DNA of 64,000 nucleotides, from NCBI GenBank assembly GCA_025336685.1, contig GCA_025336685.1_4717.1; one strand, written 5' to 3'. Numbering within the stretch: position 1 is the stretch's first letter; every line of letters starts with the position of its first letter. Position numbers and translations under genes: made by a program. The notes below the pieces were generated by a model. It saw only the letters and a list, made by a program, of their open reading frames with translations, had not been told where the DNA came from and made no database searches. This stretch comes from Escherichia coli. Lineage in GTDB: Bacteria; Pseudomonadota; Gammaproteobacteria; Enterobacterales; Enterobacteriaceae. Below, piece by piece: positions 1 to 64,000 of this stretch.

Positions 1-1
1 C

Positions 2-181
2 GATTCGACGATTGCGCTCGCAGCGATGCCTGCCTGGAAATGTCCGAAATGTAATACCGATATTGCTGACAATCTGCGTGACCAGAAATACTACGATCTG
101 ATTGCTTTGGATGTACCCCAGCTTTTTTTTACCCTAAACTCCGTCCAATCTCTTCAGGAGGGGATGGACGCGGTATTCTAA
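2..181 (+). CDS. partial CDS, 3' end of a gene starting left of the window (contains a CPKC Cys pair)
   Basis: Open frame runs from the window edge to TAA at 179-181; no start codon inside the window. Confidence 0.25.
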   Translation, partial: DSTIALAAMPAWKCPKCNTDIADNLRDQKYYDLIALDVPQLFFTLNSVQSLQEGMDAVF

Positions 182-243
182 TCGATCCGCGATACGGGTT
201 ACACGACGGACAACTTGTTCGTAACGATGAAAAAATCTGGGAA

Positions 244-603
244 TTGCTGTTAGCGCGTAAAGGCGACGGTGGCATGAAACTTAACATCGAAATGGGTATT
301 GCGTACGATACCATGTTTGGCTTGTACGATCGCGTCAGCGACTGGACACCGTTGAAATGGGTTGCTCAGCATCCCGCTGAAGATCCCTGGGACAGATTAG
401 GGATTAAGCCCTTAATCGAGGATTATGTTCGATTCGGTATTAAAGAGTTCATGACGCTGGATGCGTTTTTACAAGCACCGTATCCTTACGCGCAAACGGT
501 ACTCAAAATCGCACAAGACGAACTGCGGAAACGTAGTGCGGTACTGGACGACGATGAGGACAAGTTACGACGAGAAGAAGAACGTTTACGAAACGGAAAA
601 TAA
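244..603 (+). CDS. hypothetical protein (119 aa)
   Basis: Longest ORF in the left 1.1 kb; convergent with the leftward tail module; no recognisable motif. Confidence 0.35.
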   Translation: MLLARKGDGGMKLNIEMGIAYDTMFGLYDRVSDWTPLKWVAQHPAEDPWDRLGIKPLIEDYVRFGIKEFMTLDAFLQAPYPYAQTVLKIAQDELRKRSAVLDDDEDKLRREEERLRNGK

Positions 604-823
604 AATGGCGAGATTTACCAGTTTGATTGGGTTGGATATTTGGGAAACACCGGCCCGTTCGGTTATTCCTGTCAACACCGTCGGTGTGATGGGACATGGT
701 CTTGCCAAGCAGGCGTGATCGTGTGCCCGGTCTTCTTGAAGCGTACCGTAAGCAATGTCGAGATGGGTTTAAGGTGGGTGAAGTCGTATCGTATCAACAT
801 GGTGATAACGATCAACTCACTAC

Positions 824-1105
824 GTGTTGTTTCCATCAAAATCGGATTGGCGTGAAAGGCACGGCGAGTATATCGTTAACGGTTTACTGGCGTTAAAAGC
901 GTGGTTATTGGAGCTTCAGTTCGAAAGAGACGGCTTCTCATGCCGGAGTCCGGCTGAACCGTTGATTGTCGCAATTCCTCCGGTTGGTTCTGGTTGCGGT
1001 AATATCGGTTACGGACAATCTGAAACAATCCAGCCTCAATGGGTACGCGCACAAATCAAACAGTATCTTGCCACCGTGCCGAACGTTCATTTCTACTTGT
1101 TCTAA
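824..1105 (+). CDS. hypothetical protein (93 aa)
   Basis: ORF ends 17 nt before the 1122-1153 hairpin; frame assignment in 600-1105 is ambiguous. Confidence 0.2.
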   Translation: MLFPSKSDWRERHGEYIVNGLLALKAWLLELQFERDGFSCRSPAEPLIVAIPPVGSGCGNIGYGQSETIQPQWVRAQIKQYLATVPNVHFYLF

Positions 1106-1121
1106 TGCAAAGATAGCATAA

Positions 1122-1153
1122 CCCTCCTCCAACCCATCAGGGAAGGAGGAGGG
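1122..1153 (-). terminator. intrinsic terminator hairpin (9-bp CCCTCCTCC/GGAGGAGGG stem, 14-nt loop)
   Basis: Perfect stem 1122-1130/1145-1153 directly downstream of the 1171..1545 gene; minus-strand RNA continues UUAUGCU; sits between convergent genes. Confidence 0.6.
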
Positions 1154-1170
1154 AATATGCTGTTATGCTA

Positions 1171-1545
1171 TTAATGTTCGTTCCAGATGGCATCTTCCGG
1201 TGGAACAATAGGATCTTTCTTCGGCATTGATGGCACTTCATGACGATGTTTACGGAACTGTCCGTCGATAACTTCACGAAGTCGGTACGCATCAACCCAC
1301 GTTGATTTATTGAACAGCTCCAACGTCACAGTTAACCGCGTTCTTGACATTGAATAGCTTTTCTTTGCAATCAAATCGGGATAATTCAGTTGAGCGAACC
1401 ATGCCCGTATTTGTGCTTCGGTAAAAGCGATGCTGTAATAACTAAGTTTACCGTCATTAAAATCGTGCGCGTGGGTGTAACGTCCAGCGTAACGCCAAAC
1501 AAGATGCACATTCAGATCTATCCATGGTGGGGTGGTATCAGCCAT
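1171..1545 (-). CDS. hypothetical protein (124 aa)
   Basis: ORF at the distal end of the leftward tail operon, followed by the terminator hairpin. Confidence 0.5.
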   Translation of the reverse strand: MADTTPPWIDLNVHLVWRYAGRYTHAHDFNDGKLSYYSIAFTEAQIRAWFAQLNYPDLIAKKSYSMSRTRLTVTLELFNKSTWVDAYRLREVIDGQFRKHRHEVPSMPKKDPIVPPEDAIWNEH

Positions 1546-1554
1546 GTGTTACCC

Positions 1555-2124
1555 TCAACGATTTTTCATCACTTTACCCAGGCTTTCGATATTATCCCAA
1601 AAGCGATTTTTACTTGGCGCATCGCCGACGATAACCGACATCAAATCGCGACGTTCACGACTGATGATGCCCTGCGATTTCCAGATCACCATCGTCCAGC
1701 AAGCTGCCAGAACGAACAGGTGGTTAATACTCGGTTTGGTTTGTGCGATGAACGCAAGCCATGCCCAGATACCGGTGTATACTACCGTCACTAAAAAGAG
1801 AGAGATTGTTGCAACGACAACAACGAAGTTTTGGATGGCTGGCTGATTGGCGTTATCCTGAAAAGCGGTAAGATCAGGAAGATTACCTTCAACGGAACTC
1901 GTATCATCGATTTCCAATTCTTCGATTTCTTTTCGTATGTCGGGAGCTAATCCGGCATCATCAAGATGCTTCTTTAACCGCTGAATACTTAATCGTTGAC
2001 CGACAGGGATATTGATGTTGTCGTAACTATTAAGCGCATCAACCAGGGAGCGTCCGTCAACGAGAACCAAGCTCGCAGTACCCATCGTCTGCGGTTTTAT
2101 TTTGTAAAGGTCTTTTACTTTCAT
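1555..2124 (-). CDS. membrane protein (189 aa, two predicted TM helices)
   Basis: Hydrophobic segments FVVVVATISLFLVTVVYTGIWAWLAF and HLFVLAACWTMVIW; ATG preceded by GGAGGTGG. Confidence 0.5.
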   Translation of the reverse strand: MKVKDLYKIKPQTMGTASLVLVDGRSLVDALNSYDNINIPVGQRLSIQRLKKHLDDAGLAPDIRKEIEELEIDDTSSVEGNLPDLTAFQDNANQPAIQNFVVVVATISLFLVTVVYTGIWAWLAFIAQTKPSINHLFVLAACWTMVIWKSQGIISRERRDLMSVIVGDAPSKNRFWDNIESLGKVMKNR

Positions 2125-2145
2125 GTAGACACCACCTCCAACGTG

Positions 2146-4758
2146 TTATACGTCCGGCGTAAAATCAAAAGGAACGTCCGTACGAATGATATCATAACGT
2201 TTTCCTAAGAAATAGAACTCTTCGGGAACCAGACCGGGAATAATGCTATCGCCGATGAACTGTGGGTATGCCCAGATGTACTGAGTGAGTCCTTCGAACA
2301 TATCCAGGTTATTTGCGTGGTTACCCATGATACGTTTCCAGAGTTCGCGTTTATACGGTGTTTTGACATCGAACCCATAAAGCGGTGCGAGGTCTTCGCC
2401 AGGAACAAACCCCAGGTAATAGTGGATCTGACTAACCGGGAACCCAAGCGTATCTCGCGGAATGGTGATCGCTTGCTCGGCCTTGGTGACATGCGTCTCA
2501 ATAATCCAGTCGTAGCACTCCGAATAGAACCGATCGAATTTCTCTGGATTATACCACGCTTTGGGAAGATTCAGTTTCTCCGTGAACGCGTTCGACATGA
2601 TCGTCGGCAAGAACGGAAGAACGCCGGTTTTGATCTGCGTGTATTTCGATTTTACCCGATTGACTAGATTCCAGCAACTGTATCCTAATTGATCGTTGCA
2701 GAACTCAACGTAGAGATCGTAATCCCCACCCGATAATGGATTATTAATATCGCCGATGTCTGCCGCATATTTGTTGGGGTATCGGTTATTGAAAGCCAGT
2801 TTGGTTTGGTAATCGTAAATGCACGGTTTATTGTTCTTCGTGTTAATCCACCACCAGGGTTCACCCACCTGCACACAAATGTCTTGGACATGCGGGTAGA
2901 TGATATCAGCAAACGCGGTTAACACATCCCCTAACCACGCCATCGCGTGTTGGTTGCATGGCGACAACAACCAAGACGGCGGCGTATATCCGGTTGCTGC
3001 TATGTTTCCTTCCCAATCCTGCTGCGCCCACTCGAACGGGCATGCCGTGCTCATCAATTCGTAACTTAAACTGATTGTAACAGAGAAATGGTGTTTTGCA
3101 GCGTATGCGGCGAAAGCTTCATGCCATGCGATACAGGGTGGGTTGAGTACATCTGTGGTGTTCACCAGTAACTTACTCGCACTTGGTGTCCAGACAGTAT
3201 CGTAGAAATGCGACATTCCAACATAGTGCACTAATTCATCTTGATATCCCGCATAAACCAGGTTCTCAAATACGCGTTCCGGCGTGATGTTGTAATGGTC
3301 GTCATAAGCGGTTATCGCACGAAGCTCGTGTGGTGTACATTGGTGACGATTAACCGTCATTTCCTGATACACCCCATCAATAGGAAGAATCTCGAGGGTT
3401 AAACCGAGGTCGATCGGTGTTTCCAGGTAGGTCGTTTCTGTAGCACCTTCCTTATAATGTCGAGAACTCATGCTGAACATCAACGACGTGACCGATTCGA
3501 GTTCGATAGGTTCGTCAGCATAGAACCCCGCCATTGCGTCGTTGAAATCGATCGTTACGATTGCGCTTCTACCATCTTCAGAGACGTCGGTGGCGTATCG
3601 GGTTAATGAGATATACTGACGGCTATCGTCTTTGTGTACGACGGTTAAAACCGGCGGGTTTTCGGTATCCGCAAAGTTACGCTGATCGCCAGTAAACGTG
3701 ATCTTGGCTTTAAAGATCAAACCGAACAACGACGTCATGGGATCATACGCAACACAACCATGATCTAGCGTATCCGTTGTCCGCCATTCTATCCCTACCA
3801 ACCCGTTAGCGGTATGGCATCGCATATACGCATTAAGTGTCATGTCTTCACTGACAACCGCGAAGTTCTCTGTAGATTGACCGTTGATAATCCAATACAT
3901 CGGTTGCCAGAGGTTACGCGTGCCTTTTGCGTAGCGGTAGGTTGGTGCGCCTTTAGGGTTGCCGTTATTGAGATGGAATACAGCCGTACCTTGGTAATGA
4001 TCGTTCGTGTTAATCGGAACACTGTACGCGTCGCCGAGGTCCGTACGTTCGACCTTCGTGACAGTTGCGTTTTCAAACAGCCCACGTAGTGTAGGAAGAC
4101 CAATGTCATCAGGCGCGTTTTCTCGGCGAATCGCGTCCGCGATGCGGTGGGCTAGGGCGGGGTAAATGGTCTCACCCTGCTGTAGGTTTGCAAGACCTAC
4201 AAAGCGATCGGGGTTGATACCAGCAATCAATAACTCGACATCGCCCTTCGTTCTATCGTCATGGAGGTATTTCAGTCCAGTAAGATCAAGATGTTGAATT
4301 AACGACAACAGATTGTACTTACGGTTTTCAACAGTCAGTACAAGATCACCTGCCCAAACCAAACTTCCCTCATCCGCCGTTACTCTAACGGATTGGCGGC
4401 CTGTGGTAGACGTTGTTGTCGTTTTATTTAATTGTCCTTGTAGGAAGTCGGTTGCGAGGTCAAAGGCAACGCCGTAACGGTCAGCGACCGCCTGCATGAT
4501 TTCACGTAACTGGGTATCTTCTTCAATGATGATCTTGACAGGTATTCCCAAGAACGCCTTGGCGAGGTCTCGCTTAACCATCGAGACGAATACGGATTTG
4601 TAATATCGGCCTCCATCTTTCCCTTTAAAAAGAATGGAGGTTGTTTCGGGTGACGATAGAACACGTGCAAATTCAACATCGTCGAAAGTAAGAGAAAGTC
4701 CGTTTTTCTCGTTGGTTAATCTTAGTATTTCATTTTGCGCGGTTTCATGTAACTTCAT
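2146..4758 (-). CDS. tail spike/fibre-like receptor-binding protein (870 aa) with shared N-terminal anchor domain
   Basis: N-terminal ~170 aa (KRDLAKAFLGIPVKI...VWAGDL) paralogous to four other proteins in the window; large distal domain of unknown fold; TGAGG SD. Confidence 0.55.
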   Translation of the reverse strand: MKLHETAQNEILRLTNEKNGLSLTFDDVEFARVLSSPETTSILFKGKDGGRYYKSVFVSMVKRDLAKAFLGIPVKIIIEEDTQLREIMQAVADRYGVAFDLATDFLQGQLNKTTTTSTTGRQSVRVTADEGSLVWAGDLVLTVENRKYNLLSLIQHLDLTGLKYLHDDRTKGDVELLIAGINPDRFVGLANLQQGETIYPALAHRIADAIRRENAPDDIGLPTLRGLFENATVTKVERTDLGDAYSVPINTNDHYQGTAVFHLNNGNPKGAPTYRYAKGTRNLWQPMYWIINGQSTENFAVVSEDMTLNAYMRCHTANGLVGIEWRTTDTLDHGCVAYDPMTSLFGLIFKAKITFTGDQRNFADTENPPVLTVVHKDDSRQYISLTRYATDVSEDGRSAIVTIDFNDAMAGFYADEPIELESVTSLMFSMSSRHYKEGATETTYLETPIDLGLTLEILPIDGVYQEMTVNRHQCTPHELRAITAYDDHYNITPERVFENLVYAGYQDELVHYVGMSHFYDTVWTPSASKLLVNTTDVLNPPCIAWHEAFAAYAAKHHFSVTISLSYELMSTACPFEWAQQDWEGNIAATGYTPPSWLLSPCNQHAMAWLGDVLTAFADIIYPHVQDICVQVGEPWWWINTKNNKPCIYDYQTKLAFNNRYPNKYAADIGDINNPLSGGDYDLYVEFCNDQLGYSCWNLVNRVKSKYTQIKTGVLPFLPTIMSNAFTEKLNLPKAWYNPEKFDRFYSECYDWIIETHVTKAEQAITIPRDTLGFPVSQIHYYLGFVPGEDLAPLYGFDVKTPYKRELWKRIMGNHANNLDMFEGLTQYIWAYPQFIGDSIIPGLVPEEFYFLGKRYDIIRTDVPFDFTPDV

Positions 4759-4780
4759 TGAAAACCTCAGCCCTTTAGAA

Positions 4781-5422
4781 TTAGATGTACTGCTTACCGC
4801 CCACGAAGGAAGTTAGCCAGTTCCCACTGACAAGCTGTGATACCCAGCCAGGCACTGCCCTGCCATTCTGGCTCATGACGTTACCACACCAGCCAGGGAA
4901 TCCGGGACGGATATAATAGAAAGTTAAATTGTAGAGATGGCAATTCCATACCGCAACGTTATGTTTACCAGAAACCGCTTTAAAGACAAACGCAACGGGT
5001 AAAGGCGACGATAACAATTCAGTCACAGGAACGGCTGACCAGTTTGCGTTCGCGTTCCATGGTTGCCAGGTATGGCTACGCGAGTCGCAAAATACGTTAC
5101 CGTTGTTACCGCGCCCACCAGCATGCCACCACAGCGACGGACTCATGTTCTTAAGTGAGGTAAATTGCTGTGGTGGAATATTAGGAATAATAACAGGGTT
5201 GGTACCTTGCCCATGTTTCTTTTCTTTTGCGTTTACATACCCACTTATCGATTCGAGGTATTTGACACCAGGATAATTGTTCTGGACTTGTGTCGCAATA
5301 TCACGGACATCAAACGTCCAGCAGATCATGGTGTTGTAGTAAGCATCGGTGTTGTCGTACCAAGCGTTACCATCTTGTAAACGTGCGCCACTATTCGGTG
5401 TTTTATCTGTGCTTATAGCCAT
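4781..5422 (-). CDS. hypothetical tail-module protein (213 aa) with conserved C-terminal module
   Basis: C-terminal ~45 aa (RPGFPGWxGNVMSQNGRAVPGWVSQLVSGNWLTSFVGGKQY) identical to the next gene; AGGA SD. Confidence 0.5.
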   Translation of the reverse strand: MAISTDKTPNSGARLQDGNAWYDNTDAYYNTMICWTFDVRDIATQVQNNYPGVKYLESISGYVNAKEKKHGQGTNPVIIPNIPPQQFTSLKNMSPSLWWHAGGRGNNGNVFCDSRSHTWQPWNANANWSAVPVTELLSSPLPVAFVFKAVSGKHNVAVWNCHLYNLTFYYIRPGFPGWCGNVMSQNGRAVPGWVSQLVSGNWLTSFVGGKQYI

Positions 5423-5528
5423 GTTATTGTCCTATACTACGATGATTGAGATATCGAATGTCGGACGCTTGGTGCCGTCTGGTAGTACATACAGAAACAC
5501 CCACAGATAAAACAATAACTCCCATCAA

Positions 5529-6194
5529 TTAAATTGATGTTAGATACTGCTTACCTCCGACAAACGATGTCAACCAGTTCCCACTGACGAGCTGTGATAC
5601 CCAGCCAGGCACTGCCCTACCGTTCTGGCTCATCACATTACCCGCCCATCCCGGAAAACCAGGTCGGAAAATATATACTTGAATATGTGTTAAAGCGTTA
5701 TCATTACCTCCACCAACAGCAACATTACGACGTCCGGATGATGGGAAATATTCTTTTAAGAACAGGGGATCGTTTGCCAATAAAGAAGCGGGCCAAGGAT
5801 TAGCGGATGCGTCAACATCGAATTCGGTCCATCGCCATTTGCGTCCGGTATCGAACCAGGTTGACGTACCACCGCCACGCACCGCAAGATTGCGTGCATC
5901 ACGGGCACTGTATATTGATTCGATGTTTCGCCACCCACCTTTTGCGGCGTTTGCCGCATAGCAAATCGCATTACCACCATTCTTCTTTTCGTAAACGGTT
6001 CGTTTGATATGAACACGGTCGATAAACGCTTCACCGTATTTGTTGACGAGTGTTTGCGCGATATCACGAAGATCGTGCATATGAAAGGCGATGTCTTCGT
6101 TGTGGAACCACGTTGTCGGGTTCCAAACGGTGCCGTTTGGTTCGGCACACATCGATCGGATATTGTTGCGTTGATTAATCGCGATAAAGCCCAT
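5529..6194 (-). CDS. hypothetical tail-module protein (about 221 aa), paralog of 4781..5422
   Basis: Same C-terminal module with different N-terminal region; start chosen at internal ATG 6192-6194 with GAGG SD (ORF track extends to 6257 through the terminator). Confidence 0.5.
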   Translation of the reverse strand: MGFIAINQRNNIRSMCAEPNGTVWNPTTWFHNEDIAFHMHDLRDIAQTLVNKYGEAFIDRVHIKRTVYEKKNGGNAICYAANAAKGGWRNIESIYSARDARNLAVRGGGTSTWFDTGRKWRWTEFDVDASANPWPASLLANDPLFLKEYFPSSGRRNVAVGGGNDNALTHIQVYIFRPGFPGWAGNVMSQNGRAVPGWVSQLVSGNWLTSFVGGKQYLTSI

Positions 6195-6246
6195 GGTCCA
6201 CCTCGTTCCTGTTCTCGAAGGAAATTTCATACGATGACGCCATAAC

Positions 6247-6303
6247 AGCTCCCCCATCCTCCCAACCCGTAAGGGAAGGGAGGATGTAAGGGAAGGAGGA
6301 GCT
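6247..6303 (-). terminator. nested GC-rich hairpin terminator
   Basis: Inner stem CATCCTCCC/GGGAGGATG (6255-6263/6278-6286) with loop AACCCGTAAGGGAA, enclosed by AGCTCC/GGAGCT; downstream of the lipoprotein gene. Confidence 0.5.
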
Positions 6304-6309
6304 ATTTAA

Positions 6310-6813
6310 TTACTGGCTGACAACCTCAACGGAACTGGGATCGGCGATCAGCGCACGGTCGGTAGAACAATTGAAGAAGACCATGCCAACACCATCACCG
6401 TTCGAGTTCAGGGTTGAACTTACGTAAGACAATGTTGGTTTATTCATACGGTAGAAGCGTTCGTTGGTGGTGGTATTGAACCCCAGATCAACGTAGTCTT
6501 TCACCGTGGTGTACAACTGTGTGGACTCGAAAACGGTTACCGGAGAGTCAACGGTAAACTGACTACCTTCGTCCACTACCAGAACTTTATCGTTCCAGAT
6601 TTCAGTGGTTGAGAACTTCGGTTTCCAGTGTTCGAATTCCTGGGTTGCTCCCCAGCAGGAATACACAGCGAGATCGCTGTTCTTCTCAACAGGTTTTAAC
6701 CCCACCAGTTGTGTCAGGCCTTTATCCAGATTCGGTAAGCCTTCCAGTGTAGCACACCCACCCAGAGAAAGTACCATCAACATACCGAGAATAATCGCGC
6801 AAAGTTTCTTCAT
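6310..6813 (-). CDS. putative lipoprotein (167 aa)
   Basis: N-terminal MKKLCAIILGMLMVLSLGGC: signal peptide with lipobox-like LGGC; AAGGA SD. Confidence 0.55.
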   Translation of the reverse strand: MKKLCAIILGMLMVLSLGGCATLEGLPNLDKGLTQLVGLKPVEKNSDLAVYSCWGATQEFEHWKPKFSTTEIWNDKVLVVDEGSQFTVDSPVTVFESTQLYTTVKDYVDLGFNTTTNERFYRMNKPTLSYVSSTLNSNGDGVGMVFFNCSTDRALIADPSSVEVVSQ

Positions 6814-6857
6814 CGTCGGATTTCCTTATGTGTTAACGGAAGTGATTTCCATAGTAA

Positions 6858-7273
6858 TTACACAGTTTTAGGAAATTCCGGCCAATCGATATTTGGCGCG
6901 GCGTCGGTATCGATAGCCGTCACCTCGTCAATGTAATCCAAAACAGCATTAAGTTGGGCTGTTTCTTCCGGAGTCAGTTTTCGCCCGGCCCGTAATTTTA
7001 ACTGAATAAGATCAATGGAAGCCAGCGCAGAGTCAATCAGAGATTTTTTCATCTGTTCTGCCTCGGCGACGAGATCTTCGTGTTGCCGCTCGGGTTCCGG
7101 AGGTGCGGTAAACTCACCATTTGAGTATAACCAACCTATTCCAGGCGACACAGCTCCCGTATCGCTAATGCTGACCAACTGTTGATTGTCAGATACATCG
7201 AGCTCTGCTTCGCCATCGTAAACAATCGTGTTTACTACCACCCCATTTTCAATAACAGCGTATGATGTACTCA
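6858..7273 (-). CDS. tail fibre assembly protein (chaperone)
   Basis: Lies immediately after the long fibre gene; start ATG overlaps the fibre stop (ATGTAATGAGT); C-terminal region resembles phage Tfa chaperones. Confidence 0.55.
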
Positions 7274-10200
7274 TTACATAAACTCCTCGATGATGCAAAT
7301 CCCGTCAGCGCCACGCCCGCCACGCATAACGGTTCCAGTGTAACCGTTATCGTAAGCGCCGCCGCCCGAACCTCGTGCGAGGCCGTTTGACCCACCGCCA
7401 ACAGCTGCGCGACCACCGCCACCCCAATATGACGCACCCCCACCACCACATACAGGAAATGCGCCAGCCTGACCGTCATCACCATCACCACCTGAAATGC
7501 GTATATCCCCGGTACTAGGTACACCACCACCCCCACCGCCAGTGTTTGTGACAGTTGTTTTTCCTGCGCCTTGCCCACCGGGAGCAGTCAGCAGGGATGC
7601 AAATTTACTATCCCCGCCCCTGTTTCCAACTGTTGCCCCGGAACCACCAGTGCCACCAGAACCAATTACAACAGAATAACTAGTAGCCGCTACCGTTATA
7701 ACCGAAATTACTGTTGCCCCGGCCCCACCGCCAGCACCAAAAAACGTTTCGCTGTTGGAAAAAGCCTGGCAACCACCACCGCCGCCTCCACCACCGGTTA
7801 ATATTACTCTAATCCGTTTTGTTCCTTGTGTTGGGGTGTACGTCCCTGACGATGTGAAAACACGCATGTTCAGTAAACGTCCGACATATCCACTAGAATC
7901 GGCTAAACCAAGATCTTTAGCTGCTAACGTGATATTAGCTGTGCCATCGAAAGGTTTACCGTTAATCGTGCGTGCCGTCTGCAGCTTCGTGGCCGTTGCT
8001 GCGTTTCCTGACGTATTCTGGTTTCCCGCGGCGTTAACACCTGGTAGATTGATGTTCGCACTACCGTCGAAAGACACCCCACCAATGGTGCGGGCTGTCT
8101 TCAGTTTTGTCGCCGTGGCGGCATTACCGGTCGTGTCTTGGTTACCGGTGGTGTTTACCCCAGGTAGGTTGATATTGGCTGTTCCGTTAAATGAAACACC
8201 ACCAATCGTCCTTGCTGTTTGCAACTTCGTTGCGGATGCCGCATTCCCCGTGGTGTTTTGGTTACCTGTTGCATTCACGCCTGGGATGCTATCCTTAGAT
8301 GTGTAGATCTGTGCCCATTCCGACCAGTTCGAATCGGCCGCATCACGACGTGAACGTAGGTAAGCTGGAGCGTGTGCGCCTGAGGTACCTGACCACCCAA
8401 TGAGGATTTCACCTTCACCGACCGATGAAGCCCCTTTAAGATGAATGATGTTACCATAAGCGGTGGGATATCCGTTATTGTACGCTTCATACATCTGGAT
8501 GCCCGCATTGCTGCCCTGAGCCGTGTTAGCTAAGGCCGTAACACGACCTTTGGAAGCGAGAGCGTTAATACTGAAGCTAATATCCTTAGTACCGTCAAAG
8601 GCGACCCCATTAATCTTCCGTGCTGTTTGGAGTTTCGTAGCAGTAGCCGCATTACCAGAGGTACTCTGATTACCTGCTTTGTTCACGCCCGGTAAATCAA
8701 TGTTGGCTGTTCCATCAAAGGACACACCCCCTATGGTTCTCGCTGTCTGGAGTTTTGTTGCTGAACCAGCGTTTCCAGAAGTGCTTTGATTACCTGCCGC
8801 GTTGACACCCGGTAGGTCAATGCTAGCAGAACCATCAAAAGAAACTCCACCGATCGTGATCGGTGTTTTCAATTTCGTGGCTGTCGCAGCATTACCCGTC
8901 GTATTCTGATTGCCAGCAGCATTAACACCAGGTAATGCGATATCGGTCGTACCATCGAACGCAACACCACCGACTTTACGGGCGGTCTGTAGCTTGGTCG
9001 CTGTAGCCGCGTTGCCGCTGGTATTTTGCGTGCCTGCTTTATTTACGCCAGGCAAATCAATGTTCGCAGTACCATCAAAAGAAACACCCCCGATGGTTCT
9101 CGCGGTCTCAAGTTTGGTTGCGCTTCCTGCGTTTCCGCTGGTGCTTTGATTTCCCGCTGCATCAACACCTGGTAGATTGATGCTGGCCGAACCATCGAAA
9201 CTCACACCACCGATAGTAACAGCGGTTTTCAACTTCGTCGCCGTTGCTGCGTTACCGGTTGTATTTTGATTGCCTGTCGCATTAACGCCCGGTAATGCAA
9301 TATCCGCTGTTCCGTCAAAGGCAACGCCACCGATTCTACGTGCAGTTTGTAGCTTGGTTGCACTAGCAGCGTTACCGCTGGTATTCTGGGTGCCAGCTTT
9401 GTTAACACCGGGGAGATCGATATTAGCAGAACCATCGAAGCTGACGCCACCTATCGTTCTTGCAGTATCGAGTTTAGCTGCTGTGGCTGCATTATTACCC
9501 ACTTTCAGCCAATCATCCCATGGACCATCCTGGCCGTTCCATGATGCCGTTAAACTACGTACGTAAATATTGCCGGTACGTACAGTGTAACGTTGCGTTC
9601 CACCGAATTGTCCGGCAGGGAGCACTTCAAGGTAACCTGCAGCATTTGCTTCAGGGAAATTGTGGGCGACGTCCGCGTTCGTTGATACTGGTTTAGACCA
9701 AATACCCACAGACACTTCAACCGGACCGTAAGTATTCAGATTTGCGTCGGTGGGGAGCTGTCCTCGAAAACGTTGGAATTGTGTCGCCGATAACCCCAAC
9801 GTTGTTTGCATGCTTTCAATGCTGGATTGCTGAAGTAACGTCCGTGCTGTCGATGTAATCACGGTAAGCGCAACTTTATTAACACCGGTGAAATACGGGA
9901 GTTTGTCTGCTGATGTCGCTAAACCTGAAAAGGCGGTCAGTAATGCGTTAAGGGGCTGCTTCCCAGCTAACGCATTTGTTACCGTCGTTGCGAAATTAGG
10001 ATCGCTTCCTATAGCTCGAGCCAGCTTATTAAGCGTATTTAGCGTCGCTGGTGACGAGTCGATCAGCGCCGTGATCGCACGCATCACAAATTCCGTGTTG
10101 GCTATCTGTCGACTGCTATTGTTAACTGCTGCGGTGGGCGCTGCTGGCGTACCAGTGAATACAGGGCTATTAAGATCCGCCTTGAGGGCGATGAGACGTT

Positions 10201-11149
10201 TAAGCGCTTCAACATCGACTTTCAGGTTTTCCCATCCGATGAGAGAACCACCACTGTTGGCATGGTAACGGTTGTACCAGAAGTCACCGTTAACGCCTAA
10301 AAAGAATATTCCCTTCTCTTCGTTTTGTGGGCCGGAACTATTTCGTGATGCGCTGATATATTTGATTTTAATAATACCGTTAAACACCACTCCTGGGATT
10401 ATTTCGCTGCTTCCAGCTAACTGTGATACTTGGTAAATCCCCGGGGTCGCAGCTTTAACCCATGTTAAGAATTCTGTTACTCCGGCGTTACCACTGAAAT
10501 TCTTAACGTCGGTAAGTATCGCACCATAACCGAACATACCGGGCAGAGCAACTCGTCCGTTGGTACGGTCACGAATATTTGATGCGATTACAGGTAGCTG
10601 TTTACGAACATTATTAACCGCCTTAGGTGTGGCCGATTTTGTCTCATCGTCGCTATCGATGGCGTTGCTCAGGATGGTCAGCCCTCGCTTAGCAGTAGTT
10701 GCATCAGGAAGAAATGCGTTATCCAACACCTTAAGCTGTATTGCACTCGTATTACTAACAACGACATGCATCTGACAGTTAAGAACGCTGGTTGCGCCTT
10801 CGGTAGGCATAGGCTTATATCTTTCTGGTGCACTGCAGACGGCAATCAGAACACCCTTGTCGTCGTACAGACCGATCTCACGTACCCAGAACCCACCTTG
10901 ACTGGCAGGAATAATACCCTCAACGACAATCCTGGTTGTACTATCGCCATCCGCATGGATATTAGAAACTTCCCCACGATAAACTTCGTGAACAAGCGCT
11001 GTTTGGCTGGCGGTCGGGGTTGGTGTCGAGCCGTTACCATCACCAACGGCAAAGTGTGTGATTTTTAGTTTCTCACCGTCGGGAAGTAACGCAGCGGTGA
11101 TACGTTCTGCTCCTTTATCGGTAACTACCGTTTTATATGCTGTACTCAT
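7274..11149 (-). CDS. long tail fibre protein (about 1291 aa from internal Met; ORF track 1318 aa)
   Basis: About 12 degenerate ~34-aa repeats (TARTIGGVSFDGTANIDLPGVNxAGNQNTSGNAATATKLQ) typical of phage fibres; Gly-rich C-terminal domain; likely start MSTAYKTVV at 11147-11149. Confidence 0.8.
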   Translation of the reverse strand: MSTAYKTVVTDKGAERITAALLPDGEKLKITHFAVGDGNGSTPTPTASQTALVHEVYRGEVSNIHADGDSTTRIVVEGIIPASQGGFWVREIGLYDDKGVLIAVCSAPERYKPMPTEGATSVLNCQMHVVVSNTSAIQLKVLDNAFLPDATTAKRGLTILSNAIDSDDETKSATPKAVNNVRKQLPVIASNIRDRTNGRVALPGMFGYGAILTDVKNFSGNAGVTEFLTWVKAATPGIYQVSQLAGSSEIIPGVVFNGIIKIKYISASRNSSGPQNEEKGIFFLGVNGDFWYNRYHANSGGSLIGWENLKVDVEALKRLIALKADLNSPVFTGTPAAPTAAVNNSSRQIANTEFVMRAITALIDSSPATLNTLNKLARAIGSDPNFATTVTNALAGKQPLNALLTAFSGLATSADKLPYFTGVNKVALTVITSTARTLLQQSSIESMQTTLGLSATQFQRFRGQLPTDANLNTYGPVEVSVGIWSKPVSTNADVAHNFPEANAAGYLEVLPAGQFGGTQRYTVRTGNIYVRSLTASWNGQDGPWDDWLKVGNNAATAAKLDTARTIGGVSFDGSANIDLPGVNKAGTQNTSGNAASATKLQTARRIGGVAFDGTADIALPGVNATGNQNTTGNAATATKLKTAVTIGGVSFDGSASINLPGVDAAGNQSTSGNAGSATKLETARTIGGVSFDGTANIDLPGVNKAGTQNTSGNAATATKLQTARKVGGVAFDGTTDIALPGVNAAGNQNTTGNAATATKLKTPITIGGVSFDGSASIDLPGVNAAGNQSTSGNAGSATKLQTARTIGGVSFDGTANIDLPGVNKAGNQSTSGNAATATKLQTARKINGVAFDGTKDISFSINALASKGRVTALANTAQGSNAGIQMYEAYNNGYPTAYGNIIHLKGASSVGEGEILIGWSGTSGAHAPAYLRSRRDAADSNWSEWAQIYTSKDSIPGVNATGNQNTTGNAASATKLQTARTIGGVSFNGTANINLPGVNTTGNQDTTGNAATATKLKTARTIGGVSFDGSANINLPGVNAAGNQNTSGNAATATKLQTARTINGKPFDGTANITLAAKDLGLADSSGYVGRLLNMRVFTSSGTYTPTQGTKRIRVILTGGGGGGGGCQAFSNSETFFGAGGGAGATVISVITVAATSYSVVIGSGGTGGSGATVGNRGGDSKFASLLTAPGGQGAGKTTVTNTGGGGGGVPSTGDIRISGGDGDDGQAGAFPVCGGGGASYWGGGGRAAVGGGSNGLARGSGGGAYDNGYTGTVMRGGRGADGICIIEEFM
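7905..8285 (-). repeat. coding tandem repeats, block B (about 3 units) inside the long fibre gene
   Basis: Same ~34-aa unit after a ~100-aa non-repeat spacer. Confidence 0.55.
8575..9485 (-). repeat. coding tandem repeats, block A (about 9 units of ~102 bp) inside the long fibre gene
   Basis: Repeated GGVSFDG...LPGVN...TGNAATATKL units read from the translation; DNA copies are diverged. Confidence 0.6.
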
Positions 11150-11156
11150 GGTGTTT

Positions 11157-11684
11157 TTATCCTGGATAAATAGTGATGATATCACCAATGACCGTTGTGG
11201 CACCGGCGTAAAGATGAGCCGGAGATACATCGTGTTGGTTTGTCACGGTAAGATCCAATCGACCACGCCAAACCATGGAGGTATTCGCGATGGGGATAGA
11301 AATCTTTTTGGATATATCGTCACGAAAATCAATAACAGTGGCAAGGGTAACTGTATCAAAGTCAACGTCGGGGTCAAAGACGAACCCGTATTGATCTGAA
11401 ATCGCCCGAATAATCGCGTGTATAGTTGTTGTCTTAACAGACTCTAAAACGATTTTTATTGGTATTCCTAGAAATGCCTTCGCAATATCGCGTCGAGCGT
11501 AAACGATAAAACTTTCACCGTTCCACCTTGTTCCTTCATTTGCTGTGACGATCACTTTTGCCCTGTTAGCACCAGAACTTCCATCCAAGACTAATGTAAG
11601 ATCGGAGCTGTTGAATACGCTACTGTTACGTCTGTTTATCAACGACGTCAGTTCGTCTTTCCATGGCGGGTAAAGTGAACACAT
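11157..11684 (-). CDS. free-standing anchor-domain protein (about 175 aa) upstream of the long fibre
   Basis: Paralog of the N-terminal domain of the 870/590/503-aa proteins (YARRDIAKAFLGIPIKI); start MCSLYPPWKDEL with GGAGGAGGG SD. Confidence 0.5.
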   Translation of the reverse strand: MCSLYPPWKDELTSLINRRNSSVFNSSDLTLVLDGSSGANRAKVIVTANEGTRWNGESFIVYARRDIAKAFLGIPIKIVLESVKTTTIHAIIRAISDQYGFVFDPDVDFDTVTLATVIDFRDDISKKISIPIANTSMVWRGRLDLTVTNQHDVSPAHLYAGATTVIGDIITIYPG

Positions 11685-11797
11685 ATGTGCACCCTCCTCC
11701 AACATAACCAGATTAAATATATATTTCTTAAACGTGGGACACGATTCGAGATAAACGTTAACGGTCTTAACGACCGCATAAAATTCCGCGCATATTA

Positions 11798-11829
11798 CCC
11801 CTCTATCCCGACAAAGCGAGATAGAGGGG
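11798..11829 (-). terminator. intrinsic terminator hairpin (10-bp stem)
   Basis: CCCCTCTATC/GATAGAGGGG perfect stem with 12-nt loop, 12 nt downstream of the 590-aa gene stop. Confidence 0.6.
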
Positions 11830-11841
11830 AGGATAATACGA

Positions 11842-13596
11842 TTATGCTGCTACATATCCAGGCCAACGTTCTCTTGGCCAGTTTGTTGCGCCCTGTCCAA
11901 CGTTGTCCTTACCAGAAATTACGTTACTTACATCCCATCCACTCAGATCCTGATTGAACGCGGTGTTTTCGCGCATCATGAGATCGATCTTACGTAGTGA
12001 ACGGGTATTCCAGCCGGAAATGTCTTGGTTGAATGCTGTATTGTAGGCAAACATGTTAGACACGCTTTGTAACTTCGATGTGTTCCAACCACTGATGTCG
12101 CTATTGAACGACATGCTCGAGAACATGCTGCTCGCATCAACAAGGCTGTCGGTTTTCCAATTAACCAGTTTATCACCATCAAGCGCAGCGCTGCTGCTGA
12201 ACATAAAACTCATGTCGTTAACTTTGGACACATCCCATTTATCCAACCCGTTACCCACGAACGCGGGACAGGACGAGAACATATAACTCATATTAGTAAC
12301 CCGACTCACATTCCATTTACTGAAGTCGAGGTTAAGTTTCTGACACCCTAAGAAGGTTTTAGACATGTTGGTGATACGACTAACATCCCACTCTTGGATG
12401 TTGGGGTCGTTAAGTGTCGTTAAATAGTTGAACAATGTCGCTAACGACGTCCATTTCTGTGGAATCTGGTTTGGTACCGTACGAAGCGATGCGAGGTTGT
12501 TGGTTGACGGAGAGCAGAACATGCCGTTATCCCAATTTACGATCTCCGTAATTTTGGACCCTTTGATCGTCTGAGTGACGTTACCATCTTTCACCATACC
12601 TGTAGCGACGATGGTATATTCACCGGTGTCCGCATAATCGTGGGAGTAGGAGTTGTTGCTTGAGGTCTCCGTTACTTTATTCCCATCACCCCAATCGATA
12701 TTGACCTTATCCCATCCACCTAGATAGAACTGTACTTTGCCTCCGGTGGCTTTTAGGATGTATTTACCCCCATTGTCTGTATAATAACAGACGACCATCG
12801 AACCGTACAGATTACCTATCTGCCAATCATCCTTTTGCGTTATTGCGATTTGCGCCGCACCACGCTGTACGAAGAGTACCGTACGATTCTCGGCAGTCTG
12901 TAATGTGGTTATTGCCTGAGCCTTATCGTCCTCGCTAATTTCGCCAGACGCCACCAAAGCGCTTAACATCCTTTCGAAGTATTCGATCGGTAACTCGGTT
13001 CCAACAGACTTATCAACAGACGATACGGCAAGATCACCCAATGCTGCGGTGGTAGCCAACGCCAATGAACCCTTGGTCATATCTGTTTCTTGGATGTAAT
13101 GCAGTCCTGTAAGCTGGTACGCTTGAATAATAGTAATCAGGTTCAGCGTATCGTTAACGACCTGTACCTGTAAATTCCCGGACCATACATAACTGCTTTC
13201 AGCAATCGGTAGTTCGACCGACTGAATACCCGATGTTTCAAAGGTGATCTTCTTATTAAGATCGGTTTCCAGGAAATCAACCGCGAGGTCGAAATTCATG
13301 CCGTACTTTTCAGCGATGGAATCTACGATATTCTTGAAAGCAACATCGGTGCTTACGATAAAACGTAACGGAATTCCTGTAAACGCTTTAGCGATATCTC
13401 GACGAACATACGTAAGCGATTGTTCGAAGAAATAGGGACTGTTATCTCCAGGCTTGATGGTTACCTGACACGCTTCAGGATATTCAGCTGGGATGAACGA
13501 TTCGAATTTAACATCGGATTCCTTCAACGAAAGCTTGTTATTTCGGTTCACTAACGCCAGAAGATCGGCTTTCCATCCGGGGTAAACTGTAGACAT
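11842..13596 (-). CDS. receptor-binding protein: anchor domain fused to DUF285/BspA-like repeat domain
   Basis: N-terminal anchor paralog; C-terminal repeats WNVSRVTNMSYMFSSC / WDVSKVNDMSFMFSS / WNTSKLQSVSNMF match the DUF285 repeat signature; start MSTVYPGW with GGAG SD. Confidence 0.6.
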   Translation of the reverse strand: MSTVYPGWKADLLALVNRNNKLSLKESDVKFESFIPAEYPEACQVTIKPGDNSPYFFEQSLTYVRRDIAKAFTGIPLRFIVSTDVAFKNIVDSIAEKYGMNFDLAVDFLETDLNKKITFETSGIQSVELPIAESSYVWSGNLQVQVVNDTLNLITIIQAYQLTGLHYIQETDMTKGSLALATTAALGDLAVSSVDKSVGTELPIEYFERMLSALVASGEISEDDKAQAITTLQTAENRTVLFVQRGAAQIAITQKDDWQIGNLYGSMVVCYYTDNGGKYILKATGGKVQFYLGGWDKVNIDWGDGNKVTETSSNNSYSHDYADTGEYTIVATGMVKDGNVTQTIKGSKITEIVNWDNGMFCSPSTNNLASLRTVPNQIPQKWTSLATLFNYLTTLNDPNIQEWDVSRITNMSKTFLGCQKLNLDFSKWNVSRVTNMSYMFSSCPAFVGNGLDKWDVSKVNDMSFMFSSSAALDGDKLVNWKTDSLVDASSMFSSMSFNSDISGWNTSKLQSVSNMFAYNTAFNQDISGWNTRSLRKIDLMMRENTAFNQDLSGWDVSNVISGKDNVGQGATNWPRERWPGYVAA

Positions 13597-13614
13597 AAGC
13601 ACTCCAAAGTTCAT

Positions 13615-13631
13615 GGGGCGGTAACCGCCCC
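13615..13631 (-). other. short GC hairpin in the 22-nt spacer between two tail genes
   Basis: GGGGCGG-TAA-CCGCCCC perfect 7-bp stem; no U-tract follows, so attenuator or RNA-processing element rather than a clean terminator. Confidence 0.4.
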
Positions 13632-13636
13632 GTTGG

Positions 13637-16600
13637 TTAAATTGTTGGTTTAATATCGCGTAATAGGGCGATATAATAGCCTAATCCTCGGAGGATCTCC
13701 CCGCTCCAGAAACCAAAATACATTCCGTCTCTGCCGAGATTAGCACTATCTGGTGCAGGACTCCACCCACCATTCATTGCGTCATCAACGGTGTAACGGT
13801 TTATGTAGTTCTCAACGATCTCGTTATAAACATTAACAGCAACAGAATAGCCTTTATCGTTGGGATGTTCGTACAACATCGCTAACGACGCTCCGGCTAA
13901 CCATAATCCCGCCATATGACCAGTAAAGTCGTTCGGGATAAAGGTAGGGGGTTTATCCATCGGAAAATCCGTAGGAGACCGATAGGCGTTTTCCTGCTGA
14001 TACGTAAACAAGAAATCGATCCAATGACTGATGTAAGTGGATAACTTCTCAGGGACAGCCAAACCACGATCAAGCAGTCCTGCATAAAGCCTCACCGCTG
14101 AAAAGAAAGCCCTCGGCTGATAACCAGACCATGCTGTCTGATCGCCGAAGTGGTACATCGTAAAATCATTAACTTTTGATCCGCTTGGCGCATCCCAACG
14201 ATCCCACACGTACGCACTCGCACCCGGCCCTAAAACCCCGAATTTCTGATAATACCACTGTTGTGAGTCATACCAGAAATTCACAACATTCTGGATCATA
14301 AGGTCACGTCGTTCAGCCGGTACGTCCATATCCAGGAAGACCCATGGATGTTGGTAGCCGGGATAAGGCTGCCCACGCCAACTGTCGAACGTCGGTGCGT
14401 TAGGGATATAGTTGTTCGAGAACGGAATAATACCCGGAGTATAAGGCAACGGATCGAGACGCTGGTTGACAATCGTGCAATCACCAACCCGTAATGTTCC
14501 CTCCGCCTCAAAGGTTGCTTTTAACGTAAACAGCATGGTATATCCGTCATCCGTGGTGTAAGTTGACGGCGGATTGTTGATGGCGTAAAGCTTAAATACC
14601 CCTTCAGCGATATCGCTGTCATCGGGCAAGAACAAAATTTCAGTTGAGCCATCACCCCACACAGGTGCAGAAGGTTTAGGGTCAGTATCCGTGTGGTTCG
14701 GTTGATACCCCGAGAGCGTCCATCCGGTAGCCGAAAGCGTCAACGTATTTCTTGATGTGGTGGTCGGTAGCATCTGCCACCATCGCCAACCATTCGCATC
14801 TTCTACACGAACGTTGAAGTCAATCGACGCGAAATAACTGACCTGTCTTACGATCTGTTTTGCTGTTGGATTGAATTCAAATTGTCCGCCTGCCGCAGTA
14901 AGCTGCGCTTTTAAGAACAACCCATCCCAGGAATCTTCCGCCGCTTCGCTGAATTCTGTTGTGATTGCGACATCGTCTTTCCAGCCGACTTTATCGGCCG
15001 ATATCAGCACAGAACCCGTAACAGCATCACCGGTTGGTGTTGAAGCTTCATCAACCGCATCAGCAGGAATCAACGAGCCTATTTTGAAATCCCATCCTTT
15101 CGGTTCAACGCTGGAAGGTAATACCAGCTTATACGTTTTGGCTTTCGCTTCGGTTTTGTCCAAAGAAAGCGATAACGAGATCTCAACCGGAATTGCAAGG
15201 CCTGTCGTATCTTTACCTCCGCAGGTTACACGAAGAATCGATTCGCGATTTACGCGGAACGGAATGGCCTGCTGTTCGAGGTAAATTTGTGCTGAAGATG
15301 CTTGAATCACGATCCAGCCATCGGTATCACGCGTGATTGTGAACGGCGCTTTCGATGGGTATGTATACGTGTAAGCGATACCGTCGGTATCGTAACGATT
15401 GGTTCCTTTTACCTGACGGAAGAACTTATCGTTGGCGTCGATACGGGTATATTCTTCAATTGTAAACAAAGATGCCTTGTACGCTTTCTGATAGCGCTCC
15501 TGCTGCGTTAAACGGTATAAGGTGTAGGCTGATTCACAAAACCACTGTTCGGCGTCTGATGCGTTTCCCATGTAGTCTCTGGTGACTGGCACCTGGATCG
15601 GTCGGTTATGCTGACATTCATTCGTTTTAATAAGGTATCCGCCATATTCAACAGGAACACGGGGTGCCCATGCAACCAAGTAAGAACCGTTGACGGATTT
15701 ATCTTTGAGTACGATGGTGCCCACCTCATCGTCGGTACACGCTGCAAGATCGTCCCCGTCAGCACTTACGTAACGTTTTGTGCGTAACGCAACTTTCTCG
15801 ATAGGAAACACCGTACCCTTTGTATTCCAGTCAATTGTCCCATCATCATTGGTTTTGAACACGTCCGCGTTCAAATTCTGCCAGCCGAGTTTACCCTCAT
15901 AGACCTTAACAACAAGATCCGCGTATTCCCCGAACGTTGGTGCACCATGTGCTATTTTTCCAATACCGTTGGTGAATGTAACCACTGTGTCATGGAAACC
16001 ACCATGTGTTGGGTAATCGTCTTTTGCAAGAGGATAATGGGCCAACACAGGCTGTTTACCATTAACAATCCAGTTAGCGATCCAGCGTGCCGGTGTATCC
16101 GGTGGTTCAAGGCCTGCATAGAACGCTTTTATATACGCATCGAACGATGATTCTGCTAATGTAAGATAGTGCGCTTTAAGTTTGGTATCATCCGTTGTAT
16201 GACTGAATATACCAGCACCCAGAATTAACAACGACTGTCCTTCTGTTGTCGCGTCACCGTCTGGTTGTGCTTCTTGTCGTGTTGCTGCGATGAAATGGCG
16301 ATTGTTTACCATTACCCCGCTTTCATTTAACACGTAATGATCGGTTTCTGGGTTGGTAAACGTTCCTGTATTTCGGGTTAAGAAGCTTGCATGGCCATAA
16401 CCAACGAAATTAACCGGCGACGCTGTAATCATCCATTTACCGATAAGTTGGGCGACGTCGTTATAACGCTCCGATGCGGTGATTTGTTTCACGTACCAAT
16501 CTTTACGGTTGAATGTCCAAAGCAGGAAGTAATACGTGGCATTGATTTCCATTACCGGAAACGTCGGTGTTAACGGCTCCAGCGTTAAGTAGTTGCTCCA

Positions 16601-17233
16601 ATCAATCTGCCCACCAACAACCGATGGGGTAATCTCTAATAACTGACACCATTCATAACGGTCCGACACACTACTGGACGTTGCTGGTAAAGGTAACTTG
16701 TATACGCCAGTACGATTCAGATTGAATGCTTTCCTAGCTGATCCTAAATCAACATAAATACCGGATGATGCGTTTGCACTAGATGTCTCCAAAGCACCTA
16801 GCGTTGACCGATACATTGAGATGAACAGCGTATCTTTCCAGTAAGGGTTATCCTTGGTTGGTTCTAGTGCGATTTGTGCAAAGATGCTGTTCTGTGTCCC
16901 TAACTGGTATGTTGCACTTAAAGATTCTTCTGTGAAGTAACTTTCTGCAATCGCCAGATGGAACTGCTCGTTCAATAACGCGAGTGCCGCTCGACCAGAA
17001 ACCGCTTCATTACCGGTTTCTTTTTTCATGATTGCGCCGAACGGAAACAGTGTCGCGAATGACCGTTTTGGTTTATTAACCGTAACCGTCCCCGTGTAAT
17101 TTCCAACACCATCAAGTTTTTGACTATCGCCGACAGCAGTGACTGTGACGCCATCAACTGGGATATCTGTTTTGTTTAGTGCGTTGAGTTGGTCGACCAG
17201 ATCCTGTTTATCATCAGGTAAGAATGTCGTCAT
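13637..17233 (-). CDS. large tail-associated protein (1198 aa), putative tail spike
   Basis: Giant ORF immediately downstream of a free-standing anchor-domain gene (13-nt gap, GGAG SD); no motif confidently recognised. Confidence 0.5.
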   Translation of the reverse strand: MTTFLPDDKQDLVDQLNALNKTDIPVDGVTVTAVGDSQKLDGVGNYTGTVTVNKPKRSFATLFPFGAIMKKETGNEAVSGRAALALLNEQFHLAIAESYFTEESLSATYQLGTQNSIFAQIALEPTKDNPYWKDTLFISMYRSTLGALETSSANASSGIYVDLGSARKAFNLNRTGVYKLPLPATSSSVSDRYEWCQLLEITPSVVGGQIDWSNYLTLEPLTPTFPVMEINATYYFLLWTFNRKDWYVKQITASERYNDVAQLIGKWMITASPVNFVGYGHASFLTRNTGTFTNPETDHYVLNESGVMVNNRHFIAATRQEAQPDGDATTEGQSLLILGAGIFSHTTDDTKLKAHYLTLAESSFDAYIKAFYAGLEPPDTPARWIANWIVNGKQPVLAHYPLAKDDYPTHGGFHDTVVTFTNGIGKIAHGAPTFGEYADLVVKVYEGKLGWQNLNADVFKTNDDGTIDWNTKGTVFPIEKVALRTKRYVSADGDDLAACTDDEVGTIVLKDKSVNGSYLVAWAPRVPVEYGGYLIKTNECQHNRPIQVPVTRDYMGNASDAEQWFCESAYTLYRLTQQERYQKAYKASLFTIEEYTRIDANDKFFRQVKGTNRYDTDGIAYTYTYPSKAPFTITRDTDGWIVIQASSAQIYLEQQAIPFRVNRESILRVTCGGKDTTGLAIPVEISLSLSLDKTEAKAKTYKLVLPSSVEPKGWDFKIGSLIPADAVDEASTPTGDAVTGSVLISADKVGWKDDVAITTEFSEAAEDSWDGLFLKAQLTAAGGQFEFNPTAKQIVRQVSYFASIDFNVRVEDANGWRWWQMLPTTTSRNTLTLSATGWTLSGYQPNHTDTDPKPSAPVWGDGSTEILFLPDDSDIAEGVFKLYAINNPPSTYTTDDGYTMLFTLKATFEAEGTLRVGDCTIVNQRLDPLPYTPGIIPFSNNYIPNAPTFDSWRGQPYPGYQHPWVFLDMDVPAERRDLMIQNVVNFWYDSQQWYYQKFGVLGPGASAYVWDRWDAPSGSKVNDFTMYHFGDQTAWSGYQPRAFFSAVRLYAGLLDRGLAVPEKLSTYISHWIDFLFTYQQENAYRSPTDFPMDKPPTFIPNDFTGHMAGLWLAGASLAMLYEHPNDKGYSVAVNVYNEIVENYINRYTVDDAMNGGWSPAPDSANLGRDGMYFGFWSGEILRGLGYYIALLRDIKPTI

Positions 17234-17246
17234 TATTTACTCCGCC

Positions 17247-18077
17247 TTAATCGTAACTGAAATAAAGTTTGCTGCTGACGCCGCTATCGGAATGAGGTTT
17301 TAATACCAGAACAGAGCTTCCGAACGACGGAAGTATCGGAACATTTAAATCGTTTGCGTCGGCAACTTTTCCGTTATAAACGACACTGGCTGTTGTGATA
17401 AGTTCCCAAGCTAAGGCATAACTCATTGAAATCAGTGAAGAGGCTAAACGGAATGCGTTGTATCCTTCAGGAGAATCTCCAACCGACAATGAACGTATCG
17501 CATCTTGCGGTGGTAAATTTAGCTTGATGCCGTAGGTGCTAAACGTGTGGAAATCCCCTTGTTTACTATCTTCTGGATAGTAAGAGGTTAGCGGTTCTCG
17601 CACCGTAATCAGTTCGCTAATATCGGTATTTACCGCTTTTCGTGCGAGGAATTGAAACGTACCGTACCACGATGCTGATGCATCAGAACGAATAGGAACA
17701 GTTATGGTTTTCTCGCCGCTTTCAAATTCAATCTGTGTCGCTAACGTTGAAGAATCAAAGATCGTTAAATCGATCTTCAACCCATACTTCTTAAACAGCT
17801 GCGTTAAGCAGTCTGCTATAGTCGTCATATCAGCAACGACAATAAAAGGTTGGTGTTTGATAAAGAGCTTATTAATGTCTCGACGTTGAAGATAAACCTG
17901 CACGGGGTCTTCGATATAGTAAGTCGATTGTGATGTGGGGACTATAGAAAGGCGTAACCGACCTGATGCACCATACCAGGCTGGCGTTAGCGTAATGTCT
18001 GACGGGGATAATGGGTGCTGGAGGTCGGTGTTTATTTTAGATAACACTTCCTCTTGCCATGATGCTTCAGGATACAT
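17247..18077 (-). CDS. free-standing anchor-domain protein (276 aa)
   Basis: Diverged paralog of the anchor domain (YLQRRDINKLF...); TGAGG SD; first gene after the 18163-18190 terminator. Confidence 0.45.
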   Translation of the reverse strand: MYPEASWQEEVLSKINTDLQHPLSPSDITLTPAWYGASGRLRLSIVPTSQSTYYIEDPVQVYLQRRDINKLFIKHQPFIVVADMTTIADCLTQLFKKYGLKIDLTIFDSSTLATQIEFESGEKTITVPIRSDASASWYGTFQFLARKAVNTDISELITVREPLTSYYPEDSKQGDFHTFSTYGIKLNLPPQDAIRSLSVGDSPEGYNAFRLASSLISMSYALAWELITTASVVYNGKVADANDLNVPILPSFGSSVLVLKPHSDSGVSSKLYFSYD

Positions 18078-18162
18078 GCTGACCTCATAGATGATCGTTG
18101 ATAGGAAAGAGACCTAATTCATACCATGGGAACCTCAAAAAAAAAACAAAAAATAGGAAAAC

Positions 18163-18190
18163 GGTGCTCATCCCTAAAAGGATGAGCACC
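18163..18190 (-). terminator. rho-independent terminator
   Basis: Perfect 11-bp stem GGTGCTCATCC/GGATGAGCACC, loop CTAAAA, followed on the minus strand by a long U-tract (plus-strand A-run 18137-18160). Confidence 0.8.
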
Positions 18191-18211
18191 GCGTACCGTT
18201 ATATCGAATGA

Positions 18212-18790
18212 TTAGTAAGGAATCAGATCGTTAAGCTTTTCTTCTTCGATGACAAAGAAGTTGTTCTGGTCGTCTAAATCTGTTAACAGGACTTGTCCGA
18301 CAGTAAAGCACGTGCCACCCTTCTTAGGCATCCATACCGGCTCATTTGTTACCTTATCGGGATACCATTTGAAACGATTGGTATCCAAGAAGAACGCTGC
18401 TTTGTTCACTTTATCCGTTGATCGGTAACTTACTAACGCTGGCCACTCAATCCAGGTATTTGTGCACGGCACATGTAAAGGATACCATGCACGCCAGCGT
18501 TTGCCTGGCTTGTTAGGATCAACCCAATACTCGGCAGTCAATACAGCATCTTTATAATGTTTCTGTATTAACATTTCGAGCACAAGCTCATTGCCTTTTG
18601 ATGAATCTAAAGTCACTTCAGCCATATAAAGAGATTTAGGTAATCCAGACTGTTTTGCGGGTGGTATTACGACACCGGTAACCAACGGTCTGCTCGGCTT
18701 ACGCTTCTGTTCTTTCCGATGTGTGTAAAGGAATAGCCCGATAGCTGCGGCAACAAGTATAATAAACAACACTACCTTAATCCAATTCAT
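18212..18790 (-). CDS. membrane-anchored hypothetical protein (192 aa)
   Basis: N-terminal hydrophobic helix VVLFIILVAAAIGLFLY; 4-nt overlap with the upstream gene. Confidence 0.45.
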   Translation of the reverse strand: MNWIKVVLFIILVAAAIGLFLYTHRKEQKRKPSRPLVTGVVIPPAKQSGLPKSLYMAEVTLDSSKGNELVLEMLIQKHYKDAVLTAEYWVDPNKPGKRWRAWYPLHVPCTNTWIEWPALVSYRSTDKVNKAAFFLDTNRFKWYPDKVTNEPVWMPKKGGTCFTVGQVLLTDLDDQNNFFVIEEEKLNDLIPY

Positions 18791-19536
18791 TCGTCAATAT
18801 CTCCTTCTACAAACAGAGTCAATTTGATTTCAGGATCATAGAACATAGTAATCACACCATCTTGCTCTACTGAACGTTGCGCTGTCCATATTAACTGTTC
18901 ATCCCGAATATCAAATTTATGCCGCTCATCACTCACCACGGCTTCCGCATCAACGTAATGGTAAACATCACCGAGAGGGTTCTCAATCCAACCACGTACC
19001 ATCAAACGTTCTTTTTGTTTACGTGTAAAGAAGCGATAAGGATCTTCGCACGTGCGCCATACATCCCCGTTCCCGCTGACCAGCTCATCATAAACTTTAG
19101 AGAGTTCGTCAGGTACCGGAATCAAAATGTTATCTTGATAGTTCGACCAGAAACGACGTACATCTTGGATCAGCTCATCGTCCTGCAGTTTGATTACCGC
19201 GTCACTATGATCGATTTTAACAGTATCGATATCAAGACGGGTAAACGGAAGAGCGTCTAGGTTTACCGCAACGACATCGATCCGATCATGATGAACATAA
19301 ACCCACCCATCAAACCACCGGTAACCATCAGCTTGATATAGCGTTGTGTGATATCTGACGACGCTGATGTCTTCGAACGATTCTAATAAGGCTTTAGCTG
19401 CTAAAAGCGGTGAAAAGTTCTTTGATTGTCCTGGTTTACGTATCTCTTCTTTGATGAACAATTTACCAAGCAGTGGGTGTTCGATAACAAAACCACAGGA
19501 AAGCATGATGCTTCCTTGATAGCGAGGTTCTTGCAT
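18787..19536 (-). CDS. hypothetical protein (249 aa)
   Basis: ORF with GAGGAA SD. Confidence 0.45.
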   Translation of the reverse strand: MQEPRYQGSIMLSCGFVIEHPLLGKLFIKEEIRKPGQSKNFSPLLAAKALLESFEDISVVRYHTTLYQADGYRWFDGWVYVHHDRIDVVAVNLDALPFTRLDIDTVKIDHSDAVIKLQDDELIQDVRRFWSNYQDNILIPVPDELSKVYDELVSGNGDVWRTCEDPYRFFTRKQKERLMVRGWIENPLGDVYHYVDAEAVVSDERHKFDIRDEQLIWTAQRSVEQDGVITMFYDPEIKLTLFVEGDIDE

Positions 19537-19654
19537 TTCCTATTCCTCAAACAAATGATTGTCTTTTACGCGACATGATTACAAGTACACAGGTTACTGA
19601 ATTTCTGTAAGAATTAATTTTCGTAAACTAAAAGAAAATGTATCCGTGTTTCCT

Positions 19655-19691
19655 GGTTCTTCCCCTCCACAGCCTCAGGAAGAGAAGAACC
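19655..19691 (-). terminator. terminator hairpin
   Basis: Stem GGTTCTTC/GAAGAACC around a CCTCC-containing loop, after the 82-aa gene; minus-strand RNA continues U-rich. Confidence 0.5.
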
Positions 19692-19711
19692 GTTTGCTAA
19701 GTTGTTATGTA

Positions 19712-19960
19712 TTAAAATGCATTGATTGGACTGTTCAATGCTTTATCACGGATTTGAATCGCCGCCAGCATTGCTTTCTGGTACGAATCGTAAGCATCAA
19801 CAGAAACAGTCGTATCAACCAATTCCTTTAATACTGATTCAGCCGCTTTTACGCGGACGCGGAACTTGGTGATTGCATTATCTTTGTTACGATAAACCGT
19901 GATGTGGTGCAGCGGTTGAACTTTGGTTTTAACGGATTTAGTTGCTTTGATCGTTTTCAT
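19712..19960 (-). CDS. hypothetical protein (82 aa)
   Basis: ORF flanked by terminators on both sides; AAGGAAA SD. Confidence 0.4.
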   Translation of the reverse strand: MKTIKATKSVKTKVQPLHHITVYRNKDNAITKFRVRVKAAESVLKELVDTTVSVDAYDSYQKAMLAAIQIRDKALNSPINAF

Positions 19961-20014
19961 GGTGATTTCCTTCTTTATTAGGATGATTACATTTAGTCAG
20001 TTTAACAGCATAAA

Positions 20015-20039
20015 CCCTTCCTGCTTTACGCAGGAAGGG
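20015..20039 (-). terminator. intrinsic terminator hairpin
   Basis: CCCTTCCTGC/GCAGGAAGGG perfect 10-bp stem, loop TTTAC, followed on the minus strand by UUUAUGCUG. Confidence 0.7.
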
Positions 20040-20053
20040 CATACGGATTTGTT

Positions 20054-20551
20054 TTACGCGTGTCGTCGTTTACCAAAGAAAATATGATTGTCTACCACGG
20101 TGATATTGGTAGCATGTTTTCTGAAATGTTTAGGGCGAAGATGTTTCGCGTTAAAGAATACGGCTCCTCGTGTTGGATCGGCTTTACGGTAAGCAACAAT
20201 GTCGTTATTGCGCAATGTTGCGACCTCTCGTGCTATCGCTCTTGCCCGCTCAAAAGCGGCACGATCGCGTATGACAATTCGTTGTTGTCTTGCCCAGGGG
20301 AATTGACCTCTTTGCAGTACGACGTCTCTGACGTTCGTAGGGAATCGGTAGTCCATAGATCGATTATGTATTAAAAACGCCACGGAGTATTGCCCTTTTA
20401 CAGATTCGCCTCTGGCTTCCATATACACAGCGCATGCGACGATCTCTTTCCGGCAATCGATTCTAGGTCCTGCGTTCACCGATGCTTGACTTAACGGTGC
20501 GATAAGCAACATAACAAGCCCTAAAACCAACGTGTGTAAAATACCTTGCAT
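20054..20551 (-). CDS. SleB-like cell-wall hydrolase with N-terminal signal/anchor (candidate endolysin)
   Basis: Hydrophobic N-terminus GILHTLVLGLVMLLIAPLSQA, then CAVYMEARGES...VAFLIHNR...VVLQRGQF resembling the SleB hydrolase family; start at Met18 with GAGG SD (ORF track extends to 20602). Confidence 0.6.
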   Translation of the reverse strand: MQGILHTLVLGLVMLLIAPLSQASVNAGPRIDCRKEIVACAVYMEARGESVKGQYSVAFLIHNRSMDYRFPTNVRDVVLQRGQFPWARQQRIVIRDRAAFERARAIAREVATLRNNDIVAYRKADPTRGAVFFNAKHLRPKHFRKHATNITVVDNHIFFGKRRHA

Positions 20552-20805
20552 CTTAATTAACCTCACGATAAGGTGCTGTCCACTGGCGTCTTGATAACGC
20601 ATCCCGTCTATCGGGTTATTCTATTCAGCGGGCAGCAGGTTAGCGTCAGATGTTTGCCCGACATCCACGACAGAAATAAACGGTACTGAAAATACGGTCT
20701 CCTCTGGTTTGGCAATAAACATAACGTTGGATAACAGAACCCATTTCCCGCATCCAACGCGGTAAAGGTGTACATCGTTTGAATTCATATAGTTTCTCAA
20801 AGATG

Positions 20806-21108
20806 TTAACCTCTACCGTCGAGCCACAAGTTGTATTTCTCACGAGCGTCGGGATCGCGATAGATGCGACGATACCTTAATTCCGGTAATAATCCGGTTC
20901 GCACTAACTCATCCGTTAACTTTCTACGACGTTCTACGCCGTTATGGATACGACGTAACTCACGAAAGTTAAGCGGTGTTTGTTTCATTAGAACCCCCAT
21001 TACGATCGGGCGATGATCAATTTCATACAGCGATAATACCCCACGTATTTCATCTAATACCCGCTCGCGATCGATTAGTATTCGATCATGATATTTTAAT
21101 TGTTCCAT
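20806..21108 (-). CDS. hypothetical protein (100 aa)
   Basis: ORF in the lysis-like cassette; no motif. Confidence 0.35.
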   Translation of the reverse strand: MEQLKYHDRILIDRERVLDEIRGVLSLYEIDHRPIVMGVLMKQTPLNFRELRRIHNGVERRRKLTDELVRTGLLPELRYRRIYRDPDAREKYNLWLDGRG

Positions 21109-21134
21109 AACAGTCGCTCTCGTTTCAGGGGGAG

Positions 21135-21338
21135 TTAAGTATTGTGTTTATTCCTACCTACATTCCTCAACAGTGTAACGATAACGAATACCGCCACCAT
21201 CAAGAAGACGAACCATAACCCGACATTAATTCGGGCGGCTGGTACATCCACCATAAGGAGCATCGTCCCACAAAACCCAAGGACTATCCATACTAACATC
21301 ATCCCTATCAACCCCCGCAGCAACTTAAGCCAGATCAT
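21135..21338 (-). CDS. small membrane protein (67 aa), holin candidate
   Basis: Two hydrophobic helices (LIGMMLVWIVLGFCGTMLLMV and LWFVFLMVAVFVIVTLL); start preceded by TAAGGAGGAG. Confidence 0.4.
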   Translation of the reverse strand: MIWLKLLRGLIGMMLVWIVLGFCGTMLLMVDVPAARINVGLWFVFLMVAVFVIVTLLRNVGRNKHNT

Positions 21339-21511
21339 AAACTCCTCCTTACTTTCTCTGATAAAGCGACGATTCTAATTTTAGAAACATCCCTAATGCG
21401 AATGCGAGTAATGACGCACGTACCCACATACCTCCTTGAAAACTGTTGTACAACATAAAGACCAGAGCGATGCCGCCCATATGCAGGCGGCACTTATCGA
21501 ACAATGTTGGT

Positions 21512-21721
21512 TTATACATAGGAGATTAAACGTTGAATGATTTTTACTTTGCCTTTGCCTGGACCTTTCTTGCGACGATTCAATAGACGGATACGGTTTC
21601 CAATTACGGAATCGCCGTCATAATCAGCACGCAACTGTGGTGGGAGAGCAAGATGTTCGCGATTGACACCCGGGTTGTTATAAAAACGATTGAAACTTAA
21701 AAGATGGTTAGTTGGAATCAT
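21512..21721 (-). CDS. small basic protein with RRKKGPGKGK motif
   Basis: Shares the motif (I/L)xxRxx(K/R)KKGPxKGK with three small ORFs at 39.9-40.4 kb; ORF-track start is TTG, first ATG at 21719-21721. Confidence 0.4.
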   Translation of the reverse strand: MIPTNHLLSFNRFYNNPGVNREHLALPPQLRADYDGDSVIGNRIRLLNRRKKGPGKGKVKIIQRLISYV

Positions 21722-21739
21722 TGTATTGACCTTATTCAA

Positions 21740-22090
21740 TTATTTACCAAGATAGAGGTATTCGCCACCCTGAATAACACCGGTTGATGGGTCAACCAGT
21801 ATGCGAACCCGCGCGTAGGTCTTGAAAGAGGGATTGAAAACTTCGAAGTCAGCCACTTTCAATTTCACGCTGGGGTTGGTAGGGTTTTTAACTCCTGGAA
21901 GTTCTTTCGGTAATCCGAAGTCGACTCCATATTCTTCAAGGTCTGCTGGTGTCATGCTCTCCATGGCCATGTAGATTGCTTTTGCTTTATCGTAAACCTC
22001 TGGGCTATCCAGCAACCCAGCCTGCGCTGAACCGACAACACTACCGAACAGAATAGCAACAGCAACAAACAATTTAGTTAACGTTTTCAT
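21740..22090 (-). CDS. secreted/periplasmic protein (116 aa)
   Basis: N-terminal signal peptide MKTLTKLFVAVAILFGSVVGSAQA. Confidence 0.5.
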   Translation of the reverse strand: MKTLTKLFVAVAILFGSVVGSAQAGLLDSPEVYDKAKAIYMAMESMTPADLEEYGVDFGLPKELPGVKNPTNPSVKLKVADFEVFNPSFKTYARVRILVDPSTGVIQGGEYLYLGK

Positions 22091-22126
22091 GATATTTTCC
22101 TCGAAAGTAAAATGTTACAATACCTA

Positions 22127-22549
22127 TTAACGTACGGCTGCTACGCTGTTAGCGCATGCCTGAATATCATCGGTATTTACGATGATGGTTTCGTTAAACG
22201 CACGAATGCGTGCGCGACGGGCTTCTTTAAGGCTGGCGATTGCGTTAGCAGCTTGATCTGTATTCGCAAGGCTAATAACCGGGATCAAACGCATGTCAGG
22301 ACTGCAGATATTCAATGCTTGGTATACACGGCCGTTGATTCCTACGGTATCAGACATCGGATAGTGCGCACGGCATTGAAATTGACCCATGACAACAAGC
22401 GAACGATCGGAGATACCAATCTGATAACGACCGTCTTCGCTGTAGGTGTAACAGTTATTCCCACGAGCCATCCAGTTAGCTTGTGCTTGTGCACTAACAA
22501 AAGCCAGGGTAGCGACGATAGCGAATGCGATATTTTTGAACAGTTTCAT
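22127..22549 (-). CDS. secreted/periplasmic protein (about 141 aa)
   Basis: Signal peptide MKLFKNIAFAIVATLAFVSAQAQA from the internal ATG at 22547-22549. Confidence 0.5.
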   Translation of the reverse strand: MKLFKNIAFAIVATLAFVSAQAQANWMARGNNCYTYSEDGRYQIGISDRSLVVMGQFQCRAHYPMSDTVGINGRVYQALNICSPDMRLIPVISLANTDQAANAIASLKEARRARIRAFNETIIVNTDDIQACANSVAAVR

Positions 22550-22585
22550 GATAAAGATCCTTATTGAAATAAAATCGGTATAAAG

Positions 22586-22601
22586 CCCCCCATTTAGGGG
22601 G
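22586..22601 (-). terminator. short terminator hairpin
   Basis: CCCCC-ATTTA-GGGGG followed on the minus strand by a U-rich run. Confidence 0.4.
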
Positions 22602-22607
22602 ACCTGA

Positions 22608-22925
22608 TTAGTTTGCACTTAAGAAATGACCCAGAACCGTTACGATTGGAAACAGTCCCGTAACCGTATTATCGCCAGAAAACATCATCTTTGAGTCGTT
22701 AACGGTGATGAAACGGATGTCGGTTGCAGACCCATCGATAGCGACAAAACGCATCGAGTTCGGTGGAAGATCCTCAACAACTTCCACGAGGTGTTCACGA
22801 TTTTCAAAGGCTTCTTTAACACGACGCATGAAACGAATCAATGTTCCTTCAGCGTCGGCTTCCAAATGACCTAAGATATCGCGATTATTACGAATAGCGA
22901 ATACAGCCATTTTAAACATACACAT
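22608..22925 (-). CDS. hypothetical protein (105 aa)
   Basis: ORF with AAGAGGA SD; conserved 17-mer and a 12-bp hairpin lie upstream. Confidence 0.45.
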   Translation of the reverse strand: MCMFKMAVFAIRNNRDILGHLEADAEGTLIRFMRRVKEAFENREHLVEVVEDLPPNSMRFVAIDGSATDIRFITVNDSKMMFSGDNTVTGLFPIVTVLGHFLSAN

Positions 22926-22998
22926 CTTGACATCCTCTTATATTGGATTGCTTGCTAATAATTCAAGGTGAAGCCAATGACTCCATTGCTTCACCTAG

Positions 22999-23015
22999 GT
23001 AATATAGCCGTGAAA
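22999..23015. promoter_or_regulatory. conserved 17-mer GTAATATAGCCGTGAAA, copy 1
   Basis: Exact copy of the 17-mer at 53145-53161; both lie within about 100 nt upstream of a leftward gene; ACTCACGT octamer nearby in both. Confidence 0.35.
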
Positions 23016-23029
23016 ATTAATGCATTGAC

Positions 23030-23986
23030 TCACGTCTTTGCTACATGGGGCTGAATCTCGTCGATGCGTTTAACCACAACCTCAGGGAAAAGTTGGAGGA
23101 TTTCATCAGGTGGTGTCGTACCTTCTGTCCAACGATAACGTTCAACCTTTTCGATGCGTGGACTCCCTCCGACATCAGCGATACGAAAGATACAGGCGAT
23201 ACCTAAATCGAAACATACGCTGTAAATATCTTCCGTGCCCCCTTTATCGGCAAGTATTTTCGCAAAATGCTCGTTATCAGGAAGAATGGCTAAATTACGG
23301 ATACACCAAACATTATCACCCATTTCTTCAAGTTTTGGGTAGGTTAAAGTGTGTCCGTAGCATGTTAACCATCGATGATTTTCTAGGCGGAAGTCCTTAT
23401 CTCCTGGCCGATAACCCAGTATCACCTCGGTGTAGAAGAGATTAGGCATATTGAGCAGTTCTCTAATCGTTGGACCGGTATGCTCCCAGAGACAGATTTG
23501 TTTACGGTCTATATCGTAATCTGTGACGTTACTCACCTCCCAACTTATCGTAAGTTCATCGACAACGTGCCAACCTAAAGCATGTTCACCACCAAGCAGA
23601 TTAACAATAGCTGCTATCTCGTGCTTGTCAAATACCCCCAAATTCTGCGGTGGTTGCATCGTACGTAATGGCTCCCATAACGCACTGTAATCATAGAGCA
23701 AATGACGACACAGACTTTTTGTTAAGGGGGTATGTTCAGTAAACAGTGGGAGAATCACTGTATCCAACAATGGACGTAATGGATGATTGTCGGGTGGCAA
23801 CGAAGCGTATAGCCGACTTTCCTTTTTAGGAATGTCGTAACCAAACCCGTAACGCTCCGAAATGAGAGCAATCAACACTTTTGCTATGCGATTACGCAGC
23901 ATGCGATGGATATCATCCGTGTAACAGAATTTCGGTCTATTACCAGAAACGAAGGTGAAGTATCTGGGCGTTAGCGCAGCCATCAT
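23030..23986 (-). CDS. hypothetical protein (318 aa)
   Basis: ORF, no motif. Confidence 0.5.
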   Translation of the reverse strand: MMAALTPRYFTFVSGNRPKFCYTDDIHRMLRNRIAKVLIALISERYGFGYDIPKKESRLYASLPPDNHPLRPLLDTVILPLFTEHTPLTKSLCRHLLYDYSALWEPLRTMQPPQNLGVFDKHEIAAIVNLLGGEHALGWHVVDELTISWEVSNVTDYDIDRKQICLWEHTGPTIRELLNMPNLFYTEVILGYRPGDKDFRLENHRWLTCYGHTLTYPKLEEMGDNVWCIRNLAILPDNEHFAKILADKGGTEDIYSVCFDLGIACIFRIADVGGSPRIEKVERYRWTEGTTPPDEILQLFPEVVVKRIDEIQPHVAKT

Positions 23987-23993
23987 CTTTCCC

Positions 23994-24440
23994 TCAATCT
24001 AAATAGTACGTGATGGAAAGGTCTTTTCCATCGAACACGATATCCGTGCAGTCATGGACCGTCGGTAATACCATTTTGGCGGCTACTGGAACGTACGCCT
24101 GCAACTCCATGAAGTTATCCATACGGAATGCACGACGCACCATCAGCGGCGTTAGTGTAAACGTTACGCTGACGTTACCACCTGAGGTCAAGTGCATTAT
24201 CGCATGCCCATGATCGCACCAACAATGGTTTTCGATCCATCCGGTGTAAATCAGAATATTTTTATCTTCGTCGTAATAAGCAATGCCAGTCTGCTTTAAA
24301 CGGCTGGTAAACCGAGAGGCTTGCTCGTAGCCCGCACGCAACATTCGAGCAACCAAACGGGTATTGTTAGCGATTCGATTCTGTTCGTTGGTTTTTGTGG
24401 TTTTGAAAAGTTCGATACGTTCTGCTTTTGTAATTTGCAT
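23994..24440 (-). CDS. hypothetical protein (148 aa)
   Basis: ORF, no motif. Confidence 0.45.
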   Translation of the reverse strand: MQITKAERIELFKTTKTNEQNRIANNTRLVARMLRAGYEQASRFTSRLKQTGIAYYDEDKNILIYTGWIENHCWCDHGHAIMHLTSGGNVSVTFTLTPLMVRRAFRMDNFMELQAYVPVAAKMVLPTVHDCTDIVFDGKDLSITYYLD

Positions 24441-24445
24441 GATTA

Positions 24446-24859
24446 CTAACCTAATGAATTGTGTTTAAATAATTGGATGTATGGGGTACCGAATAAAGGA
24501 CTGTATGAATGTATTCGGTTCTCCTCTGATTCGTAATACTCGATAGGCCACGATATTGGTTTAGGTAGACGATCTAATGCTTGCAACACAGCGAGTTTAA
24601 CGCTATTACTTTCGATCGGATACGGAAGTACCGTTGACGAACAGAACACACGTGTTCGATGTAAATAAATGAGATGCTGTTGTAGCTTAGACAAACGCCT
24701 ACGCTTGATTAAGAAACTGGCTACGCGACAATCGGGGTGATCGTAGTGATAGCGCATGGTGTCGAAATAAACCTGTTCTCCTTTAACAATGAGGTATTTA
24801 ATCGCGTGTATGAATGAATAACGACGTAGTTCTCCATCAGCCAACATAACACGGATCAT
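24446..24859 (-). CDS. hypothetical protein (137 aa)
   Basis: ORF, no motif. Confidence 0.45.
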   Translation of the reverse strand: MIRVMLADGELRRYSFIHAIKYLIVKGEQVYFDTMRYHYDHPDCRVASFLIKRRRLSKLQQHLIYLHRTRVFCSSTVLPYPIESNSVKLAVLQALDRLPKPISWPIEYYESEENRIHSYSPLFGTPYIQLFKHNSLG

Positions 24860-25458
24860 TACTTAGGCTCCAGAATCGGTCCGAACAACCAGAAAGTCAG
24901 ACGTTGGTAGATCTGTTCGATGACAGCGGATTCTGTTTGCTCTTCCCACGATTTCCCTTTCTTATACTTTATTTCTGGCGGAATATCGCCAGTGTAAACG
25001 TACCCCGTTGAGAAATCCCACACCAATCGTTTACCGAAAGCGGGTAAGAACACCTCTTCGAATCTGAACGCTTTCGAATTCCAATGCAGCAATTGATCGG
25101 ATTCAACACGTAATGCTTTATTACGTTTGCTCGGCATGTTTCCGAAGTACTGAACGATGGCTGACTTCATAACCCGATCAGCGAAGTCTTTGGCTTCAGC
25201 CTCATCGAGGGGAGGCAGGTGATGTGACAGATTTAGCTTGCGTTGTTCGATATCGATCTTACGCATTGCTTTAATTAAATCGCCGGGGGTAATTTTACCC
25301 TTATGTCCTTCCTGCCGATGTATGAAGCATCCCTGGAATAACACGCAAAGCTCTTGAGGCGCGGTACTTTCCATTCGTCCATAAGCAACGATCACCGAAC
25401 GACGACGGTCGATAACTTCACGGATAAACCGCGGCTCAGTAATACTCACCACTGTCAT
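24859..25458 (-). CDS. hypothetical protein (199 aa)
   Basis: ORF, no motif. Confidence 0.45.
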   Translation of the reverse strand: MTVVSITEPRFIREVIDRRRSVIVAYGRMESTAPQELCVLFQGCFIHRQEGHKGKITPGDLIKAMRKIDIEQRKLNLSHHLPPLDEAEAKDFADRVMKSAIVQYFGNMPSKRNKALRVESDQLLHWNSKAFRFEEVFLPAFGKRLVWDFSTGYVYTGDIPPEIKYKKGKSWEEQTESAVIEQIYQRLTFWLFGPILEPK

Positions 25459-25502
25459 TTAAAGCCCTCTTTATCTTTTTCCATTTCTCTTTACATAACC
25501 AA

Positions 25503-26228
25503 TTAAGACGTCGCCATCTTATCTTCCAGAGACTTCTTCGGTAAACCATGGATAACTCCTTCCGGGGTTAAGAACACACAGTCCGGATTCTGCGTTCGTG
25601 AGCGGTCGTCTGGACTGTTCAACGAGAACAGCAACGCAGAAATACCTTTTGTCCGATTTAATGCCGCTACGATCACGTCAAGCTGTCGCAGCGCATCCGA
25701 CACGGTTCGATGAGGAACAATACGTGACTGTTTGAAGCTGGCTAACCGCCAAGTCTCGAACAAACAACGCAGTTTAAACACGTCGGACGGAATAGCAGTA
25801 GATCCCTGTTCGATAACCTCAACACGATCAGCTTCAGGATAACCTACAGCAACCGCACTAAAGTGTCGTACCCCATTATGAAAATCATCGATAGATGCTT
25901 CGGCGTATTTACATACCGTGCCAGAAACGACCATCACTTTTGCTAAACCGCGATAATTGATCGTCAATGGAATACGAAATACGCGCAAAGCATGTTCTGG
26001 ATTTAATGAGACGTCGTTAACCTTTGTTGCGGTCAACTTACCACGCTCGTAACGTGCGGTGAACGGCAGCCCGTCATAAACGGGATTAATCACAACGCCC
26101 CCTGGGGAGGCGTTAGCGTTAAGATGGACATTAAGCCAATCGGATACTTCCTGTCTACTAGTTACGATTAACATAAAACGGTCCTCCATTTCTTTTCCTT
26201 CATTCATGGCGCATATCTTCCAAATCAT
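25503..26228 (-). CDS. hypothetical protein (241 aa)
   Basis: ORF, no motif. Confidence 0.45.
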   Translation of the reverse strand: MIWKICAMNEGKEMEDRFMLIVTSRQEVSDWLNVHLNANASPGGVVINPVYDGLPFTARYERGKLTATKVNDVSLNPEHALRVFRIPLTINYRGLAKVMVVSGTVCKYAEASIDDFHNGVRHFSAVAVGYPEADRVEVIEQGSTAIPSDVFKLRCLFETWRLASFKQSRIVPHRTVSDALRQLDVIVAALNRTKGISALLFSLNSPDDRSRTQNPDCVFLTPEGVIHGLPKKSLEDKMATS

Positions 26229-26850
26229 CCTTTTGTTTTGTAAATTCTGATTGCTTGCGATAAACCTCCCATGCGTCGTATAAACCGTAAAAGTTCAAAT
26301 GGCGTGCATTTAAGTTAACGGTGAATTCTTCCACAGAGGCAAAATCCGAACGAAGCATCGAATGGAAGGTGTCATCTCCAGTGCAGCCTCCGTATCCTTC
26401 ACCCTGATAGACCAAAAGCTGGTGAGGTTGGATACGTGCGGCAACCAATGCAGCTTGTGGTTCGTCGTAAGGCGGCCATGACAGTAGAATAACGTCGTAC
26501 TGTGAAAGATCGATGTTTGTGTAGTCGGCTTGCTGAATGTCCTCGATAAACGGGTGGGGATGTAATTCCGTATCGTAAGCGGTAATGTCCTCAACACCAA
26601 GTTTACGCAACACATAGGTCAGGTAACCCGTCCCACAACCCAGGTCAGCGACACGTCGCCCGTAACAGATGTTCGCTAACTGGAGCGCAGTATCCATGGT
26701 TAACAACGACCATCCAACGCGTTGTGTGTATTCTTCACGTACATCCCATTGTTGATGGAACGTCATGGGTTCTATGATATTAGCAAGCTGCTGGTACGGC
26801 AACGGCATTTTGGTTTCGCCTTGCGTGAGTAAAGCAATAACATCGTTCAT
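26200..26850 (-). CDS. class I SAM-dependent methyltransferase
   Basis: Motif I VADLGCGTGYLT, acidic residue after strand 2 (AYDTE), and a PPY tetrad (LLSWPPY) after strand 4; start MNDVIALL with AGGAAA SD. Confidence 0.6.
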   Translation of the reverse strand: MNDVIALLTQGETKMPLPYQQLANIIEPMTFHQQWDVREEYTQRVGWSLLTMDTALQLANICYGRRVADLGCGTGYLTYVLRKLGVEDITAYDTELHPHPFIEDIQQADYTNIDLSQYDVILLSWPPYDEPQAALVAARIQPHQLLVYQGEGYGGCTGDDTFHSMLRSDFASVEEFTVNLNARHLNFYGLYDAWEVYRKQSEFTKQKDDLEDMRHE

Positions 26851-26873
26851 TTTGTTTCCTTTTATCAGCATAA

Positions 26874-26894
26874 ACCCTCCCATACCGGGAGGGT
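26874..26894 (-). terminator. intrinsic terminator hairpin
   Basis: ACCCTCCC/GGGAGGGT stem, 5-nt loop, followed on the minus strand by UUUAUGCUG. Confidence 0.6.
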
Positions 26895-26898
26895 ACGA

Positions 26899-27327
26899 TT
26901 ATTCATTTTCAATAACTTTAAGATTCGGTGTGCCGAGCGTTTTCTTCACCAACGCCTCAGCAATGCGTTTCTCGATGAAATCGGTCGAATTGCTTCCGTC
27001 TATCGTACGCATATCACCACGGAAATTGTTGAAGACCATAAACAAATCACACCCGTCGATAGGTATCGCAAGATCATAACTGACTTGTGATGCGGTGAAA
27101 TGGACGCCAACGACAACGGCGGGAACGAATTCAACCGCCGTGTTATCCCCTTCTTCTCCGGTTCCGAATGGAAGTTCAACACGATCGCCGATAGAGAATT
27201 GAGTGACATCATTAATTGCGTTCGTTAATGCAATTCGTTGCATGTTAGCGATATTTTCATTATTCGCATCACAAGGTAGATCCAGGACTTCTTCCAATGT
27301 GAAGAATTTACGATCGAACCAGCTCAT
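26899..27327 (-). CDS. hypothetical protein (142 aa)
   Basis: ORF, no motif. Confidence 0.45.
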   Translation of the reverse strand: MSWFDRKFFTLEEVLDLPCDANNENIANMQRIALTNAINDVTQFSIGDRVELPFGTGEEGDNTAVEFVPAVVVGVHFTASQVSYDLAIPIDGCDLFMVFNNFRGDMRTIDGSNSTDFIEKRIAEALVKKTLGTPNLKVIENE

Positions 27328-27328
27328 G

Positions 27329-27862
27329 TTAATCTCCTTTGTGTTTTACGGACGATGTTAACCACGATGATCTTACAGTGAAACCCTCGGATTCATAGAA
27401 CGCCTGGGCTTCATCGTTATCGGCACGAACATCCAGGCCGATAGAATGACCACCACACTGGTAAGCGATGTTACGTGCTTCATTCATCAAGGCGTGACCG
27501 ATACCGCGCCCGCGATATTCGGGTTTTACAATAATCGATGTAACGTCATGAATGCCCATATGGCTCTCTGCGCTCACTTCCAAGAGGCCCACCGGCGTCG
27601 AAACGATAGCGTCGATCATAACGACCAGCATTGCGGCGTCCGGTAAACGCTTTTCTAATTCTAAGGAATCATATTCACGTTTTAAATCGGGAATATTCCC
27701 AAACATAAACGTGGTGCCCCACGCCTCCGATTCCGCATCATCGAGAATACGGTACAGTTCACGAATCTGTTGTTTATGTGGATAAAGATGTGGATCAGCG
27801 ACCGTCGAGGTGCTAATGCAAAAGAACGGTCGTTCGTTAATAACCAGTGTTTTGATGCTCAT
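27329..27862 (-). CDS. GNAT-family N-acetyltransferase
   Basis: Acetyl-CoA binding motif RGRGIGHALM and C-terminal AQAFYESEGF. Confidence 0.7.
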   Translation of the reverse strand: MSIKTLVINERPFFCISTSTVADPHLYPHKQQIRELYRILDDAESEAWGTTFMFGNIPDLKREYDSLELEKRLPDAAMLVVMIDAIVSTPVGLLEVSAESHMGIHDVTSIIVKPEYRGRGIGHALMNEARNIAYQCGGHSIGLDVRADNDEAQAFYESEGFTVRSSWLTSSVKHKGD

Positions 27863-28365
27863 GCTAAAATTCCTTCATTACCTAACAGTCGATTACGATG
27901 ACGTCGGTACATTTGACAAAGTGTTGTAATTTGATAAAGTTTGTTGTAACGTACTTCGATACGTTTTTGCACCTCTTTCCACGGAAGTTTATCGTATTGC
28001 CGATAACGATGGATTTCATTCAACATCCGAAGACGCGTAGGATCGGTATTCTTTATTGTTACGAGCTTCACGCGTTGGTATCCGCGCTGCAACCCCGATT
28101 CCGAATACGTAATGCCGAACTCATCCTGAATGATAGTAATGATCTCCCGCCATCGGCGCTTCTCACCGTCACGTAAATGGACAACCCGCGATAAGATATC
28201 GTTCCGATTACGATGACTCAGTTTAATGTTAAGCATTGAAGCAATCGCGCTGATTGCTCTCTGACTCCGTCCTAACGCATCACCGATCTCTTTCGATGTC
28301 ATGACGCCAGCGTTTCGGCGTATGAATGCGATTTCGGTTGTTGTGTATTCTTTACCTGCTGCCAT
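27859..28365 (-). CDS. Myb/SANT-like DNA-binding protein, paralog 6 (168 aa)
   Basis: Repeat pattern (Y/W)xxxExxxL...EIGDALGRSxxAIS and a third Trp-spaced repeat; member of the six-gene tandem family. Confidence 0.5.
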   Translation of the reverse strand: MAAGKEYTTTEIAFIRRNAGVMTSKEIGDALGRSQRAISAIASMLNIKLSHRNRNDILSRVVHLRDGEKRRWREIITIIQDEFGITYSESGLQRGYQRVKLVTIKNTDPTRLRMLNEIHRYRQYDKLPWKEVQKRIEVRYNKLYQITTLCQMYRRHRNRLLGNEGILA

Positions 28366-28829
28366 TTTTTACCACGTGTGTTATAATAGTAACGCTGACA
28401 AAGATGTGTGTGATGGTACTCCCGTTTGAACTCGACGTTGATAATGCGAGTAACTTCTCTCCATCTGACCCCTTCATGTCGCAGTGCTGTGATACGGTCT
28501 GAAATTTTGCACCATTCATCTGGGTCGTATCGTCGCAGTTTATGGCGTCGTATTACGGAGGCGACACTCGCTCTCGATCGGCCAAGATGGTTTGACAGTT
28601 GTTTAACCGAGTATCTGTGGATATTGTCGCGAATATAGGAAATCTCGTTGTTCGTATATGCCTCATTGGTTCTTGACGAAGGGAACAACATATACAACTT
28701 ATTCTTAATCGCGCTTTCTGTGCGTTGAAATACCGTAGTCAAATCACTAACTGGTGGTCTGGGTATCTGATCCGCGTAACTCTCAAGGCGTGAGAGTTCC
28801 TCATCTGTCCAGCGACGATACTTGCGCAT
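28299..28829 (-). CDS. Myb/SANT-like DNA-binding protein, paralog 5
   Basis: RRWTDEELSRL...LSNHLGRSRASVASV; start MRKYRRW with AAAGGAG SD (ORF track extends to 28913). Confidence 0.5.
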   Translation of the reverse strand: MRKYRRWTDEELSRLESYADQIPRPPVSDLTTVFQRTESAIKNKLYMLFPSSRTNEAYTNNEISYIRDNIHRYSVKQLSNHLGRSRASVASVIRRHKLRRYDPDEWCKISDRITALRHEGVRWREVTRIINVEFKREYHHTHLCQRYYYNTRGKKWQQVKNTQQPKSHSYAETLAS

Positions 28830-29304
28830 GGGCAACTCCTTTGTTTTTCGTGTAATAGCACCAACGTTGATACAACGCATGTTTATTCGTTGTAATCCCA
28901 AATTTAACAACAACGTCGTATGTGATAATATTCCAATTTTGGGTAACGTTAAGTCGTTCCGCGATAAACGCGATAATCGCTTCCCGTTCTTGCTTGGTTA
29001 ACGCACGACGAATTCCATTAAGTCGTATAAACTGACGAACCGAGTCATACGAACGGTTTAAATCATACGCAATCTCTCGCAATGATTTTTGTTTGATTAC
29101 AGACTTGATGTACGTTCGTTCCGCTTCCGTATACGGCCGATGCTTCTGACGTTGACGTATTCCCAAGCGTCCTAGACGCGCGTCGACGCTAGCGCGTGTT
29201 CGTCCTGCCTGTTGCGCGATTTCATCAATCGTCAGCGACGTGTTCAAATACAGATGCGTAACATCTTTCAGCTCGTCGTCACGCCATGGTTGAGATCGTC
29301 TCAT
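28801..29304 (-). CDS. Myb/SANT-like DNA-binding protein, paralog 4
   Basis: QPWRDDELKDV...IAQQAGRTRASVDARL...LREIAYDLNRSYDSV; AGAGGAG SD. Confidence 0.5.
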   Translation of the reverse strand: MRRSQPWRDDELKDVTHLYLNTSLTIDEIAQQAGRTRASVDARLGRLGIRQRQKHRPYTEAERTYIKSVIKQKSLREIAYDLNRSYDSVRQFIRLNGIRRALTKQEREAIIAFIAERLNVTQNWNIITYDVVVKFGITTNKHALYQRWCYYTKNKGVAHAQVSSLDR

Positions 29305-29782
29305 CTTGGACTCCTCTTTTCTTTCTATGATGCCACCAACGCTGATAGACAGCTTGCTTCGTCCGCGTTATACCAAAATGCGCATTAACCCGTTCAGCGA
29401 TATGGTACCAATCCTGCGTTTCTTCTAACAACGCATCAACGAAAGCTATGAAGATCTTAGTATCATCCTCGCTTAACCGCTTGAAACCATGGCGGTGTGC
29501 TATTGTTCGAATACTGTTTGGATCTCTGTTTAAATCGCGTGCGAGCTGTTTGTAACTTTTGTGCTTACAGTGTAGTCTGATATGTTCCAATTCGTCGGCG
29601 CTGAAACGTTTATGTGGTTTACGGCGTTCAACGTTTAAGTGCATCAACCTCGATTTAATTGCACCGTACGTTGTTTCCATGATTTCTGCGATTTCACGGA
29701 TTTTTAATTTCGGGTGACGGTAGTACAATTTCAACAACTGTTCATCGTACTCACGATTCCATCGTCGTACTGGAGGTTTCAC
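29279..29782 (-). CDS. Myb/SANT-like DNA-binding protein, paralog 3
   Basis: RRWNREYDEQLL...IAEIMETTYGAI...LARDLNRDPNSI; GTG start 2 nt after the upstream stop. Confidence 0.45.
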   Translation of the reverse strand: MKPPVRRWNREYDEQLLKLYYRHPKLKIREIAEIMETTYGAIKSRLMHLNVERRKPHKRFSADELEHIRLHCKHKSYKQLARDLNRDPNSIRTIAHRHGFKRLSEDDTKIFIAFVDALLEETQDWYHIAERVNAHFGITRTKQAVYQRWWHHRKKRGVQDETISTMA

Positions 29783-29784
29783 AA

Positions 29785-30264
29785 CTAGATTTCTCCTGTT
29801 CTACGCGTTTTTAATGCTTGAGTGTAGTAGAGTGTATGAACACCACTTAACGTGTAATGGGTGTTAAATTCGTTATTGATGATATTCTGTATTCTCTCCC
29901 AGGTTCTGTTCTCTTTTCTAAGCGCATGTATTCGGTGATAAATCATCTCTCGACGTTGCGCTTTGCAAGCAACAATACCGTAACGGTAGCAGAGTTTAGC
30001 GATTGCGTCCACGCTACGATTGAACATTACCGCGGCTTCTTTCACGCTGTGCGTCTTGAGATAATCGGCTAACATCACGCGTTCTTCGAAACAACAATAG
30101 CGATGACGCGACATGAGTTTCCAGCGCTTGCGATTACGGTTAATTCGACCTTGAACCGAACCTTCTGTTCGACCAAGCCGTTCCGCAATCTCTTGCATCG
30201 GTATACCGTTTCGGTACAGGGTAATCAACATCGCATCTTCTTCGGGTGTCCAGTCCTTGACCAT
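29785..30264 (-). CDS. Myb/SANT-like DNA-binding protein, paralog 2
   Basis: WTPEEDAMLITLYRNGIPMQEIAERLGRTEGSVQGRINRNRKRW: near-canonical Myb repeat with three spaced Trp. Confidence 0.55.
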   Translation of the reverse strand: MVKDWTPEEDAMLITLYRNGIPMQEIAERLGRTEGSVQGRINRNRKRWKLMSRHRYCCFEERVMLADYLKTHSVKEAAVMFNRSVDAIAKLCYRYGIVACKAQRREMIYHRIHALRKENRTWERIQNIINNEFNTHYTLSGVHTLYYTQALKTRRTGEI

Positions 30265-30276
30265 AGTACCACCCCA

Positions 30277-32940
<2,664 letters not shown>

Positions 32941-32999
32941 ATTGTCGTTTCCTCCATACGAAACCAAAAAATTGTCAAAATGTACATCGGCATAACACC

Positions 33000-33027
33000 C
33001 GTGTCCGCCCGCGATGGGAGGGACACG
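33000..33027 (-). terminator. terminator-like hairpin
   Basis: CGTGTCC...GGACACG outer stem with inner CCC/GGG pairing, between the 210-aa gene and the membrane-protein gene. Confidence 0.45.
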
Positions 33028-33047
33028 AGCAATACGCTTTTATTTCT

Positions 33048-33680
33048 TCAAGACTTCACAACACATTCGACTTCGTCGTTCATATAGGCTTCGTATAAAG
33101 ACAGCACTTCCTTCATTTTAATTTCAGGTAGCGCGACGGAACGAATCGCTTTCAGGATATTCCGTGTTTGATGGTGTTTAGCCTTCGCCTCACGCAGTTT
33201 ACAGAATTGACGGATACAGGTATTAACTTTACCGCCTTCCGCACGTTCGAGGGCGACATGCAGTTTCAGATCCAGTAATACTTCCGTGAGTTCCTGGGTG
33301 GCAGGATCGTTACGAATAAGTCGCACCGTCCGTTCATCCGGATTCAGCATCGTAAGGTACTGAAGCTTGATCTGCTCGGGTACGGGTTTCGTGTTCATCA
33401 TGATGGTGTCAAACTGTTCCTTAACATCCAACTCATTGAACACATAACGTTCGATGTGTACGACGTGCGCTTTTCCTGACTCACCGTAAACCGCCATCGC
33501 ACGATAGTCATCGAACAACACGACATACATCAGATCTTGTTCCGGTCCGGTGGTACCATCGATGAGCTTCGGTGCATACTCCTTAAAGAAGCCGCAACGA
33601 ACCGCTTCATCCGGCATGATCGTCCACGCTTTAACGGGTTGCTTTACGAGTTCCATGTAACACCTCATCAAGATTATCAC
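33048..33680 (-). CDS. hypothetical protein (210 aa)
   Basis: ORF, no motif. Confidence 0.45.
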   Translation of the reverse strand: MIILMRCYMELVKQPVKAWTIMPDEAVRCGFFKEYAPKLIDGTTGPEQDLMYVVLFDDYRAMAVYGESGKAHVVHIERYVFNELDVKEQFDTIMMNTKPVPEQIKLQYLTMLNPDERTVRLIRNDPATQELTEVLLDLKLHVALERAEGGKVNTCIRQFCKLREAKAKHHQTRNILKAIRSVALPEIKMKEVLSLYEAYMNDEVECVVKS

Positions 33681-33951
33681 TTACACCTGGCGGTACCACG
33701 ATACCGGTACGAATCACAGCAGCAACTTCCTGCATGCCTTTACCCTTCAACGCATATGTTTCATGTACCACATTACGTCGAGTCGTTAATCCAACAAATT
33801 TACATACCACCATGTTGTTTTCTGAAAGATAAGCGGTGTCGAGTTCACCGTGCAACAATTCTTTTTCTTTGGTATCAATGCCTAATAACGCAATTTGATA
33901 AGCAGAAAGTTTCCAATAACGCATGTTATCACCCAAACTGTTAAGAAGCAT
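33631..33951 (-). CDS. hypothetical protein (106 aa)
   Basis: ORF overlapping its neighbours by 50 and 11 nt; start uncertain. Confidence 0.35.
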   Translation of the reverse strand: MLLNSLGDNMRYWKLSAYQIALLGIDTKEKELLHGELDTAYLSENNMVVCKFVGLTTRRNVVHETYALKGKGMQEVAAVIRTGIVVPPGVSDNLDEVLHGTRKATR

Positions 33952-34357
33952 CCTGTTTAATGTTGATGACTATTTCCGTTCGAACCGGATTGGTCAGTAC
34001 GGCCTGCATGCGTTCAAGCATCATTGGGTTATCCGTAACTACCACATCGGCGTAACACATTGGATGACTTTCGAACGCTTCGGTGTCGCTTACTAACAGA
34101 ACACCCATCACATTTACGTATTGCGGTATGCGACCACGAATGCGTTGCCACATGTCTTGAGTAAGGTCTTCGCTTTCTAACGCAACCACGACAACAGGAC
34201 TGATATTTACCGGGAAACGCGGATGTACCGTGCGGCGAAACGTTATCCAGCTTTCGATGTGGGATAATGCAAGTTCGAGAGAACAACATTTTGGAGAAAT
34301 CTGTATGTTTATTTGCTGAATCAATGAAAGGGGGTTTTGTACAGTCTCTTCAGCCAT
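33941..34357 (-). CDS. hypothetical protein (138 aa)
   Basis: ORF, no motif. Confidence 0.4.
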   Translation of the reverse strand: MAEETVQNPLSLIQQINIQISPKCCSLELALSHIESWITFRRTVHPRFPVNISPVVVVALESEDLTQDMWQRIRGRIPQYVNVMGVLLVSDTEAFESHPMCYADVVVTDNPMMLERMQAVLTNPVRTEIVINIKQDAS

Positions 34358-35335
34358 TTACTTTTTCCTGAAAATCAATGTCGGTAAGCCGTTTCTTACA
34401 GCATAATACAACACTAAGAGGTTAATCTTGCCTGCGGATACCGTAAGCATTTTACGACGACGTGGTAAACTAACCGGTACGGTAGATGCCATCGTCGCAC
34501 TGTTCTTGAACGTTTGGGAATAACGTCGCAGCGACGCTTCACCTAACAACGGAAGGAAAAGATCCTCGGTAAGAATATCATCGCAGATATACGTAATCGC
34601 AAGTAACGACGGATTCCACTCGTTCAGGAACTCGAAAATCTCGTTTGCGATACCCAGTGCGTTATTGGGAAGCGGAACCTCACGAACGTATTTCTGATTG
34701 CCTTTATCCAGCAGGATTCTCGACATACAGTAGTCGTGGATTATACCCGCAACGTCATCCGCTGTCTCAGCATTCTGCATCAATGCTTGCGCTTCTTCCC
34801 AAGCCAGCTGACGTTTTGTTTCGTAATAGGTTGGTTTCAAAACCGCGTAAAAATCATGGATTAAACGACCAACGTCGCCACGGGTTTTCTCAGCCAGCGC
34901 GATTGCGTACGCTTTCTTCTCCGCATCCGTTAAGATCTGATTACGCCACAGTTCATATTCGTCTAACAGCTCGGTGTATTTGGCGGTCCAGTCAGAGGAA
35001 AGATAATAACCGATGCTATCAATCAACGCCTTCGTTAAAACACCCAGACGTTCGCGTCTCGGATCGACCGACGGCTCATAGACGAAAGGCAGCTTCGGTT
35101 TTTCAAAACCGCTGGCTACGACGGTATCTGAAAAAGCGTTCGCGAAAACACCCATCGGTTTCCATGACGTGAGGAGATCCTGATACAGCATCGGATGAAC
35201 GTTATTAATCGCTGTGAATTTATCGTCGAAAAGACTCACGCTTGGATGTTCGGCATTCGCAAGTTCAAAATAAATTATTTCGAGCAACGCCTTTACCGCA
35301 TCGCGTGTCTTATCGATAGGGCCAACAGAAGCCAT
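34358..35335 (-). CDS. hypothetical protein (325 aa)
   Basis: ORF, no motif. Confidence 0.45.
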   Translation of the reverse strand: MASVGPIDKTRDAVKALLEIIYFELANAEHPSVSLFDDKFTAINNVHPMLYQDLLTSWKPMGVFANAFSDTVVASGFEKPKLPFVYEPSVDPRRERLGVLTKALIDSIGYYLSSDWTAKYTELLDEYELWRNQILTDAEKKAYAIALAEKTRGDVGRLIHDFYAVLKPTYYETKRQLAWEEAQALMQNAETADDVAGIIHDYCMSRILLDKGNQKYVREVPLPNNALGIANEIFEFLNEWNPSLLAITYICDDILTEDLFLPLLGEASLRRYSQTFKNSATMASTVPVSLPRRRKMLTVSAGKINLLVLYYAVRNGLPTLIFRKK

Positions 35336-35349
35336 GTAAAATATCCTCG

Positions 35350-35616
35350 TTAAAAAGTACCCATGATCGATAGGGCAATATGGTCTTTATTCGCACGCGC
35401 TTGTAACGACATATCGAGACCGCTTTTCTTAATATGCCAACGTGCCACCAGTTCCGGTTGGTCAACGGAATACAACCCTTCTCGATGTTGATTCAACCAT
35501 TTAGCAATCGGATGCAATTTATCGGGATTGACCACACCCAATTCCAAGCCGCCAGGTGTTAATGGTTTAGAATAAAAGTCAAGTGCGTTCCGTAAAAAGT
35601 CATCCTCGATGTTCAT
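35350..35616 (-). CDS. hypothetical protein (88 aa)
   Basis: ORF; ATGA overlap with the upstream small ORF. Confidence 0.4.
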   Translation of the reverse strand: MNIEDDFLRNALDFYSKPLTPGGLELGVVNPDKLHPIAKWLNQHREGLYSVDQPELVARWHIKKSGLDMSLQARANKDHIALSIMGTF

Positions 35617-35729
35617 CGTAGCATACCTACCATGCCAATTACAGCAAACAGTACGCCGACGGCGCTATACGCAAGCAGCGCTTTAGCAACCCAAGATTTT
35701 ATTTCCGTAAGCTCGTCATTATTTACCAT
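35613..35729 (-). CDS. small hydrophobic protein (38 aa), below the ORF-track size cut-off
   Basis: ATG at 35727-35729 preceded by GGGGTGAGAT; encodes a single TM-like segment (SAVGVLFAVIGMVGML); stop overlaps the next start (ATGA). Confidence 0.35.
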   Translation of the reverse strand: MVNNDELTEIKSWVAKALLAYSAVGVLFAVIGMVGMLR

Positions 35730-35780
35730 ATCTCACCCCGTTATGTTATTGTCTGATCTCATACCTTTACCTAAGCGTAT

Positions 35781-35799
35781 CCCCGCCATTAAGACGGGG
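35781..35799 (-). terminator. short hairpin, possible terminator
   Basis: CCCCG-CCATTAAGA-CGGGG downstream of the 124-aa gene; weak U-tract. Confidence 0.35.
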
Positions 35800-35805
35800 T
35801 GCTTA

Positions 35806-36180
35806 TCACCAGAGACGATTACCTTCCTCGTCCCACCAAGCAAACGCTTGTGTCGACCCAAATGCGTTAGGGCGTAATGCCATGCCCTTACGGTCAACGA
35901 TTAACCGCAACTCAGTACCGAACCATTCAATCGAGATAAACAAACCCTTCCGAATGATTGCTTGATAACCTGATAGCCGTTCAAAGAGTCGTTGAAAATT
36001 CTCATCATGTTCACACGACACTAATGCTTCTGAATAGCGCCGCATCGATCTTGCGTCAGCGGGTAAACGTGTTTTACAGTCCCACCATAACACAGCGTAC
36101 ATCAATGCGGCATTACGCAATCGTAGTGATTGAACCGGTGTTAATTGTCGTCCTTCAACATCGTCGATGATAACGTACAT
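35806..36180 (-). CDS. hypothetical protein (124 aa)
   Basis: ORF, no motif. Confidence 0.4.
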   Translation of the reverse strand: MYVIIDDVEGRQLTPVQSLRLRNAALMYAVLWWDCKTRLPADARSMRRYSEALVSCEHDENFQRLFERLSGYQAIIRKGLFISIEWFGTELRLIVDRKGMALRPNAFGSTQAFAWWDEEGNRLW

Positions 36181-36413
36181 TGCGTCTTATTCCGCGTTTG
36201 TTTCCTTAACATGGACACATTCCGCATCGATCGTCACACCGGTAGAACGATGGGTCTCGTTGGGAGAATCAAATCCGCTATTGAACAACATAGCGAACGT
36301 GTTATTATCCATACGAGCAAAGGTCTCCGCAATACGATCGGGATGAAAATCGGTGCGGTTGATGGTCGATTTCACAAAAACTCCTATAAACAATTTAATT
36401 ATTGGTATTAAGA

Positions 36414-36899
36414 TTAAAGCAGGATCTGCGGACAGCAACATGATTCGTAACCACCTTCATGCGGTAACGTATTGCTGGTGTCAGGCCAGACAAGCTGAAT
36501 GCCCGCAACTTTTTTACCATATCGAGCGACAGCAGCTATCGCATACACTTCATTGAAGGATTCAATATCTTCAATTTCGCGTACGTCGAGACGCAACGTT
36601 TCGCCTGTACCCTTCAAAGTCAGATTGCCGTCGAACGCACCTAACGGGATGGTCTTTGCCTTCACCATGAAGTTACCCAGCTTGTTGATTGCTGAACCAA
36701 GGGCAGGGCAGTAACCGGACACGAAGATTTCCGGCATCCCATGTTCGGTTAGACCAACAGTATACATAAAGCCGGGCTCGTCGCTTCCCTCATCAGGAGC
36801 GACACCGACAATAGCCCACTGCTTTTTCTCGATATATTCTTCGACAAAATCGTCCAGTTTTGAAAAATTGTTTTCATTAAGTTTAACTGTGTTACTCAT
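36414..36899 (-). CDS. hypothetical protein (161 aa)
   Basis: ORF, no confident motif. Confidence 0.4.
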   Translation of the reverse strand: MSNTVKLNENNFSKLDDFVEEYIEKKQWAIVGVAPDEGSDEPGFMYTVGLTEHGMPEIFVSGYCPALGSAINKLGNFMVKAKTIPLGAFDGNLTLKGTGETLRLDVREIEDIESFNEVYAIAAVARYGKKVAGIQLVWPDTSNTLPHEGGYESCCCPQILL

Positions 36900-37173
36900 G
36901 TTCTTTATCCTTTAATGCGTTTTCTAACCAACGGACATAACTTTCACGATAAATATGAATATGTCTTTTACCGTCGCGAAAGTTAGGGTCAATAAGATGA
37001 ATCGCAGCATGGGTTGAGGTAGCCGCATGCTGCAAATGTTTTCGTGTTAATCGTCCACGTTTTACCCAGCGTTGAATATACCGTGCGTCTGCTGCAAGAC
37101 AGGTATGTTCATCGATGAAAGGCACCAATACCTGAACGATGCTACCGTAATACACCATCGAACTGTTGAACAT
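36892..37173 (-). CDS. hypothetical protein (93 aa)
   Basis: ORF, no motif. Confidence 0.4.
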   Translation of the reverse strand: MFNSSMVYYGSIVQVLVPFIDEHTCLAADARYIQRWVKRGRLTRKHLQHAATSTHAAIHLIDPNFRDGKRHIHIYRESYVRWLENALKDKEHE

Positions 37174-37203
37174 CTGCGTCTCCGTGCAAATGGATGGGGC
37201 GGA

Positions 37204-37512
37204 TTAGTGAAGAATTACTGTTTGCGATCCGTTCTCGTATTCAGCAAGTAACTCGTCGTACCGACGATCAACTGTCTTGATCGCATTATCAATCTCCGAC
37301 ATGTCTGATGCCGTAGATCGTTTCGCTTCCAGTCGATATACTAACGCATCACGCATACCCTCGGCTGCAGCGAGTTCACAGGTTGCTTGATGTTTATTAT
37401 CCGAAAAGACGAAGAACGGTTTGTTTTCTTCATCAGCCAAGAAGTAGTCACGAATCGCAACCAACCTTTCTTCTGGAACCAGTTCACAATTGTTTTCGTT
37501 CATTTTCATCAT
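37204..37512 (-). CDS. hypothetical protein (102 aa)
   Basis: ORF, no motif. Confidence 0.4.
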   Translation of the reverse strand: MMKMNENNCELVPEERLVAIRDYFLADEENKPFFVFSDNKHQATCELAAAEGMRDALVYRLEAKRSTASDMSEIDNAIKTVDRRYDELLAEYENGSQTVILH

Positions 37513-37517
37513 CTCTC

Positions 37518-37844
37518 TTAAAGTTTTAACGTATTGACGCCGCTTATAAAGGCGTTGATTTCATTGTCGATGTTACCGGTTTGTTCGATAATCTTCTCCA
37601 CCATCAATCTTGGTTTGTTGTATGCGATACATACAGCATCGGGACCATTTCCATACATGCTAGCGACGTAAATCCGAAGTTCTTTTAAACGATCGAGTAA
37701 CAACTGTGTGACATCCAGAACTTCTTCTGTGGCGGTCCGTGTGTTACAATCGCGTAACTTATGCTCTAACAGTGACGTCGCGGCATCGAGCATGGATGTG
37801 TATTTACGGTAGTTATAGATATCAATCATGGCTGTCTGATTCAT
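37518..37844 (-). CDS. hypothetical protein (108 aa)
   Basis: ORF, no motif. Confidence 0.4.
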   Translation of the reverse strand: MNQTAMIDIYNYRKYTSMLDAATSLLEHKLRDCNTRTATEEVLDVTQLLLDRLKELRIYVASMYGNGPDAVCIAYNKPRLMVEKIIEQTGNIDNEINAFISGVNTLKL

Positions 37845-37855
37845 ACATACGTTAC

Positions 37856-38515
37856 TTATTTGTCAGGGTCTGGAAAATAGTAATATCGCCAATACAACAT
37901 AGCAATCGCATTTCTTATTCGACGCGCCTCGAAACGACGGCCGAGAAAGGACTTGTAACAAGAATCGCGAACCATAAACAACTCATGGCTCGATATCATC
38001 AGAACCACGATCTCTCTTATATACGAATTGCAGCACTCGATAAACGGATCTGTATCGTACGTATATTTCCTGGCACTACCTATCCCCAACTCTCTATTTA
38101 ACTCACGACAGTTTATCAAAGACTTCGCACAACTGATAAGCCGGACGAAGTCCCGTAAATTGCGGCGAAAGCAAAAATGTCGCCAGGTTCTTAGTGCGTT
38201 ATGTAGCGGACCTAGGATATCTATTCCGATTTTTACAATGTCCGCATCTTTCTTTAATACTTTTTTGTAATACTTCCTATCGTTCGATAATCCATTAAAC
38301 TCATAATTACAATTATATAGCTTATTCGTGCATTCAACCATCTCGTCGATGTATGATAAGAAGTAGTCCACTAATCTAACTGCTTTGTTATCGTCGTACT
38401 GTTCAGTCAGCAGGCGAAGCTGGAGTAGTCGTTTTCGGAAGCGGCGAATACGCCATTGCCACCAAAACCATCGAATATCCCGAATAGGTTTTACTGTCTC
38501 TGTATTAGAGTTCAT
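37856..38515 (-). CDS. hypothetical protein (219 aa), AT-rich block
   Basis: ORF in a lower-GC segment; Trp/Arg-rich N-terminus. Confidence 0.4.
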   Translation of the reverse strand: MNSNTETVKPIRDIRWFWWQWRIRRFRKRLLQLRLLTEQYDDNKAVRLVDYFLSYIDEMVECTNKLYNCNYEFNGLSNDRKYYKKVLKKDADIVKIGIDILGPLHNALRTWRHFCFRRNLRDFVRLISCAKSLINCRELNRELGIGSARKYTYDTDPFIECCNSYIREIVVLMISSHELFMVRDSCYKSFLGRRFEARRIRNAIAMLYWRYYYFPDPDK

Positions 38516-39149
38516 CGTTATTGATACCCTCTATTAGTTGTACCGCAACCTCTCTTTCGGTGTTGTAAAAGAACTTGCGATGGAACCGAACAAGAAGCCT
38601 TTCAAATTTACGTTGCACGATCTTTTTGCGTTCGATATGGCCCAGGGAGAGCAAAGCACCCATGCAACGTACCGCCTGTTCAAGAACTTGTTTCGCGGTA
38701 TCATGATCATCCGGCAACGGTAAATCTTCTTCGTCGTCTTTAGCGATAAGACGTCTAATGATGTTATCGATGCGTATCTCATCGCCGTTAATAAAAGCAC
38801 CTTTCTCCCATTCATCAAACCGTTGATGGATTTGACGTTGTAGGTTGGCCCTATCTTCCGTTAACTCTTTCAACTGGTTTTCTAAGTTGAATACGGTACG
38901 GCGATCTGTTTCAGTGAATCTTTCCGACTCTTTATACCACCAATCATTACGTGCCAGTAAATCGTTGACACGCGATACCATCCGACGACATTCACCAACA
39001 AGTCCATCACCATTCGGTAACTCTGTGCCGAAATAACATTTGTATTTATAACGCGTAACACGGATTAAACGTTTCGCTAGAAAACCTTGTTTTTCCAGTT
39101 TCTTCTTCAGCTGTATGTATTTCTCTTCTTTTGTTTCCATTAATTCCAT
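38505..39149 (-). CDS. hypothetical protein (214 aa), AT-rich block
   Basis: ORF, no motif. Confidence 0.4.
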   Translation of the reverse strand: MELMETKEEKYIQLKKKLEKQGFLAKRLIRVTRYKYKCYFGTELPNGDGLVGECRRMVSRVNDLLARNDWWYKESERFTETDRRTVFNLENQLKELTEDRANLQRQIHQRFDEWEKGAFINGDEIRIDNIIRRLIAKDDEEDLPLPDDHDTAKQVLEQAVRCMGALLSLGHIERKKIVQRKFERLLVRFHRKFFYNTEREVAVQLIEGINNDEL

Positions 39150-39538
39150 GATGTTGTACCTCGTTCAGCAATCAGGAGGGTCGTGGTTGTGCTTTTCACT
39201 AATCTATTAAAGTCTTGATATATCCGCCTGAGGGATGATTTCAAATTGCAATAACGGTTGAAATAAACCTTCAGGTCATCTTTTGTCACCGTCTCCGTAT
39301 TTATTTTCGTAGAAACACCGAGATCGATAAACTCTTTTCTTAATTGGGATAATTCGTCAAGAAGTCGATGATGGCTTAGATAAATAATAGATTTATCGGA
39401 TAACAACTCGCCGGTTATCCGGCTCTGGCGTTCATCGAGATATTGGAGCCGCCATTCAATTCGCTTACGTAATTTATCAAGTAAATCAACAAAAGCGGTA
39501 TAGCTGTTAACGGCTAGGTTAACTTGACTCGCTATCAT
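39140..39538 (-). CDS. hypothetical protein (132 aa), AT-rich block
   Basis: ORF, no motif. Confidence 0.4.
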   Translation of the reverse strand: MIASQVNLAVNSYTAFVDLLDKLRKRIEWRLQYLDERQSRITGELLSDKSIIYLSHHRLLDELSQLRKEFIDLGVSTKINTETVTKDDLKVYFNRYCNLKSSLRRIYQDFNRLVKSTTTTLLIAERGTTSWN

Positions 39539-39885
39539 TCCACATTCTCCGTTATATGCTTTAAACTGTTACGTATACTTCTCAATCGATGGTTAAATCC
39601 GGAACGATAACATTTCCGTTCAAACCGTGCCGCTCGCGATTTATTCGCCTGATGAAGCTGTTCGTTCACCTGCGACGCTATACGTAAACGCCGCAATAAA
39701 GACCTCAGCCGAACGACAACCAACGGCTGTTCTTTTACCTTCTCTAGTTTGAGTAAATCGTCAATACGAAACTTTATTTCGATAATCTGATTCCTGTTTT
39801 TGCGGTACTGATGAATATACCAACATCGACGAAAATAGGCGATGCTAAACATAGGGTAGGTCCTTTTCAACGCCACCTCCAACAA
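39535..39885 (-). CDS. hypothetical protein (116 aa), AT-rich block
   Basis: ORF, basic, no motif. Confidence 0.4.
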   Translation of the reverse strand: MLEVALKRTYPMFSIAYFRRCWYIHQYRKNRNQIIEIKFRIDDLLKLEKVKEQPLVVVRLRSLLRRLRIASQVNEQLHQANKSRAARFERKCYRSGFNHRLRSIRNSLKHITENVE

Positions 39886-40070
39886 TAAAACGGATTAGGT
39901 GCTTTATGGTATTTATAAATACCCACTTTCTTCCGTCTGCCTTTACCCGGTCCTCGTTTAATACGTTTGTTATAAACACGACCCAAATATCGAGTGACGA
40001 TAGATCGGGATAAATACATCGGATCGATATAATCCAGAGTACCCGCTTCTGTTTCTTCGAGACATTGCAT
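39867..40070 (-). CDS. small basic protein with KRGPGKGRRKK motif
   Basis: Paralog of the 21512..21721 product (DYxD...RxxxxKRGPGKGRR). Confidence 0.4.
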   Translation of the reverse strand: MQCLEETEAGTLDYIDPMYLSRSIVTRYLGRVYNKRIKRGPGKGRRKKVGIYKYHKAPNPFYCWRWR

Positions 40071-40096
40071 ACGTAACTCCTCTTTCCTCTAAGAAG

Positions 40097-40300
40097 TCAA
40101 TCCAGCATAAGCCATGGCATCGCTTTCGCGATAGAATCCACCGCAGCATTTGCTATCCTTCGTTCAGTCGTTGGTACCACATGCGCCACGAACCGTTTCC
40201 CTTTATTGCAACCTTTCTTGTGTTTTCCTTTGACCAAACGAACACCAATCATGTCGTTGATAACATGATTTAGTATGTGGCGCTGTAGAGAATTAATCAT
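40097..40300 (-). CDS. small basic protein with HKKGCNKGKR motif
   Basis: Same family; first ATG at 40298-40300 (ORF track starts at GTG 40303). Confidence 0.4.
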   Translation of the reverse strand: MINSLQRHILNHVINDMIGVRLVKGKHKKGCNKGKRFVAHVVPTTERRIANAAVDSIAKAMPWLMLD

Positions 40301-40439
40301 CACTTTTACTCCAGGCAGAGAAGATTCTTGGTTTTAGTTCTATCTGTCCGCATATCCAGGTGTATCTCCATTTACCTTTACGAGGACCTTTCTTATTTTT
40401 AACACCTATCAGAATACGATAAGGGTATGACCAAGCCAT
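40293..40439 (-). CDS. small basic protein (48 aa) with NKKGPRKGKW motif, below the ORF-track cut-off
   Basis: ATG 40437-40439 preceded by AGGAG with 6-nt spacing; stop overlaps the next gene start; same KKGPxKGK motif. Confidence 0.4.
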   Translation of the reverse strand: MAWSYPYRILIGVKNKKGPRKGKWRYTWICGQIELKPRIFSAWSKSDD

Positions 40440-40469
40440 TCTAAACTCCTAAAATAAATCTCGATATTC

Positions 40470-40796
40470 TTAATGCAATTGCTTCTTAAAACCTAATTTA
40501 AGAAGCGTCATTCTCTTGTCGATGGTATCTAAGGCTTCCAGCAAGGATTTACGCTGCTCCTTTGTAAGCATATCGACGCGTAGACGTTCGTTAATTTCTG
40601 CTTTAAGTTGTATAGGAAGGGTTTGTGTAAGTATGCTATCAGCCTCCATCTCGTAACTATTTTTCGGTATGGGTAATGCTTCAGTAACGCCAGTGAGATA
40701 AAAACCGATAATGGTTACTCGTTTATCCATTGCTTCTAACAGTTCAGAACTTACTTCATCCACGATAGTTCTCCGTATTAGGGTGGGCGTACCCAC
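40470..40796 (-). CDS. hypothetical protein (108 aa)
   Basis: ORF immediately upstream of thyA exon 2. Confidence 0.4.
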   Translation of the reverse strand: MGTPTLIRRTIVDEVSSELLEAMDKRVTIIGFYLTGVTEALPIPKNSYEMEADSILTQTLPIQLKAEINERLRVDMLTKEQRKSLLEALDTIDKRMTLLKLGFKKQLH

Positions 40797-40810
40797 CCTC
40801 AGTTGTTAAT

Positions 40811-41107
40811 TTATACCGCCACCTTAGCCTTGATAGCAGGGTGTGATTGATAACCGACGAATACAAAGTCTTCGTAGCGGTAATCCGTAATACTTTCCGG
40901 TTTACGTACGATTGTTAGCTTCGGTAATGGATACGGCTCACGACTAAGTTGCTCTTTAACCTGTTCGAAATGGTTGTGATAGATGTGGCAATCCCCACCC
41001 GTCCACACGAACTCACCAACGTCCATATTCAACTGCTGGGCAAGCATATGCGTTAGCAACGAATATGATGCGATGTTGAATGGAACACCTAAAAATACGT
41101 CAGCACT
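40811..41107 (-). CDS. thyA: thymidylate synthase, exon 2 (C-terminal 98 aa)
   Basis: Begins [15 protein letters not shown] and ends PAIKAKVAV, matching the ThyA C-terminus; joins in frame to exon 1 (...LSCQLYQR|SADVFLG). Confidence 0.85.
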
Positions 41108-42214
41108 CATTCTGTTCAGATAAGGTCGTTAATCTTATCCCGTTAAAATAACAGCTGTAGATTATCTCTACAGTTCGGACTATATCACGATCTCCTTCCC
41201 TGGAGACCCCTCCCGTTTCACACCCACTTGGGCGTTACGCTACTCATCACTATTTTTATTCATCCGTTTAGTGCTTTCGCTAGTCTCTGGGCATTCTTCT
41301 ACAAGTCTGTACGATTCAAATTTGGGATTTTTACTACCTAATCGATAAAGTATCGTTGCCGGAACAACACCTAACTGCCGAGCCGCCTCAGTTAAAGAGA
41401 CATACTGAATTCCGTCGATTTCCACTTTACGTGCTGTAGTGGGAATCTTCCCCTTATTCACTTCGGCAAGACGACGTCGCGTCTCTTCTGTATGGTGTCG
41501 CCCATAGAACGAATTCTTTTCCCCGGTTCGGGTTTTTGCAAACTCTGATATCTTTCGACGAGTTTCTTCGCCAACCTTTACACCTAGGCGTCTAGCCCTA
41601 GACGCCGCGATGTTTTCGGGAGTGCATACTTTTCGCCGAATGAGTTCACGTGTTTCCGGTGTATGTGTTCGACCATACATCCCGTTACGTTCGCCCGGAT
41701 TGCCATGAACAGCGCGCCTTTGTTCAGGCGACATCGAAGCGAATCGATCGTTAACGACTTTAGTTATTTTCTCGATTATGTCATCGCGACGTGGGTTTCT
41801 CGATAAATTATCACCGCCTAAAGCACCTTTCCCGATATTGAGAGATGCTTCTTCCGGGATGCTATCGATATACACCTGCTCTAAAGCGTATGCCTCTTCT
41901 CGGGTACTACATTCATCGATATCCACGGTGATAAATCCACCACGGTTATGGATATCTTGTAATTTAGCGTTGTGGTGAGAACCATTACGCAAAGCCGATC
42001 TGTGCGTAGCTAACCGCTGATTAATGTTCCCGGTGCTACCAACATAGACATCGCCGTCTTGAGTACATAACCGATATACTACTGGTTTTTTCATACTGCC
42101 TCCTTTAAAAGAGAGACAGACTTGTAGAAGGTTAGCAACGGATTAGCCCGTAGGCTTTCCCGTTTTAAGGAGGTTATTCGACGTAGCTCACGCTACGAAG
42201 GCGCAGTTGCGTTT
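41108..42214 (-). mobile_element. group I self-splicing intron (1107 nt) interrupting thyA, carrying a homing endonuclease gene
   Basis: Exon 1 ends in U (CAGCGU), intron ends in G (AAUG) before exon 2; P7 strands CCAGAGACUAG (plus 41279-41289) and GAUAUAGUCC (41177-41186); P9 hairpin CUGUAGA-GAUAA-UCUACAG (41155-41173); P8-like hairpin GGUCUCC...GGAGAUC. Confidence 0.8.
41240..42094 (-). CDS. intron-encoded GIY-YIG homing endonuclease, I-TevI-like
   Basis: N-terminal VYRL...DVYVGST GIY-YIG module with conserved Arg/Glu; repeated NGMYGRTHTPETR / NSFYGRHHTEETR NUMOD3-like motifs; C-terminal HTH; AAAGGAGG SD inside the intron. Confidence 0.8.
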   Translation of the reverse strand: MKKPVVYRLCTQDGDVYVGSTGNINQRLATHRSALRNGSHHNAKLQDIHNRGGFITVDIDECSTREEAYALEQVYIDSIPEEASLNIGKGALGGDNLSRNPRRDDIIEKITKVVNDRFASMSPEQRRAVHGNPGERNGMYGRTHTPETRELIRRKVCTPENIAASRARRLGVKVGEETRRKISEFAKTRTGEKNSFYGRHHTEETRRRLAEVNKGKIPTTARKVEIDGIQYVSLTEAARQLGVVPATILYRLGSKNPKFESYRLVEECPETSESTKRMNKNSDE

Positions 42215-42937
42215 ACGCTGGTAAAGCTGACAGGATAAAGCACGTGTTGGTACGTTATGCGCATTCAACCAAAGTTCTGTTTCACTGCGTCGTACATCAT
42301 CCGTAACCCACTGGGTTCTTAATACGTCGTTGCGCTGGACATAATCAACGCGTTCATCGAGTGTGAGTTCGTGGGTATAGAACTGATAGAATGAATGGCA
42401 CGGAGCGAGATGCATATCGTCTAAATCACCTACGTTCCATGCGCTAACGATGATCCGTCGAGAATCAGGATCTTCTTTAAGCTGACGCATCACGTTTGCA
42501 ATCTGATCGTGATGTCTAACATACACGAGGTGTTTTAGCATACCGTCATTAAGAATGCCGAAATATTCATAGCCGCGTTGCATCAACTCACGAGTACGTT
42601 CTGTATCGTGCGGAACAACCACTTTATAGTCGATCCATTCCCGCCATTGTTTGCCGTAAATCGGTCCTAGATTCCCTTCTTCGTCAGCCCATTCATTCCA
42701 GATACGAACACCGTTATCTTGAAGATAAGCAACGTTTGTGTCGCCGTTAAGAAACCAGAGCAGTTCGTGGATAACGCTCTTAAGGTGAATCTTCTTGGTG
42801 GTTACCAGCGGAAATCCTTTCTTCAAGTCAAAACGCATCTGACGTCCGAATACGGAACGGGTCCCGGTCCCCGTGCGGTCGGCTTTATCGCGACCGTTAT
42901 CCATGATGTCTTGCAAAAGGTCCAAATACTGTTTCAT
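42215..42937 (-). CDS. thyA: thymidylate synthase, exon 1 (N-terminal 241 aa)
   Basis: [12 protein letters not shown]...DRTGTGT...[12 protein letters not shown]...[23 protein letters not shown]...LSCQLYQR: ThyA motifs including the catalytic Cys loop; the ORF-track frame runs on into the intron. Confidence 0.85.
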
Positions 42938-43146
42938 TTTAATCCTCTAAGTGTTTCAAGTAGTTCCTGAAATTTATAACGATATTTAGAATCACTTAAC
43001 GTGTAGCAGCAACCACGTAACACGTTATACGCGTAATCAGCTTGTAAACCACGAACCTTCGGATCCAATGATAGATTCAATGACGCGTCATCAAAAATCC
43101 ACGCTTCAATGTTCTTCTTAGATTCCTTCGTTAACATCGTTTTCAC
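42934..43146 (-). CDS. hypothetical protein (70 aa)
   Basis: ORF overlapping the thyA start by 4 nt. Confidence 0.35.
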
Positions 43147-43268
43147 CTCGTCGTAAAAGTAAATAGAGTTTTGTCGAGACGCCCTAATTACTTACAACGT
43201 AGGTTCTCCTGGCTTCAGAGAATTCTTAAAATCCGTTAGTTTTGATAGATAGGATAAGACGGCATAAA

Positions 43269-43289
43269 AGCCTCCCATTACGGGAGGCT
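43269..43289 (-). terminator. intrinsic terminator hairpin
   Basis: AGCCTCCC/GGGAGGCT 8-bp stem, loop ATTAC, followed on the minus strand by UUUUAUGCCG. Confidence 0.65.
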
Positions 43290-43301
43290 CCATCAATCAA
43301 C

Positions 43302-43850
43302 TTACTTCACGAGAACAGTGAATTCGAGAACGTAAATAGTCTCGTCATCCATCGGATTTGTCGTGGTATAACCAACAAAGCAATAACCCATATCCGCGAT
43401 AAAATCGCTAAGTTTATCAACATCGCCTACATTGATACGATCATCAACAGACAGACGACATTTACGGGTTATACCACATCCGCGAGGAACACCGGATAAC
43501 ACGGATAGGAAATGCGCGATCCGGTTATTGGTTGCGAACTGTGCATAATCGCCGTAGCGTTTAAGGTCCTTCATCGCAACCTCGACAGCCATACGACGAC
43601 CAGGCGCTACGTATTCAGTGTACGCATACGCTGCGATCGTACGACGATCTTCAGTCAGGTAAGTATTCCCATCAGGATGGTAGCTCTCGATTGTTCCGTC
43701 TTCATAGGTGACGTTTACAACAGGTGCACCGTACTCGTCGCGACCGAATTCAATCTTGCATTTATCCGAAAGCGGTAGAATCGTACACGGTTTTGCGTTG
43801 TTCTCATCGGGGAGATTATAACCGCTCATCATTTTCAAAAAGATAGACAT
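43302..43850 (-). CDS. hypothetical protein (182 aa), paralog A
   Basis: Shares MS(I/V)xxK(M/V)M...NNAKP...IEFxRD...TIAxYAY...VK with the next gene; GAGGT SD. Confidence 0.45.
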   Translation of the reverse strand: MSIFLKMMSGYNLPDENNAKPCTILPLSDKCKIEFGRDEYGAPVVNVTYEDGTIESYHPDGNTYLTEDRRTIAAYAYTEYVAPGRRMAVEVAMKDLKRYGDYAQFATNNRIAHFLSVLSGVPRGCGITRKCRLSVDDRINVGDVDKLSDFIADMGYCFVGYTTTNPMDDETIYVLEFTVLVK

Positions 43851-43936
43851 AATAGAACCTCATGATAATAGATAATAGAAATGATAGATAGTACAACAAA
43901 TTGAGGAGGTATTATCCCACCCCCTCGTAGGGATTA

Positions 43937-44470
43937 CTACTTAACGATCGCGATGATTTTGCCGCTCGCACCGGCGTAATATGCTGTTAATTTACCAGTA
44001 AACAACTCTTGTAAAAGACGATTTACATGACTAACAAAGTTAGGGTTGTCTGATTTTACAAACTCGATATTGCGCGTTTGTTTTATATCACGATCGATTA
44101 AGCGTATTTCCAACAACGCACAAATAAGGCGATCGTCAAGTTTACCACTTGTATCCAACACTTCCCCATACGTCGTAGCACGGACGTCCGCATACATACG
44201 GTCAACATCATCCTTCCCAAAACCACAGGAATAGGCATACGTTGCGATGGTATTACCATTGTCCATCACATAAACGTTACCGCCTGGGTAATCGATAAAT
44301 CGTTGATCCTTATCGCCATGAGCGACGAACTCCAGTGTCGGTCTACCTAGTGAATCACGATTGAATTCGATTGTGGTCAAACGGTCAGGTACCACATGCA
44401 ACGTAAACGGTTTCGCATTGTTACGATCGCTAGTATCACAGTTAGCCATTACTTTTACAATAACACTCAT
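43937..44470 (-). CDS. hypothetical protein (177 aa), paralog B
   Basis: Paralog of 43302..43850. Confidence 0.45.
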   Translation of the reverse strand: MSVIVKVMANCDTSDRNNAKPFTLHVVPDRLTTIEFNRDSLGRPTLEFVAHGDKDQRFIDYPGGNVYVMDNGNTIATYAYSCGFGKDDVDRMYADVRATTYGEVLDTSGKLDDRLICALLEIRLIDRDIKQTRNIEFVKSDNPNFVSHVNRLLQELFTGKLTAYYAGASGKIIAIVK

Positions 44471-44544
44471 GTTTTATTCCTTAGTAGTCCTAGTAGTAGT
44501 ATTGAGGAATTTCACCTCATTAGATAGTCTATTTTGGTAATGTT

Positions 44545-44844
44545 TTACTGAAACAGGACATTAAATTCGACAAGATACCCATCGGATCTATCACCACGAT
44601 AACGGTTGCAGAAAACGCCGAATTTCATCAAGAACTCACATAACTCTTCGGCTTTGTATAACGGAATACGATTTTCGTCGAACAGAGGGCACTTATGGCT
44701 AACCCGCTCCGACGAATCAACGCAACACAAATAAAGAAGGAACCGAACGATAGCTCGGTTCTTAGTGAAGCTCTCGAATTCACCTGCGGTTCTGAACTCA
44801 TCGAGGAGCTTTGTCGTTTTCTTCAATCGTTCACGATCAAGCAT
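44545..44844 (-). CDS. hypothetical protein (99 aa)
   Basis: ORF; C-terminal EFNVLFQ loosely resembles the C-termini of the two preceding paralogs. Confidence 0.4.
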   Translation of the reverse strand: MLDRERLKKTTKLLDEFRTAGEFESFTKNRAIVRFLLYLCCVDSSERVSHKCPLFDENRIPLYKAEELCEFLMKFGVFCNRYRGDRSDGYLVEFNVLFQ

Positions 44845-44866
44845 GTTAACCTCAATACGAACATAA

Positions 44867-44898
44867 CCCTCCTCCTTCCCTGATGGGTTGGAGGAGGG
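44867..44898 (-). terminator. intrinsic terminator hairpin, loop-inverted copy of the 1122-1153 element
   Basis: Same 9-bp CCCTCCTCC/GGAGGAGGG stem and flanks (cataa ... aatatgct) as 1122-1153, but the 14-nt loop is the reverse complement. Confidence 0.6.
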
Positions 44899-44907
44899 AA
44901 TATGCTA

Positions 44908-45222
44908 TTATTCTGCTTTAGGCGATGAACCGTTCTTTTTGAAGTCGGATTCGTATTTCACGTTAGAATCGAGAACCTCACGAACGGTTTTATCCGTACA
45001 ACCACGGGCGATGTATGCATTAAGATCGTCGCGTAATTTACGCATTGTTGTTTTATCCGCATCAGAAACATCTGACTTGGTAAGACGGAACGCAATCGCA
45101 TCACGAATTTTATTCAACATTGCTGGGTTATTACGCTGTTCTGCAAATACCGCTTTGATGAACTTATCGCTATCTTTCGAAGCGATGGCTGCATCAAGAA
45201 TCTCAATATGCTTTTCAGACAT
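44908..45222 (-). CDS. hypothetical protein (104 aa)
   Basis: ORF, no motif. Confidence 0.4.
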   Translation of the reverse strand: MSEKHIEILDAAIASKDSDKFIKAVFAEQRNNPAMLNKIRDAIAFRLTKSDVSDADKTTMRKLRDDLNAYIARGCTDKTVREVLDSNVKYESDFKKNGSSPKAE

Positions 45223-45273
45223 CTTCTTTCCTTTATTAAACGATCATCGTCATATTCATTGCGCAGGGTGCTA

Positions 45274-46599
45274 TCACTTCAGAAGCTTAGACATCGCCAT
45301 GCTTCGCGCTAACGCAACATCATACGCATCCATGATCGCGTCACCGATAGCGGTATGACGGATCAGCGGAATACCCATGTCTGGATACTCTTTGGTGCCT
45401 AAGATGGATACCGGTTTGTCTTGATACGCAGCAATCATCGAACGGATATCCTGAACCTGGTTATAACGACAAACTGGCTTAAAGCCCGCTTTACGGAACC
45501 AATGCTCTAATTGAGGCCAATCTGTTTCACCGCGAGCAAGATAATAGAAGGTATCCTTACCGTAGTATTCAGTCATTTTGTCACGAATACTGTTGACGAA
45601 CGCATTTACTTCGGTGATGGCTTCTTTATAACCCATTGCCTTACAATGTTGAAAACAATAGTCGCGCGCTTCCTTTGGTGCTTTGGTTTGCCACCATTCT
45701 ACTGTTGATTCACTGATACGACCACCGTCAGCGATTTGACCATGAACGTCAGGGAAGATATCTATACGCGGACCGTTAACAATGGATTCTGGATTAGCCA
45801 GATCGAAGAACACGATACCGATTTCCAGCAATACTCCATTCTTTTCCAGACTAAGGTTTTCAACATCTAAACAAAATGCAGGCTTCTCTACCGCTAACGG
45901 CTCGAACGAATGGTTGCTGGTATCCGATTCGGTTTTAAGTTCGACGACAACCGGATCGGTATCCGTAGGTTTCAGTTCTACTACAGCATCATCGAGTCCC
46001 GATAACGAAAAATAGTCTTCGAAGAAATCGGGTATCGTCATGCCATGCAAATTGATATCGCAATCTTCCAACCATTGCTTCAACTGGTGCTCACCGGCAT
46101 GAATCGCTAAACGACATGGTCCGGAACGATCATCTAGCGCTGCATCGATCCAGAAGAAAGCGCGTATAAGTAAGTAAGGATTGTACTCCGCGATGATTTC
46201 TTGGCTAGCCGAGAAATCGTACACCATTAGTTGTGTTATTCCCTTACGAGTGTTATACGGATCAACTTTCAATCGACGCACTATTTCTTCTACGAATTCC
46301 AACGCACGCGTGTACGATGTGGACCCACCTTGTTCATACGAACATATACCCGTCAAAAGTTCCTTATAGGACGCATATGGAACCATAGGCGATAATTTGT
46401 ACGACAGTTCAGTATTGTAATTATCGCATAATTTCTTCGGGGCGATAGCATCCTGTATCGCTGTAATAAACGCCGGTCCATCAATATCAAACAACCATCC
46501 TTGACGCCGGTATGCAGTGTATCGTAATAACGCACCGATAACTGCCTGGGGCGGTGTATATTCTTTTCCGTTAATTTCAAACAGTAGTTTGCTCATCAT
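45274..46599 (-). CDS. putative DnaQ-like (DEDDh) 3'-5' exonuclease domain protein (441 aa)
   Basis: C-terminal half has Exo I-like FCLDVENL (D-x-E) and Exo III-like RHTAIGDAIMDAYD (H-x4-D); N-terminal half unknown. Confidence 0.55.
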   Translation of the reverse strand: MMSKLLFEINGKEYTPPQAVIGALLRYTAYRRQGWLFDIDGPAFITAIQDAIAPKKLCDNYNTELSYKLSPMVPYASYKELLTGICSYEQGGSTSYTRALEFVEEIVRRLKVDPYNTRKGITQLMVYDFSASQEIIAEYNPYLLIRAFFWIDAALDDRSGPCRLAIHAGEHQLKQWLEDCDINLHGMTIPDFFEDYFSLSGLDDAVVELKPTDTDPVVVELKTESDTSNHSFEPLAVEKPAFCLDVENLSLEKNGVLLEIGIVFFDLANPESIVNGPRIDIFPDVHGQIADGGRISESTVEWWQTKAPKEARDYCFQHCKAMGYKEAITEVNAFVNSIRDKMTEYYGKDTFYYLARGETDWPQLEHWFRKAGFKPVCRYNQVQDIRSMIAAYQDKPVSILGTKEYPDMGIPLIRHTAIGDAIMDAYDVALARSMAMSKLLK

Positions 46600-46611
46600 A
46601 ACACCTTTTCA

Positions 46612-46947
46612 TTATTCTGGTTTATCTGTTGTCAGGCCGAGTCCGGTCAATATCACGTAGTCGTACCAAGCTTTTACTTTCGCTTTCGCTTCATCTAAAC
46701 TATCGGTGTTGATGTGCGGAAACTCATCGTTGATTGGGAAAGGTAAATCACAGTCGTAGCTTGTATAATCCTTCCAACCTTTCCACTCGATAGTTAGAGA
46801 ACCAAAAACGGTCTCAGCAACAACGTGGTTATAGCGACATTCTTCACATGGCGAGCGCTCTTCCGACCAAACAAGCTCATGCTGCGCTAAAAGTTGTTGT
46901 ACGACCGATAATGGTTGCTCTTCATTAAGTTCGATAATGTCTATCAC
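46612..46947 (-). CDS. hypothetical protein (111 aa)
   Basis: ORF, no motif. Confidence 0.4.
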   Translation of the reverse strand: MIDIIELNEEQPLSVVQQLLAQHELVWSEERSPCEECRYNHVVAETVFGSLTIEWKGWKDYTSYDCDLPFPINDEFPHINTDSLDEAKAKVKAWYDYVILTGLGLTTDKPE

Positions 46948-47540
46948 CGTATACCCTCCTTTTCCTTATCGTAATTACTACACATATTGACAAACGCAGT
47001 ATTATCAGACAGCATGCTAACCATCTGACGGATTGCGTCCAACGGTTCAAGTTTAGGATTGATTGATTCACCGGTCAACGCGCTTATTGCTCGTGTGATC
47101 TCAGCCAAATCAACGTTCGGGTCTTTATCATCAATGATGAGCAGACTCTTCGCTGGTTTCTGACGACGTTTGATGATTAACAAATACGTGACAAGGTTCT
47201 CACGCCAAGCGTCAGAATCCAGATTGCGTATTACGGTTAACGCGCGACGCTCTTCCGCCCATGATGGTTTCTCACGGATAACGGGCATGTAAGATAATTG
47301 CTCAGCAAGCCCTTTCAAACTGACACGGTTGGTGCCACCAGGATGCTCACTAATCCGCAACATCTCGGTTAACAGACGGACATATGCGGTTGTTGTAGAA
47401 ACACCCCGCAGCGGCAGGAACAAATTATGTCCCGGAACCCCATCATGACTCAGCGGTGCGATATACGCCATGAATTGACGGATATCGTCATCGGTCTGTT
47501 CTCCAGCAACGAACTTAAACGCTTCACGTAGAACGCTCAC
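46944..47540 (-). CDS. hypothetical protein (198 aa)
   Basis: ORF, no motif. Confidence 0.4.
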   Translation of the reverse strand: MSVLREAFKFVAGEQTDDDIRQFMAYIAPLSHDGVPGHNLFLPLRGVSTTTAYVRLLTEMLRISEHPGGTNRVSLKGLAEQLSYMPVIREKPSWAEERRALTVIRNLDSDAWRENLVTYLLIIKRRQKPAKSLLIIDDKDPNVDLAEITRAISALTGESINPKLEPLDAIRQMVSMLSDNTAFVNMCSNYDKEKEGIR

Positions 47541-47826
47541 TACGAAGTCTCCTTAATGTTTCTTTTATATGCAATCTCTTCGGCAAGTACAGACGTTTGT
47601 ATAGATCAATTAACAGATAACGCATAACAGAAGCGACCACCAGGTATTCACCTTCAGCTTCCGAATAACGTATCATGTTAATTGGGTAATTCAAATAAGA
47701 ATAAGAAAAGAGATCATCGTTGGTAAGGTGATGATCTTCAAGATACTGACGAAACAATTTTGCTAAGGCATCGTACTCCATTCCGTAGTAACACAACGAC
47801 ACCTGTCTTGCAGATAGTCGTTTCAT
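47524..47826 (-). CDS. hypothetical protein (100 aa)
   Basis: ORF, no motif. Confidence 0.4.
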   Translation of the reverse strand: MKRLSARQVSLCYYGMEYDALAKLFRQYLEDHHLTNDDLFSYSYLNYPINMIRYSEAEGEYLVVASVMRYLLIDLYKRLYLPKRLHIKETLRRLRSERST

Positions 47827-48665
47827 GCTGGGTTACCTTTTAGTTTTCCACGTATCATGTCGACAACGCGTGAGGGATCAGAAATAACATTGGCGATAAG
47901 ATGATCGATAGGTAGGTCGAGAACGATTTTCTTCAGCTGGAAAGCCGTATCTTTACGACGCACGCCGTAGAACACGCCATCTTTAAACACAACCTCGTAC
48001 GAAATGGGGAGCTGGCTAATAACCGTGTTAGCGTAATCACCCAACCACATCGACCCCGCCATCAGATGCGCACAAACCGCATGACTAATACGCACATCTT
48101 TGTTCTTCCGGCTAACGTCTTTGGTTTTCGACATGGTAACCAGAAGTTCACCGATCTTACTCAGCATATCGTCGTATACCCCAAAGAACTTAATCAGTTG
48201 TCGGGCACCTAACGATATATACGTTTCTCGCGGTAAGACACAACACACCTGCGGTAACGTTCCAACCCCATAGACACAACTGTAGGGTGATAATGGGAGC
48301 AAATCAGCAACCGCGTTCTTGATGTTGTTATACTCAACGATATCGTTGAACGGCGAAAGCCCTTTCGTAATCGGTTTATCAATCGCCACATCAAACTCCG
48401 CGAACGTCCATGCTGCTTTACGGGGTTCCCCTTTCTTGTACGGTGGGGCCAGTACCGCAACAACACGAAGTCGATATTCGTGTGTATCGCGTAGCTTAAG
48501 TTGGATACCCTCATCGTCGCCTTCACGCACAAGTGAGTAGCGGCTCGCGCAACCATCACAGGCCACCGTTGGTTCGTGTTGACCGTATGCTGCAAGCATT
48601 GGTTTACTAAGATCTTTATCACAGTGTTTACAATGATGATCCTGTTCCTGATAACTGATTTTCAC
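47823..48665 (-). CDS. hypothetical protein with N-terminal zinc-ribbon-like Cys pairs (280 aa)
   Basis: CKHC...(21 aa)...CDGC at the N-terminus. Confidence 0.4.
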   Translation of the reverse strand: MKISYQEQDHHCKHCDKDLSKPMLAAYGQHEPTVACDGCASRYSLVREGDDEGIQLKLRDTHEYRLRVVAVLAPPYKKGEPRKAAWTFAEFDVAIDKPITKGLSPFNDIVEYNNIKNAVADLLPLSPYSCVYGVGTLPQVCCVLPRETYISLGARQLIKFFGVYDDMLSKIGELLVTMSKTKDVSRKNKDVRISHAVCAHLMAGSMWLGDYANTVISQLPISYEVVFKDGVFYGVRRKDTAFQLKKIVLDLPIDHLIANVISDPSRVVDMIRGKLKGNPA

Positions 48666-48680
48666 ATCAGGGCTCCTTTG

Positions 48681-49637
48681 TTAATGTAATACGCGATCTA
48701 CTGGAATTGTCGAAGCGTTGCTGGCGGACAGATTCGTTGCTTTACGATCGGGACTGAATCGACGAGCGTTCTCTTCATGGTAGTTAACAGGGTTGTCCTG
48801 TTTCAGCAATTCTATTGCTTCATCAAACGCTAATTCCCTATAACCCTTTGGATATAGGAACAGAGGTTCGTCAATATCCAACCCTTTAACAAACTCATGC
48901 GACAACCAAACGCTACCATCGGCACTGTAAAGAACAGGCTCAACATCATAATCCAAAACGTATTGATACCAGTAATTAAACAGTTGGGCGATCCATCGAT
49001 TACGTAATAAATAATCGATTACGACCGCACTACGCACGCTATGGCACCAGCCGATCTTACCGTCAACTCTCTGTAACAATGTACCGTCATTTGCTTGGTG
49101 GATGACAGCATTAAATAACCAGGCAAGATCGGTTGCGAAAAGTGCCGCTTCTTGAATATCGCTAATGTAGCGCACAGGTATCGTCAGATGAGTGCGGTAA
49201 TGCGCCATCGCTTCTTCGTAGTTGTCTCCTTCGATACAGAGAATACCATTTGACGACAGATGCCCCTGATTCAATGACTGGCTGATATAAAGATCAGCGA
49301 TCGCGTTAATATGTTCGACGGTACCCAAGGTTAATTCGGACATAAAACGATCAACGTCAACAGACATCGATGTACCGGAAATGAACGGATTGGCTGGGCG
49401 AGCCGTATTAGAGAAAATGATCGACCAGATCGCTTCGTGTTTTTCATCCGATGGGACAAACGAAATATGACGTTCTGCACTATTATCATCAACAGATACT
49501 TCTACTGTTTTCAAACAGCTAGTACAAACATAACACGTGTTCGGCAACGGCATATCCGAAAACATATCGTAACGAATTGTCGCAATTGAAATATCGTGTC
49601 CGCAGTGAGGGCATGTGGTATCAATAAGTGTTCTCAT
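48681..49637 (-). CDS. hypothetical protein with N-terminal zinc-ribbon-like Cys pairs (318 aa)
   Basis: CPHC...(25 aa)...CYVCTSC at the N-terminus. Confidence 0.4.
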   Translation of the reverse strand: MRTLIDTTCPHCGHDISIATIRYDMFSDMPLPNTCYVCTSCLKTVEVSVDDNSAERHISFVPSDEKHEAIWSIIFSNTARPANPFISGTSMSVDVDRFMSELTLGTVEHINAIADLYISQSLNQGHLSSNGILCIEGDNYEEAMAHYRTHLTIPVRYISDIQEAALFATDLAWLFNAVIHQANDGTLLQRVDGKIGWCHSVRSAVVIDYLLRNRWIAQLFNYWYQYVLDYDVEPVLYSADGSVWLSHEFVKGLDIDEPLFLYPKGYRELAFDEAIELLKQDNPVNYHEENARRFSPDRKATNLSASNASTIPVDRVLH

Positions 49638-49903
49638 TGTTGAATTCCTTTTGATAAGAATAACTGTATATCGGTAAACTGTTCTTTAGGAACATCGTCG
49701 GCAGCCGTTAGAACCTCAGGGCCGTGTTCGTTGAGGTAAGCTTCTCGTTGAAGATGATAAAGTCGATTGGCTTCTTGGAACTCAGTGTCCGTCATGTAAA
49801 CCAACTTAAACTTCGAACGTTTATTCGGATTATATCTCTTATTACGTTTCTTTGGTTTCTTCGCCATAATAGCCTCGTGAAGGTGGATGGGTGTACCATC
49901 CAC
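49634..49903 (-). CDS. hypothetical protein (89 aa)
   Basis: ORF, basic N-terminus. Confidence 0.4.
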   Translation of the reverse strand: MDGTPIHLHEAIMAKKPKKRNKRYNPNKRSKFKLVYMTDTEFQEANRLYHLQREAYLNEHGPEVLTAADDVPKEQFTDIQLFLSKGIQQ

Positions 49904-49914
49904 CTTCCTCCATG

Positions 49915-50436
49915 TTAAAGTGCGTTCATTTCTTCAGGTGTGCGTACAGTGCGCGTGTTGGGATCGACCATTGCTGGTACGCCCGCAGGACATTTACGGA
50001 CATCAATCCGCATCTCCGGCTCGATCGGACGAACGCGATACGTTTTACCATCGTCGGTTAACACCGAAATGGTCAACGCTTGGTTCAATTCATTAACGAA
50101 GTTCACCAAACGCTGCTGCCCGCCTGTCGACCAGAAGTTAAGATCGGTTTCTCCGCTGAAATAACTGATTCCTTCGGCGGTCCCAATCGTGATTTTAACG
50201 ATGCCTGGATAGTCACGAAGAAGGGGTGCCTGATAACCTTCATCTTCCGTATCCAATTTTACCCACGCGCCTCCCGTAGACAAGCAGTTAACTTCCAAGG
50301 CGGTTGGCGCACTGACTTCTGCCGATGACCAGGTATACATCGTACCTAGTTTAGCGTGTCCGGTTTCCAGCTCACTGTAATCCCAAGCGTGTGCTGATGC
50401 TGTAATAAAGAGGGCTGCAAGAAACAACTTTTTCAT
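49915..50436 (-). CDS. secreted/periplasmic protein (173 aa)
   Basis: Signal peptide MKKLFLAALFITASAHA. Confidence 0.5.
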   Translation of the reverse strand: MKKLFLAALFITASAHAWDYSELETGHAKLGTMYTWSSAEVSAPTALEVNCLSTGGAWVKLDTEDEGYQAPLLRDYPGIVKITIGTAEGISYFSGETDLNFWSTGGQQRLVNFVNELNQALTISVLTDDGKTYRVRPIEPEMRIDVRKCPAGVPAMVDPNTRTVRTPEEMNAL

Positions 50437-50491
50437 TCTTTTCGATTCCTATTAAAAGTGACCGATTTCTGTGGTCAGGATTGCTAATACA

Positions 50492-50953
50492 TTAAATCCG
50501 GTTTTGTTTCCGTATTGCACGGTTACGTTTACGTTCTTGGTCTTTGACAGTACCAAGAAACTTCCTTAATTCTGACGGTTGGAGCGTACCCTCACGTACC
50601 ACGCCGTTTTGTTCGATATGGTAAGACCAATAACCAACTTCAGCTGTTAAAGATAACGTTGTTGGTTGCACGTCGGGCAGCGATCGAGGTGAGAAAATAA
50701 AGAGTAATTCAAAAGGCGTTTCTCGGCTGATGGTGGGACGGATACTAACGTCAAGCCCCTCCCATCGCTGCGGCTTAAATATTCCTCCAGCGGCGACGAT
50801 TGTCTCCGAGCGTTGGTCTACAAGCTCAGCTAATTCACGATCGTCATTGAAATAAATATCGTGAAGGATATCTGTGTCGATAAAAAACCCGCGATCGGAA
50901 TCGTGACGAACAATTGAATTCTTCATTCTAACGCCTTTGTTGTTTGTTTTCAT
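50492..50953 (-). CDS. hypothetical protein (153 aa)
   Basis: ORF, no motif. Confidence 0.4.
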   Translation of the reverse strand: MKTNNKGVRMKNSIVRHDSDRGFFIDTDILHDIYFNDDRELAELVDQRSETIVAAGGIFKPQRWEGLDVSIRPTISRETPFELLFIFSPRSLPDVQPTTLSLTAEVGYWSYHIEQNGVVREGTLQPSELRKFLGTVKDQERKRNRAIRKQNRI

Positions 50954-51000
50954 GTCCTATACGAACACGAAAAACCGTTAATTTTTACCTTGGTTGCGTG

Positions 51001-51288
51001 TTAAAATTCCACACCGCGACCGGTCATCGACGAAGGAACCGTGCGATAATAGAAGTAGATGTAATGGTCGCGATGGCTAAAATAGTTTTTGCAAGCATAG
51101 AACTCTCCAGATCCAATGAATGATTTAATACGTGTGACTTGAGGGTGTCGTTCGATTAGCGCTCGTAGGACGATTTCCATTTGGTGTGCGCTCAAGCCTG
51201 GTCGAGCTGCGACATGATAATGAAGCTCCTTAAGAAATCGTTTCCAGGGTTCGGGTTGTGTCGACGATCGAGACATCGTTATCTCCAT
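51001..51288 (-). CDS. hypothetical protein (95 aa)
   Basis: ORF, no motif. Confidence 0.4.
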   Translation of the reverse strand: MEITMSRSSTQPEPWKRFLKELHYHVAARPGLSAHQMEIVLRALIERHPQVTRIKSFIGSGEFYACKNYFSHRDHYIYFYYRTVPSSMTGRGVEF

Positions 51289-51314
51289 AGCAGGTACCGG
51301 TAACGCGGCATAAA

Positions 51315-51332
51315 CCCTCCCCGAAGGGAGGG
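51315..51332 (-). terminator. intrinsic terminator hairpin
   Basis: CCCTCCC-CGAA-GGGAGGG followed on the minus strand by UUUAUGCCG. Confidence 0.6.
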
Positions 51333-51342
51333 CGGTTAATGA

Positions 51343-51900
51343 TTACTCCATCCATACTTCTTCGTCGTAATGATTTTCTATCGCATTACGCCAAAAACGT
51401 ACGGTGTCCAAACTAATCGGTGCGTAAAAGTGTTGGTCAACGCCTACATTAAGTCCGTTGGCCTTCGCTAACATACAGCGATGAATGTGCCCGAATAGAT
51501 TGAAGTAGCCTGGGTTTCTTTCGCTGGGCTTATGGCATAGCCAGTAGGATTCGTCATTGCTAATCGGCAATACCAGCGGATGTTCATAAACAGCAGCAAA
51601 CCCCATACCGAGCAGTTTATCACGCCACGCGTCGAAGCTTAATCCTGTCGCTTTGTATGCGTCTTCGTCCCAATTCCCCATTACCAATTGAACCTGGATA
51701 TCAGAACGAATGGCTTCCACGAACTCGAACTTACCCCAATCACCTAAATGCCACAACACACTGTTCTTTGGAAGATTGTTGATGGCTTTCAGCATATGCT
51801 GGTTCATATCGGCGACGCTTGCGAACGGACGGCGTGAATACGTCCATGTACGCTCGCTATCAAAATGGGTATCCGATATAAAGAAGATGGGTGAGGTCAT
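51343..51900 (-). CDS. calcineurin-like metallophosphoesterase
   Basis: Signature motifs ISDTHFD, GDWG, GNWD and GHIH in canonical order. Confidence 0.7.
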   Translation of the reverse strand: MTSPIFFISDTHFDSERTWTYSRRPFASVADMNQHMLKAINNLPKNSVLWHLGDWGKFEFVEAIRSDIQVQLVMGNWDEDAYKATGLSFDAWRDKLLGMGFAAVYEHPLVLPISNDESYWLCHKPSERNPGYFNLFGHIHRCMLAKANGLNVGVDQHFYAPISLDTVRFWRNAIENHYDEEVWME

Positions 51901-52379
51901 CGATTTAATTGCTCCAGAAATGCACGACCCGATTTACTTGCTTTTAAATGTTGTTCTGCGGAAGTAAGCAGAAGATCGGTTGGTGTGAATGCAGCGCTAC
52001 CTTTCCACGCCGTTTTCAGTTTACCCTTTTCGATACTGAACTGAATCAGTTGTTGGGTACCGAAGTTAAGCGTGTTCGTTGCGGCGCTAAATACACCACC
52101 CATCATGCTGTAACCAAAGACTTTCACATTTTCCGTGTAGAAGTCATTGTCGATCAATTTGTTCTGGAGCTCGAGTTGGTCGGACGGCAGTAATCCCCCA
52201 TCAAAGACACTTAAAATACCAGCCAGGCGATACATACTCACCTTCCCTGCAACGCCCACCACGTAATTGCCATACACGGTTTCTTCCAGTTTAGCAACAA
52301 CGGTGCGATCGTCGGAGGTTTTCATCGAAACCTCAATACCATCACCAACTTCTGTCAACGTTAAATCAACGATACTCAT
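51897..52379 (-). CDS. hypothetical protein (160 aa)
   Basis: ORF between the phosphoesterase and HD genes. Confidence 0.4.
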   Translation of the reverse strand: MSIVDLTLTEVGDGIEVSMKTSDDRTVVAKLEETVYGNYVVGVAGKVSMYRLAGILSVFDGGLLPSDQLELQNKLIDNDFYTENVKVFGYSMMGGVFSAATNTLNFGTQQLIQFSIEKGKLKTAWKGSAAFTPTDLLLTSAEQHLKASKSGRAFLEQLNR

Positions 52380-52401
52380 TCATTATTCTCCGCTTTCATG
52401 T

Positions 52402-53088
52402 TTAACACATGATTTCACCATGTTTCTTTTCAACATACGTATAAACGTCATCCAAATAAGCAATGAGTTTATCCCGATTTGCACAAAGCGATTTAATCGC
52501 CGCAATCTCTTTCATATAAAGCTGCTGACCTAACGCCGGATAAGTAATCCAAGCATAGCCGTCAGGCGCAAATTTAGAAATAAGATAATCGGCGGTTTCC
52601 TGTAATGCGAACTCTTTACTCATCTGACCGTAACGATGTTCGATTGCACGGATACCAAAACGTTCACTATCCAGACGACCCATATCCGCCAAACGAAGCA
52701 CCTGAGAAGCAACCGAGCTACGTGGACCGGAGTATGAGGCACGGTGTTCAGCAATAAGTACACGTATCTCCTCGATGTCTTCTGGTGTGAAAATATGTTG
52801 CTCGTTACGAAGCAGGATAACCGCTGCACGAATACCCCCGATGAGGTGGTGGTATGTTCTGTTTTCATGGCATGCAATATCGTGCATAAAAGCGGCAGTT
52901 AATAGACGACGACGTTCCGTGGGTCTGATGATGCCAACCACATCGGCAAGCTCATTTGCCAGTTCAACAACAGCAAGCACATGTTCTTCTTGATGGGCAA
53001 GATCGTTCTTCTGAATATTTTCAATTACTTCAGCGCGAGTTTCCTGAGATAAGAAATTTAAACAATCCAACGAATATAAAGATTTCAT
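52402..53088 (-). CDS. HD-domain phosphohydrolase
   Basis: HQEEHVLAV...AAFMHDIACH gives the H...HD metal-binding signature. Confidence 0.6.
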   Translation of the reverse strand: MKSLYSLDCLNFLSQETRAEVIENIQKNDLAHQEEHVLAVVELANELADVVGIIRPTERRRLLTAAFMHDIACHENRTYHHLIGGIRAAVILLRNEQHIFTPEDIEEIRVLIAEHRASYSGPRSSVASQVLRLADMGRLDSERFGIRAIEHRYGQMSKEFALQETADYLISKFAPDGYAWITYPALGQQLYMKEIAAIKSLCANRDKLIAYLDDVYTYVEKKHGEIMC

Positions 53089-53144
53089 CGCACGTACCTC
53101 TTTGAATCGGTAGATAGATTAATAGATATTGATTACTCACGTAA

Positions 53145-53161
53145 GTAATATAGCCGTGAAA
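53145..53161. promoter_or_regulatory. conserved 17-mer GTAATATAGCCGTGAAA, copy 2, in the divergent intergenic region
   Basis: Identical to 22999-23015; overlapped by a 6-bp hairpin ATTACT-CACGTA-AGTAAT; ACTCACGT octamer at 53135-53142. Confidence 0.35.
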
Positions 53162-53240
53162 GGATTTGTGTTGGTCCGTTTCGATGCCCATCGTATTTTA
53201 TGGATTGTCGAATGACGTCATTTTAAGGGACATCCCCGAC

Positions 53241-53276
53241 CTCCTCCCCACACCTTTCCAGGGGAGGAGTTTTATC
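53241..53276 (+). terminator. plus-strand terminator-like hairpin in the leader of the SNF2 gene (attenuator or small-RNA terminator)
   Basis: CTCCTCCCC/GGGGAGGAG 9-bp stem, 11-nt loop, followed by TTTTATC; sits 30 nt upstream of the SNF2 start. Confidence 0.45.
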
Positions 53277-53304
53277 ATACTTTTCTATTAATTCGAGCGC
53301 GATT

Positions 53305-55386
53305 ATGTTGGATAGAATCAATCGTTTAATGAACCGAATGACGGTTAAAAATCAGAGTAACAATACCGTGCATATCGGGGGTATCGATGCGTGGCGTCTT
53401 TCAGATGACATTCAGCGAATATGGGGTACCTCCCGATTTATGAAGCACATGTTTCGTAATTTTTCTTCTAGTGGGCTCAGTCTCCACAACTTTTACCTCC
53501 CCGATTTCGTTTATATTCTCGAAACGATCATCGAGGCAAAGAATACCCGTAGCAACAAACGCATGCTGAAACACCTTATCGAGATACTACTACAGGAAAC
53601 ATGGTTGCAAAATACCACCATCGAGCAGCCCGCAATCCTCGATAAAGCACGCATGAACAAAATGCTAACGCTCTCTCTGTTCGATTATCAAGATGAGTTC
53701 ATCGACATCTATAACCGTAACGTACCTAAATACCGACTGAAAGGATACGTGTGTGCGATGGGTGCAGGTGCCGGTAAAACGATCACAGCGCTGGCATTAA
53801 GCGCCGCAATGAACGTCGATGTATTTGTGGTCTGCTGTCCTAAGAACACCATGCGTTCAGCATGGCAATCCGATGTAAACAAAGCCATCGTTGATCCTGC
53901 AACAGAAACCGCGTTCTGGTCAGACACAATGCCACCATCACAGCTGCAGAAAAGCGATAAGTACTATTTTCTACATTACGAATCGATGGGCTTATTAAAC
54001 GATGTGATGATCAAGCATAAACGCACAGCGAAGCGCGTTCTTATTGTTGTTGACGAAAGCCATAACTTCAACGACAAGAACAGCCAACGTTCCCAGCGAC
54101 TGGTTGATCTTGTACAGACAATGCGTCAGACCATGAATGCGGATGTGCACGTCTTGTTTATGTCAGGTACCCCTGTTAAACAGATGGGTTCTGAGATGAT
54201 CCCATGTTTAGGTTGTATCGATCCGATGTTCCAAGGACAGGTGGTCGATAGCTTCAAAGCAATTTACGGTTTAACCAGCAGCCGTGCTAACGATATCCTC
54301 AGACATCGTCTTGGGTTCATGATGCATGTCGTACCTAAAGAGGCTTACCGTAAAACCCGTCCGGAAGTTCAGGATGTTTACGTGAAGCTTCCTAATGGTA
54401 GCGATTATACCATCTCGAGCATTCGTGACGACATGGCGATATTTGTACGCGATCGGGCGAAGTATTACAAGGATAACTGGGGACATTACCGAAAGATTTT
54501 TGATGATGCCTTGGACTACTATCGTAAGACTATTCGTACCGACGGAGAACGTAAAGAGCTATCTCGATACGAATCGATTGTTGCGCGTTTCCAGAAAGGT
54601 TACGATCCCGTCAGAGACAAAGACGATGCGATGTTCTGCAGCGCGTTTGAAAAACGTTCCATCATGCCAGTTCTTCCTTCTGATTTAAGGGTTGCTTTCA
54701 AAGACGCCAAGAGCGTCATCAAGTACGTTGGGTTGAAAATTCAGGGTGAAGCATTGGCCCGTGTTCTGGGCGCAGCGCGCATTCGGTGTCATGTCGACAT
54801 GGTGGAATACATCGACTTCGAAGGGTACATCAATAACGCCGAAGCCAAAGTGTTGATCTTCACGTCGTACGTTCAGGTGGTTGAACGCGTCGATAACATG
54901 CTTCGTGATGCGGGCTTCTTACCGGAACCCATTTACGGGAAGACCAACAAAAACATCAACCAAATACTTGCCCGTCTACGCGACGATCCTGACAGCGGTC
55001 CCGCTATCGCAACCTTTGATAGCTTAGCTGAAGGGGTTCCGATGCTGATGTGTAATGTGGGTCTCTTCTTGAACAACCCGTGGCGTTCATCCGATGAAAT
55101 CCAAGCCATCAGCCGTCTCGACCGTGTAGGGCAAACGCAACCTGTTCGGATTTATCGTTTCATGTTAGATACGGGAAGCGAGGGTAACGTTTCTACCCGT
55201 AGTCACGAAATCATGGAGTTAAGTCGACAGCTTGTTGAAGAAATCACGGGCGTCAAATATGTAGTGAACAAGCAAGATGATGTTAACTTGCAAGAAACGT
55301 TGGCGATGGAAGGATACGATCAATACGTTACCGTAAACGCCACGGAATACGATATTAAACCACGACCTGCGTTCTTGGAATGGTAA
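53305..55386 (+). CDS. SNF2-family (SF2) helicase/ATPase
   Basis: DYQDEF motif, Walker A GAGAGKT, Walker B VVDESHNF, SGTP motif III, C-terminal helicase domain. Confidence 0.8.
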   Translation: MLDRINRLMNRMTVKNQSNNTVHIGGIDAWRLSDDIQRIWGTSRFMKHMFRNFSSSGLSLHNFYLPDFVYILETIIEAKNTRSNKRMLKHLIEILLQETWLQNTTIEQPAILDKARMNKMLTLSLFDYQDEFIDIYNRNVPKYRLKGYVCAMGAGAGKTITALALSAAMNVDVFVVCCPKNTMRSAWQSDVNKAIVDPATETAFWSDTMPPSQLQKSDKYYFLHYESMGLLNDVMIKHKRTAKRVLIVVDESHNFNDKNSQRSQRLVDLVQTMRQTMNADVHVLFMSGTPVKQMGSEMIPCLGCIDPMFQGQVVDSFKAIYGLTSSRANDILRHRLGFMMHVVPKEAYRKTRPEVQDVYVKLPNGSDYTISSIRDDMAIFVRDRAKYYKDNWGHYRKIFDDALDYYRKTIRTDGERKELSRYESIVARFQKGYDPVRDKDDAMFCSAFEKRSIMPVLPSDLRVAFKDAKSVIKYVGLKIQGEALARVLGAARIRCHVDMVEYIDFEGYINNAEAKVLIFTSYVQVVERVDNMLRDAGFLPEPIYGKTNKNINQILARLRDDPDSGPAIATFDSLAEGVPMLMCNVGLFLNNPWRSSDEIQAISRLDRVGQTQPVRIYRFMLDTGSEGNVSTRSHEIMELSRQLVEEITGVKYVVNKQDDVNLQETLAMEGYDQYVTVNATEYDIKPRPAFLEW

Positions 55387-55391
55387 TTAAG

Positions 55392-55419
55392 AAGCTCTGT
55401 CTGATGTCAGACAGAGCTT
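55392..55419 (+). terminator. intrinsic terminator hairpin (13-bp stem)
   Basis: AAGCTCTGTCTGA/TCAGACAGAGCTT perfect stem after the SNF2 stop, followed by TATGCCGTGTTTGTT. Confidence 0.65.
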
Positions 55420-55485
55420 TATGCCGTGTTTGTTACAAAATCGTATGGCGTATATGCGTTGTACTTATTAAATAGGACAGAATAC

Positions 55486-56937
55486 ATGAAACTCAAACAA
55501 AGCTGGAAAGACGAACTTCTTGCGTTAGTAAATAGCAAAAACAGTTTACAGCTGACATTAGCCGACGTAAAATTTGAACTAACTGAACCGGTAAGCGAAG
55601 TGCCCGGAACGGTTACTGTTACGATCAAACCGAACGATGATAGCCGTTACTTTAACGAGCAGTCTCTGACCTACATCCGTCGAGACATCGCTAAAAACTT
55701 CACCGGGATCCCGTTACGGGTTATCGTTAAAAATGATACTGCCGTAAAGGATATCATCAACACGATCGCTGAACGTTACGGATTGGTATTTGACACAACC
55801 GTCGACTTCCTCGAATCCGAGCTGAATAAACAAATTACGTTCGCAGACACCGGTATTAAAGACATCACGGTTCCGGTTGCAAACACGTCTTATGTTTGGG
55901 CTGGTAATCTTCAGTTCAACATTGCTAACGATACGTTAAGCTTGATTACGATCATCAAGCAAACCGATCTTACGAATCTGGTTTATCTGGATGGTGTTGA
56001 AGCTGATACAACGGGATCGTTACTATTAGCAACGACCTCGGTTATCGACGAAAACGGAAATACCGAAACAACTGAAGGTGTCCTTGACGCAGCGCACTTC
56101 CAGAATGTCCTGAACGTCATGGTTCGTTATGGTGATATTACCAACGAACAAATGCAACAAGCAATGCAGACAATTAACCAAAGCGAAGACGTTCGTAGAG
56201 TAGAGGTGAGATCATACGGTGACGCCGAATTACTGGTAACCACCAAGAAAGATTGGGCTATCGGCAGCCTTAAGGGTGCTATGGTTGTTGGACGCGCTTC
56301 ACCTAAACCGATCCAATACGTTCTTAAAACAAAAGGCGGCAGCATTATATTATCATTAGATGGTTGGACAAATGTTTCCATCGATTGGGGTGATGGGAAT
56401 AAGACGACGGAGGACTCAGTCGATAATGAATATCGGCACACCTATGCGGACACTACAGAACGTACGATCGTCGCTACGGGTACCCCTACCAACGTTGAAG
56501 ATACAGAGGTACAGCAAAGCTTCACCGGTGGTAACATCACTGAAATCGTTGACTGGAACAACGGATTACCTAAGGCCCCATCATTACCTGCGGCGAACAG
56601 TTTAACTAAGGTTCCTAATTATATCCCGGCATACTGGACATCGTTAGAAGGTATGTTTACACGATGCAGCGTTATTAACGACGTGAACATCACCAAATGG
56701 AACACCCGCAACATTACTTCAATGAAGGACCTCTTCTACGGTTGCGCTGCGTTCAACCAACCGATCGGTTCGTGGGATGTTTCGTCTGTTAAGAATATCG
56801 ACAATATGTTGTCTGGATGCTTCGCGTTCAATCAGGATCTGAGTGGTTGGACATTCCCGGCAGGCACTTCACACATCAACTACGACGGCATGACCGCCGT
56901 GTGGAGTACTGAACACAAACCACACTTCGCTGAGTAA
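55486..56937 (+). CDS. receptor-binding-like protein: anchor domain fused to DUF285/BspA-like repeats, encoded outside the tail module
   Basis: N-terminal anchor paralog (YIRRDIAKNFTGIPLRVI); C-terminal WNTRNITSMKDLFYGC / WDVSSVKNIDNMLSGC repeats; start MKLKQSWKDEL with AGGA SD. Confidence 0.6.
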   Translation: MKLKQSWKDELLALVNSKNSLQLTLADVKFELTEPVSEVPGTVTVTIKPNDDSRYFNEQSLTYIRRDIAKNFTGIPLRVIVKNDTAVKDIINTIAERYGLVFDTTVDFLESELNKQITFADTGIKDITVPVANTSYVWAGNLQFNIANDTLSLITIIKQTDLTNLVYLDGVEADTTGSLLLATTSVIDENGNTETTEGVLDAAHFQNVLNVMVRYGDITNEQMQQAMQTINQSEDVRRVEVRSYGDAELLVTTKKDWAIGSLKGAMVVGRASPKPIQYVLKTKGGSIILSLDGWTNVSIDWGDGNKTTEDSVDNEYRHTYADTTERTIVATGTPTNVEDTEVQQSFTGGNITEIVDWNNGLPKAPSLPAANSLTKVPNYIPAYWTSLEGMFTRCSVINDVNITKWNTRNITSMKDLFYGCAAFNQPIGSWDVSSVKNIDNMLSGCFAFNQDLSGWTFPAGTSHINYDGMTAVWSTEHKPHFAE

Positions 56938-56956
56938 AAAAAAATAGTTAGCATAT

Positions 56957-56989
56957 CTTCCTCCCTACCCATAACGGGCGGGGAGGAAG
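56957..56989. terminator. bidirectional terminator between convergent genes
   Basis: CTTCCTCCC/GGGAGGAAG stem with 15-nt loop; A9 run on one side and TTTATG on the other gives a U-tract on both strands. Confidence 0.65.
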
Positions 56990-57006
56990 GTTTATGTGGC
57001 TATGAC

Positions 57007-57345
57007 TTAGAACCAGAGTTCTTTCATGAGGTAGGCTTCCATATCGTAGATAAGCCACTCGTCAGGAATTTCTAAAGGATCGTCTTCGGTTAAGGTCAGC
57101 ATGTGCAGGGCGAACGCACGCTTAATATCGTTCAGCAGTTTCTCGTCGTCGTAACCTTCGGGTAGTTTACGGTCTACCAGTTGGGTTTGTTTATAGACAG
57201 CACAGAACGCTTCAGGGCTATGTTTGTCCATCGGAAATTGTTCGGCGGCCTGGACCATCGTCAACGTCCAGCTTACAACATTGTAACGCTCACCGTTAAT
57301 TTCACTGAACTGATCATCGATTAAACAGATTTGTTGTACGTTCAT
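57007..57345 (-). CDS. hypothetical acidic protein (112 aa)
   Basis: ORF, D/E-rich. Confidence 0.4.
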   Translation of the reverse strand: MNVQQICLIDDQFSEINGERYNVVSWTLTMVQAAEQFPMDKHSPEAFCAVYKQTQLVDRKLPEGYDDEKLLNDIKRAFALHMLTLTEDDPLEIPDEWLIYDMEAYLMKELWF

Positions 57346-58235
57346 TCATTTTCTCCATTCTTATCTTGGTCGCAATCGCACTCTTCGACGTCTTTCTTAC
57401 TTAAACGTAAGACACCAAGTGCGGCATGCTTGAGTTCTTGCAACGCGCTTTTCAGCTGACCTTCTTCATCGAAATCAAAATACTTCTCGTTGTAGCTTAA
57501 TGCTGGAATCATATTTACGAGAGGCTCGATGGCAGGCATCAACATTTCAATAACAACCTTAGGATCAACAAAGCGTTCAAACCCTTCAGGAAGTTTGCTT
57601 ACCACAACTTTATCGTTCTTGATGAAGAATTTGTTCTTGAACAAATCGTCAAGAATAGCGTTCTCTTCATCCGTACGTTTTGCGTGAGGACGATCGATCA
57701 TCTGCACAAACACATCACTCAACGCTTCAGGCAAGGTCGGATTTTCACGAAGAGAAGTTCCAGCCGGAATTTCAATATCGATCTTTGCCCACTCAACAAC
57801 CTGGTGATCTCGTGTGTAGATAACATCGACTTCCCATGCCAGGCCGTCCGGACTTTCTACGGTGTAGCGTGTTTTCGCCTGACCTTCCGGAGCCATACGC
57901 TCGATAGCATCAAACATCTCGACTGGAATTTCGACTTCGCTTTCCGTTGCATCGCCTGGACCACGATACACCTTCGTGGTCATGATGTATTTCGGTTCTT
58001 CGTTATCGATCTGTATAGCTCGTGCTCGTACTTGACCTTTCACACCACCAACGGCCGTGTTATCAAACAACCATTGATGTTGCACCATATGTTCGATTTT
58101 TGATGCTACTTGACGAAGACGCTCAACACCATCCTCAGCCAGTTTACCAAAGAAGACCAGCTCACGTTCCTGCTGTGTCTCACCACTTAACATCATTAAA
58201 TTGGCGATTTGTTTCACGCCTCTTACTTTTGACAT
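57342..58235 (-). CDS. hypothetical protein (297 aa)
   Basis: ORF with GGAG SD, acidic. Confidence 0.45.
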   Translation of the reverse strand: MSKVRGVKQIANLMMLSGETQQERELVFFGKLAEDGVERLRQVASKIEHMVQHQWLFDNTAVGGVKGQVRARAIQIDNEEPKYIMTTKVYRGPGDATESEVEIPVEMFDAIERMAPEGQAKTRYTVESPDGLAWEVDVIYTRDHQVVEWAKIDIEIPAGTSLRENPTLPEALSDVFVQMIDRPHAKRTDEENAILDDLFKNKFFIKNDKVVVSKLPEGFERFVDPKVVIEMLMPAIEPLVNMIPALSYNEKYFDFDEEGQLKSALQELKHAALGVLRLSKKDVEECDCDQDKNGENE

Positions 58236-58250
58236 ATATGCTCCGGTTGT

Positions 58251-58272
58251 AAGGGCCTGCTTCGAGGCCCTT
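58251..58272 (-). other. intergenic hairpin
   Basis: AAGGGCCT-GCTTCG-AGGCCCTT 8-bp stem between the helicase and the next gene; no U-tract. Confidence 0.35.
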
Positions 58273-58303
58273 CATTGATTTTTGATTCCACCAAACGCTA
58301 TCG

Positions 58304-59878
58304 TTACAATTCAAAATCTTCATCGATAACGCGCTGGGTAAGCACTTTGTCGCTGAAGAACTCCACCTTGCGCTGATGGTATTTACGATGCGCTTCGATA
58401 GAAGTACATACCAGATACCAGAAGGTTGGCGTCATTCCTTCAAACTTCCCTTTCAGCTGACGCAGTCGCCCCAACACCTGAATGTTACCGGTTCGTGACC
58501 CCATCGCTAACGTCATGAACGCCATCACCAAGTCAGGAAGGTCGATGCCCGTACCTGCCGATTTCACCGTCGTAACGCTAATATCGTTATCCAACAAGAC
58601 CATGAAATCTTCTTCAGCCGTATAAGGACCGATCTCTAACTCAGGAATACGTTCACTGAGATAATGCGACAACGACTTACACATATCAACGGTTGCACAA
58701 TACACCAGCATCTTCATACCTTCCTGATACTGGTTCATGAAACCTTTGATGATAACCGTATAGATAAAGTTGAAATACGCGAGTTTGAGCTGCTTGTTCT
58801 TCATGATAGACTGTTCGAATATCGTGTGAGAATAAGAACCCCCAAACCCTTTGTATCTGACTTTATCTGTACTACGTAGTCGATACGTCACGGCATTTAC
58901 CGCAATGTATTTCTTGTATTCGCCTTTCGCATAACGGGCTTCTTTCGGATACATCAAATACAACATCCGCTCGATGAACGGATCATCGGACACCGCCGTT
59001 GCTGACAGATAGATGATTTCCGGAATACTAGCGTAACACTTGACCTTAAACAAGAAATGCAATGCTTCATGGCACTCGTCATGAATCAGAAGGCCTATGC
59101 CGGTCTTTTCCCAAAACTCAGCGGGATGAAAGGCATACGGCGCAACGCAGTTATTCTTCTCGTAGTCCGCAATATAACGTTGGAACATGTTCAAGGAGAA
59201 CAATGCGATTTTGAAGTCGAGTTCACCTTGTTCAACCAAGGTTTGAAACTCCAACATACTGTAACGAGGAATGTCGGGATGCGGTGGATCCTCCTTAGCG
59301 TTCCCGCGTATCTCGATAACGTCCCCTGGTTCCATCCCGAAGAAGTTCAGCAGTGAGCTTCGCCAACCTGGCATGTATCTCGGCGACAGAATGATACCCG
59401 TCCGTACACCGCGTCGGAAGGTAATCTCCTGCGACATGGCCGTTTTTCCCGACCCTGTTTGAGCGGTGTTTAGACTCATTCTGAAGGGGGTATCCTTACC
59501 CCCATTCATGTACTCCAACCATTCTTGCTGATCTTCACGCCATGGGAACTTCCATTTCTTTACGAACTCCACTTCTTTACCTGGTGCCGGATCGTGATAA
59601 ACGATTTCCAACCACTCTTTTCGTATCCCTCGGGAAAAGATAAAATCCAAAAACGATTTCAACTGTTCGCGGAGTAAGTATACCTCGCTATAATCGCTTC
59701 TCGCTGCGGCATACGTGTTTATGGTATCGGTAACCATTCTCCGTGTACGAGGGTCGCGCCGTTTCCTCAGATGCAAACAACGGTCTCGAAGGTAATGGCC
59801 GATAAGATGGGCAAATCGAAGTCCGTATCCGCTCAGCTTCATGCCATGCGAGAAGACGTCGATACGAGCTAACTTCAT
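58304..59878 (-). CDS. SF2 DExH-box helicase (524 aa)
   Basis: Walker A AQTGSGKT, Walker B LIHDECHE, motif III LSAT, C-terminal helicase domain. Confidence 0.7.
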   Translation of the reverse strand: MKLARIDVFSHGMKLSGYGLRFAHLIGHYLRDRCLHLRKRRDPRTRRMVTDTINTYAAARSDYSEVYLLREQLKSFLDFIFSRGIRKEWLEIVYHDPAPGKEVEFVKKWKFPWREDQQEWLEYMNGGKDTPFRMSLNTAQTGSGKTAMSQEITFRRGVRTGIILSPRYMPGWRSSLLNFFGMEPGDVIEIRGNAKEDPPHPDIPRYSMLEFQTLVEQGELDFKIALFSLNMFQRYIADYEKNNCVAPYAFHPAEFWEKTGIGLLIHDECHEALHFLFKVKCYASIPEIIYLSATAVSDDPFIERMLYLMYPKEARYAKGEYKKYIAVNAVTYRLRSTDKVRYKGFGGSYSHTIFEQSIMKNKQLKLAYFNFIYTVIIKGFMNQYQEGMKMLVYCATVDMCKSLSHYLSERIPELEIGPYTAEEDFMVLLDNDISVTTVKSAGTGIDLPDLVMAFMTLAMGSRTGNIQVLGRLRQLKGKFEGMTPTFWYLVCTSIEAHRKYHQRKVEFFSDKVLTQRVIDEDFEL

Positions 59879-61881
59879 AACGTGAATACATCCTCCGGTT
59901 TAGGTTCTTTGCGCGGTAAAAGCATGTAGTCGATCGGATGATCCGGCTTCATGGTTGGGATATAACTGTTCGGGTTTTGGAACGCATCCAGCTGCTCTTG
60001 GTGAGCGAACTTCATACTCAAGGAGCGCATGTTCATGTTCTTCTTGAAGGTACTGAAGTATCGTGTTGTTCCCTGTTTCGGCATGCGATAATCTTTCGTG
60101 TGTGGTGAACGAATCATGCTAGCGTAGAGAATAACATCGAGATGCGAAAGGTTCATTCGCAGACGCTGGGCACACAGGCGATGCCAATAGTACAGCACGT
60201 TTGCAACTTCTTCCGGTGTAGCTTCGTCTTCCGAGAGGAATCCGGCACTGAAAGAACCTTTCCCGAATTTGAACTCACGTTCGATTTCTTTTGCGTACTC
60301 CATCATGTTTTTGTGGATTAACGGCATCTGGAATAACGTACGTGAATTGTCCCAGTGTTTCAAGTCGAAAATCACAATCCCGTCAGACGTCACTTCCCAG
60401 CTATGGCGTTTAAGATAACGGATAAACGCTTTACTCGGTACAACAGGACGTCCGCAGAAATCGAAATTGACTTTGAGCTTACGATAGCTTTCATCTTTCC
60501 TGTCGTAAATCTCCATATCGCAAAGCGTCATGTTAAACAGACGCTGTGGTATCAGCGAACTGATTTCTTCCGCTTCAGCTACATCGTACAACATGTTCGC
60601 AAGACCTAACTTCATCTTAATCAACACGTGTTTACCTTTCAGCTCACGTGCGAGTTTGATGTCGTTCATGTTCTGGCTGTAGCGAAGGATATGTTGATAT
60701 TCCGGTGGGATTGGTGCTGTGGATACCGTTGACGAACCATCGTGGTGTTTGGTAGAAAGAATGTTCTGCGTTACCTGTTGCGAGCAGGTACGTGCTGCAC
60801 CATCACCGACATTATCAGTCAATGCGAAGTTATGGCTCAATTCACCATAACACGTCGTGCATACCCCAGCAGGATCGGGATGATGACAATAGTTAACGGA
60901 GCGCATGCGTACCGTCGTGCCGATCAATTCTTTCATGTGTGGTTGTATCGCTACCAACGAACCGTCATCACGAATAATGAATCGACCGTGGAAGCCGCGT
61001 AGGTCGGTCTCATCACGGATTGGCATCGGGATGGCCTCTCTACTACCACAATCACCAGGATGTAGTCGTTGCACAACCGCTGTCGCTATCTGAAGTTCGC
61101 GACCGAAATATTCGGACTTTTTAATCTGCTCTTTGTTGAACAGCAGCGATTTCGCCGCAGAACGACTTTCTTTCAAGCTGTCAGGAAGAGAGATCAAACC
61201 GGCTGCATACGACCGCATTACCGGATCGCGGAATATCTCGGAGTTAATATCGGTCAAGAATCCACGCATCCCAATACACTGTAGCACCTGCCCAATCGAA
61301 ACGTGTTCGGTTCTTACCGCACGTGCGATAGGGTTTGCATGTAACGTTTTATCGGTGCTCAGTACCTTTGTCAATTTCTTGTATGCGCTTTCGATACCTT
61401 CGCGGGTGGGTTCCGCTTCAGCGATGATTTTCTTAACTTCAGGGTGTACAGTAATCTGATAAAAATCGTCCGCACAAATAGTTGTTACGTATTCCTCCAA
61501 CGCATACGTAAAGAAGTTATACACATTGTTAAACATATCGAACAATGCTTTCCAGAGAACCTCACGATTCTCTTGTGGGTAAGCATACATGCATTGACGA
61601 TACGCTGCGCTTTGCAACGCAACCGACGAACCAGCAGTAAACTTGCGTTTATCCACCAGGTTCTCTTTTGTCAATGGTGTCTCAGGATACATGCGATGCA
61701 CAGACCAGTGCATGTAACTAAAGAAAATGCGTCGTGCGCGCAATTCATGAACGCCATCGTCCATCTCGATATATACACGGTCGTTAGGCTGTGCCCACTC
61801 GAATACCTCATCAACCGGCCAGTGCATAAGCTCGCGTGCCCTCACACGACGTTTCGTGGTGGTCGTCTGTGTTGTAGTCAT
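59875..61881 (-). CDS. large hypothetical protein (668 aa), replication/recombination-associated by context
   Basis: 4-nt overlap with the helicase gene; basic Thr-rich N-terminus; no polymerase or primase motif recognised. Confidence 0.45.
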   Translation of the reverse strand: MTTTQTTTTKRRVRARELMHWPVDEVFEWAQPNDRVYIEMDDGVHELRARRIFFSYMHWSVHRMYPETPLTKENLVDKRKFTAGSSVALQSAAYRQCMYAYPQENREVLWKALFDMFNNVYNFFTYALEEYVTTICADDFYQITVHPEVKKIIAEAEPTREGIESAYKKLTKVLSTDKTLHANPIARAVRTEHVSIGQVLQCIGMRGFLTDINSEIFRDPVMRSYAAGLISLPDSLKESRSAAKSLLFNKEQIKKSEYFGRELQIATAVVQRLHPGDCGSREAIPMPIRDETDLRGFHGRFIIRDDGSLVAIQPHMKELIGTTVRMRSVNYCHHPDPAGVCTTCYGELSHNFALTDNVGDGAARTCSQQVTQNILSTKHHDGSSTVSTAPIPPEYQHILRYSQNMNDIKLARELKGKHVLIKMKLGLANMLYDVAEAEEISSLIPQRLFNMTLCDMEIYDRKDESYRKLKVNFDFCGRPVVPSKAFIRYLKRHSWEVTSDGIVIFDLKHWDNSRTLFQMPLIHKNMMEYAKEIEREFKFGKGSFSAGFLSEDEATPEEVANVLYYWHRLCAQRLRMNLSHLDVILYASMIRSPHTKDYRMPKQGTTRYFSTFKKNMNMRSLSMKFAHQEQLDAFQNPNSYIPTMKPDHPIDYMLLPRKEPKPEDVFTL

Positions 61882-62026
61882 TATTGCTTTCCGATTTAAA
61901 TGGTTTTATCATACGGTTTACCAAATCCGTTGGACTTTACTATCGTTGTGATAGCATCGGGAATCCCTTCCCTTAGGTTATGTAGGTGTTAATATATCTC
62001 CACTGCTGTCGTAAAGGTCAGCAGCA

Positions 62027-62512
62027 TTATCCAGCTTCCTGTTGTAAAGCGTATGGATCCATAGCGTCTGACATATTCGCAAAAACGGTGAGAATAAACC
62101 CCTTTATCTGTCTCACCTCGGTTACACGAAGCCCTTTATCATTACGGTATACGTTTTCTTCACCGACCAACTTCGGCCTGACAGCATAAACCCCATCAAC
62201 AAACGGGAATGTCGGATACGGATAAACGCCGATACGAATGATGTTTGGGTAATCACCTCGAAGGTCACGCCCAAATGTATCTACTCTACCGTAAACCGTT
62301 CCATCCACACCCTCCACTTCAATGAGATCATTTCGAATATCCTGAAATAGCTGCTCTAACGTGTCGGCGGGGTACGTATATGCGACACCTAACGCTGGAT
62401 CCTCAATGGTTTTGACACTGAATCCGTTAAGCCAAACAATCTGTTCATCCGCCCATGTTTCTTCATATACCGTTAATCCATCGCCGTATATGTTGGCGTG
62501 TGCTATCTCCAT
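62027..62512 (-). CDS. hypothetical protein (161 aa)
   Basis: ORF with GAGGAAA SD. Confidence 0.45.
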   Translation of the reverse strand: MEIAHANIYGDGLTVYEETWADEQIVWLNGFSVKTIEDPALGVAYTYPADTLEQLFQDIRNDLIEVEGVDGTVYGRVDTFGRDLRGDYPNIIRIGVYPYPTFPFVDGVYAVRPKLVGEENVYRNDKGLRVTEVRQIKGFILTVFANMSDAMDPYALQQEAG

Positions 62513-62626
62513 AATCTCATTTCCTCTTATACGTTAGGATAGATGACATGTTGGATATACGTTGCCTTTGCATATATTGCTTTATTTCCGTCAGAAATAA
62601 CGGAAAATAAAAACAACGACATAGTT

Positions 62627-62656
62627 CCCTCCCACCTCCACACGGGAGAGGGAGGG
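62627..62656 (-). terminator. intrinsic terminator hairpin
   Basis: CCCTCCC/GGGAGGG stem with nested CTCC/GGAG pairing, followed on the minus strand by a U-rich run. Confidence 0.55.
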
Positions 62657-62669
62657 TTAGTCATGTTTA

Positions 62670-63035
62670 TTACTCTATGCTGTCTTCTTCAGCACAATCC
62701 TCTTCGGAACCGTCGAACGTTTTCTGCACCGCGGTGGTATCCCAGTTGGCGGCGTAATCAGCCATCGCTTCGCGCAACGCTTCTTCACCAGCATCACCGG
62801 CCAGGTCAAGCACAACCAAACCTTGCGCGACGTTTTGAGCGACTGTATCAATAACGGTTGCATCTTCTTCAAAACTACGTACCGGTTCAATGGTGCCTAC
62901 ATCAACAGCATAGTTCGTGGTCGCTGTAAGCACGGCGACTTGTAGCGCATCGCTATTATCATCATCATGCAATGCTGCTTCAATACCGATTGGACGGGCC
63001 AGTTCTTGCAGTGTTAATTTGCGAATTAAGTTCAT
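62670..63035 (-). CDS. strongly acidic small protein (121 aa), DNA-mimic candidate
   Basis: About 27 Asp/Glu versus 6 Lys/Arg (HDDDNSD, FEED, SEEDCAEEDSIE). Confidence 0.45.
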   Translation of the reverse strand: MNLIRKLTLQELARPIGIEAALHDDDNSDALQVAVLTATTNYAVDVGTIEPVRSFEEDATVIDTVAQNVAQGLVVLDLAGDAGEEALREAMADYAANWDTTAVQKTFDGSEEDCAEEDSIE

Positions 63036-63068
63036 TATGTTTTTCCTCAGGTGAATGTTAGCGATCGT

Positions 63069-63416
63069 TTAAAACTTTAAAACTTTTTCGATACGATGGT
63101 TGACAAGTTCATTGAACGATTCTTCAACTTGTTCAATAATTTCATCAACGTCGATATCTAATTGTTGGGGTTGGATAACATGCTCTTTCATGGTTTCTAG
63201 CCAGTATTCGGCTTTAACCATAACGTTAGCTACTTGTTCAACCTGACTACGTATGTCGACGATCTGACAGTCAGGATTTTTAATGTCGATGATGTGTCCA
63301 TGATGATTGATAAAACCTAGCTTATTCGTTGCTTTTACTGCATCGCGGGCAAGTTCTTGCAGGATTAAATTATTTACGTAGTTCACTGCTATGGAACGAT
63401 TTTCTTTATCACTCAT
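63069..63416 (-). CDS. hypothetical acidic protein (115 aa)
   Basis: ORF with AGAGGA SD; shares an LQELAR motif with the previous gene. Confidence 0.4.
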   Translation of the reverse strand: MSDKENRSIAVNYVNNLILQELARDAVKATNKLGFINHHGHIIDIKNPDCQIVDIRSQVEQVANVMVKAEYWLETMKEHVIQPQQLDIDVDEIIEQVEESFNELVNHRIEKVLKF

Positions 63417-63496
63417 ACCAGGGATCCTCTTTTTAAGTCTTCACATTCTAGTGTTAAGCAGTTAAAATAAACCGTCCCTTTAATCAGCATAAACAT

Positions 63497-63525
63497 CCTC
63501 CTCCCACCACATGGGTAGGAGGAGG
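63497..63525 (-). terminator. intrinsic terminator hairpin
   Basis: CCTCCTCC/GGAGGAGG 8-bp stem, 13-nt loop, followed on the minus strand by AUGUUUAUGCUG. Confidence 0.6.
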
Positions 63526-63536
63526 CGTAATATACA

Positions 63537-63947
63537 TCAGAAAGGAGGACGATCTTTAAATTCTAGCAACGTGTCTTCGAAGCAAGCGATGAGTTCAGAC
63601 TGCAATTCTGTTCGGCCTTGTTCACCGAAAAGTTCCAGCAACATTAACCCCCGAGCGGTCTTCGTAGCAACCTCTTCGCAGATACAGAGATTGTGGACTT
63701 CATCATCGTCAACATCTTTACGTAACTGTGCCGCAATGGGCTTAAGATTGCCGTTTTCATCGTATTCGTCACGAAATGCATCATAAGCCGCATCGATGTT
63801 CGCTATCCGTGTCAATCCTTCAGAATCCCGCCAGTCTCGATATAATCCAAGCAGACGGTTATGATTCTTCGTTTTGATGTTCGGTGCCGGAAGGTTGCGT
63901 AACAGATGTGGTGTAATCCTTGCTATAACGCTATCCGAATGGTCCAT
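63537..63947 (-). CDS. hypothetical protein (136 aa)
   Basis: ORF, acidic C-terminal half. Confidence 0.4.
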   Translation of the reverse strand: MDHSDSVIARITPHLLRNLPAPNIKTKNHNRLLGLYRDWRDSEGLTRIANIDAAYDAFRDEYDENGNLKPIAAQLRKDVDDDEVHNLCICEEVATKTARGLMLLELFGEQGRTELQSELIACFEDTLLEFKDRPPF

Positions 63948-64000
63948 CGTTTACCTCGCTAGCTTTCGCAGTCATCTGCGTCGATGATTTGTCCACCGGC

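What the first reader, a model, noticed from the sequence alone, without database searches (positions are those of the whole stretch)
1122..1153. Family of CCUCC/GGAGG-stem terminators with a conserved UUUAUGCYG tail
At least 12 intergenic hairpins have stems built from CCTCC/GGAGG units. Many are followed on the transcribed strand by (U)UUAUGC(U/C)G, for example at 20015, 26874, 43269, 51315, 55392 and 63497. That is more conserved than a generic U-tract needs to be, so the tail may double as a processing site or promoter element, or the terminators may have spread as a repeat family.
Basis: seen in the sequence. Interest (0 to 1): 0.45.

Follow-up and report, generated by a model that had tools for sequence, protein, structure and literature searches.

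The report
PhiKZ-type terminators in Goslar-like phage
These hairpins are the conserved transcription stop signals already mapped by experiment in the giant phages phiKZ and 201phi2-1, found here in an E. coli relative (Goslar-like); the conserved UAUG tail is where transcripts end, not where they start.

Summary
The window is about 93% identical to E. coli jumbo phage Goslar (Chimalliviridae). It holds 13-14 intergenic hairpins with C-rich 5' arms and G-rich 3' arms (-16 to -27 kcal/mol). Fifteen hairpin strands carry the tail: 1-5 nt, then an invariant TATG, then C/Y/G. Enrichment is strong (P about 3e-11).

The tail lies on the transcribed strand in same-direction gene pairs and on both strands between convergent genes. 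Its ATG is not a start codon.

The element matches the published phiKZ terminator consensus BCCYCCCCHWWDGGGRRGGBYTTATKYYGT (Putzeys 2024). One window copy is nearly identical to the terminator after the phiKZ capsid gene.

Re-analysis of published phiKZ end maps gave two results:
- RNA 3' ends fall inside TATGYY, 3-8 nt after the stem.
- None of 20 such terminators has a transcription start on its tail TATG, although 8 have a separate promoter 10-47 nt downstream.

In IMG/VR, the same 18-nt hairpin is followed by TATG in jumbo-sized contigs and mostly by U-tracts or unrelated sequence in small phages.

Verdict: a new member of a known terminator family. The promoter and processing readings are not supported. 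Spread as a repeat holds for one pair only.

One open point is that TATG is also the initiator motif of the phage RNA polymerase.

The parts
1112..1169 (.). Bidirectional terminator between convergent genes. Hairpin 1122-1153; + strand tail AATATGCTGTTATGCT (1154-1169); - strand tail TTATGCTATC (1121-1112).
   Evidence: Goslar annotates the orthologous site as a putative terminator. The stem shows compensatory changes against Goslar.
6241..6300 (-). Long CCTCC-type hairpin of the same sub-family, with a CCC-TTAC-GGG inner stem, followed by GCTGTTATGG. A variant member.
11776..11829 (-). Terminator: hairpin 11798-11829 (13 bp), tail TAATATGCGCGG, then a second TTTTATGC.
20006..20040 (-). Terminator: hairpin GCCCTTCCTGC-GTAAA-GCAGGAAGGGT plus tail TTATGCTG.
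   Evidence: (z = -7.8).
26866..26894 (-). Terminator: ACCCTCCC-GGTAT-GGGAGGGT plus tail TTATGCTG.
   Evidence: The TTATGC core is kept while the flanking bases differ in Goslar.
32988..33030 (-). Terminator: GCTCGTGTCC..CCC/GGG..GGACACGGGTG plus tail TTATGCCG.
43260..43289 (-). Terminator: AGCCTCCC-GTAAT-GGGAGGC plus tail TTTTATGCCG. Matches the rigid published phiKZ consensus with 2 mismatches.
   Evidence: Annotated as a putative terminator in Goslar.
44858..44914 (.). Two-sided terminator, a paralogous copy of the 1117-1169 cassette. Hairpin 44867-44898; - strand tail TTATGTTCG; + strand tail AATATGCTATTATTCT.
   Evidence: D6, I2.
51306..51333 (-). Terminator: GCCCTCCC-TTCG-GGGAGGGT plus tail TTATGCCG. 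The hairpin is the same as the phiKZ terminator after the major capsid gene.
53241..53280 (+). CCTCC-type hairpin with a variant tail TTTTATCATAC (TATC, not TATG), in a divergent intergenic region. Membership is uncertain.
   Evidence: Goslar annotates it as a putative terminator. The loop is inverted relative to Goslar.
55392..55426 (+). Terminator with a non-CCTCC stem (AAGCTCTGTCTGA/TCAGACAGAGC) but the family tail TTTATGCCG.
   Evidence: One compensatory stem change against Goslar; the Goslar tail is TTCATGCTG.
56947..56999 (.). Bidirectional terminator between convergent genes. Hairpin 56955-56991; + strand tail TTATGTGG; - strand tail ATATGCTAAC.
62617..62656 (-). Terminator: CCCTCCCTCTCC..GGAGGTGGGAGGG plus tail AACTATGTCG.
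63485..63525 (-). Terminator: CCTCCTCCTACC-CATGT-GGTGGGAGGAGG plus tail ATGTTTATGCTG.
19655..19691 (-). Y-rich/R-rich 14-bp hairpin with no TATG tail (AGGAAACACGG). It has the family's type of stem but is not a full member.

Best explanation
These are factor-independent transcription terminators of the conserved type used by phiKZ-like nucleus-forming jumbo phages (Chimalliviridae). They are found here in a close relative of E. coli phage Goslar.

Proposed mechanism:
- The nascent RNA folds into a very stable hairpin, with a C-rich 5' arm and a G-rich 3' arm, placed 5-25 nt after a stop codon.
- The polymerase is then sitting on the short tail, N(1-3)-UAUG-Y-Y-G.
- The transcript is released inside that tail, either at UAU|G or one to two bases after the G.
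- At convergent gene pairs the palindromic stem carries a tail on each side and stops transcription from both directions.

The tail takes the place of the long U-tract of host-type terminators. It is a specific sequence requirement of the phage's own multisubunit RNA polymerases.

Basis of each step:
- Shown here: the anatomy, enrichment, strand logic and conservation, and the identity with the phiKZ motif.
- Shown in the literature for phiKZ: RNA 3' ends map in the tail.
- Shown in the literature for 201phi2-1: eight of its terminators stop transcription in a reporter trap.
- Inferred: the same holds in this phage, and the TATG requirement comes from the phage polymerase.
For: Phage identity:
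- The window is 93.5% identical to Goslar.
- It encodes a jumbo-phage RNAP beta subunit (phrog_3015, E = 2.6e-169).

Anatomy and enrichment:
- Fifteen hairpin strands have a 1-5 nt spacer, an invariant TATG, then C/Y/G; P = 2.6e-11.
- Stabilities are -16 to -27 kcal/mol. Twelve of 14 folded sites have z below -2.8; the other two are -1.8 and -1.9.

Strand logic:
- In same-direction contexts the tail is on the transcribed strand in 9 of 9 sites and on the other strand in 1 of 9.
- At the convergent sites 1122 and 56955 it is on both strands.

Conservation against Goslar:
- Stems show compensatory changes at 1122, 55392 and 18161.
- The TTATGC core is kept while neighbouring bases change at 26874, 32996 and 51314.

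Match to phiKZ:
- Published consensus: 5'-BCCYCCCCHWWDGGGRRGGBYTTATKYYGT-3', from 61 ONT-cappable-seq terminators (PMC10914365).
- The dominant terminator motif of 201phi2-1 resembles it (PMC11512511).
- The phiKZ capsid-gene terminator GCCCTCCCTTCGGGGAGGGCTTTATGTTG compares with window 51306-51333, GCCCTCCCTTCGGGGAGGGTTTATGCCG.
- 36 Y-rich hairpin strands with a TATG or TATT tail occur in 100 kb of phiKZ.

Published phiKZ end maps placed on the real sequence:
- 3' ends fall at TAT|G in 4 terminators and at TATGY| or TATGYY| in 10. That is 3-8 nt after the stem.

Specificity to jumbo phages:
- For the identical hairpin CCCTCCCTTCGGGGAGGG in IMG/VR, a TATG tail is present in 13 of 17 instances from contigs of 200 kb or more, against 5 of 104 from smaller contigs (Fisher P = 1.7e-10). 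The smaller contigs mostly carry U-tracts or unrelated sequence.
- The T4 control has no Y-rich-5'-arm hairpins, and its terminator hairpins are followed by U-tracts.

Function in vivo:
- Eight 201phi2-1 terminators gave termination activity in a reporter trap.
Against: - There are no transcript-end data for Goslar or this phage. Function here rests on homology of a short motif.
- ONT 3' ends cannot by themselves separate true termination from exonuclease trimming back to a hairpin.
- The window prefers TATG-C where phiKZ prefers TATG-T.
- Some hairpins lack the tail (19655) or carry a variant (53241: TATC). In Goslar the 55392 site reads CATG. TATG is therefore not absolutely required.
- A classical long-U terminator coexists at 18161-18192, so these polymerases, or the host enzyme, also meet ordinary terminators.
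Confidence: 0.8

Rival explanations
1. Dual terminator-promoter. The TATG of the tail is also a late promoter for the non-virion RNA polymerase. That enzyme initiates at the G of T(-3)ATG(+1), so transcription would restart for the next gene right at the stop signal.
For: - TATG is the necessary late-promoter motif of the phiKZ nvRNAP, with G as +1 (PMC4666361). [quoted passage not shown]
- In the window, every same-direction site has a downstream gene 18-117 nt from the tail G.
- TATG is 2.3-fold enriched in upstream regions.
Against: - In phiKZ, none of 20 terminators of this family has a mapped TSS on the tail TATG. Eight have a separate TSS 10-47 nt downstream, of early, middle or late class. 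Examples are P075 and P049, which sit on a second TATG.
- The tail is kept at convergent sites, where a promoter would only make antisense RNA.
- The validated late promoter P119L has no upstream hairpin.
- A GC-rich stem directly upstream should hinder DNA melting. This last point is an inference.
Confidence: 0.08
2. RNA processing or stability element. The hairpin plus UAUG is a cleavage or trimming stop site, for RNase E or a 3' exonuclease, that defines and protects mRNA 3' ends. It would not be a site of polymerase release.
For: - ONT-mapped 3' ends 3-8 nt after a stable stem are also what exonuclease trimming would leave.
- Stable 3' hairpins are known to protect mRNAs (general knowledge).
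Against: - Eight cloned 201phi2-1 terminators reduce downstream reporter expression in a terminator trap.
- An invariant TATG is not the RNase E preference (general knowledge).
- The same hairpin carries a TATG tail in jumbo-sized phage contigs and mostly U-tracts or unrelated sequence in small phages. That points to the polymerase rather than to shared host RNases.
Confidence: 0.08
3. Mobile or duplicating repeat family (REP- or MITE-like) that spread through intergenic regions, with terminator activity being incidental.
For: - 1117-1169 and 44862-44914 are a 53-nt paralogous pair. Their flanks are identical and their interior is inverted (D6 and I2).
- 6255-6286 shares the same inner stem.
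- The interiors at 44867 and 53241 are flipped between the window and Goslar.
Against: - The other 11-12 sites share only the motif-level pattern, with different stems, loops and lengths. There are no shared flanks, target duplications or transposase.
- Position right after stop codons, strand-specific tails, and conservation of the pattern from Pseudomonas phages to E. coli phages all argue for selection on function.
Confidence: 0.04

Closest known systems
Conserved intrinsic terminator motif of Pseudomonas phage phiKZ (Putzeys et al. 2024, Microlife; 5'-BCCYCCCCHWWDGGGRRGGBYTTATKYYGT-3')
   Same: - C-rich 5' arm and G-rich 3' arm, with a short loop.
- A spacer of 1-3 nt, then TATG/K, then Y-Y-G.
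- Placement right after stop codons.
- Two-sided versions at convergent genes.
- Some hairpins are identical (CCCTCCC-TTCG-GGGAGGG).
   Different: - Different host (E. coli) and genus (Goslarvirus-like).
- The base after TATG is mostly C here and mostly T in phiKZ.
- Several window copies have longer two-tier stems (CCTCCTCC plus an inner CCC/GGG).
- No end mapping exists for this phage.
Terminator motif A (and A/B combinations) of Pseudomonas phage 201phi2-1 (PMC11512511)
   Same: - Its authors describe motif A as strongly resembling the phiKZ terminator motif.
- Elongated stems where two motifs co-occur, like the two-tier stems seen here.
- Eight 201phi2-1 terminators were shown to terminate in a reporter trap.
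   Different: I did not see the 201phi2-1 motif sequences themselves, because the supplement is not held. The comparison is indirect, through phiKZ.
Canonical bacterial intrinsic (Rho-independent) terminators, e.g. those of E. coli and phage T4
   Same: A GC-rich hairpin followed by a weak RNA:DNA hybrid, with release a few nucleotides after the stem.
   Different: - The tail is a defined word (TATG-Y-Y-G), sometimes with only two U, instead of a 7-9 nt U-run.
- Arm polarity is fixed (C-rich arm first). In the T4 control no stem has a Y-rich first arm and many have an R-rich one, and terminator tails are U-tracts.
phiKZ late promoter T(-3)ATG(+1) recognised by nvRNAP (Yakunina 2015; gp123 pocket, IUCrJ 2026)
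   Same: The same four bases, TATG, on the non-template strand.
   Different: - Promoter TATGs have no upstream hairpin.
- Mapped starts avoid the terminator-tail TATGs.
- The tail also conserves Y-Y-G, which promoters do not.

Membership tests
phiKZ-type conserved intrinsic terminator (Chimalliviridae) | Stem-loop with a C/Y-rich 5' arm (CCYCCCC) and a G/R-rich 3' arm (GGGRRGG) | tested here: met
   13-14 loci, at -16 to -27 kcal/mol. One site, 55392, has a different stem.
phiKZ-type conserved intrinsic terminator (Chimalliviridae) | Tail (B)YTTATKYYGT immediately 3' of the stem | tested here: met
   TATG in 15/15 aligned strands, followed by C/T, Y, G. 43259-43288 matches the rigid consensus with 2 mismatches. 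The other copies differ mainly in loop length.
phiKZ-type conserved intrinsic terminator (Chimalliviridae) | Intergenic position downstream of a stop codon on the transcribed strand; two-sided at convergent genes | tested here: met
   The tail is on the transcribed strand in 9 of 9 same-direction sites, and on both strands at 1122 and 56955.
phiKZ-type conserved intrinsic terminator (Chimalliviridae) | The genome encodes phiKZ-like multisubunit RNA polymerases | tested here: met
   Window 59875-61881 matches phrog_3015, RNAP beta subunit, E = 2.6e-169. The closest relative, Goslar, is a chimallivirus.
phiKZ-type conserved intrinsic terminator (Chimalliviridae) | RNA 3' ends map in the tail during infection | not testable with these tools
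   Shown for phiKZ only, by re-analysis of Tables S3/S4. No transcript data are available for this phage.
phiKZ nvRNAP late promoter (TATG, G = +1) | A mapped transcription start at the G of TATG | tested here: not met
   Tested by proxy in phiKZ: 0 of 20 family terminators have a TSS on the tail TATG. Not testable directly in this phage.
Canonical U-tract intrinsic terminator | A U-rich run (at least 5 U in 8) after the stem | tested here: not met
   The consensus scan found none of the family sites in 1-20000. Tails such as AAUAUGCU and AACUAUGU have 2-3 U. Only 18161-18192 is canonical.
Rfam RNA families | A match at the family's gathering score | tested here: not met
   0 matches in the whole window.

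The most novel reading that the evidence does not exclude
The terminator tail and the late promoter may share TATG because the same pocket reads both. That pocket lies under the beta-lobe of the phage RNA polymerase (gp123 in phiKZ) and holds non-template-strand TATG at initiation.

In elongation, capture of TATG just after a hairpin would pause the enzyme in the initiation register, with the RNA ending UAU and the next base G. The hairpin could then release the transcript.

Termination in chimalliviruses would then be partly sequence-specific and polymerase-encoded, not only thermodynamic.

Observations that fit this reading:
- TATG stays invariant even where the flanking U are replaced by A.
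- The switch between TATG and U-tract tails tracks jumbo-sized against small phage contigs.
- Four of 14 mapped phiKZ 3' ends lie exactly at TAT|G.

No held paper makes this link.
Probability: 0.25. Interest if true: 0.65.

Novelty: new member of a known kind. Interest (0 to 1): 0.3.

Why it matters
- Annotation. It gives a ready rule, C-rich/G-rich hairpin plus TATGYY, for marking transcription-unit ends in Goslar and other E. coli chimalliviruses. These are the working models for phage-nucleus biology and have no published transcript map.
- A probable annotation error. At least one Goslar start codon, Goslar_00111, was called on the ATG of a terminator tail.
- Engineering. It supplies compact terminators that should work with the phage polymerases.
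- Breadth. The motif holds from Pseudomonas phages to E. coli phages, and it replaces the U-tract only in jumbo-sized contigs. This suggests that chimallivirus polymerases have their own termination code, which is testable with the purified phiKZ enzyme.

Tried and rejected
- **Start-codon reading.** I tested whether GGAGG plus the ATG of the tail acts as a ribosome site and start codon. Fifteen of 16 tail ATGs open ORFs of only 3-31 codons. Rejected.
- **Covariance model.** MAFFT followed by RNAalifold on the 15 instances gave no consensus structure, because loop lengths and two-tier stems misalign. I built no covariance model and used a descriptor-style scan instead.
- **Rigid consensus search.** The published IUPAC consensus with 3 mismatches found only one site, because of loop-length variation.
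- **Sigma-70 and U-tract scan.** It does not detect these elements.
- **gp123 homologue.** I looked for one in the window to check the TATG-binding pocket. The 668-aa RNAP subunit is not gp123-like by BLASTP. Dropped.
- **Crude T4 control.** 'TATG after any hairpin' gave 5 of 30, which looked high. Several of these are start codons of the next gene or lie on the non-transcribed strand. The control is meaningful only for Y-rich stems, of which T4 has 0.
- **Missing sources.** The PMC copies of the two ONT-cappable-seq papers hold no supplements, so I used the bioRxiv version. Ceyssens 2014 is not held.
- **Promoters without a hairpin.** After removing the hairpin sites, 19 TATG remain in upstream regions against 12 expected. 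That is too weak to call promoters.

Full report
**What the window is.** The first 6 kb match Escherichia phage vB_EcoM_Goslar at 93.5% identity. Goslar is a nucleus-forming jumbo phage (genus Goslarvirus, family Chimalliviridae). The window corresponds to roughly 92-156 kb of Goslar and is mostly transcribed on the minus strand. It encodes a jumbo-phage RNA polymerase beta subunit at 59875-61881 (phrog_3015, E = 2.6e-169). Five of the hairpins discussed below are already labelled 'putative transcriptional terminator' in the Goslar GenBank record.

**Checking the observation.**
- The flagged 1122-1153 is a two-tier hairpin, CCCTCCTCC / inner CCC-ATCA-GGG / GGAGGAGGG. It lies between convergent genes.
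- Folding every intergenic region, plus a hairpin scan, gave 14 loci whose stems have a pyrimidine-rich (CCTCC-like) 5' arm and a purine-rich (GGAGG-like) 3' arm.
- Stabilities are -16 to -27 kcal/mol. Twelve of the 14 folded sites have z below -2.8; the other two are -1.8 and -1.9.
- TTTATGCYG occurs 8 times against 1.09 expected.
- Aligned on TATG, 15 hairpin strands show a 1-5 nt spacer and an invariant TATG, then C (12/15), Y (13/15) and G (10/15).
- Twelve of 38 Y-rich hairpin strands have TATG in the tail, against a background chance of 0.022 (P = 2.6e-11).
- Unbiased k-mer counting of upstream regions recovers CCTCCC/GGGAGG and TTATGC(C) as the leading words that are not Shine-Dalgarno-like.
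- The spacer is AA, TAA or AAC at four sites. The conserved element is therefore the word TATG, not a U-run.

**Anatomy and context.**
- The hairpins start 5-25 nt after the stop codon of the upstream gene.
- In same-direction gene pairs the tail is on the transcribed strand in 9 of 9 sites and on the opposite strand in 1 of 9.
- At the convergent pairs 1122 and 56955 there is a tail on each strand. The sequence upstream of the stem there reads CATA/GCATA.
- The ATG inside the tail is not a start codon. Fifteen of 16 open reading frames from it stop after 3-31 codons.
- Against Goslar, stems show compensatory double changes at 1122-1153, 55392-55417 and the classical terminator 18161-18192.
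- At 26874, 32996 and 51314 the TTATGC core is unchanged while the bases on either side differ.
- Only one pair is truly paralogous: 1117-1169 and 44862-44914, 53 nt with identical flanks and an inverted interior.

**What it is.** Putzeys et al. (2024, PMC10914365) mapped transcript ends in phiKZ by ONT-cappable-seq. They reported that 61 predicted intrinsic terminators share 5'-BCCYCCCCHWWDGGGRRGGBYTTATKYYGT-3', a hairpin 'followed by a 5'-TTAT-3' region'. The dominant terminator motif of 201phi2-1 is described by its authors as strongly resembling it. Eight 201phi2-1 terminators stopped transcription in a reporter trap (PMC11512511).

The window elements are the same thing:
- 43259-43288 matches the rigid consensus with two mismatches.
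- The phiKZ terminator after the major capsid gene reads GCCCTCCCTTCGGGGAGGGCTTTATGTTG. Window 51306-51333 reads GCCCTCCCTTCGGGGAGGGTTTATGCCG.
- My scan of 100 kb of phiKZ finds 36 Y-rich hairpin strands with TATG or TATT tails.

**Terminator, promoter or both?** TATG is also the essential late-promoter motif of the phiKZ non-virion polymerase, with G as +1 (PMC4666361). It is held in a pocket of the beta-like subunit gp123 (PMC12809450).

The bioRxiv version of Putzeys et al. holds Tables S3 and S4. I placed the phiKZ TTS and TSS coordinates on the real sequence for 1-50 kb and 100-150 kb.
- For 14 hairpin+TATG terminators, the mapped 3' end is at TAT|G in four and at TATGY| or TATGYY| in ten. 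That is 3-8 nt after the stem. RNA ends therefore fall inside the conserved tail.
- None of 20 family terminators has a TSS on its tail TATG.
- Eight have a distinct TSS 10-47 nt further downstream, of early, middle or late class. An example is T064 at 145649 followed by P075 at 145659, on a second TATG.
- Fifteen of 22 late TSS lie on other TATGs. These include P119L, which has no hairpin.
- Tails are retained at convergent sites, where no gene lies downstream.

Together these results support the terminator reading and argue against the promoter reading. What is common is a terminator followed shortly by a separate promoter.

**Is the tail specific to these phages?**
- I scanned IMG/VR for the bare hairpin CCCTCCCTTCGGGGAGGG, with no tail in the query. 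A TATG tail on at least one strand is present in 13 of 17 instances from contigs of 200 kb or more, but in 5 of 104 from smaller contigs (Fisher P = 1.7e-10). The smaller phages mostly carry U-tracts or unrelated sequence.
- Phage T4 uses host polymerase. In the 50 kb examined it has no Y-rich-first hairpins, and its terminator hairpins are followed by U-tracts.
- The tail therefore tracks the jumbo-phage transcription machinery, not the host.

**Mechanism.** The most likely mechanism is intrinsic termination. The hairpin forms in the nascent RNA while the polymerase sits on a short weak hybrid (UUAU) followed by G-Y-Y, and release occurs in that window.
- Shown: the sequence anatomy, the strand logic, the conservation, and (in phiKZ) the positions of the ends.
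- Inferred: the same happens in this phage, and TATG is a requirement of the phage enzyme.
- An untested extension: the gp123 pocket that reads TATG at promoters could also capture it during elongation and pause the enzyme at UAU|G, the register of four of the 14 mapped ends. I found no paper that makes this link.

**Rivals.**
- Dual promoter: disfavoured.
- Processing or trimming site: cannot be excluded from end maps alone, but the reporter-trap data and the jumbo-specific tail argue against it.
- Mobile repeat: only one duplicated pair.
- Start codon: rejected.
- No Rfam family matches.

**Verdict.** The element is a new member, in an E. coli Goslar-like phage, of a terminator family already described and experimentally mapped in phiKZ and 201phi2-1. 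It is ordinary for this phage family, and the interest is modest. The one point worth an experiment is the shared TATG between stop and start signals.

Noticed in passing
window 44867-44898 and 53241-53269, compared with Goslar 134585-134616 and 142889-142917: The interior of the hairpin (loop plus inner stem) is reverse-complemented between the window and Goslar, while the outer CCTCC/GGAGG arms are unchanged. These are small hairpin-mediated inversions or replacement by another copy.
   Followed up: partly
window 43243-43252, 43882-43892 and 44521-44528 (minus strand): The word CTATCTATCA / ACTATCTA recurs 15-25 nt downstream of terminator hairpins in three neighbouring intergenic regions. 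It may be a phage promoter element (compare the phiKZ early motif TCTATATTAC).
   Followed up: no
window 5529-6257 (-) and 11842-13614 (-): Two ORFs of 242 aa and 590 aa have no counterpart at the syntenic positions in Goslar. The second lies among tail-fibre genes, so this relative may differ from Goslar in host-recognition genes.
   Followed up: no
window 26869-26871; Goslar 117666: The annotated start codon of Goslar_00111 is the ATG inside the terminator tail TTATGC. A second in-frame ATG with an AAGGAAA ribosome site lies 21 nt downstream. The start was probably mis-called.
   Followed up: partly
window 7932-9479: Seven diverged copies of a repeat, mostly spaced 120 nt apart, lie inside the 1318-aa tail-fibre gene (7274-11230).
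   Followed up: no
window 18140-18192 (-): A classical terminator with a 14-bp stem and a long U-run lies between two structural-gene blocks. Not all stops in this phage use the TATG tail. A TATG follows about 50 nt downstream of the stem, 43 nt upstream of the next start codon.
   Followed up: partly
window 53241-53280 (+): A CCTCC-type hairpin sits in a divergent intergenic region upstream of the helicase gene, with tail TTTTATCATAC (TATC, not TATG). No gene ends there, so its role is unclear. It could be a 5'-UTR attenuator or a stop for antisense transcripts.
   Followed up: no
phiKZ (L004, L005), e.g. 23527-23544 and 29350-29367: In phiKZ many terminators between same-direction genes carry a TATG tail on the non-coding strand as well (GATATG...). 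This suggests routine two-way termination of antisense transcription.
   Followed up: no

What the first reader, a model, noticed from the sequence alone, without database searches (positions are those of the whole stretch)
2146..18077. Modular receptor-binding system: five paralogous anchor domains, three fused and two free-standing
A ~170-aa N-terminal domain (consensus around Y(I/V)RRDIAKAF(T/L)GIP(L/I)...VW(A/S)GNL) recurs in five genes. In 2146..4758, 11842..13596 and 55486..56937 it is fused to unrelated distal domains; in 11157..11684 and 17247..18077 it is a separate small protein immediately upstream of a giant fibre or spike gene (7274..11149, 13637..17233). This looks like one virion attachment site family serving several different receptor-binding modules, with both fused and split architectures in the same genome, implying a branched multi-specificity adsorption apparatus.
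Basis: partly seen in the sequence, partly recalled or inferred. Interest (0 to 1): 0.7.

Follow-up and report, generated by a model that had tools for sequence, protein, structure and literature searches.

The report
Shared DUF7941 docking domain, Goslar-like phage

Summary
Five ORFs share a ~150-aa N-terminal domain, and all five score above threshold for Pfam PF25613 (DUF7941).

The window is about 93% identical to the chimallivirus Goslar. A = gp86, B = gp91, giant = gp92, D = gp93 and E = gp161. C has no Goslar counterpart.

A 2026 bioRxiv preprint on Goslar describes this family. [quoted passage not shown]

My own tests agree with it:
- The AlphaFold model of D shows the same three-part layout.
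- Its only significant PDB fold match is PhiKZ gp127 in the baseplate (9xqd).
- 13 of 150 family representatives carry 2-3 tandem copies of the N-terminal domain.

The shared module does carry adhesin-like domains. However, four proteins are fused and two are free, C and E share their distal domains, and nothing supports B as an adaptor for the tail fibre.

What is new here is modest: gene C (lost by a clean deletion in Goslar), the tandem arrays, and fast joint divergence of D and the giant's N-terminal domain.

The parts
17247..18077 (-). D: complete free-standing DUF7941 protein (276 aa), orthologue of Goslar gp93. It has an N-terminal domain (aa 1 to ~150), a disordered linker (~155-182) and a C-terminal domain (183-276).
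   Evidence: Pfam PF25613, E = 5.5e-10. AF2 model pLDDT 82.9, with the linker below 50. Foldseek match to PhiKZ gp127 (9xqd_0), E = 6e-7. 91% identical to Goslar gp93.
13637..17233 (-). Giant 1198-aa tail protein, orthologue of Goslar gp92. It has a divergent DUF7941 N-terminal domain followed by a large distal part (PHROG 2871, annotated as tail protein).
   Evidence: PHROG 2871, E = 6e-295. No Pfam or PDB sequence hit. 95% identical to gp92.
16805..17221 (-). Sixth, divergent DUF7941 N-terminal domain (aa 5-143 of the giant protein).
   Evidence: Family HMM, E = 1.9e-7. hhalign probability 97.1%, E = 7e-11. The preprint also lists gp92 as a DUF7941 protein.
11842..13596 (-). C: DUF7941 N-terminal domain plus linker motif, a weak PKD-like stretch, and DUF285/BspA leucine-rich repeats (584 aa). 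It is a paralogue of E and is absent from Goslar.
   Evidence: Pfam. 48% identical to E. Its best match in the phage collection is Goslar gp161 at 47%. A clean indel covers window 11855-13599. The gene sits at the same position in Salmonella-assembly contig L002. Its 90% cluster has 142 members.
11157..11684 (-). B: DUF7941 N-terminal domain plus a ~25-aa tail (175 aa), orthologue of Goslar gp91. It has the same architecture as the abundant Goslar filament protein gp23.
   Evidence: Pfam PF25613, E = 3.7e-15, covering model positions 7-154 only. 92% identical to gp91.
7274..11149 (-). P1 gpS/P2 gpH-type tail fibre (1291 aa), orthologue of Goslar gp90. It has no DUF7941 domain.
   Evidence: PF12571, PF03406 and Gly_rich_2 hits. 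No hit with the DUF7941 profiles. The C-terminal tip diverges from relatives, at 21-54% identity.
6858..7274 (-). Tail fibre assembly chaperone (Caudo_TAP), orthologue of Goslar gp89.
   Evidence: PF02413, E = 9e-21. Goslar annotation.
2146..4758 (-). A: full DUF7941 (aa 2-277), then an N4 gp65-like N domain (284-450), then a TIM barrel related to N4 gp64/gp65 (476-837). Orthologue of Goslar gp86.
   Evidence: Pfam PF25613, PF23844 and PF23845. PDB 9lc0_M (N4 Gp64), E = 1.9e-29, and 9lc0_I (N4 sheath gp65), E = 4e-7. 97% identical to gp86.
55486..56937 (+). E: DUF7941 N-terminal domain plus linker and DUF285/BspA leucine-rich repeats (483 aa), orthologue of Goslar gp161. It lies about 37 kb from the main cluster, on the opposite strand.
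   Evidence: Pfam. 93.7% nucleotide identity to the Goslar gp161 region. Estimated at about 111 copies per Goslar virion.

Best explanation
The window comes from a Goslar-like nucleus-forming jumbo phage (Chimalliviridae). [quoted passage not shown]

Proposed mechanism:
- The N-terminal domain is a docking socket. The segment that follows it is a conserved '(D/N)L..(I/L)I....L.GL.Y' motif inside a disordered linker, followed in the complete members by a C-terminal domain. [quoted passage not shown]
- Chains are seeded at the six spoke tips of the peripheral baseplate, where PhiKZ gp127 sits at the end of the gp139 band.
- Short members (the B/gp23 type and the D/gp22 type) build or extend chains. 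Fused members (A, C, E, giant) use the same N-terminal domain to load glycan-binding, hydrolase or leucine-rich-repeat domains onto those chains.
- The result is a flexible, multi-specificity adsorption apparatus that is separate from the P1-type tail fibre.

For the pair D and giant, I infer a dedicated D-to-giant heterodimer analogous to PhiKZ gp127-gp126.

Shown here: homology of all six copies, the three-part domain layout of D, the fold match to a baseplate-resident protein, and the range of architectures across the family.
Taken from the literature: gp22 filaments, AlphaFold 3 head-to-tail models, and virion mass spectrometry.
Inferred: the order of proteins in the chains, the D-giant pairing, and the role in host recognition.
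For: Family membership and context:
- All five reader-listed proteins pass Pfam PF25613. The sixth copy, in the giant, is found by profile search and hhalign at 97% probability.
- The window is about 93% identical in nucleotides to Goslar, with one-to-one gene correspondence.
- The preprint 10.64898/2026.04.21.720040 lists gp22, 23, 31, 33, 34, 86, 91, 92, 93 and 161 as DUF7941 proteins. It reports AlphaFold 3 head-to-tail oligomers, negative-stain filaments of gp22, and a fit of PhiKZ gp126-gp127 into baseplate density.

Structure:
- The family profile hits PDB chain 9xqd 'PHIKZ127' at E = 1.8e-14.
[quoted passage not shown] - In PhiKZ the gp139 band 'terminates at gp127', with one copy per star lobe.

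Family-wide census (242 clusters at E <= 1e-3):
- The N-terminal domain starts within the first 25 residues in 147 of 150 representatives.
- Lengths fall into three classes: 46 with the N-terminal domain only, 28 complete, and 66 fused.
- Fused partners include BspA leucine-rich repeats, a beta-propeller, a T-even Gp38 adhesin and an N4 sheath TIM barrel.
- 13 of 150 representatives carry 2-3 tandem N-terminal domains at a period of about 170-180 aa. These look like covalent versions of the proposed chain.

D-giant pairing:
- Goslar gp92 and gp93 have equal mass-spectrometry estimates, about 4.9 and 4.8 copies per virion.
- The D-giant adjacency is conserved in four genomes.
- D (57-69% identity) and the giant's N-terminal domain (73-76%) diverge together, while the rest of the giant stays at 94-97%.
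Against: - No DUF7941 density was resolved in the Goslar baseplate map. The 'fibre cloud' is described by its own authors as speculative.
- The virion preparation used for mass spectrometry also contained non-structural proteins such as chimallin at an estimated 100+ copies. Detection of gp86, gp92 and gp93 at about 5 copies and gp91 at about 1 copy is therefore weak proof of incorporation.
- I could not run a multimer prediction, so no docking between any pair of window proteins was tested here.
- The deposited gp127 model in 9xqd is itself an AlphaFold model docked at about 4.4 A, and the TM-score to it is only 0.51.
- The joint divergence of D and the giant's N-terminal domain could simply reflect one recombination block, or generally fast evolution of DUF7941 domains. 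B is also only 63% identical to its L002 orthologue.
- No receptor or host-range data exist for any of these proteins.
Confidence: 0.72

Rival explanations
1. Each DUF7941 N-terminal domain plugs directly into its own site, or a paralogous site, on the baseplate. The two free proteins (B and D) are detachable adaptors that hold the downstream fibre and giant protein, so the system is a split version of the fused architecture.
For: - The PhiKZ gp127 N-terminal domain does contact the baseplate directly, at the tip of the gp139 band.
- B sits directly upstream of the fibre gene and D directly upstream of the giant gene, and this order is conserved in Goslar and in contig L002.
- Estimates of about 5 copies per virion for gp86, gp92 and gp93 would fit six sites.
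Against: - The giant has its own N-terminal domain, so D is not its missing anchor.
- gp161 (about 111 copies), gp33 (about 112), gp22 (about 580) and gp23 (about 2140) far exceed six sites.
- The fibre has a PF12571 N-terminus. gp91 is estimated at about 1.2 copies against about 43 for gp90.
- No fusion of DUF7941 with PF12571 occurs among the 66 long representatives.
- A protein with only the N-terminal domain in another chimallivirus is not next to a fibre gene.
Confidence: 0.15
2. The DUF7941 proteins are mainly structural or decorative baseplate and filament components, or co-purifying aggregates. They would have no direct receptor-binding role, and host recognition would rest on the P1-type fibre and other tail proteins.
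For: - The distal part of the giant is 94-97% conserved among Goslar-like phages found in E. coli and Salmonella assemblies. That is unlike a fast-evolving receptor-binding tip.
- The variable element is instead the tip of the fibre, at 21-54% identity.
- gp22 self-assembles into filaments in vitro, so it could co-sediment with virions.
- Contaminating non-structural proteins are present in the virion mass-spectrometry data.
Against: - The fused partners are typical adhesin or depolymerase modules: BspA leucine-rich repeats, a Gp38 adhesin, and an N4 gp64/gp65 TIM barrel.
- C shows the classic receptor-binding-protein pattern, with a conserved N-terminal domain (88%) and more variable distal parts (55-76%).
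- gp127 is seen in the PhiKZ virion structure.
Confidence: 0.13

Closest known systems
Goslar DUF7941 proteins gp22/23/31/33/34/86/91/92/93/161 (bioRxiv 10.64898/2026.04.21.720040)
   Same: Five of the six window proteins are direct orthologues at 91-97% amino-acid identity for the four compared (A = gp86, B = gp91, giant = gp92, D = gp93) and 93.7% nucleotide identity for E = gp161. They have the same domain layouts and the same gene order.
   Different: The window phage also carries C, a 584-aa paralogue of gp161 that Goslar lacks because of a clean 1745-bp indel. The window does not cover the region of the abundant chain-building genes gp22/23/31/33/34.
[quoted passage not shown]
   Same: The N-terminal domain is homologous (profile E = 1.8e-14; Foldseek E = 6e-7) and the overall length is similar (290 aa against 276 aa for D). 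gp127 lies at the outer end of the gp139 spoke. Its linker and C-terminal domain are proposed to hold the product of the adjacent gene, gp126.
   Different: Sequence identity is only about 21%. The preprint names only three PhiKZ members (gp126, gp127 and gp143); I did not examine their domain architectures. PhiKZ's fibres use a different family of paralogous N-termini (gp131-135).
Branched multi-tailspike systems with shared N-terminal adaptor modules (CBA120 TSP1-4, G7C gp63.1/gp66, RaK2). This comparison rests on general knowledge and was not tested here.
   Same: The logic is the same: conserved N-terminal docking modules let several different receptor-binding or depolymerase domains sit on one virion.
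   Different: There is no sequence or fold relationship; the only significant PDB fold hit was 9xqd. Those systems form defined branched complexes with fixed stoichiometry. They are not open-ended head-to-tail chains with hundreds to thousands of subunits.
Phage N4 non-contractile sheath gp64/gp65 (PDB 9lc0, 9yf4; PMC13434306)
   Same: The distal half of A is homologous to N4 gp64 (E = 1.9e-29) and to a domain of the receptor-binding protein gp65. It matches Pfam NCTSP_N and TIM-barrel_NCTSP.
   Different: In N4 these proteins form a six-fold sheath around a podovirus tail. Here the modules are fused behind a DUF7941 domain in a myovirus, so only the domain is shared, not the assembly.

Membership tests
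DUF7941 (Pfam PF25613) chimallivirus filament/baseplate proteins | Sequence match to the PF25613 model above the gathering score (27 bits) | tested here: met
   A 142.7 bits, E 85.7, C 83.1, B 56.6 and D 39.6. The giant fails Pfam even at E <= 10. It does match a 163-sequence family profile (E = 1.9e-7) and hhalign (97.1% probability).
DUF7941 (Pfam PF25613) chimallivirus filament/baseplate proteins | Globular N-terminal domain, then a disordered linker, then a globular C-terminal domain in complete members | tested here: met
   In the AF2 model of D, residues 1-150 have pLDDT about 90, residues 160-181 are below 50, and residues 183-276 are about 85. A matches the full 276-position model. B covers positions 7-154 only, like gp23.
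DUF7941 (Pfam PF25613) chimallivirus filament/baseplate proteins | Fold equivalence with the PhiKZ gp127 N-terminal domain seen in the peripheral baseplate | tested here: met
   Foldseek against 9xqd_0 gives E = 6e-7, probability 1.00 and TMt 0.51, and it is the only hit at E <= 1e-3. The sequence profile gives E = 1.8e-14.
DUF7941 (Pfam PF25613) chimallivirus filament/baseplate proteins | Encoded by a chimallivirus (phiKZ-like nucleus-forming jumbo phage), usually as several paralogues per genome | tested here: met
   The window is about 93% identical to Goslar and holds six paralogues. All named BFVD fold matches are phiKZ-like jumbo phages.
DUF7941 (Pfam PF25613) chimallivirus filament/baseplate proteins | [quoted passage not shown] | not testable with these tools
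   No multimer prediction was available. Indirect support: 13 of 150 representatives have 2-3 tandem N-terminal domains at a period of about 175 aa. In the literature there are AlphaFold 3 models and gp22 filaments.
DUF7941 (Pfam PF25613) chimallivirus filament/baseplate proteins | Presence in purified virions | not tested
   Known only for the Goslar orthologues, by mass spectrometry: gp161 about 111 copies, gp92 about 4.9, gp93 about 4.8, gp86 about 4.5, and gp91 about 1.2 from 2 peptides. C has no orthologue in that data set.
P2 gpH / P1 gpS-type tail fibre (for 7274-11149) | N-terminal PF12571 domain, fibre repeats, and a downstream Caudo_TAP chaperone | tested here: met
   PF12571 E = 8.6e-43, PF03406, Gly_rich_2. 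PF02413 chaperone at 6858-7274.
N4 non-contractile sheath proteins gp64/gp65 (for the distal half of A) | NCTSP_N and TIM-barrel_NCTSP domains | tested here: met
   PF23844 at 42 bits and PF23845 at 286 bits. PDB 9lc0_M at E = 1.9e-29. This is domain homology only. Formation of a sheath around a tail was not tested and is not expected.
BspA-type leucine-rich-repeat surface proteins (for the distal parts of C and E) | DUF285 (PF03382) repeats | tested here: met
   C at 156.8 bits with 2 stretches, E at 78.4 bits. [quoted passage not shown]

The most novel reading that the evidence does not exclude
The DUF7941 paralogues would follow a pairing code rather than forming a random 'cloud', with adjacent genes encoding dedicated chain partners. 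D would be the specific baseplate-proximal adaptor for the giant gp92-like protein, as gp127 is for gp126 in PhiKZ, and the two interfaces would co-evolve quickly. B, which has only the N-terminal domain plus a short tail and sits where P2 gpI, Mu gp48 or P1 R sit upstream of their fibre genes, would graft a horizontally acquired P1-type fibre onto the chimallivirus DUF7941 network. Presence or absence of C would then tune host range among Goslar-like phages.
Probability: 0.2. Interest if true: 0.55.

Novelty: new member of a known kind. Interest (0 to 1): 0.3.

Why it matters
How jumbo nucleus-forming phages find their hosts is still largely unknown. The peripheral baseplate of both Goslar and PhiKZ is mostly unmodelled.

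This window shows that a Goslar-like phage packs most of its candidate host-recognition genes into one minus-strand cluster: D, giant, C, B, fibre, chaperone, three small genes, then A. Nearly all the non-fibre candidates carry the same DUF7941 docking domain.

The increments beyond the preprint give concrete handles for testing the filament model and for engineering host range by swapping distal domains behind a constant N-terminal domain. They are:
- a natural presence/absence polymorphism of one adhesin (C);
- tandem covalent arrays of the N-terminal domain in relatives;
- the joint divergence and equal stoichiometry of D and the giant.

The central idea itself is already in the literature.

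Tried and rejected
- A single-sequence AF2 prediction of the giant's first 300 residues failed (pLDDT 32), so no fold evidence came from it. The word-indexed homologue search found only two fragmentary homologues of that region. The sixth copy therefore rests on profile and hhalign evidence.
- Pfam at E <= 10 does not detect DUF7941 in the giant.
- phmmer of D, the giant and C against PDB sequences found nothing. Only the family profile reached PhiKZ gp127.
- tblastn of B against the phage collection finds only Goslar. Conservation of the B-fibre adjacency could therefore not be surveyed in distant chimalliviruses. One protein with only the N-terminal domain in another chimallivirus (P0055) is not next to a fibre gene, and another (P0033) lay on a 913-bp contig.
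- I considered whether the 'split' genes could be frameshift artefacts of fused genes and rejected it. B and D are separate genes with the same lengths in Goslar and nearly the same in the more distant L002 and L004 contigs. D and the giant are also in different reading frames, separated by 13 nt.
- I considered whether C was a recent insertion and rejected it. Goslar retains the ribosome-binding site and the last 13 nt of the C ORF, including the stop codon. C sits at the same position in a relative whose D is only 61% identical.

Full report
**1. The observation**

- A, 2146-4758 (minus strand)
- B, 11157-11684 (minus strand)
- C, 11842-13596 (minus strand)
- D, 17247-18077 (minus strand)
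- E, 55486-56937 (plus strand)

Their first ~150 residues are clearly homologous. Pairwise blastp gives E-values from 1e-10 to 1e-36 for nine of ten pairs; A versus D is weak at 0.08. Independently of any alignment I built, all five score above the Pfam gathering threshold for PF25613 (DUF7941), with 39.6 to 142.7 bits.

**2. Corrections to the anatomy**

An HMM built from the five copies alone finds nothing else in the six-frame translation of the window. I then searched 1.84 billion representative proteins with the five-copy profile, which gave 242 clusters at E <= 1e-3. Rebuilding the profile from 163 family members detects a sixth copy. It lies at residues 8-141 of the 1198-aa 'giant' protein at 13637-17233, with E = 1.9e-7. 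A profile-profile comparison used five orthologues of that N-terminus against the family alignment. It gave 97.1% probability, E = 7e-11, over 135 aligned columns.

The tally is four fused (A, C, E, giant) and two free (B, D).

- C and E are 48% identical over 445 aa, and both end in DUF285/BspA leucine-rich repeats, so their distal domains are not unrelated.
- D and A match the whole 276-position DUF7941 model, not just the first 150 positions. B covers positions 7-154 only.
- The tail fibre (7274-11149) starts with the P2/P1-type PF12571 domain and has no DUF7941 domain.

**3. What the genome is**

The region is about 93% identical in nucleotides to Escherichia phage vB_EcoM_Goslar, a chimallivirus. 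By position and identity:

| Window protein | Goslar orthologue |
|---|---|
| A | gp86 |
| fibre | gp90 |
| B | gp91 |
| giant | gp92 |
| D | gp93 |
| E | gp161 |

The exact C and D proteins are in NCBI as MCT7382180.1 and MCT7382182.1. They lie on a 240,999-bp contig of an E. coli assembly, that is, a whole phage genome inside a bacterial assembly.

**4. What is already known**

[quoted passage not shown] It defines exactly this family. Its main points are:
- The DUF7941 proteins are gp22, 23, 31, 33, 34, 86, 91, 92, 93 and 161.
- Each has a globular N-terminal domain, a disordered linker and, in the complete members, a C-terminal domain.
- AlphaFold 3 predicts head-to-tail oligomers in which one protomer's linker and C-terminal domain dock on the next protomer's N-terminal domain.
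- Purified gp22 forms filaments in negative stain.
- The authors propose a 'DUF7941 fibre cloud' anchored at the peripheral baseplate, decorated with carbohydrate-binding, hydrolase and leucine-rich-repeat domains. They call the model speculative.

The PhiKZ atlas paper (PMC13250141) places one gp127 per star lobe at the outer end of the gp139 band.

Table S4 of the preprint gives copy estimates per Goslar virion:

| Protein | Copies per virion |
|---|---|
| gp161 | about 111 |
| gp90 fibre | about 43 |
| gp92 | about 4.9 |
| gp93 | about 4.8 |
| gp86 | about 4.5 |
| gp91 | about 1.2 (2 peptides) |

The same preparation also contained chimallin and PhuZ. Low copy numbers are therefore weak evidence of incorporation.

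**5. Independent tests done here**

- The family profile hits PDB chain 9xqd 'PHIKZ127' at E = 1.8e-14.
- I made an AF2 model of D from a 38-sequence alignment (pLDDT 82.9). It shows an N-terminal domain (residues 1-150, pLDDT about 90), a disordered stretch (160-181, pLDDT below 50) and a C-terminal domain (183-276).
- In the viral structure library there are 70 matches at E <= 1e-3. All the named ones are from phiKZ-like jumbo phages.
- My N-terminal-domain profile recognises Goslar gp22, 23, 31, 33 and 34. The gp31, gp33 and gp34 genes flank the spoke gene gp32.

**6. Family-wide architecture**

Among the 150 best representatives, the N-terminal domain begins within the first 25 residues in 147. 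Lengths fall into three classes: 46 of 140-200 aa (N-terminal domain only), 28 of 260-320 aa (complete), and 66 of at least 320 aa (fused).

The 66 long members are fused to the following, while most distal parts have no Pfam match:
- BspA/DUF285 repeats (12, plus one LRR_5)
- a beta-propeller (2)
- a T-even Gp38 adhesin (1)
- the N4 sheath TIM barrel (1)
- a spiralin-like domain (1)

Thirteen representatives carry two or three complete N-terminal domains in tandem, with a period of about 170-180 aa. That is one N-terminal domain plus a linker-length spacer. The preprint does not mention such arrays. They look like covalent versions of the proposed head-to-tail chain and are the best new support I can add for that model.

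A conserved motif, '(D/N)L..(I/L)I....L.GL.Y', directly follows the N-terminal domain in gp22, gp31, gp33, gp34, A, C and E, and more weakly in D. This is read from the sequences. Its role as the 'plug' is my inference.

**7. The distal modules**

- A: residues 482-789 are homologous to phage N4 Gp64 (E = 1.9e-29) and to a domain of the N4 receptor-binding sheath protein gp65 (PMC13434306).
- C and E: BspA-type leucine-rich repeats.
- Giant: PHROG 2871 'tail protein', with no Pfam or PDB sequence match.

**8. Gene C**

Relative to Goslar, the window has a clean 1745-bp extra segment at 11855-13599 that holds C. Goslar keeps the ribosome-binding site upstream and the last 13 nt of the ORF, including the stop codon. 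The junction has a 2-nt microhomology.

A more distant relative in a Salmonella assembly (its D is 61% identical) has a 584-aa DUF7941+DUF285 gene at the same position, in the order D, giant, C, B, fibre. The 90%-identity cluster of C has 142 members from E. coli, Salmonella and Shigella assemblies, with contigs up to about 241 kb. Loss in the Goslar isolate is therefore the most economical reading. The closest match to C in the phage collection is Goslar gp161, at only 47%.

**9. D and the giant; B and the fibre**

*D and the giant.* Across four Goslar-like genomes, D is 57-69% identical and the giant's N-terminal domain is 73-76% identical. The rest of the giant stays at 94-97%. Three observations fit a dedicated pair in which D's linker and C-terminal domain hold the giant's N-terminal domain:
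- this joint divergence;
- the conserved adjacency;
- the equal mass-spectrometry estimates for gp92 and gp93.

This would mirror PhiKZ gp127-gp126. It remains an inference, because a single recombination block or generally fast evolution of DUF7941 domains would give the same pattern.

*B and the fibre.* The only support is adjacency. The copy numbers are discordant (about 1.2 against about 43). No fusion of DUF7941 with PF12571 was seen. A protein with only the N-terminal domain in another chimallivirus is not next to a fibre gene.

**10. Verdict**

The interpretation, a shared virion-docking module serving several receptor-binding modules, is right in spirit. It is wrong in three details: the count, the 'unrelated' distal domains, and the split-anchor idea. 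The likely mechanism is chaining rather than one site per fibre.

The family and model were published as a preprint in April 2026 for a phage 93% identical to this one. This is therefore a new member of a known kind with modest increments, and I give it a low-to-moderate interest score.

Noticed in passing
window 4781-5422 (-) and 5529-6257 (-): These two ORFs (213 and 242 aa) lie between A and the lipoprotein-like gene. They are paralogues (39% identity, E = 6e-35) with a nearly identical C-terminal ~45 aa (RPGFPGW.GNVMSQNGRAVPGWVSQLVSGNWLTSFVGGKQY) and divergent N-terminal parts. The 242-aa copy is absent from Goslar. Neither has a Pfam or PHROG match. This is a second small family with a constant end and a variable body inside the host-recognition cluster.
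   Followed up: partly
window 6310-6813 (-): The orthologue of Goslar gp88 begins with a lipoprotein-type signal peptide (MKKLCAIILGMLMVLSLGGC). It sits directly downstream of the tail-fibre chaperone. It matches only PHROG 9559, of unknown function. It could be a superinfection-exclusion or receptor-masking lipoprotein, as in T5 Llp; that comparison is from memory and was not tested.
   Followed up: no
window 13600-13636: A G+C-rich hairpin (GGGGCGGTTACCGCCCC on the minus strand) lies directly after the giant gene's stop codon, just before the ribosome-binding site of C. It has no obvious T-run. It is conserved in Goslar even though C is missing there.
   Followed up: no
whole window; contigs: Near-complete Goslar-like genomes (contigs of about 236-241 kb) turn up in many E. 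coli, Salmonella and Shigella isolate assemblies. The exact proteins of this window are on a 240,999-bp contig of an E. coli assembly, which suggests carrier-state or contaminating jumbo phage in sequenced isolates.
   Followed up: no
window 7274-11149 (-): The tail fibre is internally repetitive, with many blastn self-like matches at 65-82% identity. It differs from Goslar gp90 in length (1291 against 1324 aa). Its last ~250 aa are only 21-54% identical to the fibre of the Salmonella-assembly relative, which is typical exchange of a host-range tip.
   Followed up: partly
P0072 (1045 aa) and P0096 (1537 aa): Besides clean tandem arrays of the N-terminal domain, some family members carry 4-6 partial copies of its first ~60-90 residues spread along a long protein. 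This sub-domain repeat architecture remains unexplained.
   Followed up: no

What the first reader, a model, noticed from the sequence alone, without database searches (positions are those of the whole stretch)
4817..4879. Near-identical 63-bp direct repeat at the 3' ends of two adjacent paralogous genes
4817-4879 and 5574-5636 differ at only 4 of 63 positions, within about 135 nt of recognisable homology. They encode an identical C-terminal peptide (…GNVMSQNGRAVPGWVSQLVSGNWLTSF…) on two proteins whose N-terminal parts are unrelated. This looks like a recombination cassette boundary or ongoing gene conversion, allowing N-terminal domain swapping on a constant C-terminal module.
Basis: seen in the sequence. 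Interest (0 to 1): 0.45.

Follow-up and report, generated by a model that had tools for sequence, protein, structure and literature searches.

The report
Gene conversion between tandem phage paralogs
Two neighbouring genes of a Goslar-like jumbo phage encode related sugar-binding-type virion proteins, and their shared tail-end module has recently been copied from one gene to the other; the same module marks where relatives swap the rest of the gene, an ordinary but clean example of how phages reshuffle likely host-recognition parts.

Summary
The repeat is real. Window 4817-4879 and 5574-5636 differ at 4 of 63 bases, inside a 131-nt repeat that is 82% identical. It lies at the 3' ends of two minus-strand genes, A (4781-5422) and B (5529-6194).

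They share 25% identity (E 4e-6), and both are predicted to have the same CBM-like beta-sandwich fold.

The window is a relative of E. coli jumbo phage Goslar, and A is Goslar gp87. I compared 26 gene copies from about 20 related genomes.

- **Flanks versus core:** the codons on either side of the 63-nt core encode the same amino acids but are saturated with synonymous changes, and they cluster by gene type. The core is a mosaic that ignores gene type.
- **Conversion tracts:** this is short-tract gene conversion, with 4 differences in the window and an 80-nt identical tract in its closest relative.
- **Body swaps:** the start of the module is also the 3' breakpoint of body exchanges in both gene slots (B versus C, and A versus a divergent A).
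- **Goslar:** it lost its upstream copy by deletion but keeps a stub of that copy and a C-type tract in gp87.

The family has no Pfam or PHROG entry and was found only in jumbo phages. Published mass spectrometry detected gp87 in Goslar virion preparations. Its function as a docked glycan-binding accessory is inferred, not shown.

The parts
4781..5422 (-). Gene A, 213 aa. It is the ortholog of Goslar gp87 (Goslar_00087 / HOV27_gp087) and fills the downstream slot, always directly before the 870-aa gp86 homolog. Predicted CBM-like beta-sandwich.
5529..6194 (-). Gene B, 221 aa. It is a paralog of A in the upstream slot. It is absent from Goslar and from every record of the phage collection searched, and present in several metagenomic relatives.
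4788..4918 (-). DNA encoding the conserved C-terminal module of A (YYIRPGFPGWCGNVMSQNGRAVPGWVSQLVSGNWLTSFVGGKQY), repeat copy 1.
   Evidence: the repeat finder D1. Family-wide invariant residues F, P, P, G, G, L within it.
5545..5675 (-). DNA encoding the conserved C-terminal module of B, repeat copy 2, 82% identical to copy 1.
   Evidence: the repeat finder D1. Alignment.
4817..4879 (-). Gene-conversion core in A (codons V..W of VMSQNGRAVPGWVSQLVSGNW). It has 4/63 differences from B but 9-14/63 from orthologous A genes.
5574..5636 (-). Gene-conversion core in B. It has 12-18/63 differences from orthologous B genes but 4/63 from the neighbouring A.
5664..6200 (-). Exchangeable 'body' cassette of the upstream slot. 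Homology between B-type and C-type genomes is lost between about 6200 (just upstream of the start codon) and about 5664 (the first codons of the module).
   Evidence: blastn breakpoints for L019 and L004 against the window. Codon-level identity profile.

Best explanation
A and B are tandem, anciently diverged paralogs of a small, unannotated, jumbo-phage-specific protein family. Each has a variable CBM-like beta-sandwich body followed by a roughly 45-residue C-terminal module that is under very strong protein-level constraint.

Shown:
- Because the module can vary only at synonymous sites, it is the one stretch where the paralogs keep enough DNA identity for homologous recombination.
- Short-tract, non-reciprocal exchange (gene conversion) repeatedly copies 20-80 nt patches of the module between the paralogs, in both directions and with variable endpoints. 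The 63-bp near-identity in this window is one recent tract.
- The start of the module, together with the start-codon region, also serves as the homology arm for replacing the whole body between phages. The upstream slot holds body B, body C or a deleted C. The downstream slot holds body A or a divergent A.

Inferred:
- The proteins are low-copy virion accessories near the tail fibres or peripheral baseplate.
- The variable body binds a host surface glycan.
- The invariant module is the part that must fit a common partner or fold element. This would explain why it stays constant while the bodies are exchanged.
For: Synonymous-site contrast within the window: 4/21 identical-amino-acid codons differ in the core and 14/19 in the flanks.

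Distance matrices. In the 30-nt flanks, copies cluster by type (A-A 0-2 differences, A versus B/C 7-13). In the 63-nt core the type structure collapses: win_A-win_B 4, Gos_A-L004_C 5, L003_B-L004_C 4, A-A 8-16.

The full 26-copy table shows tracts with different endpoints: L018_A, L015_A, Gos_A/L023_A, L026_A, and an A-like left flank in L025_B. Triplet tests give contiguous runs with p 7.5e-5 to 5e-7. The longest identical A/B run is 80 nt in L018 and 29 nt in the window.

Cassette boundaries. C versus B. L003 A versus L005 A.

Goslar-type genomes keep the first 11-12 codons of C (MAIARTIGFTS) at a shared deletion junction. This explains the C-type tract in Goslar gp87.

Family-wide conservation of the motif, including in distant members where it is internal to the protein.

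Context: the genes sit next to the tail fibre, Tfa and gp86 genes. Distant members in PCH45 and SPLA10 end a block of large virion-protein genes next to a baseplate gene.

Goslar gp87 was detected in purified virions at an estimated 13-30 copies (preprint 10.64898/2026.04.21.720040, Table S4; mass check).
Against: - Only two of nine two-copy genomes (the window and L018, which are close relatives) have homogenised neighbours. The permutation test for within-genome similarity is weak (p 0.059). Many tracts must therefore come from exchange between co-infecting phages or from partners since lost, not from the present neighbour.
- No reciprocal crossover product (B body with A tail, or the deletion it would cause) was seen among 26 copies.
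- The loss of the upstream gene in Goslar is an illegitimate deletion and is not repeat-mediated.
- The functional part rests on predicted folds from shallow alignments (7 and 14 sequences). The conserved core is the low-confidence part of both models (pLDDT below 50).
- The authors of the mass-spectrometry study state that their preparation also contains non-virion assemblies. gp87 was not placed in any cryo-EM density.
Confidence: 0.75

Rival explanations
1. Purifying selection alone: the two 3' ends look alike only because the peptide they encode is essential, with no DNA exchange.
For: The motif is conserved across the whole family, with F-P, P-G, G and L invariant even in members that are 22-26% identical. 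In seven of nine two-copy genomes the neighbouring cores differ at 14-18 of 63 positions, the level expected for selection alone.
Against: The flanks encode equally identical amino acids, yet 14/19 of their codons differ, against 4/21 in the core. Window A matches window B rather than its orthologs in one contiguous run. L018 has an 80-nt perfect tract that includes a shared non-synonymous change.
Confidence: 0.05
2. A nucleotide-level functional element (RNA structure, promoter, or a binding or packaging site) is embedded in both 3' ends and keeps the DNA identical.
For: The identity is at the DNA level and is sharply bounded.
Against: No Rfam match at E up to 1. Folding z-scores of -1.3, -1.7, +0.5 and -0.8 are not significant. 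No sigma-70-like promoter in the region. The same 63 nt vary freely at synonymous sites among relatives, giving at least five haplotypes of A. The only Chi site in the window (5115-5122) lies outside the repeat and is at chance expectation.
Confidence: 0.03
3. Recent partial duplication: the 3' end of one gene was recently duplicated onto an unrelated or fast-evolving neighbour, so the repeat is a young duplication scar and not conversion between old paralogs.
Against: The bodies are homologous along their whole length and share the same predicted fold. The module flanks are about 30% diverged at the nucleotide level, so the module as a whole is old and only the core patch is young. The B-A arrangement is shared by divergent relatives (L003, L021, L022, L025).
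Confidence: 0.04
4. Assembly artefact: reads from the two paralogs were collapsed or mixed across the conserved stretch, creating false identity.
For: The window and most relatives are metagenomic assemblies. One short contig (L024) is visibly chimeric at the 3' end of A.
Against: Independent assemblies from different projects show the same arrangement. L018 shows an even longer tract with its own private substitution present in both copies. The cultured, finished Goslar genome carries a C-type tract and the stub of the C gene.
Confidence: 0.03

Closest known systems
Recombination between conserved motifs in the distal tail-fibre/adhesin locus of T-even phages (gp37/gp38; Tetart et al., J Mol Biol 1998; from my own knowledge, not retrieved here)
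   Same: Short, highly conserved coding motifs inside host-recognition genes act as homology patches. Recombination there swaps the variable segments between phages and produces mosaic genes with breakpoints at the motifs.
   Different: There is no sequence or fold relationship to gp38. Here there is a single C-terminal module and not several glycine-rich motifs. The partners include tandem paralogs within one genome. A host-recognition role is inferred, not shown.
Concerted evolution by gene conversion of duplicated bacterial genes (for example tufA/tufB of Salmonella, rRNA operons; rates for E. coli rrn operons in PMC8022953, seen in the listing but not read)
   Same: Non-reciprocal short-tract transfer between paralogs in one genome. 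It is detected as synonymous identity and as a tree for the tract that conflicts with the tree for the flanks.
   Different: Here only a 20-80 nt patch is homogenised and the rest of the genes stays at about 25% protein identity. Exchange between co-infecting phages contributes as well. The recombinase responsible is unknown, and the phage DNA replicates inside a protein-walled nucleus.
Modular receptor-binding proteins with a conserved anchor and exchangeable receptor-binding part (for example T7-like and Klebsiella phage depolymerases with a conserved N-terminal anchor; the DUF7941 N-terminal module of Goslar gp86/gp92/gp161 in preprint 10.64898/2026.04.21.720040)
   Same: A constant module combined with interchangeable, probably glycan-binding, parts. 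Several variants occur per genome.
   Different: The constant part here is C-terminal and only about 45 residues long. The proteins are small single-domain units of about 215 aa. Whether the module is an anchor at all is untested.
Carbohydrate-binding modules with a beta-sandwich fold (8wab_B DNRLRE-domain chondroitin-sulfate-binding CBM; 7vbo_A alginate-binding CBM; CBM15/35/36/6)
   Different: Sequence identity is 7-9%. There is no Pfam or NCBIfam hit. The PGFPGW...NWL module has no counterpart in these CBMs. No ligand is known.
Invertible tail-fibre cassettes of Mu/P1 (Gin/Cin) and diversity-generating retroelements
   Same: They diversify phage host-recognition genes around a constant part.
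   Different: Those systems need inverted crossover sites plus an invertase, or a template repeat plus a reverse transcriptase with adenine-specific changes. Here the repeats are direct and the four differences (C/G, T/C, C/T, T/C) are not adenine-specific.

Membership tests
Gene conversion between paralogs (concerted evolution) | Two homologous copies in the same genome | tested here: met
   A and B are homologous over their full length and lie 757 nt apart.
Gene conversion between paralogs (concerted evolution) | A tract whose synonymous-site identity exceeds that of equally constrained flanks | tested here: met
   4/21 versus 14/19 identical-amino-acid codons differ, Fisher p 0.0012.
Gene conversion between paralogs (concerted evolution) | Tract phylogeny discordant with flank and ortholog phylogeny | tested here: met
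   Distance matrices. Contiguous paralog-type runs, p 7.5e-5 to 5e-7.
Gene conversion between paralogs (concerted evolution) | Within-genome copies generally more alike than between-genome copies | tested here: inconclusive
   This holds for the window and L018 only. Permutation p 0.059 over nine two-copy genomes.
Gene conversion between paralogs (concerted evolution) | Direct observation of non-reciprocal transfer events | not testable with these tools
   Needs marked-allele passage experiments or long-read population data.
Conserved-motif-mediated cassette exchange in phage host-recognition genes (T-even gp37/gp38 type) | Mosaic breakpoints among relatives coincide with the conserved motif | tested here: met
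   B versus C: identity jump at the module start. L003 A versus L005 A: breakpoint just before the module.
Conserved-motif-mediated cassette exchange in phage host-recognition genes (T-even gp37/gp38 type) | The protein is a receptor-binding or adhesin component of the virion | tested here: inconclusive
   CBM-like predicted fold, tail-fibre gene neighbourhood, and gp87 in Goslar virion mass spectrometry at about 13-30 copies. There are no binding or host-range data.
Conserved-motif-mediated cassette exchange in phage host-recognition genes (T-even gp37/gp38 type) | Homology to gp38/gp37 | tested here: not met
   No Pfam, PHROG or NCBIfam hits. The fold hits are CBMs, not gp38.
Carbohydrate-binding module (beta-sandwich CBM) | Beta-sandwich CBM fold | tested here: met
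Carbohydrate-binding module (beta-sandwich CBM) | Sequence membership in a curated CBM family | tested here: not met
   No Pfam or NCBIfam match at E up to 1. No PDB sequence match.
Carbohydrate-binding module (beta-sandwich CBM) | Demonstrated glycan binding | not testable with these tools
   Requires glycan arrays or binding assays.
Tail fibre assembly protein (Caudo_TAP) | Match to PF02413 or Tfa PHROGs | tested here: not met
   A and B give no hit. The true Tfa is the separate gene 6858-7298.
Site-specific invertible cassette (Gin/Cin) or DGR | Inverted crossover sites, or a template/variable repeat pair with adenine-specific differences | tested here: not met
   The repeats are direct. 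The four differences are C/G, T/C, C/T and T/C.
Site-specific invertible cassette (Gin/Cin) or DGR | Adjacent invertase or reverse transcriptase gene | not tested
   Only the six neighbouring genes 2146-11230 were scanned, and none is a recombinase or reverse transcriptase.

The most novel reading that the evidence does not exclude
The roughly 45-residue PGFPGW...GNWL module could be a dedicated docking peg. It would plug interchangeable glycan-binding 'heads' (bodies A, divergent A, B, C) into one fixed socket on the still-unresolved peripheral baseplate or fibre apparatus of Goslar-like nucleus-forming phages. Gene conversion would then keep all heads compatible with that socket while their specificities diverge. 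That would make this a compact exchangeable-adhesin cartridge system with a constant C-terminal plug, a layout not described for phage receptor-binding proteins.
Probability: 0.25. Interest if true: 0.6.

Novelty: new member of a known kind. Interest (0 to 1): 0.42.

Why it matters
Goslar is a main model for nucleus-forming jumbo phages. Its tail fibres and peripheral baseplate could not be resolved in the 2026 cryo-EM structure, and gp87 was left uninterpreted there.

This analysis defines a jumbo-phage-specific family (gp87 and its B and C paralogs). It gives the family a predicted CBM-like fold and shows that its gene content varies between close relatives: one or two copies and at least four body types.

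It also identifies the conserved C-terminal module as the recombination substrate. That gives concrete candidates for host-range determinants and a natural design rule for engineering: swap the body between the start codon and the module.

As population genetics, it is a well-resolved case of short-tract conversion in a lytic phage whose DNA is secluded from host recombination enzymes. That seclusion points to a phage-encoded recombination system, although this was not examined here.

Tried and rejected
- **Protein families:** Pfam, PHROGs and NCBIfam gave nothing for A, B or the distant members. A profile search against PDB sequences gave only a chance hit at E 0.36.
- **RNA and regulatory signals:** no Rfam match. 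RNA folding of the repeat copies was not significant. No sigma-70 promoter and no convincing terminator in the repeat.
- **Chi site:** the window has one copy, at 5115-5122 inside the body of A. This is at chance expectation and outside the repeat.
- **Extra copies:** none elsewhere in the window.
- **Bacterial genomes:** no relative in 185,579 species genomes.
- **Repeat-mediated deletion as the origin of the one-copy Goslar arrangement:** rejected. The junction joins codon 12 of a C-type gene to a point about 45 nt upstream of A, without useful microhomology, and is shared by all one-copy genomes.
- **Frameshift in the A gene of L004:** rejected. It is an in-frame premature stop.
- **L015 as the source of the window:** rejected. 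It lacks B and is only about 84% identical in the neighbouring gene.
- **Within-genome homogenisation as a general rule:** only weakly supported (p 0.059).
- **Not available:** the afdb50 Foldseek library was not installed.
- **Literature:** a search for phage paralog gene conversion returned nothing directly relevant.

Full report
**1. What is in the sequence**

All genes in this part of the window are on the minus strand. Gene A is 4781-5422 (213 aa). Gene B is 5529-6194 (221 aa). The ORF list gives a start for B at 6257, but the ATG at 6194 is preceded by GAGGTGG, and the upstream extension runs into the hairpin that follows the previous gene.

The segments 4817-4879 and 5574-5636 differ at exactly 4 of 63 positions. 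The whole ungapped direct repeat is 4788-4918 versus 5545-5675, 131 nt at 82% identity. It is the only direct repeat in the region, and there is no third copy in the 64-kb window. Both copies encode ...GNVMSQNGRAVPGWVSQLVSGNWLTSFVGGKQY.

The full proteins align at 39% identity over 198 aa (E 4e-35). The N-terminal 171 and 176 residues alone align at 25% identity over 140 aa (E 4e-6, about 7 sd above shuffled controls).

**2. Where the window comes from, and the neighbourhood**

The region is about 92% identical to E. coli jumbo phage vB_EcoM_Goslar, a nucleus-forming chimallivirus, and A is the ortholog of Goslar_00087. Read in the direction of transcription, the genes are:

- the P1 gpS-like tail fibre (7274-11230);
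- its Caudo_TAP assembly protein (6858-7298);
- a 167-aa protein with a lipoprotein signal (6310-6813);
- B, then A;
- an 870-aa DUF7941 + NCTSP protein (2146-4758), which is Goslar gp86.

Goslar has no B. Window 5475-6190 is an indel relative to it.

**3. The family**

A and B match no Pfam, PHROG or NCBIfam model. In 5.8 billion clustered proteins, only five clusters are related. A profile search of 1.84 billion representatives finds 11.

The distant members include proteins of Serratia phage PCH45 and Salmonella phage SPLA10, both genomes of about 210 kb. In both, the gene ends a block of large virion-protein genes next to a baseplate gene. No relative occurs in 185,579 bacterial and archaeal species genomes.

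Across the whole family, the motif PGFPGW-x8-NG-x-AVPGW-x-SQL-x2-GNWL is the most conserved part. This holds even in the 316-368 aa members, where it is internal to the protein. The amino-acid conservation of the module is therefore ancient and functional.

**4. Evidence for gene conversion**

I collected 26 copies of the module from about 20 Goslar-like genomes and contigs. There are three body types:

- A, always in the downstream slot;
- B, in the upstream slot;
- C, also in the upstream slot, as an alternative to B.

In the 30 nt on either side of the core (encoding RPGFPGWxGN and LTSFVGGKQY), the copies cluster strictly by type. A genes are 0-2 differences apart. A differs from B or C at 7-13 of 30 positions although the amino acids are the same, which means the synonymous sites are saturated.

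In the 63-nt core this structure collapses. Window A and window B differ by 4. Goslar A and L004 C differ by 5. L003 B and L004 C differ by 4. A orthologs differ from one another by 8-16.

The full table shows patches with different endpoints:

| Copy | What it shows |
|---|---|
| L018 A (genome 98% identical to the window here) | Identical to its own B over 80 nt, including a Val-to-Ile change found in both copies |
| L015 A | B-like tract covering only the left half of the module |
| Goslar A and L023 A | C-type tracts |
| L026 A | Two-codon patch |
| L025 B | A-like left flank, so transfer goes both ways |

I also ran triplet tests of recipient, putative donor and an ortholog of the recipient. 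They give single contiguous runs of donor-type sites flanked by ortholog-type sites, with Fisher p of 7.5e-5 (window), 6e-4 (L018), 5e-7 (Goslar) and 1e-6 (L023).

Within the window, 4 of 21 identical-amino-acid codons differ in the core and 14 of 19 differ in the flanks (p 0.0012). At the unconverted A-versus-B rate of 18/63, four or fewer differences has probability 1e-5.

One limit applies. Only the window and L018 have homogenised neighbours. The other seven two-copy genomes differ at 14-18 of 63 core positions, and the permutation test for within-genome similarity gives p 0.059. Conversion is therefore episodic, and some tracts must derive from partners since lost or from co-infecting phages.

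**5. Evidence that the module is a cassette boundary**

*B versus C in the upstream slot.* C has an A-like body (35% identity to A, 24% to B). From the first codons of the module onward, however, its DNA is 87-96% identical to B and only about 70% identical to A. blastn places the limits of the non-homologous segment at window positions about 6200 (the start codon) and about 5664 (the module start).

*A versus a divergent A in the downstream slot.* L003's A is 65-78% identical to other A genes through the body. It is 97-100% identical from just before the module through the next gene.

In both slots, therefore, the body has been replaced between a constant 5' end and the constant module. I saw no body/tail chimeras between slots: every A body carries the ...QYI* tail, every B body ...QYLTSI, and every C body ...RYLNAI.

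**6. History of the one-copy arrangement**

All one-copy genomes (Goslar, L005, L015, L017, L020, L023) retain ATG GCG ATA GCG CGA ACT ATA GGG TTC ACG TCC AG. These are the first 11-12 codons of C (MAIARTIGFTS). In each genome they are fused at the same point to sequence that lies about 45 nt upstream of A in C-type genomes.

The one-copy state is thus a single ancestral, illegitimate deletion of C and was not mediated by the repeat. It neatly explains why Goslar gp87 carries a C-type conversion tract although Goslar has no second copy today.

**7. Alternatives examined**

- **Nucleotide-level element.** This is unlikely. There is no Rfam hit, no significant RNA structure and no promoter-like site. 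The core varies freely at synonymous sites among relatives. The single Chi site in the window lies outside the repeat and is at chance expectation.
- **Recent partial duplication.** The saturated flanks contradict it.
- **Assembly artefact.** Independent assemblies and the finished Goslar genome argue against it.
- **Invertible cassette or DGR.** The repeats are direct, and the four differences are not adenine-specific.

**8. Function (inferred)**

A 2026 preprint on the Goslar virion (10.64898/2026.04.21.720040) does not discuss gp87. Its Table S4 lists HOV27_gp087 (23,641.5 Da, which matches the 213-aa protein) with 4 peptides, 28.6% coverage and an estimated 13-30 copies per virion.

| Goslar protein | Estimated copies per virion |
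|---|---|
| gp87 (gene A ortholog) | about 13-30 |
| gp90 (tail fibre) | about 29-68 |
| gp89 (Tfa) | about 35-82 |
| gp86 | about 3-7 |

The authors note that the peripheral baseplate and fibres were not resolved, and that the preparation also contained non-virion assemblies.

Three observations point the same way: the CBM-like fold, the position among tail-fibre genes in three phage lineages, and the presence/absence and allelic variation among close relatives. Together they suggest a low-copy virion accessory whose variable body binds a surface glycan. The invariant module would be the part constrained by a common partner or fold requirement. This is inference. No binding, localisation or host-range data exist.

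**9. Verdict**

The phenomenon is short-tract gene conversion plus motif-bounded cassette exchange in phage tail-associated genes. That is a known kind of process, closest to the T-even gp37/gp38 locus, seen here in a new and unannotated protein family of a prominent jumbo-phage model. Interest is moderate.

Noticed in passing
L001 (Goslar MK327938 segment) about 8033-8107, minus strand; the same in L005, L015, L017, L020, L023: One-copy genomes keep a 24-codon stub ORF (MAIARTIGFTSSTHPISATSTTNI*). Its first 11-12 codons are the start of the C-type paralog, so Goslar descends from a two-copy ancestor by a single illegitimate deletion of about 700 nt.
   Followed up: yes
window 5399-5411 and 5502-5514: A perfect 13-nt inverted repeat (TGTTTTATCTGTG / CACAGATAAAACA). 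One arm is in the B-A intergenic region and the other is in codons 5-9 of A, so on the mRNA the stem would enclose A's ribosome-binding site and start codon. The upstream arm is conserved in all two-copy relatives within an otherwise variable spacer (one mismatch in C-type genomes) and is deleted in Goslar-type genomes. The stem appears in the MFE fold, but the z-score is only -1.45.
   Followed up: partly
window 6310-6813, minus strand: The 167-aa protein directly upstream of B has a lipoprotein-type signal (MKKLCAIILGMLMVLSLGGC...). It matches only phrog_9559, which has no known function. Its Goslar ortholog gp88 is reported at about 490-1160 copies per virion preparation, among the most abundant unassigned proteins. 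That is odd for a lipoprotein. It could be a membrane contaminant (for example a superinfection-exclusion protein) or a true virion component. It precedes the A/B/C genes in every Goslar-like locus, including L002.
   Followed up: partly
window 6255-6300: A G+C-rich hairpin and a 17-nt tandem unit (GTAAGGGAAGGGAGGAT, 1.9 copies) lie between the lipoprotein-like gene and B. It looks like a terminator but has no T-run. The mechanical ORF start of B at 6257 lies inside it.
   Followed up: no
window 7274-11230 (repeats 8622-9436): The tail-fibre gene contains 120-nt and 360-nt tandem coding repeats (units of about 40 aa, ...TARTIGGVSFDGSANIDLPGVN...). The fibre length differs among close relatives (1009, 1104, 1172, 1212, 1252, 1292, 1318 aa). 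L003 has a different C-terminus (Peptidase_S74) and no separate Tfa gene.
   Followed up: no
L003 7224-7991; also L024, L025 and protein P0001: In several relatives the stop codon of B (TAA after ...LTSI) is replaced by a lysine codon. B then reads 34 codons into the intergenic spacer (255 aa, ...KLKLEKLLFYLWVFLYVPPD...).
   Followed up: no
L004 2441-3085: In this C-A genome the A gene starts with GTG and has an in-frame premature stop at codon 98, with no indel. A may be a pseudogene there, or this may be a sequencing error.
   Followed up: partly
L002 (ERZ27298684 k141_12685) 4199-7973: A more distant relative keeps the lipoprotein-like gene and a B-type gene (70% identical to B). It lacks A, the gp86 homolog, the P1-like fibre and the Tfa. 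B is followed directly by the 189-aa and 124-aa genes. B therefore does not depend on those neighbours.
   Followed up: no
L024 (MAVE01000145.1) about 2024 onward: The 3' end of A is joined after ...LTSFV to sequence from the opposite strand of the gp86 homolog. This is probably a chimeric short contig and not a real rearrangement.
   Followed up: no
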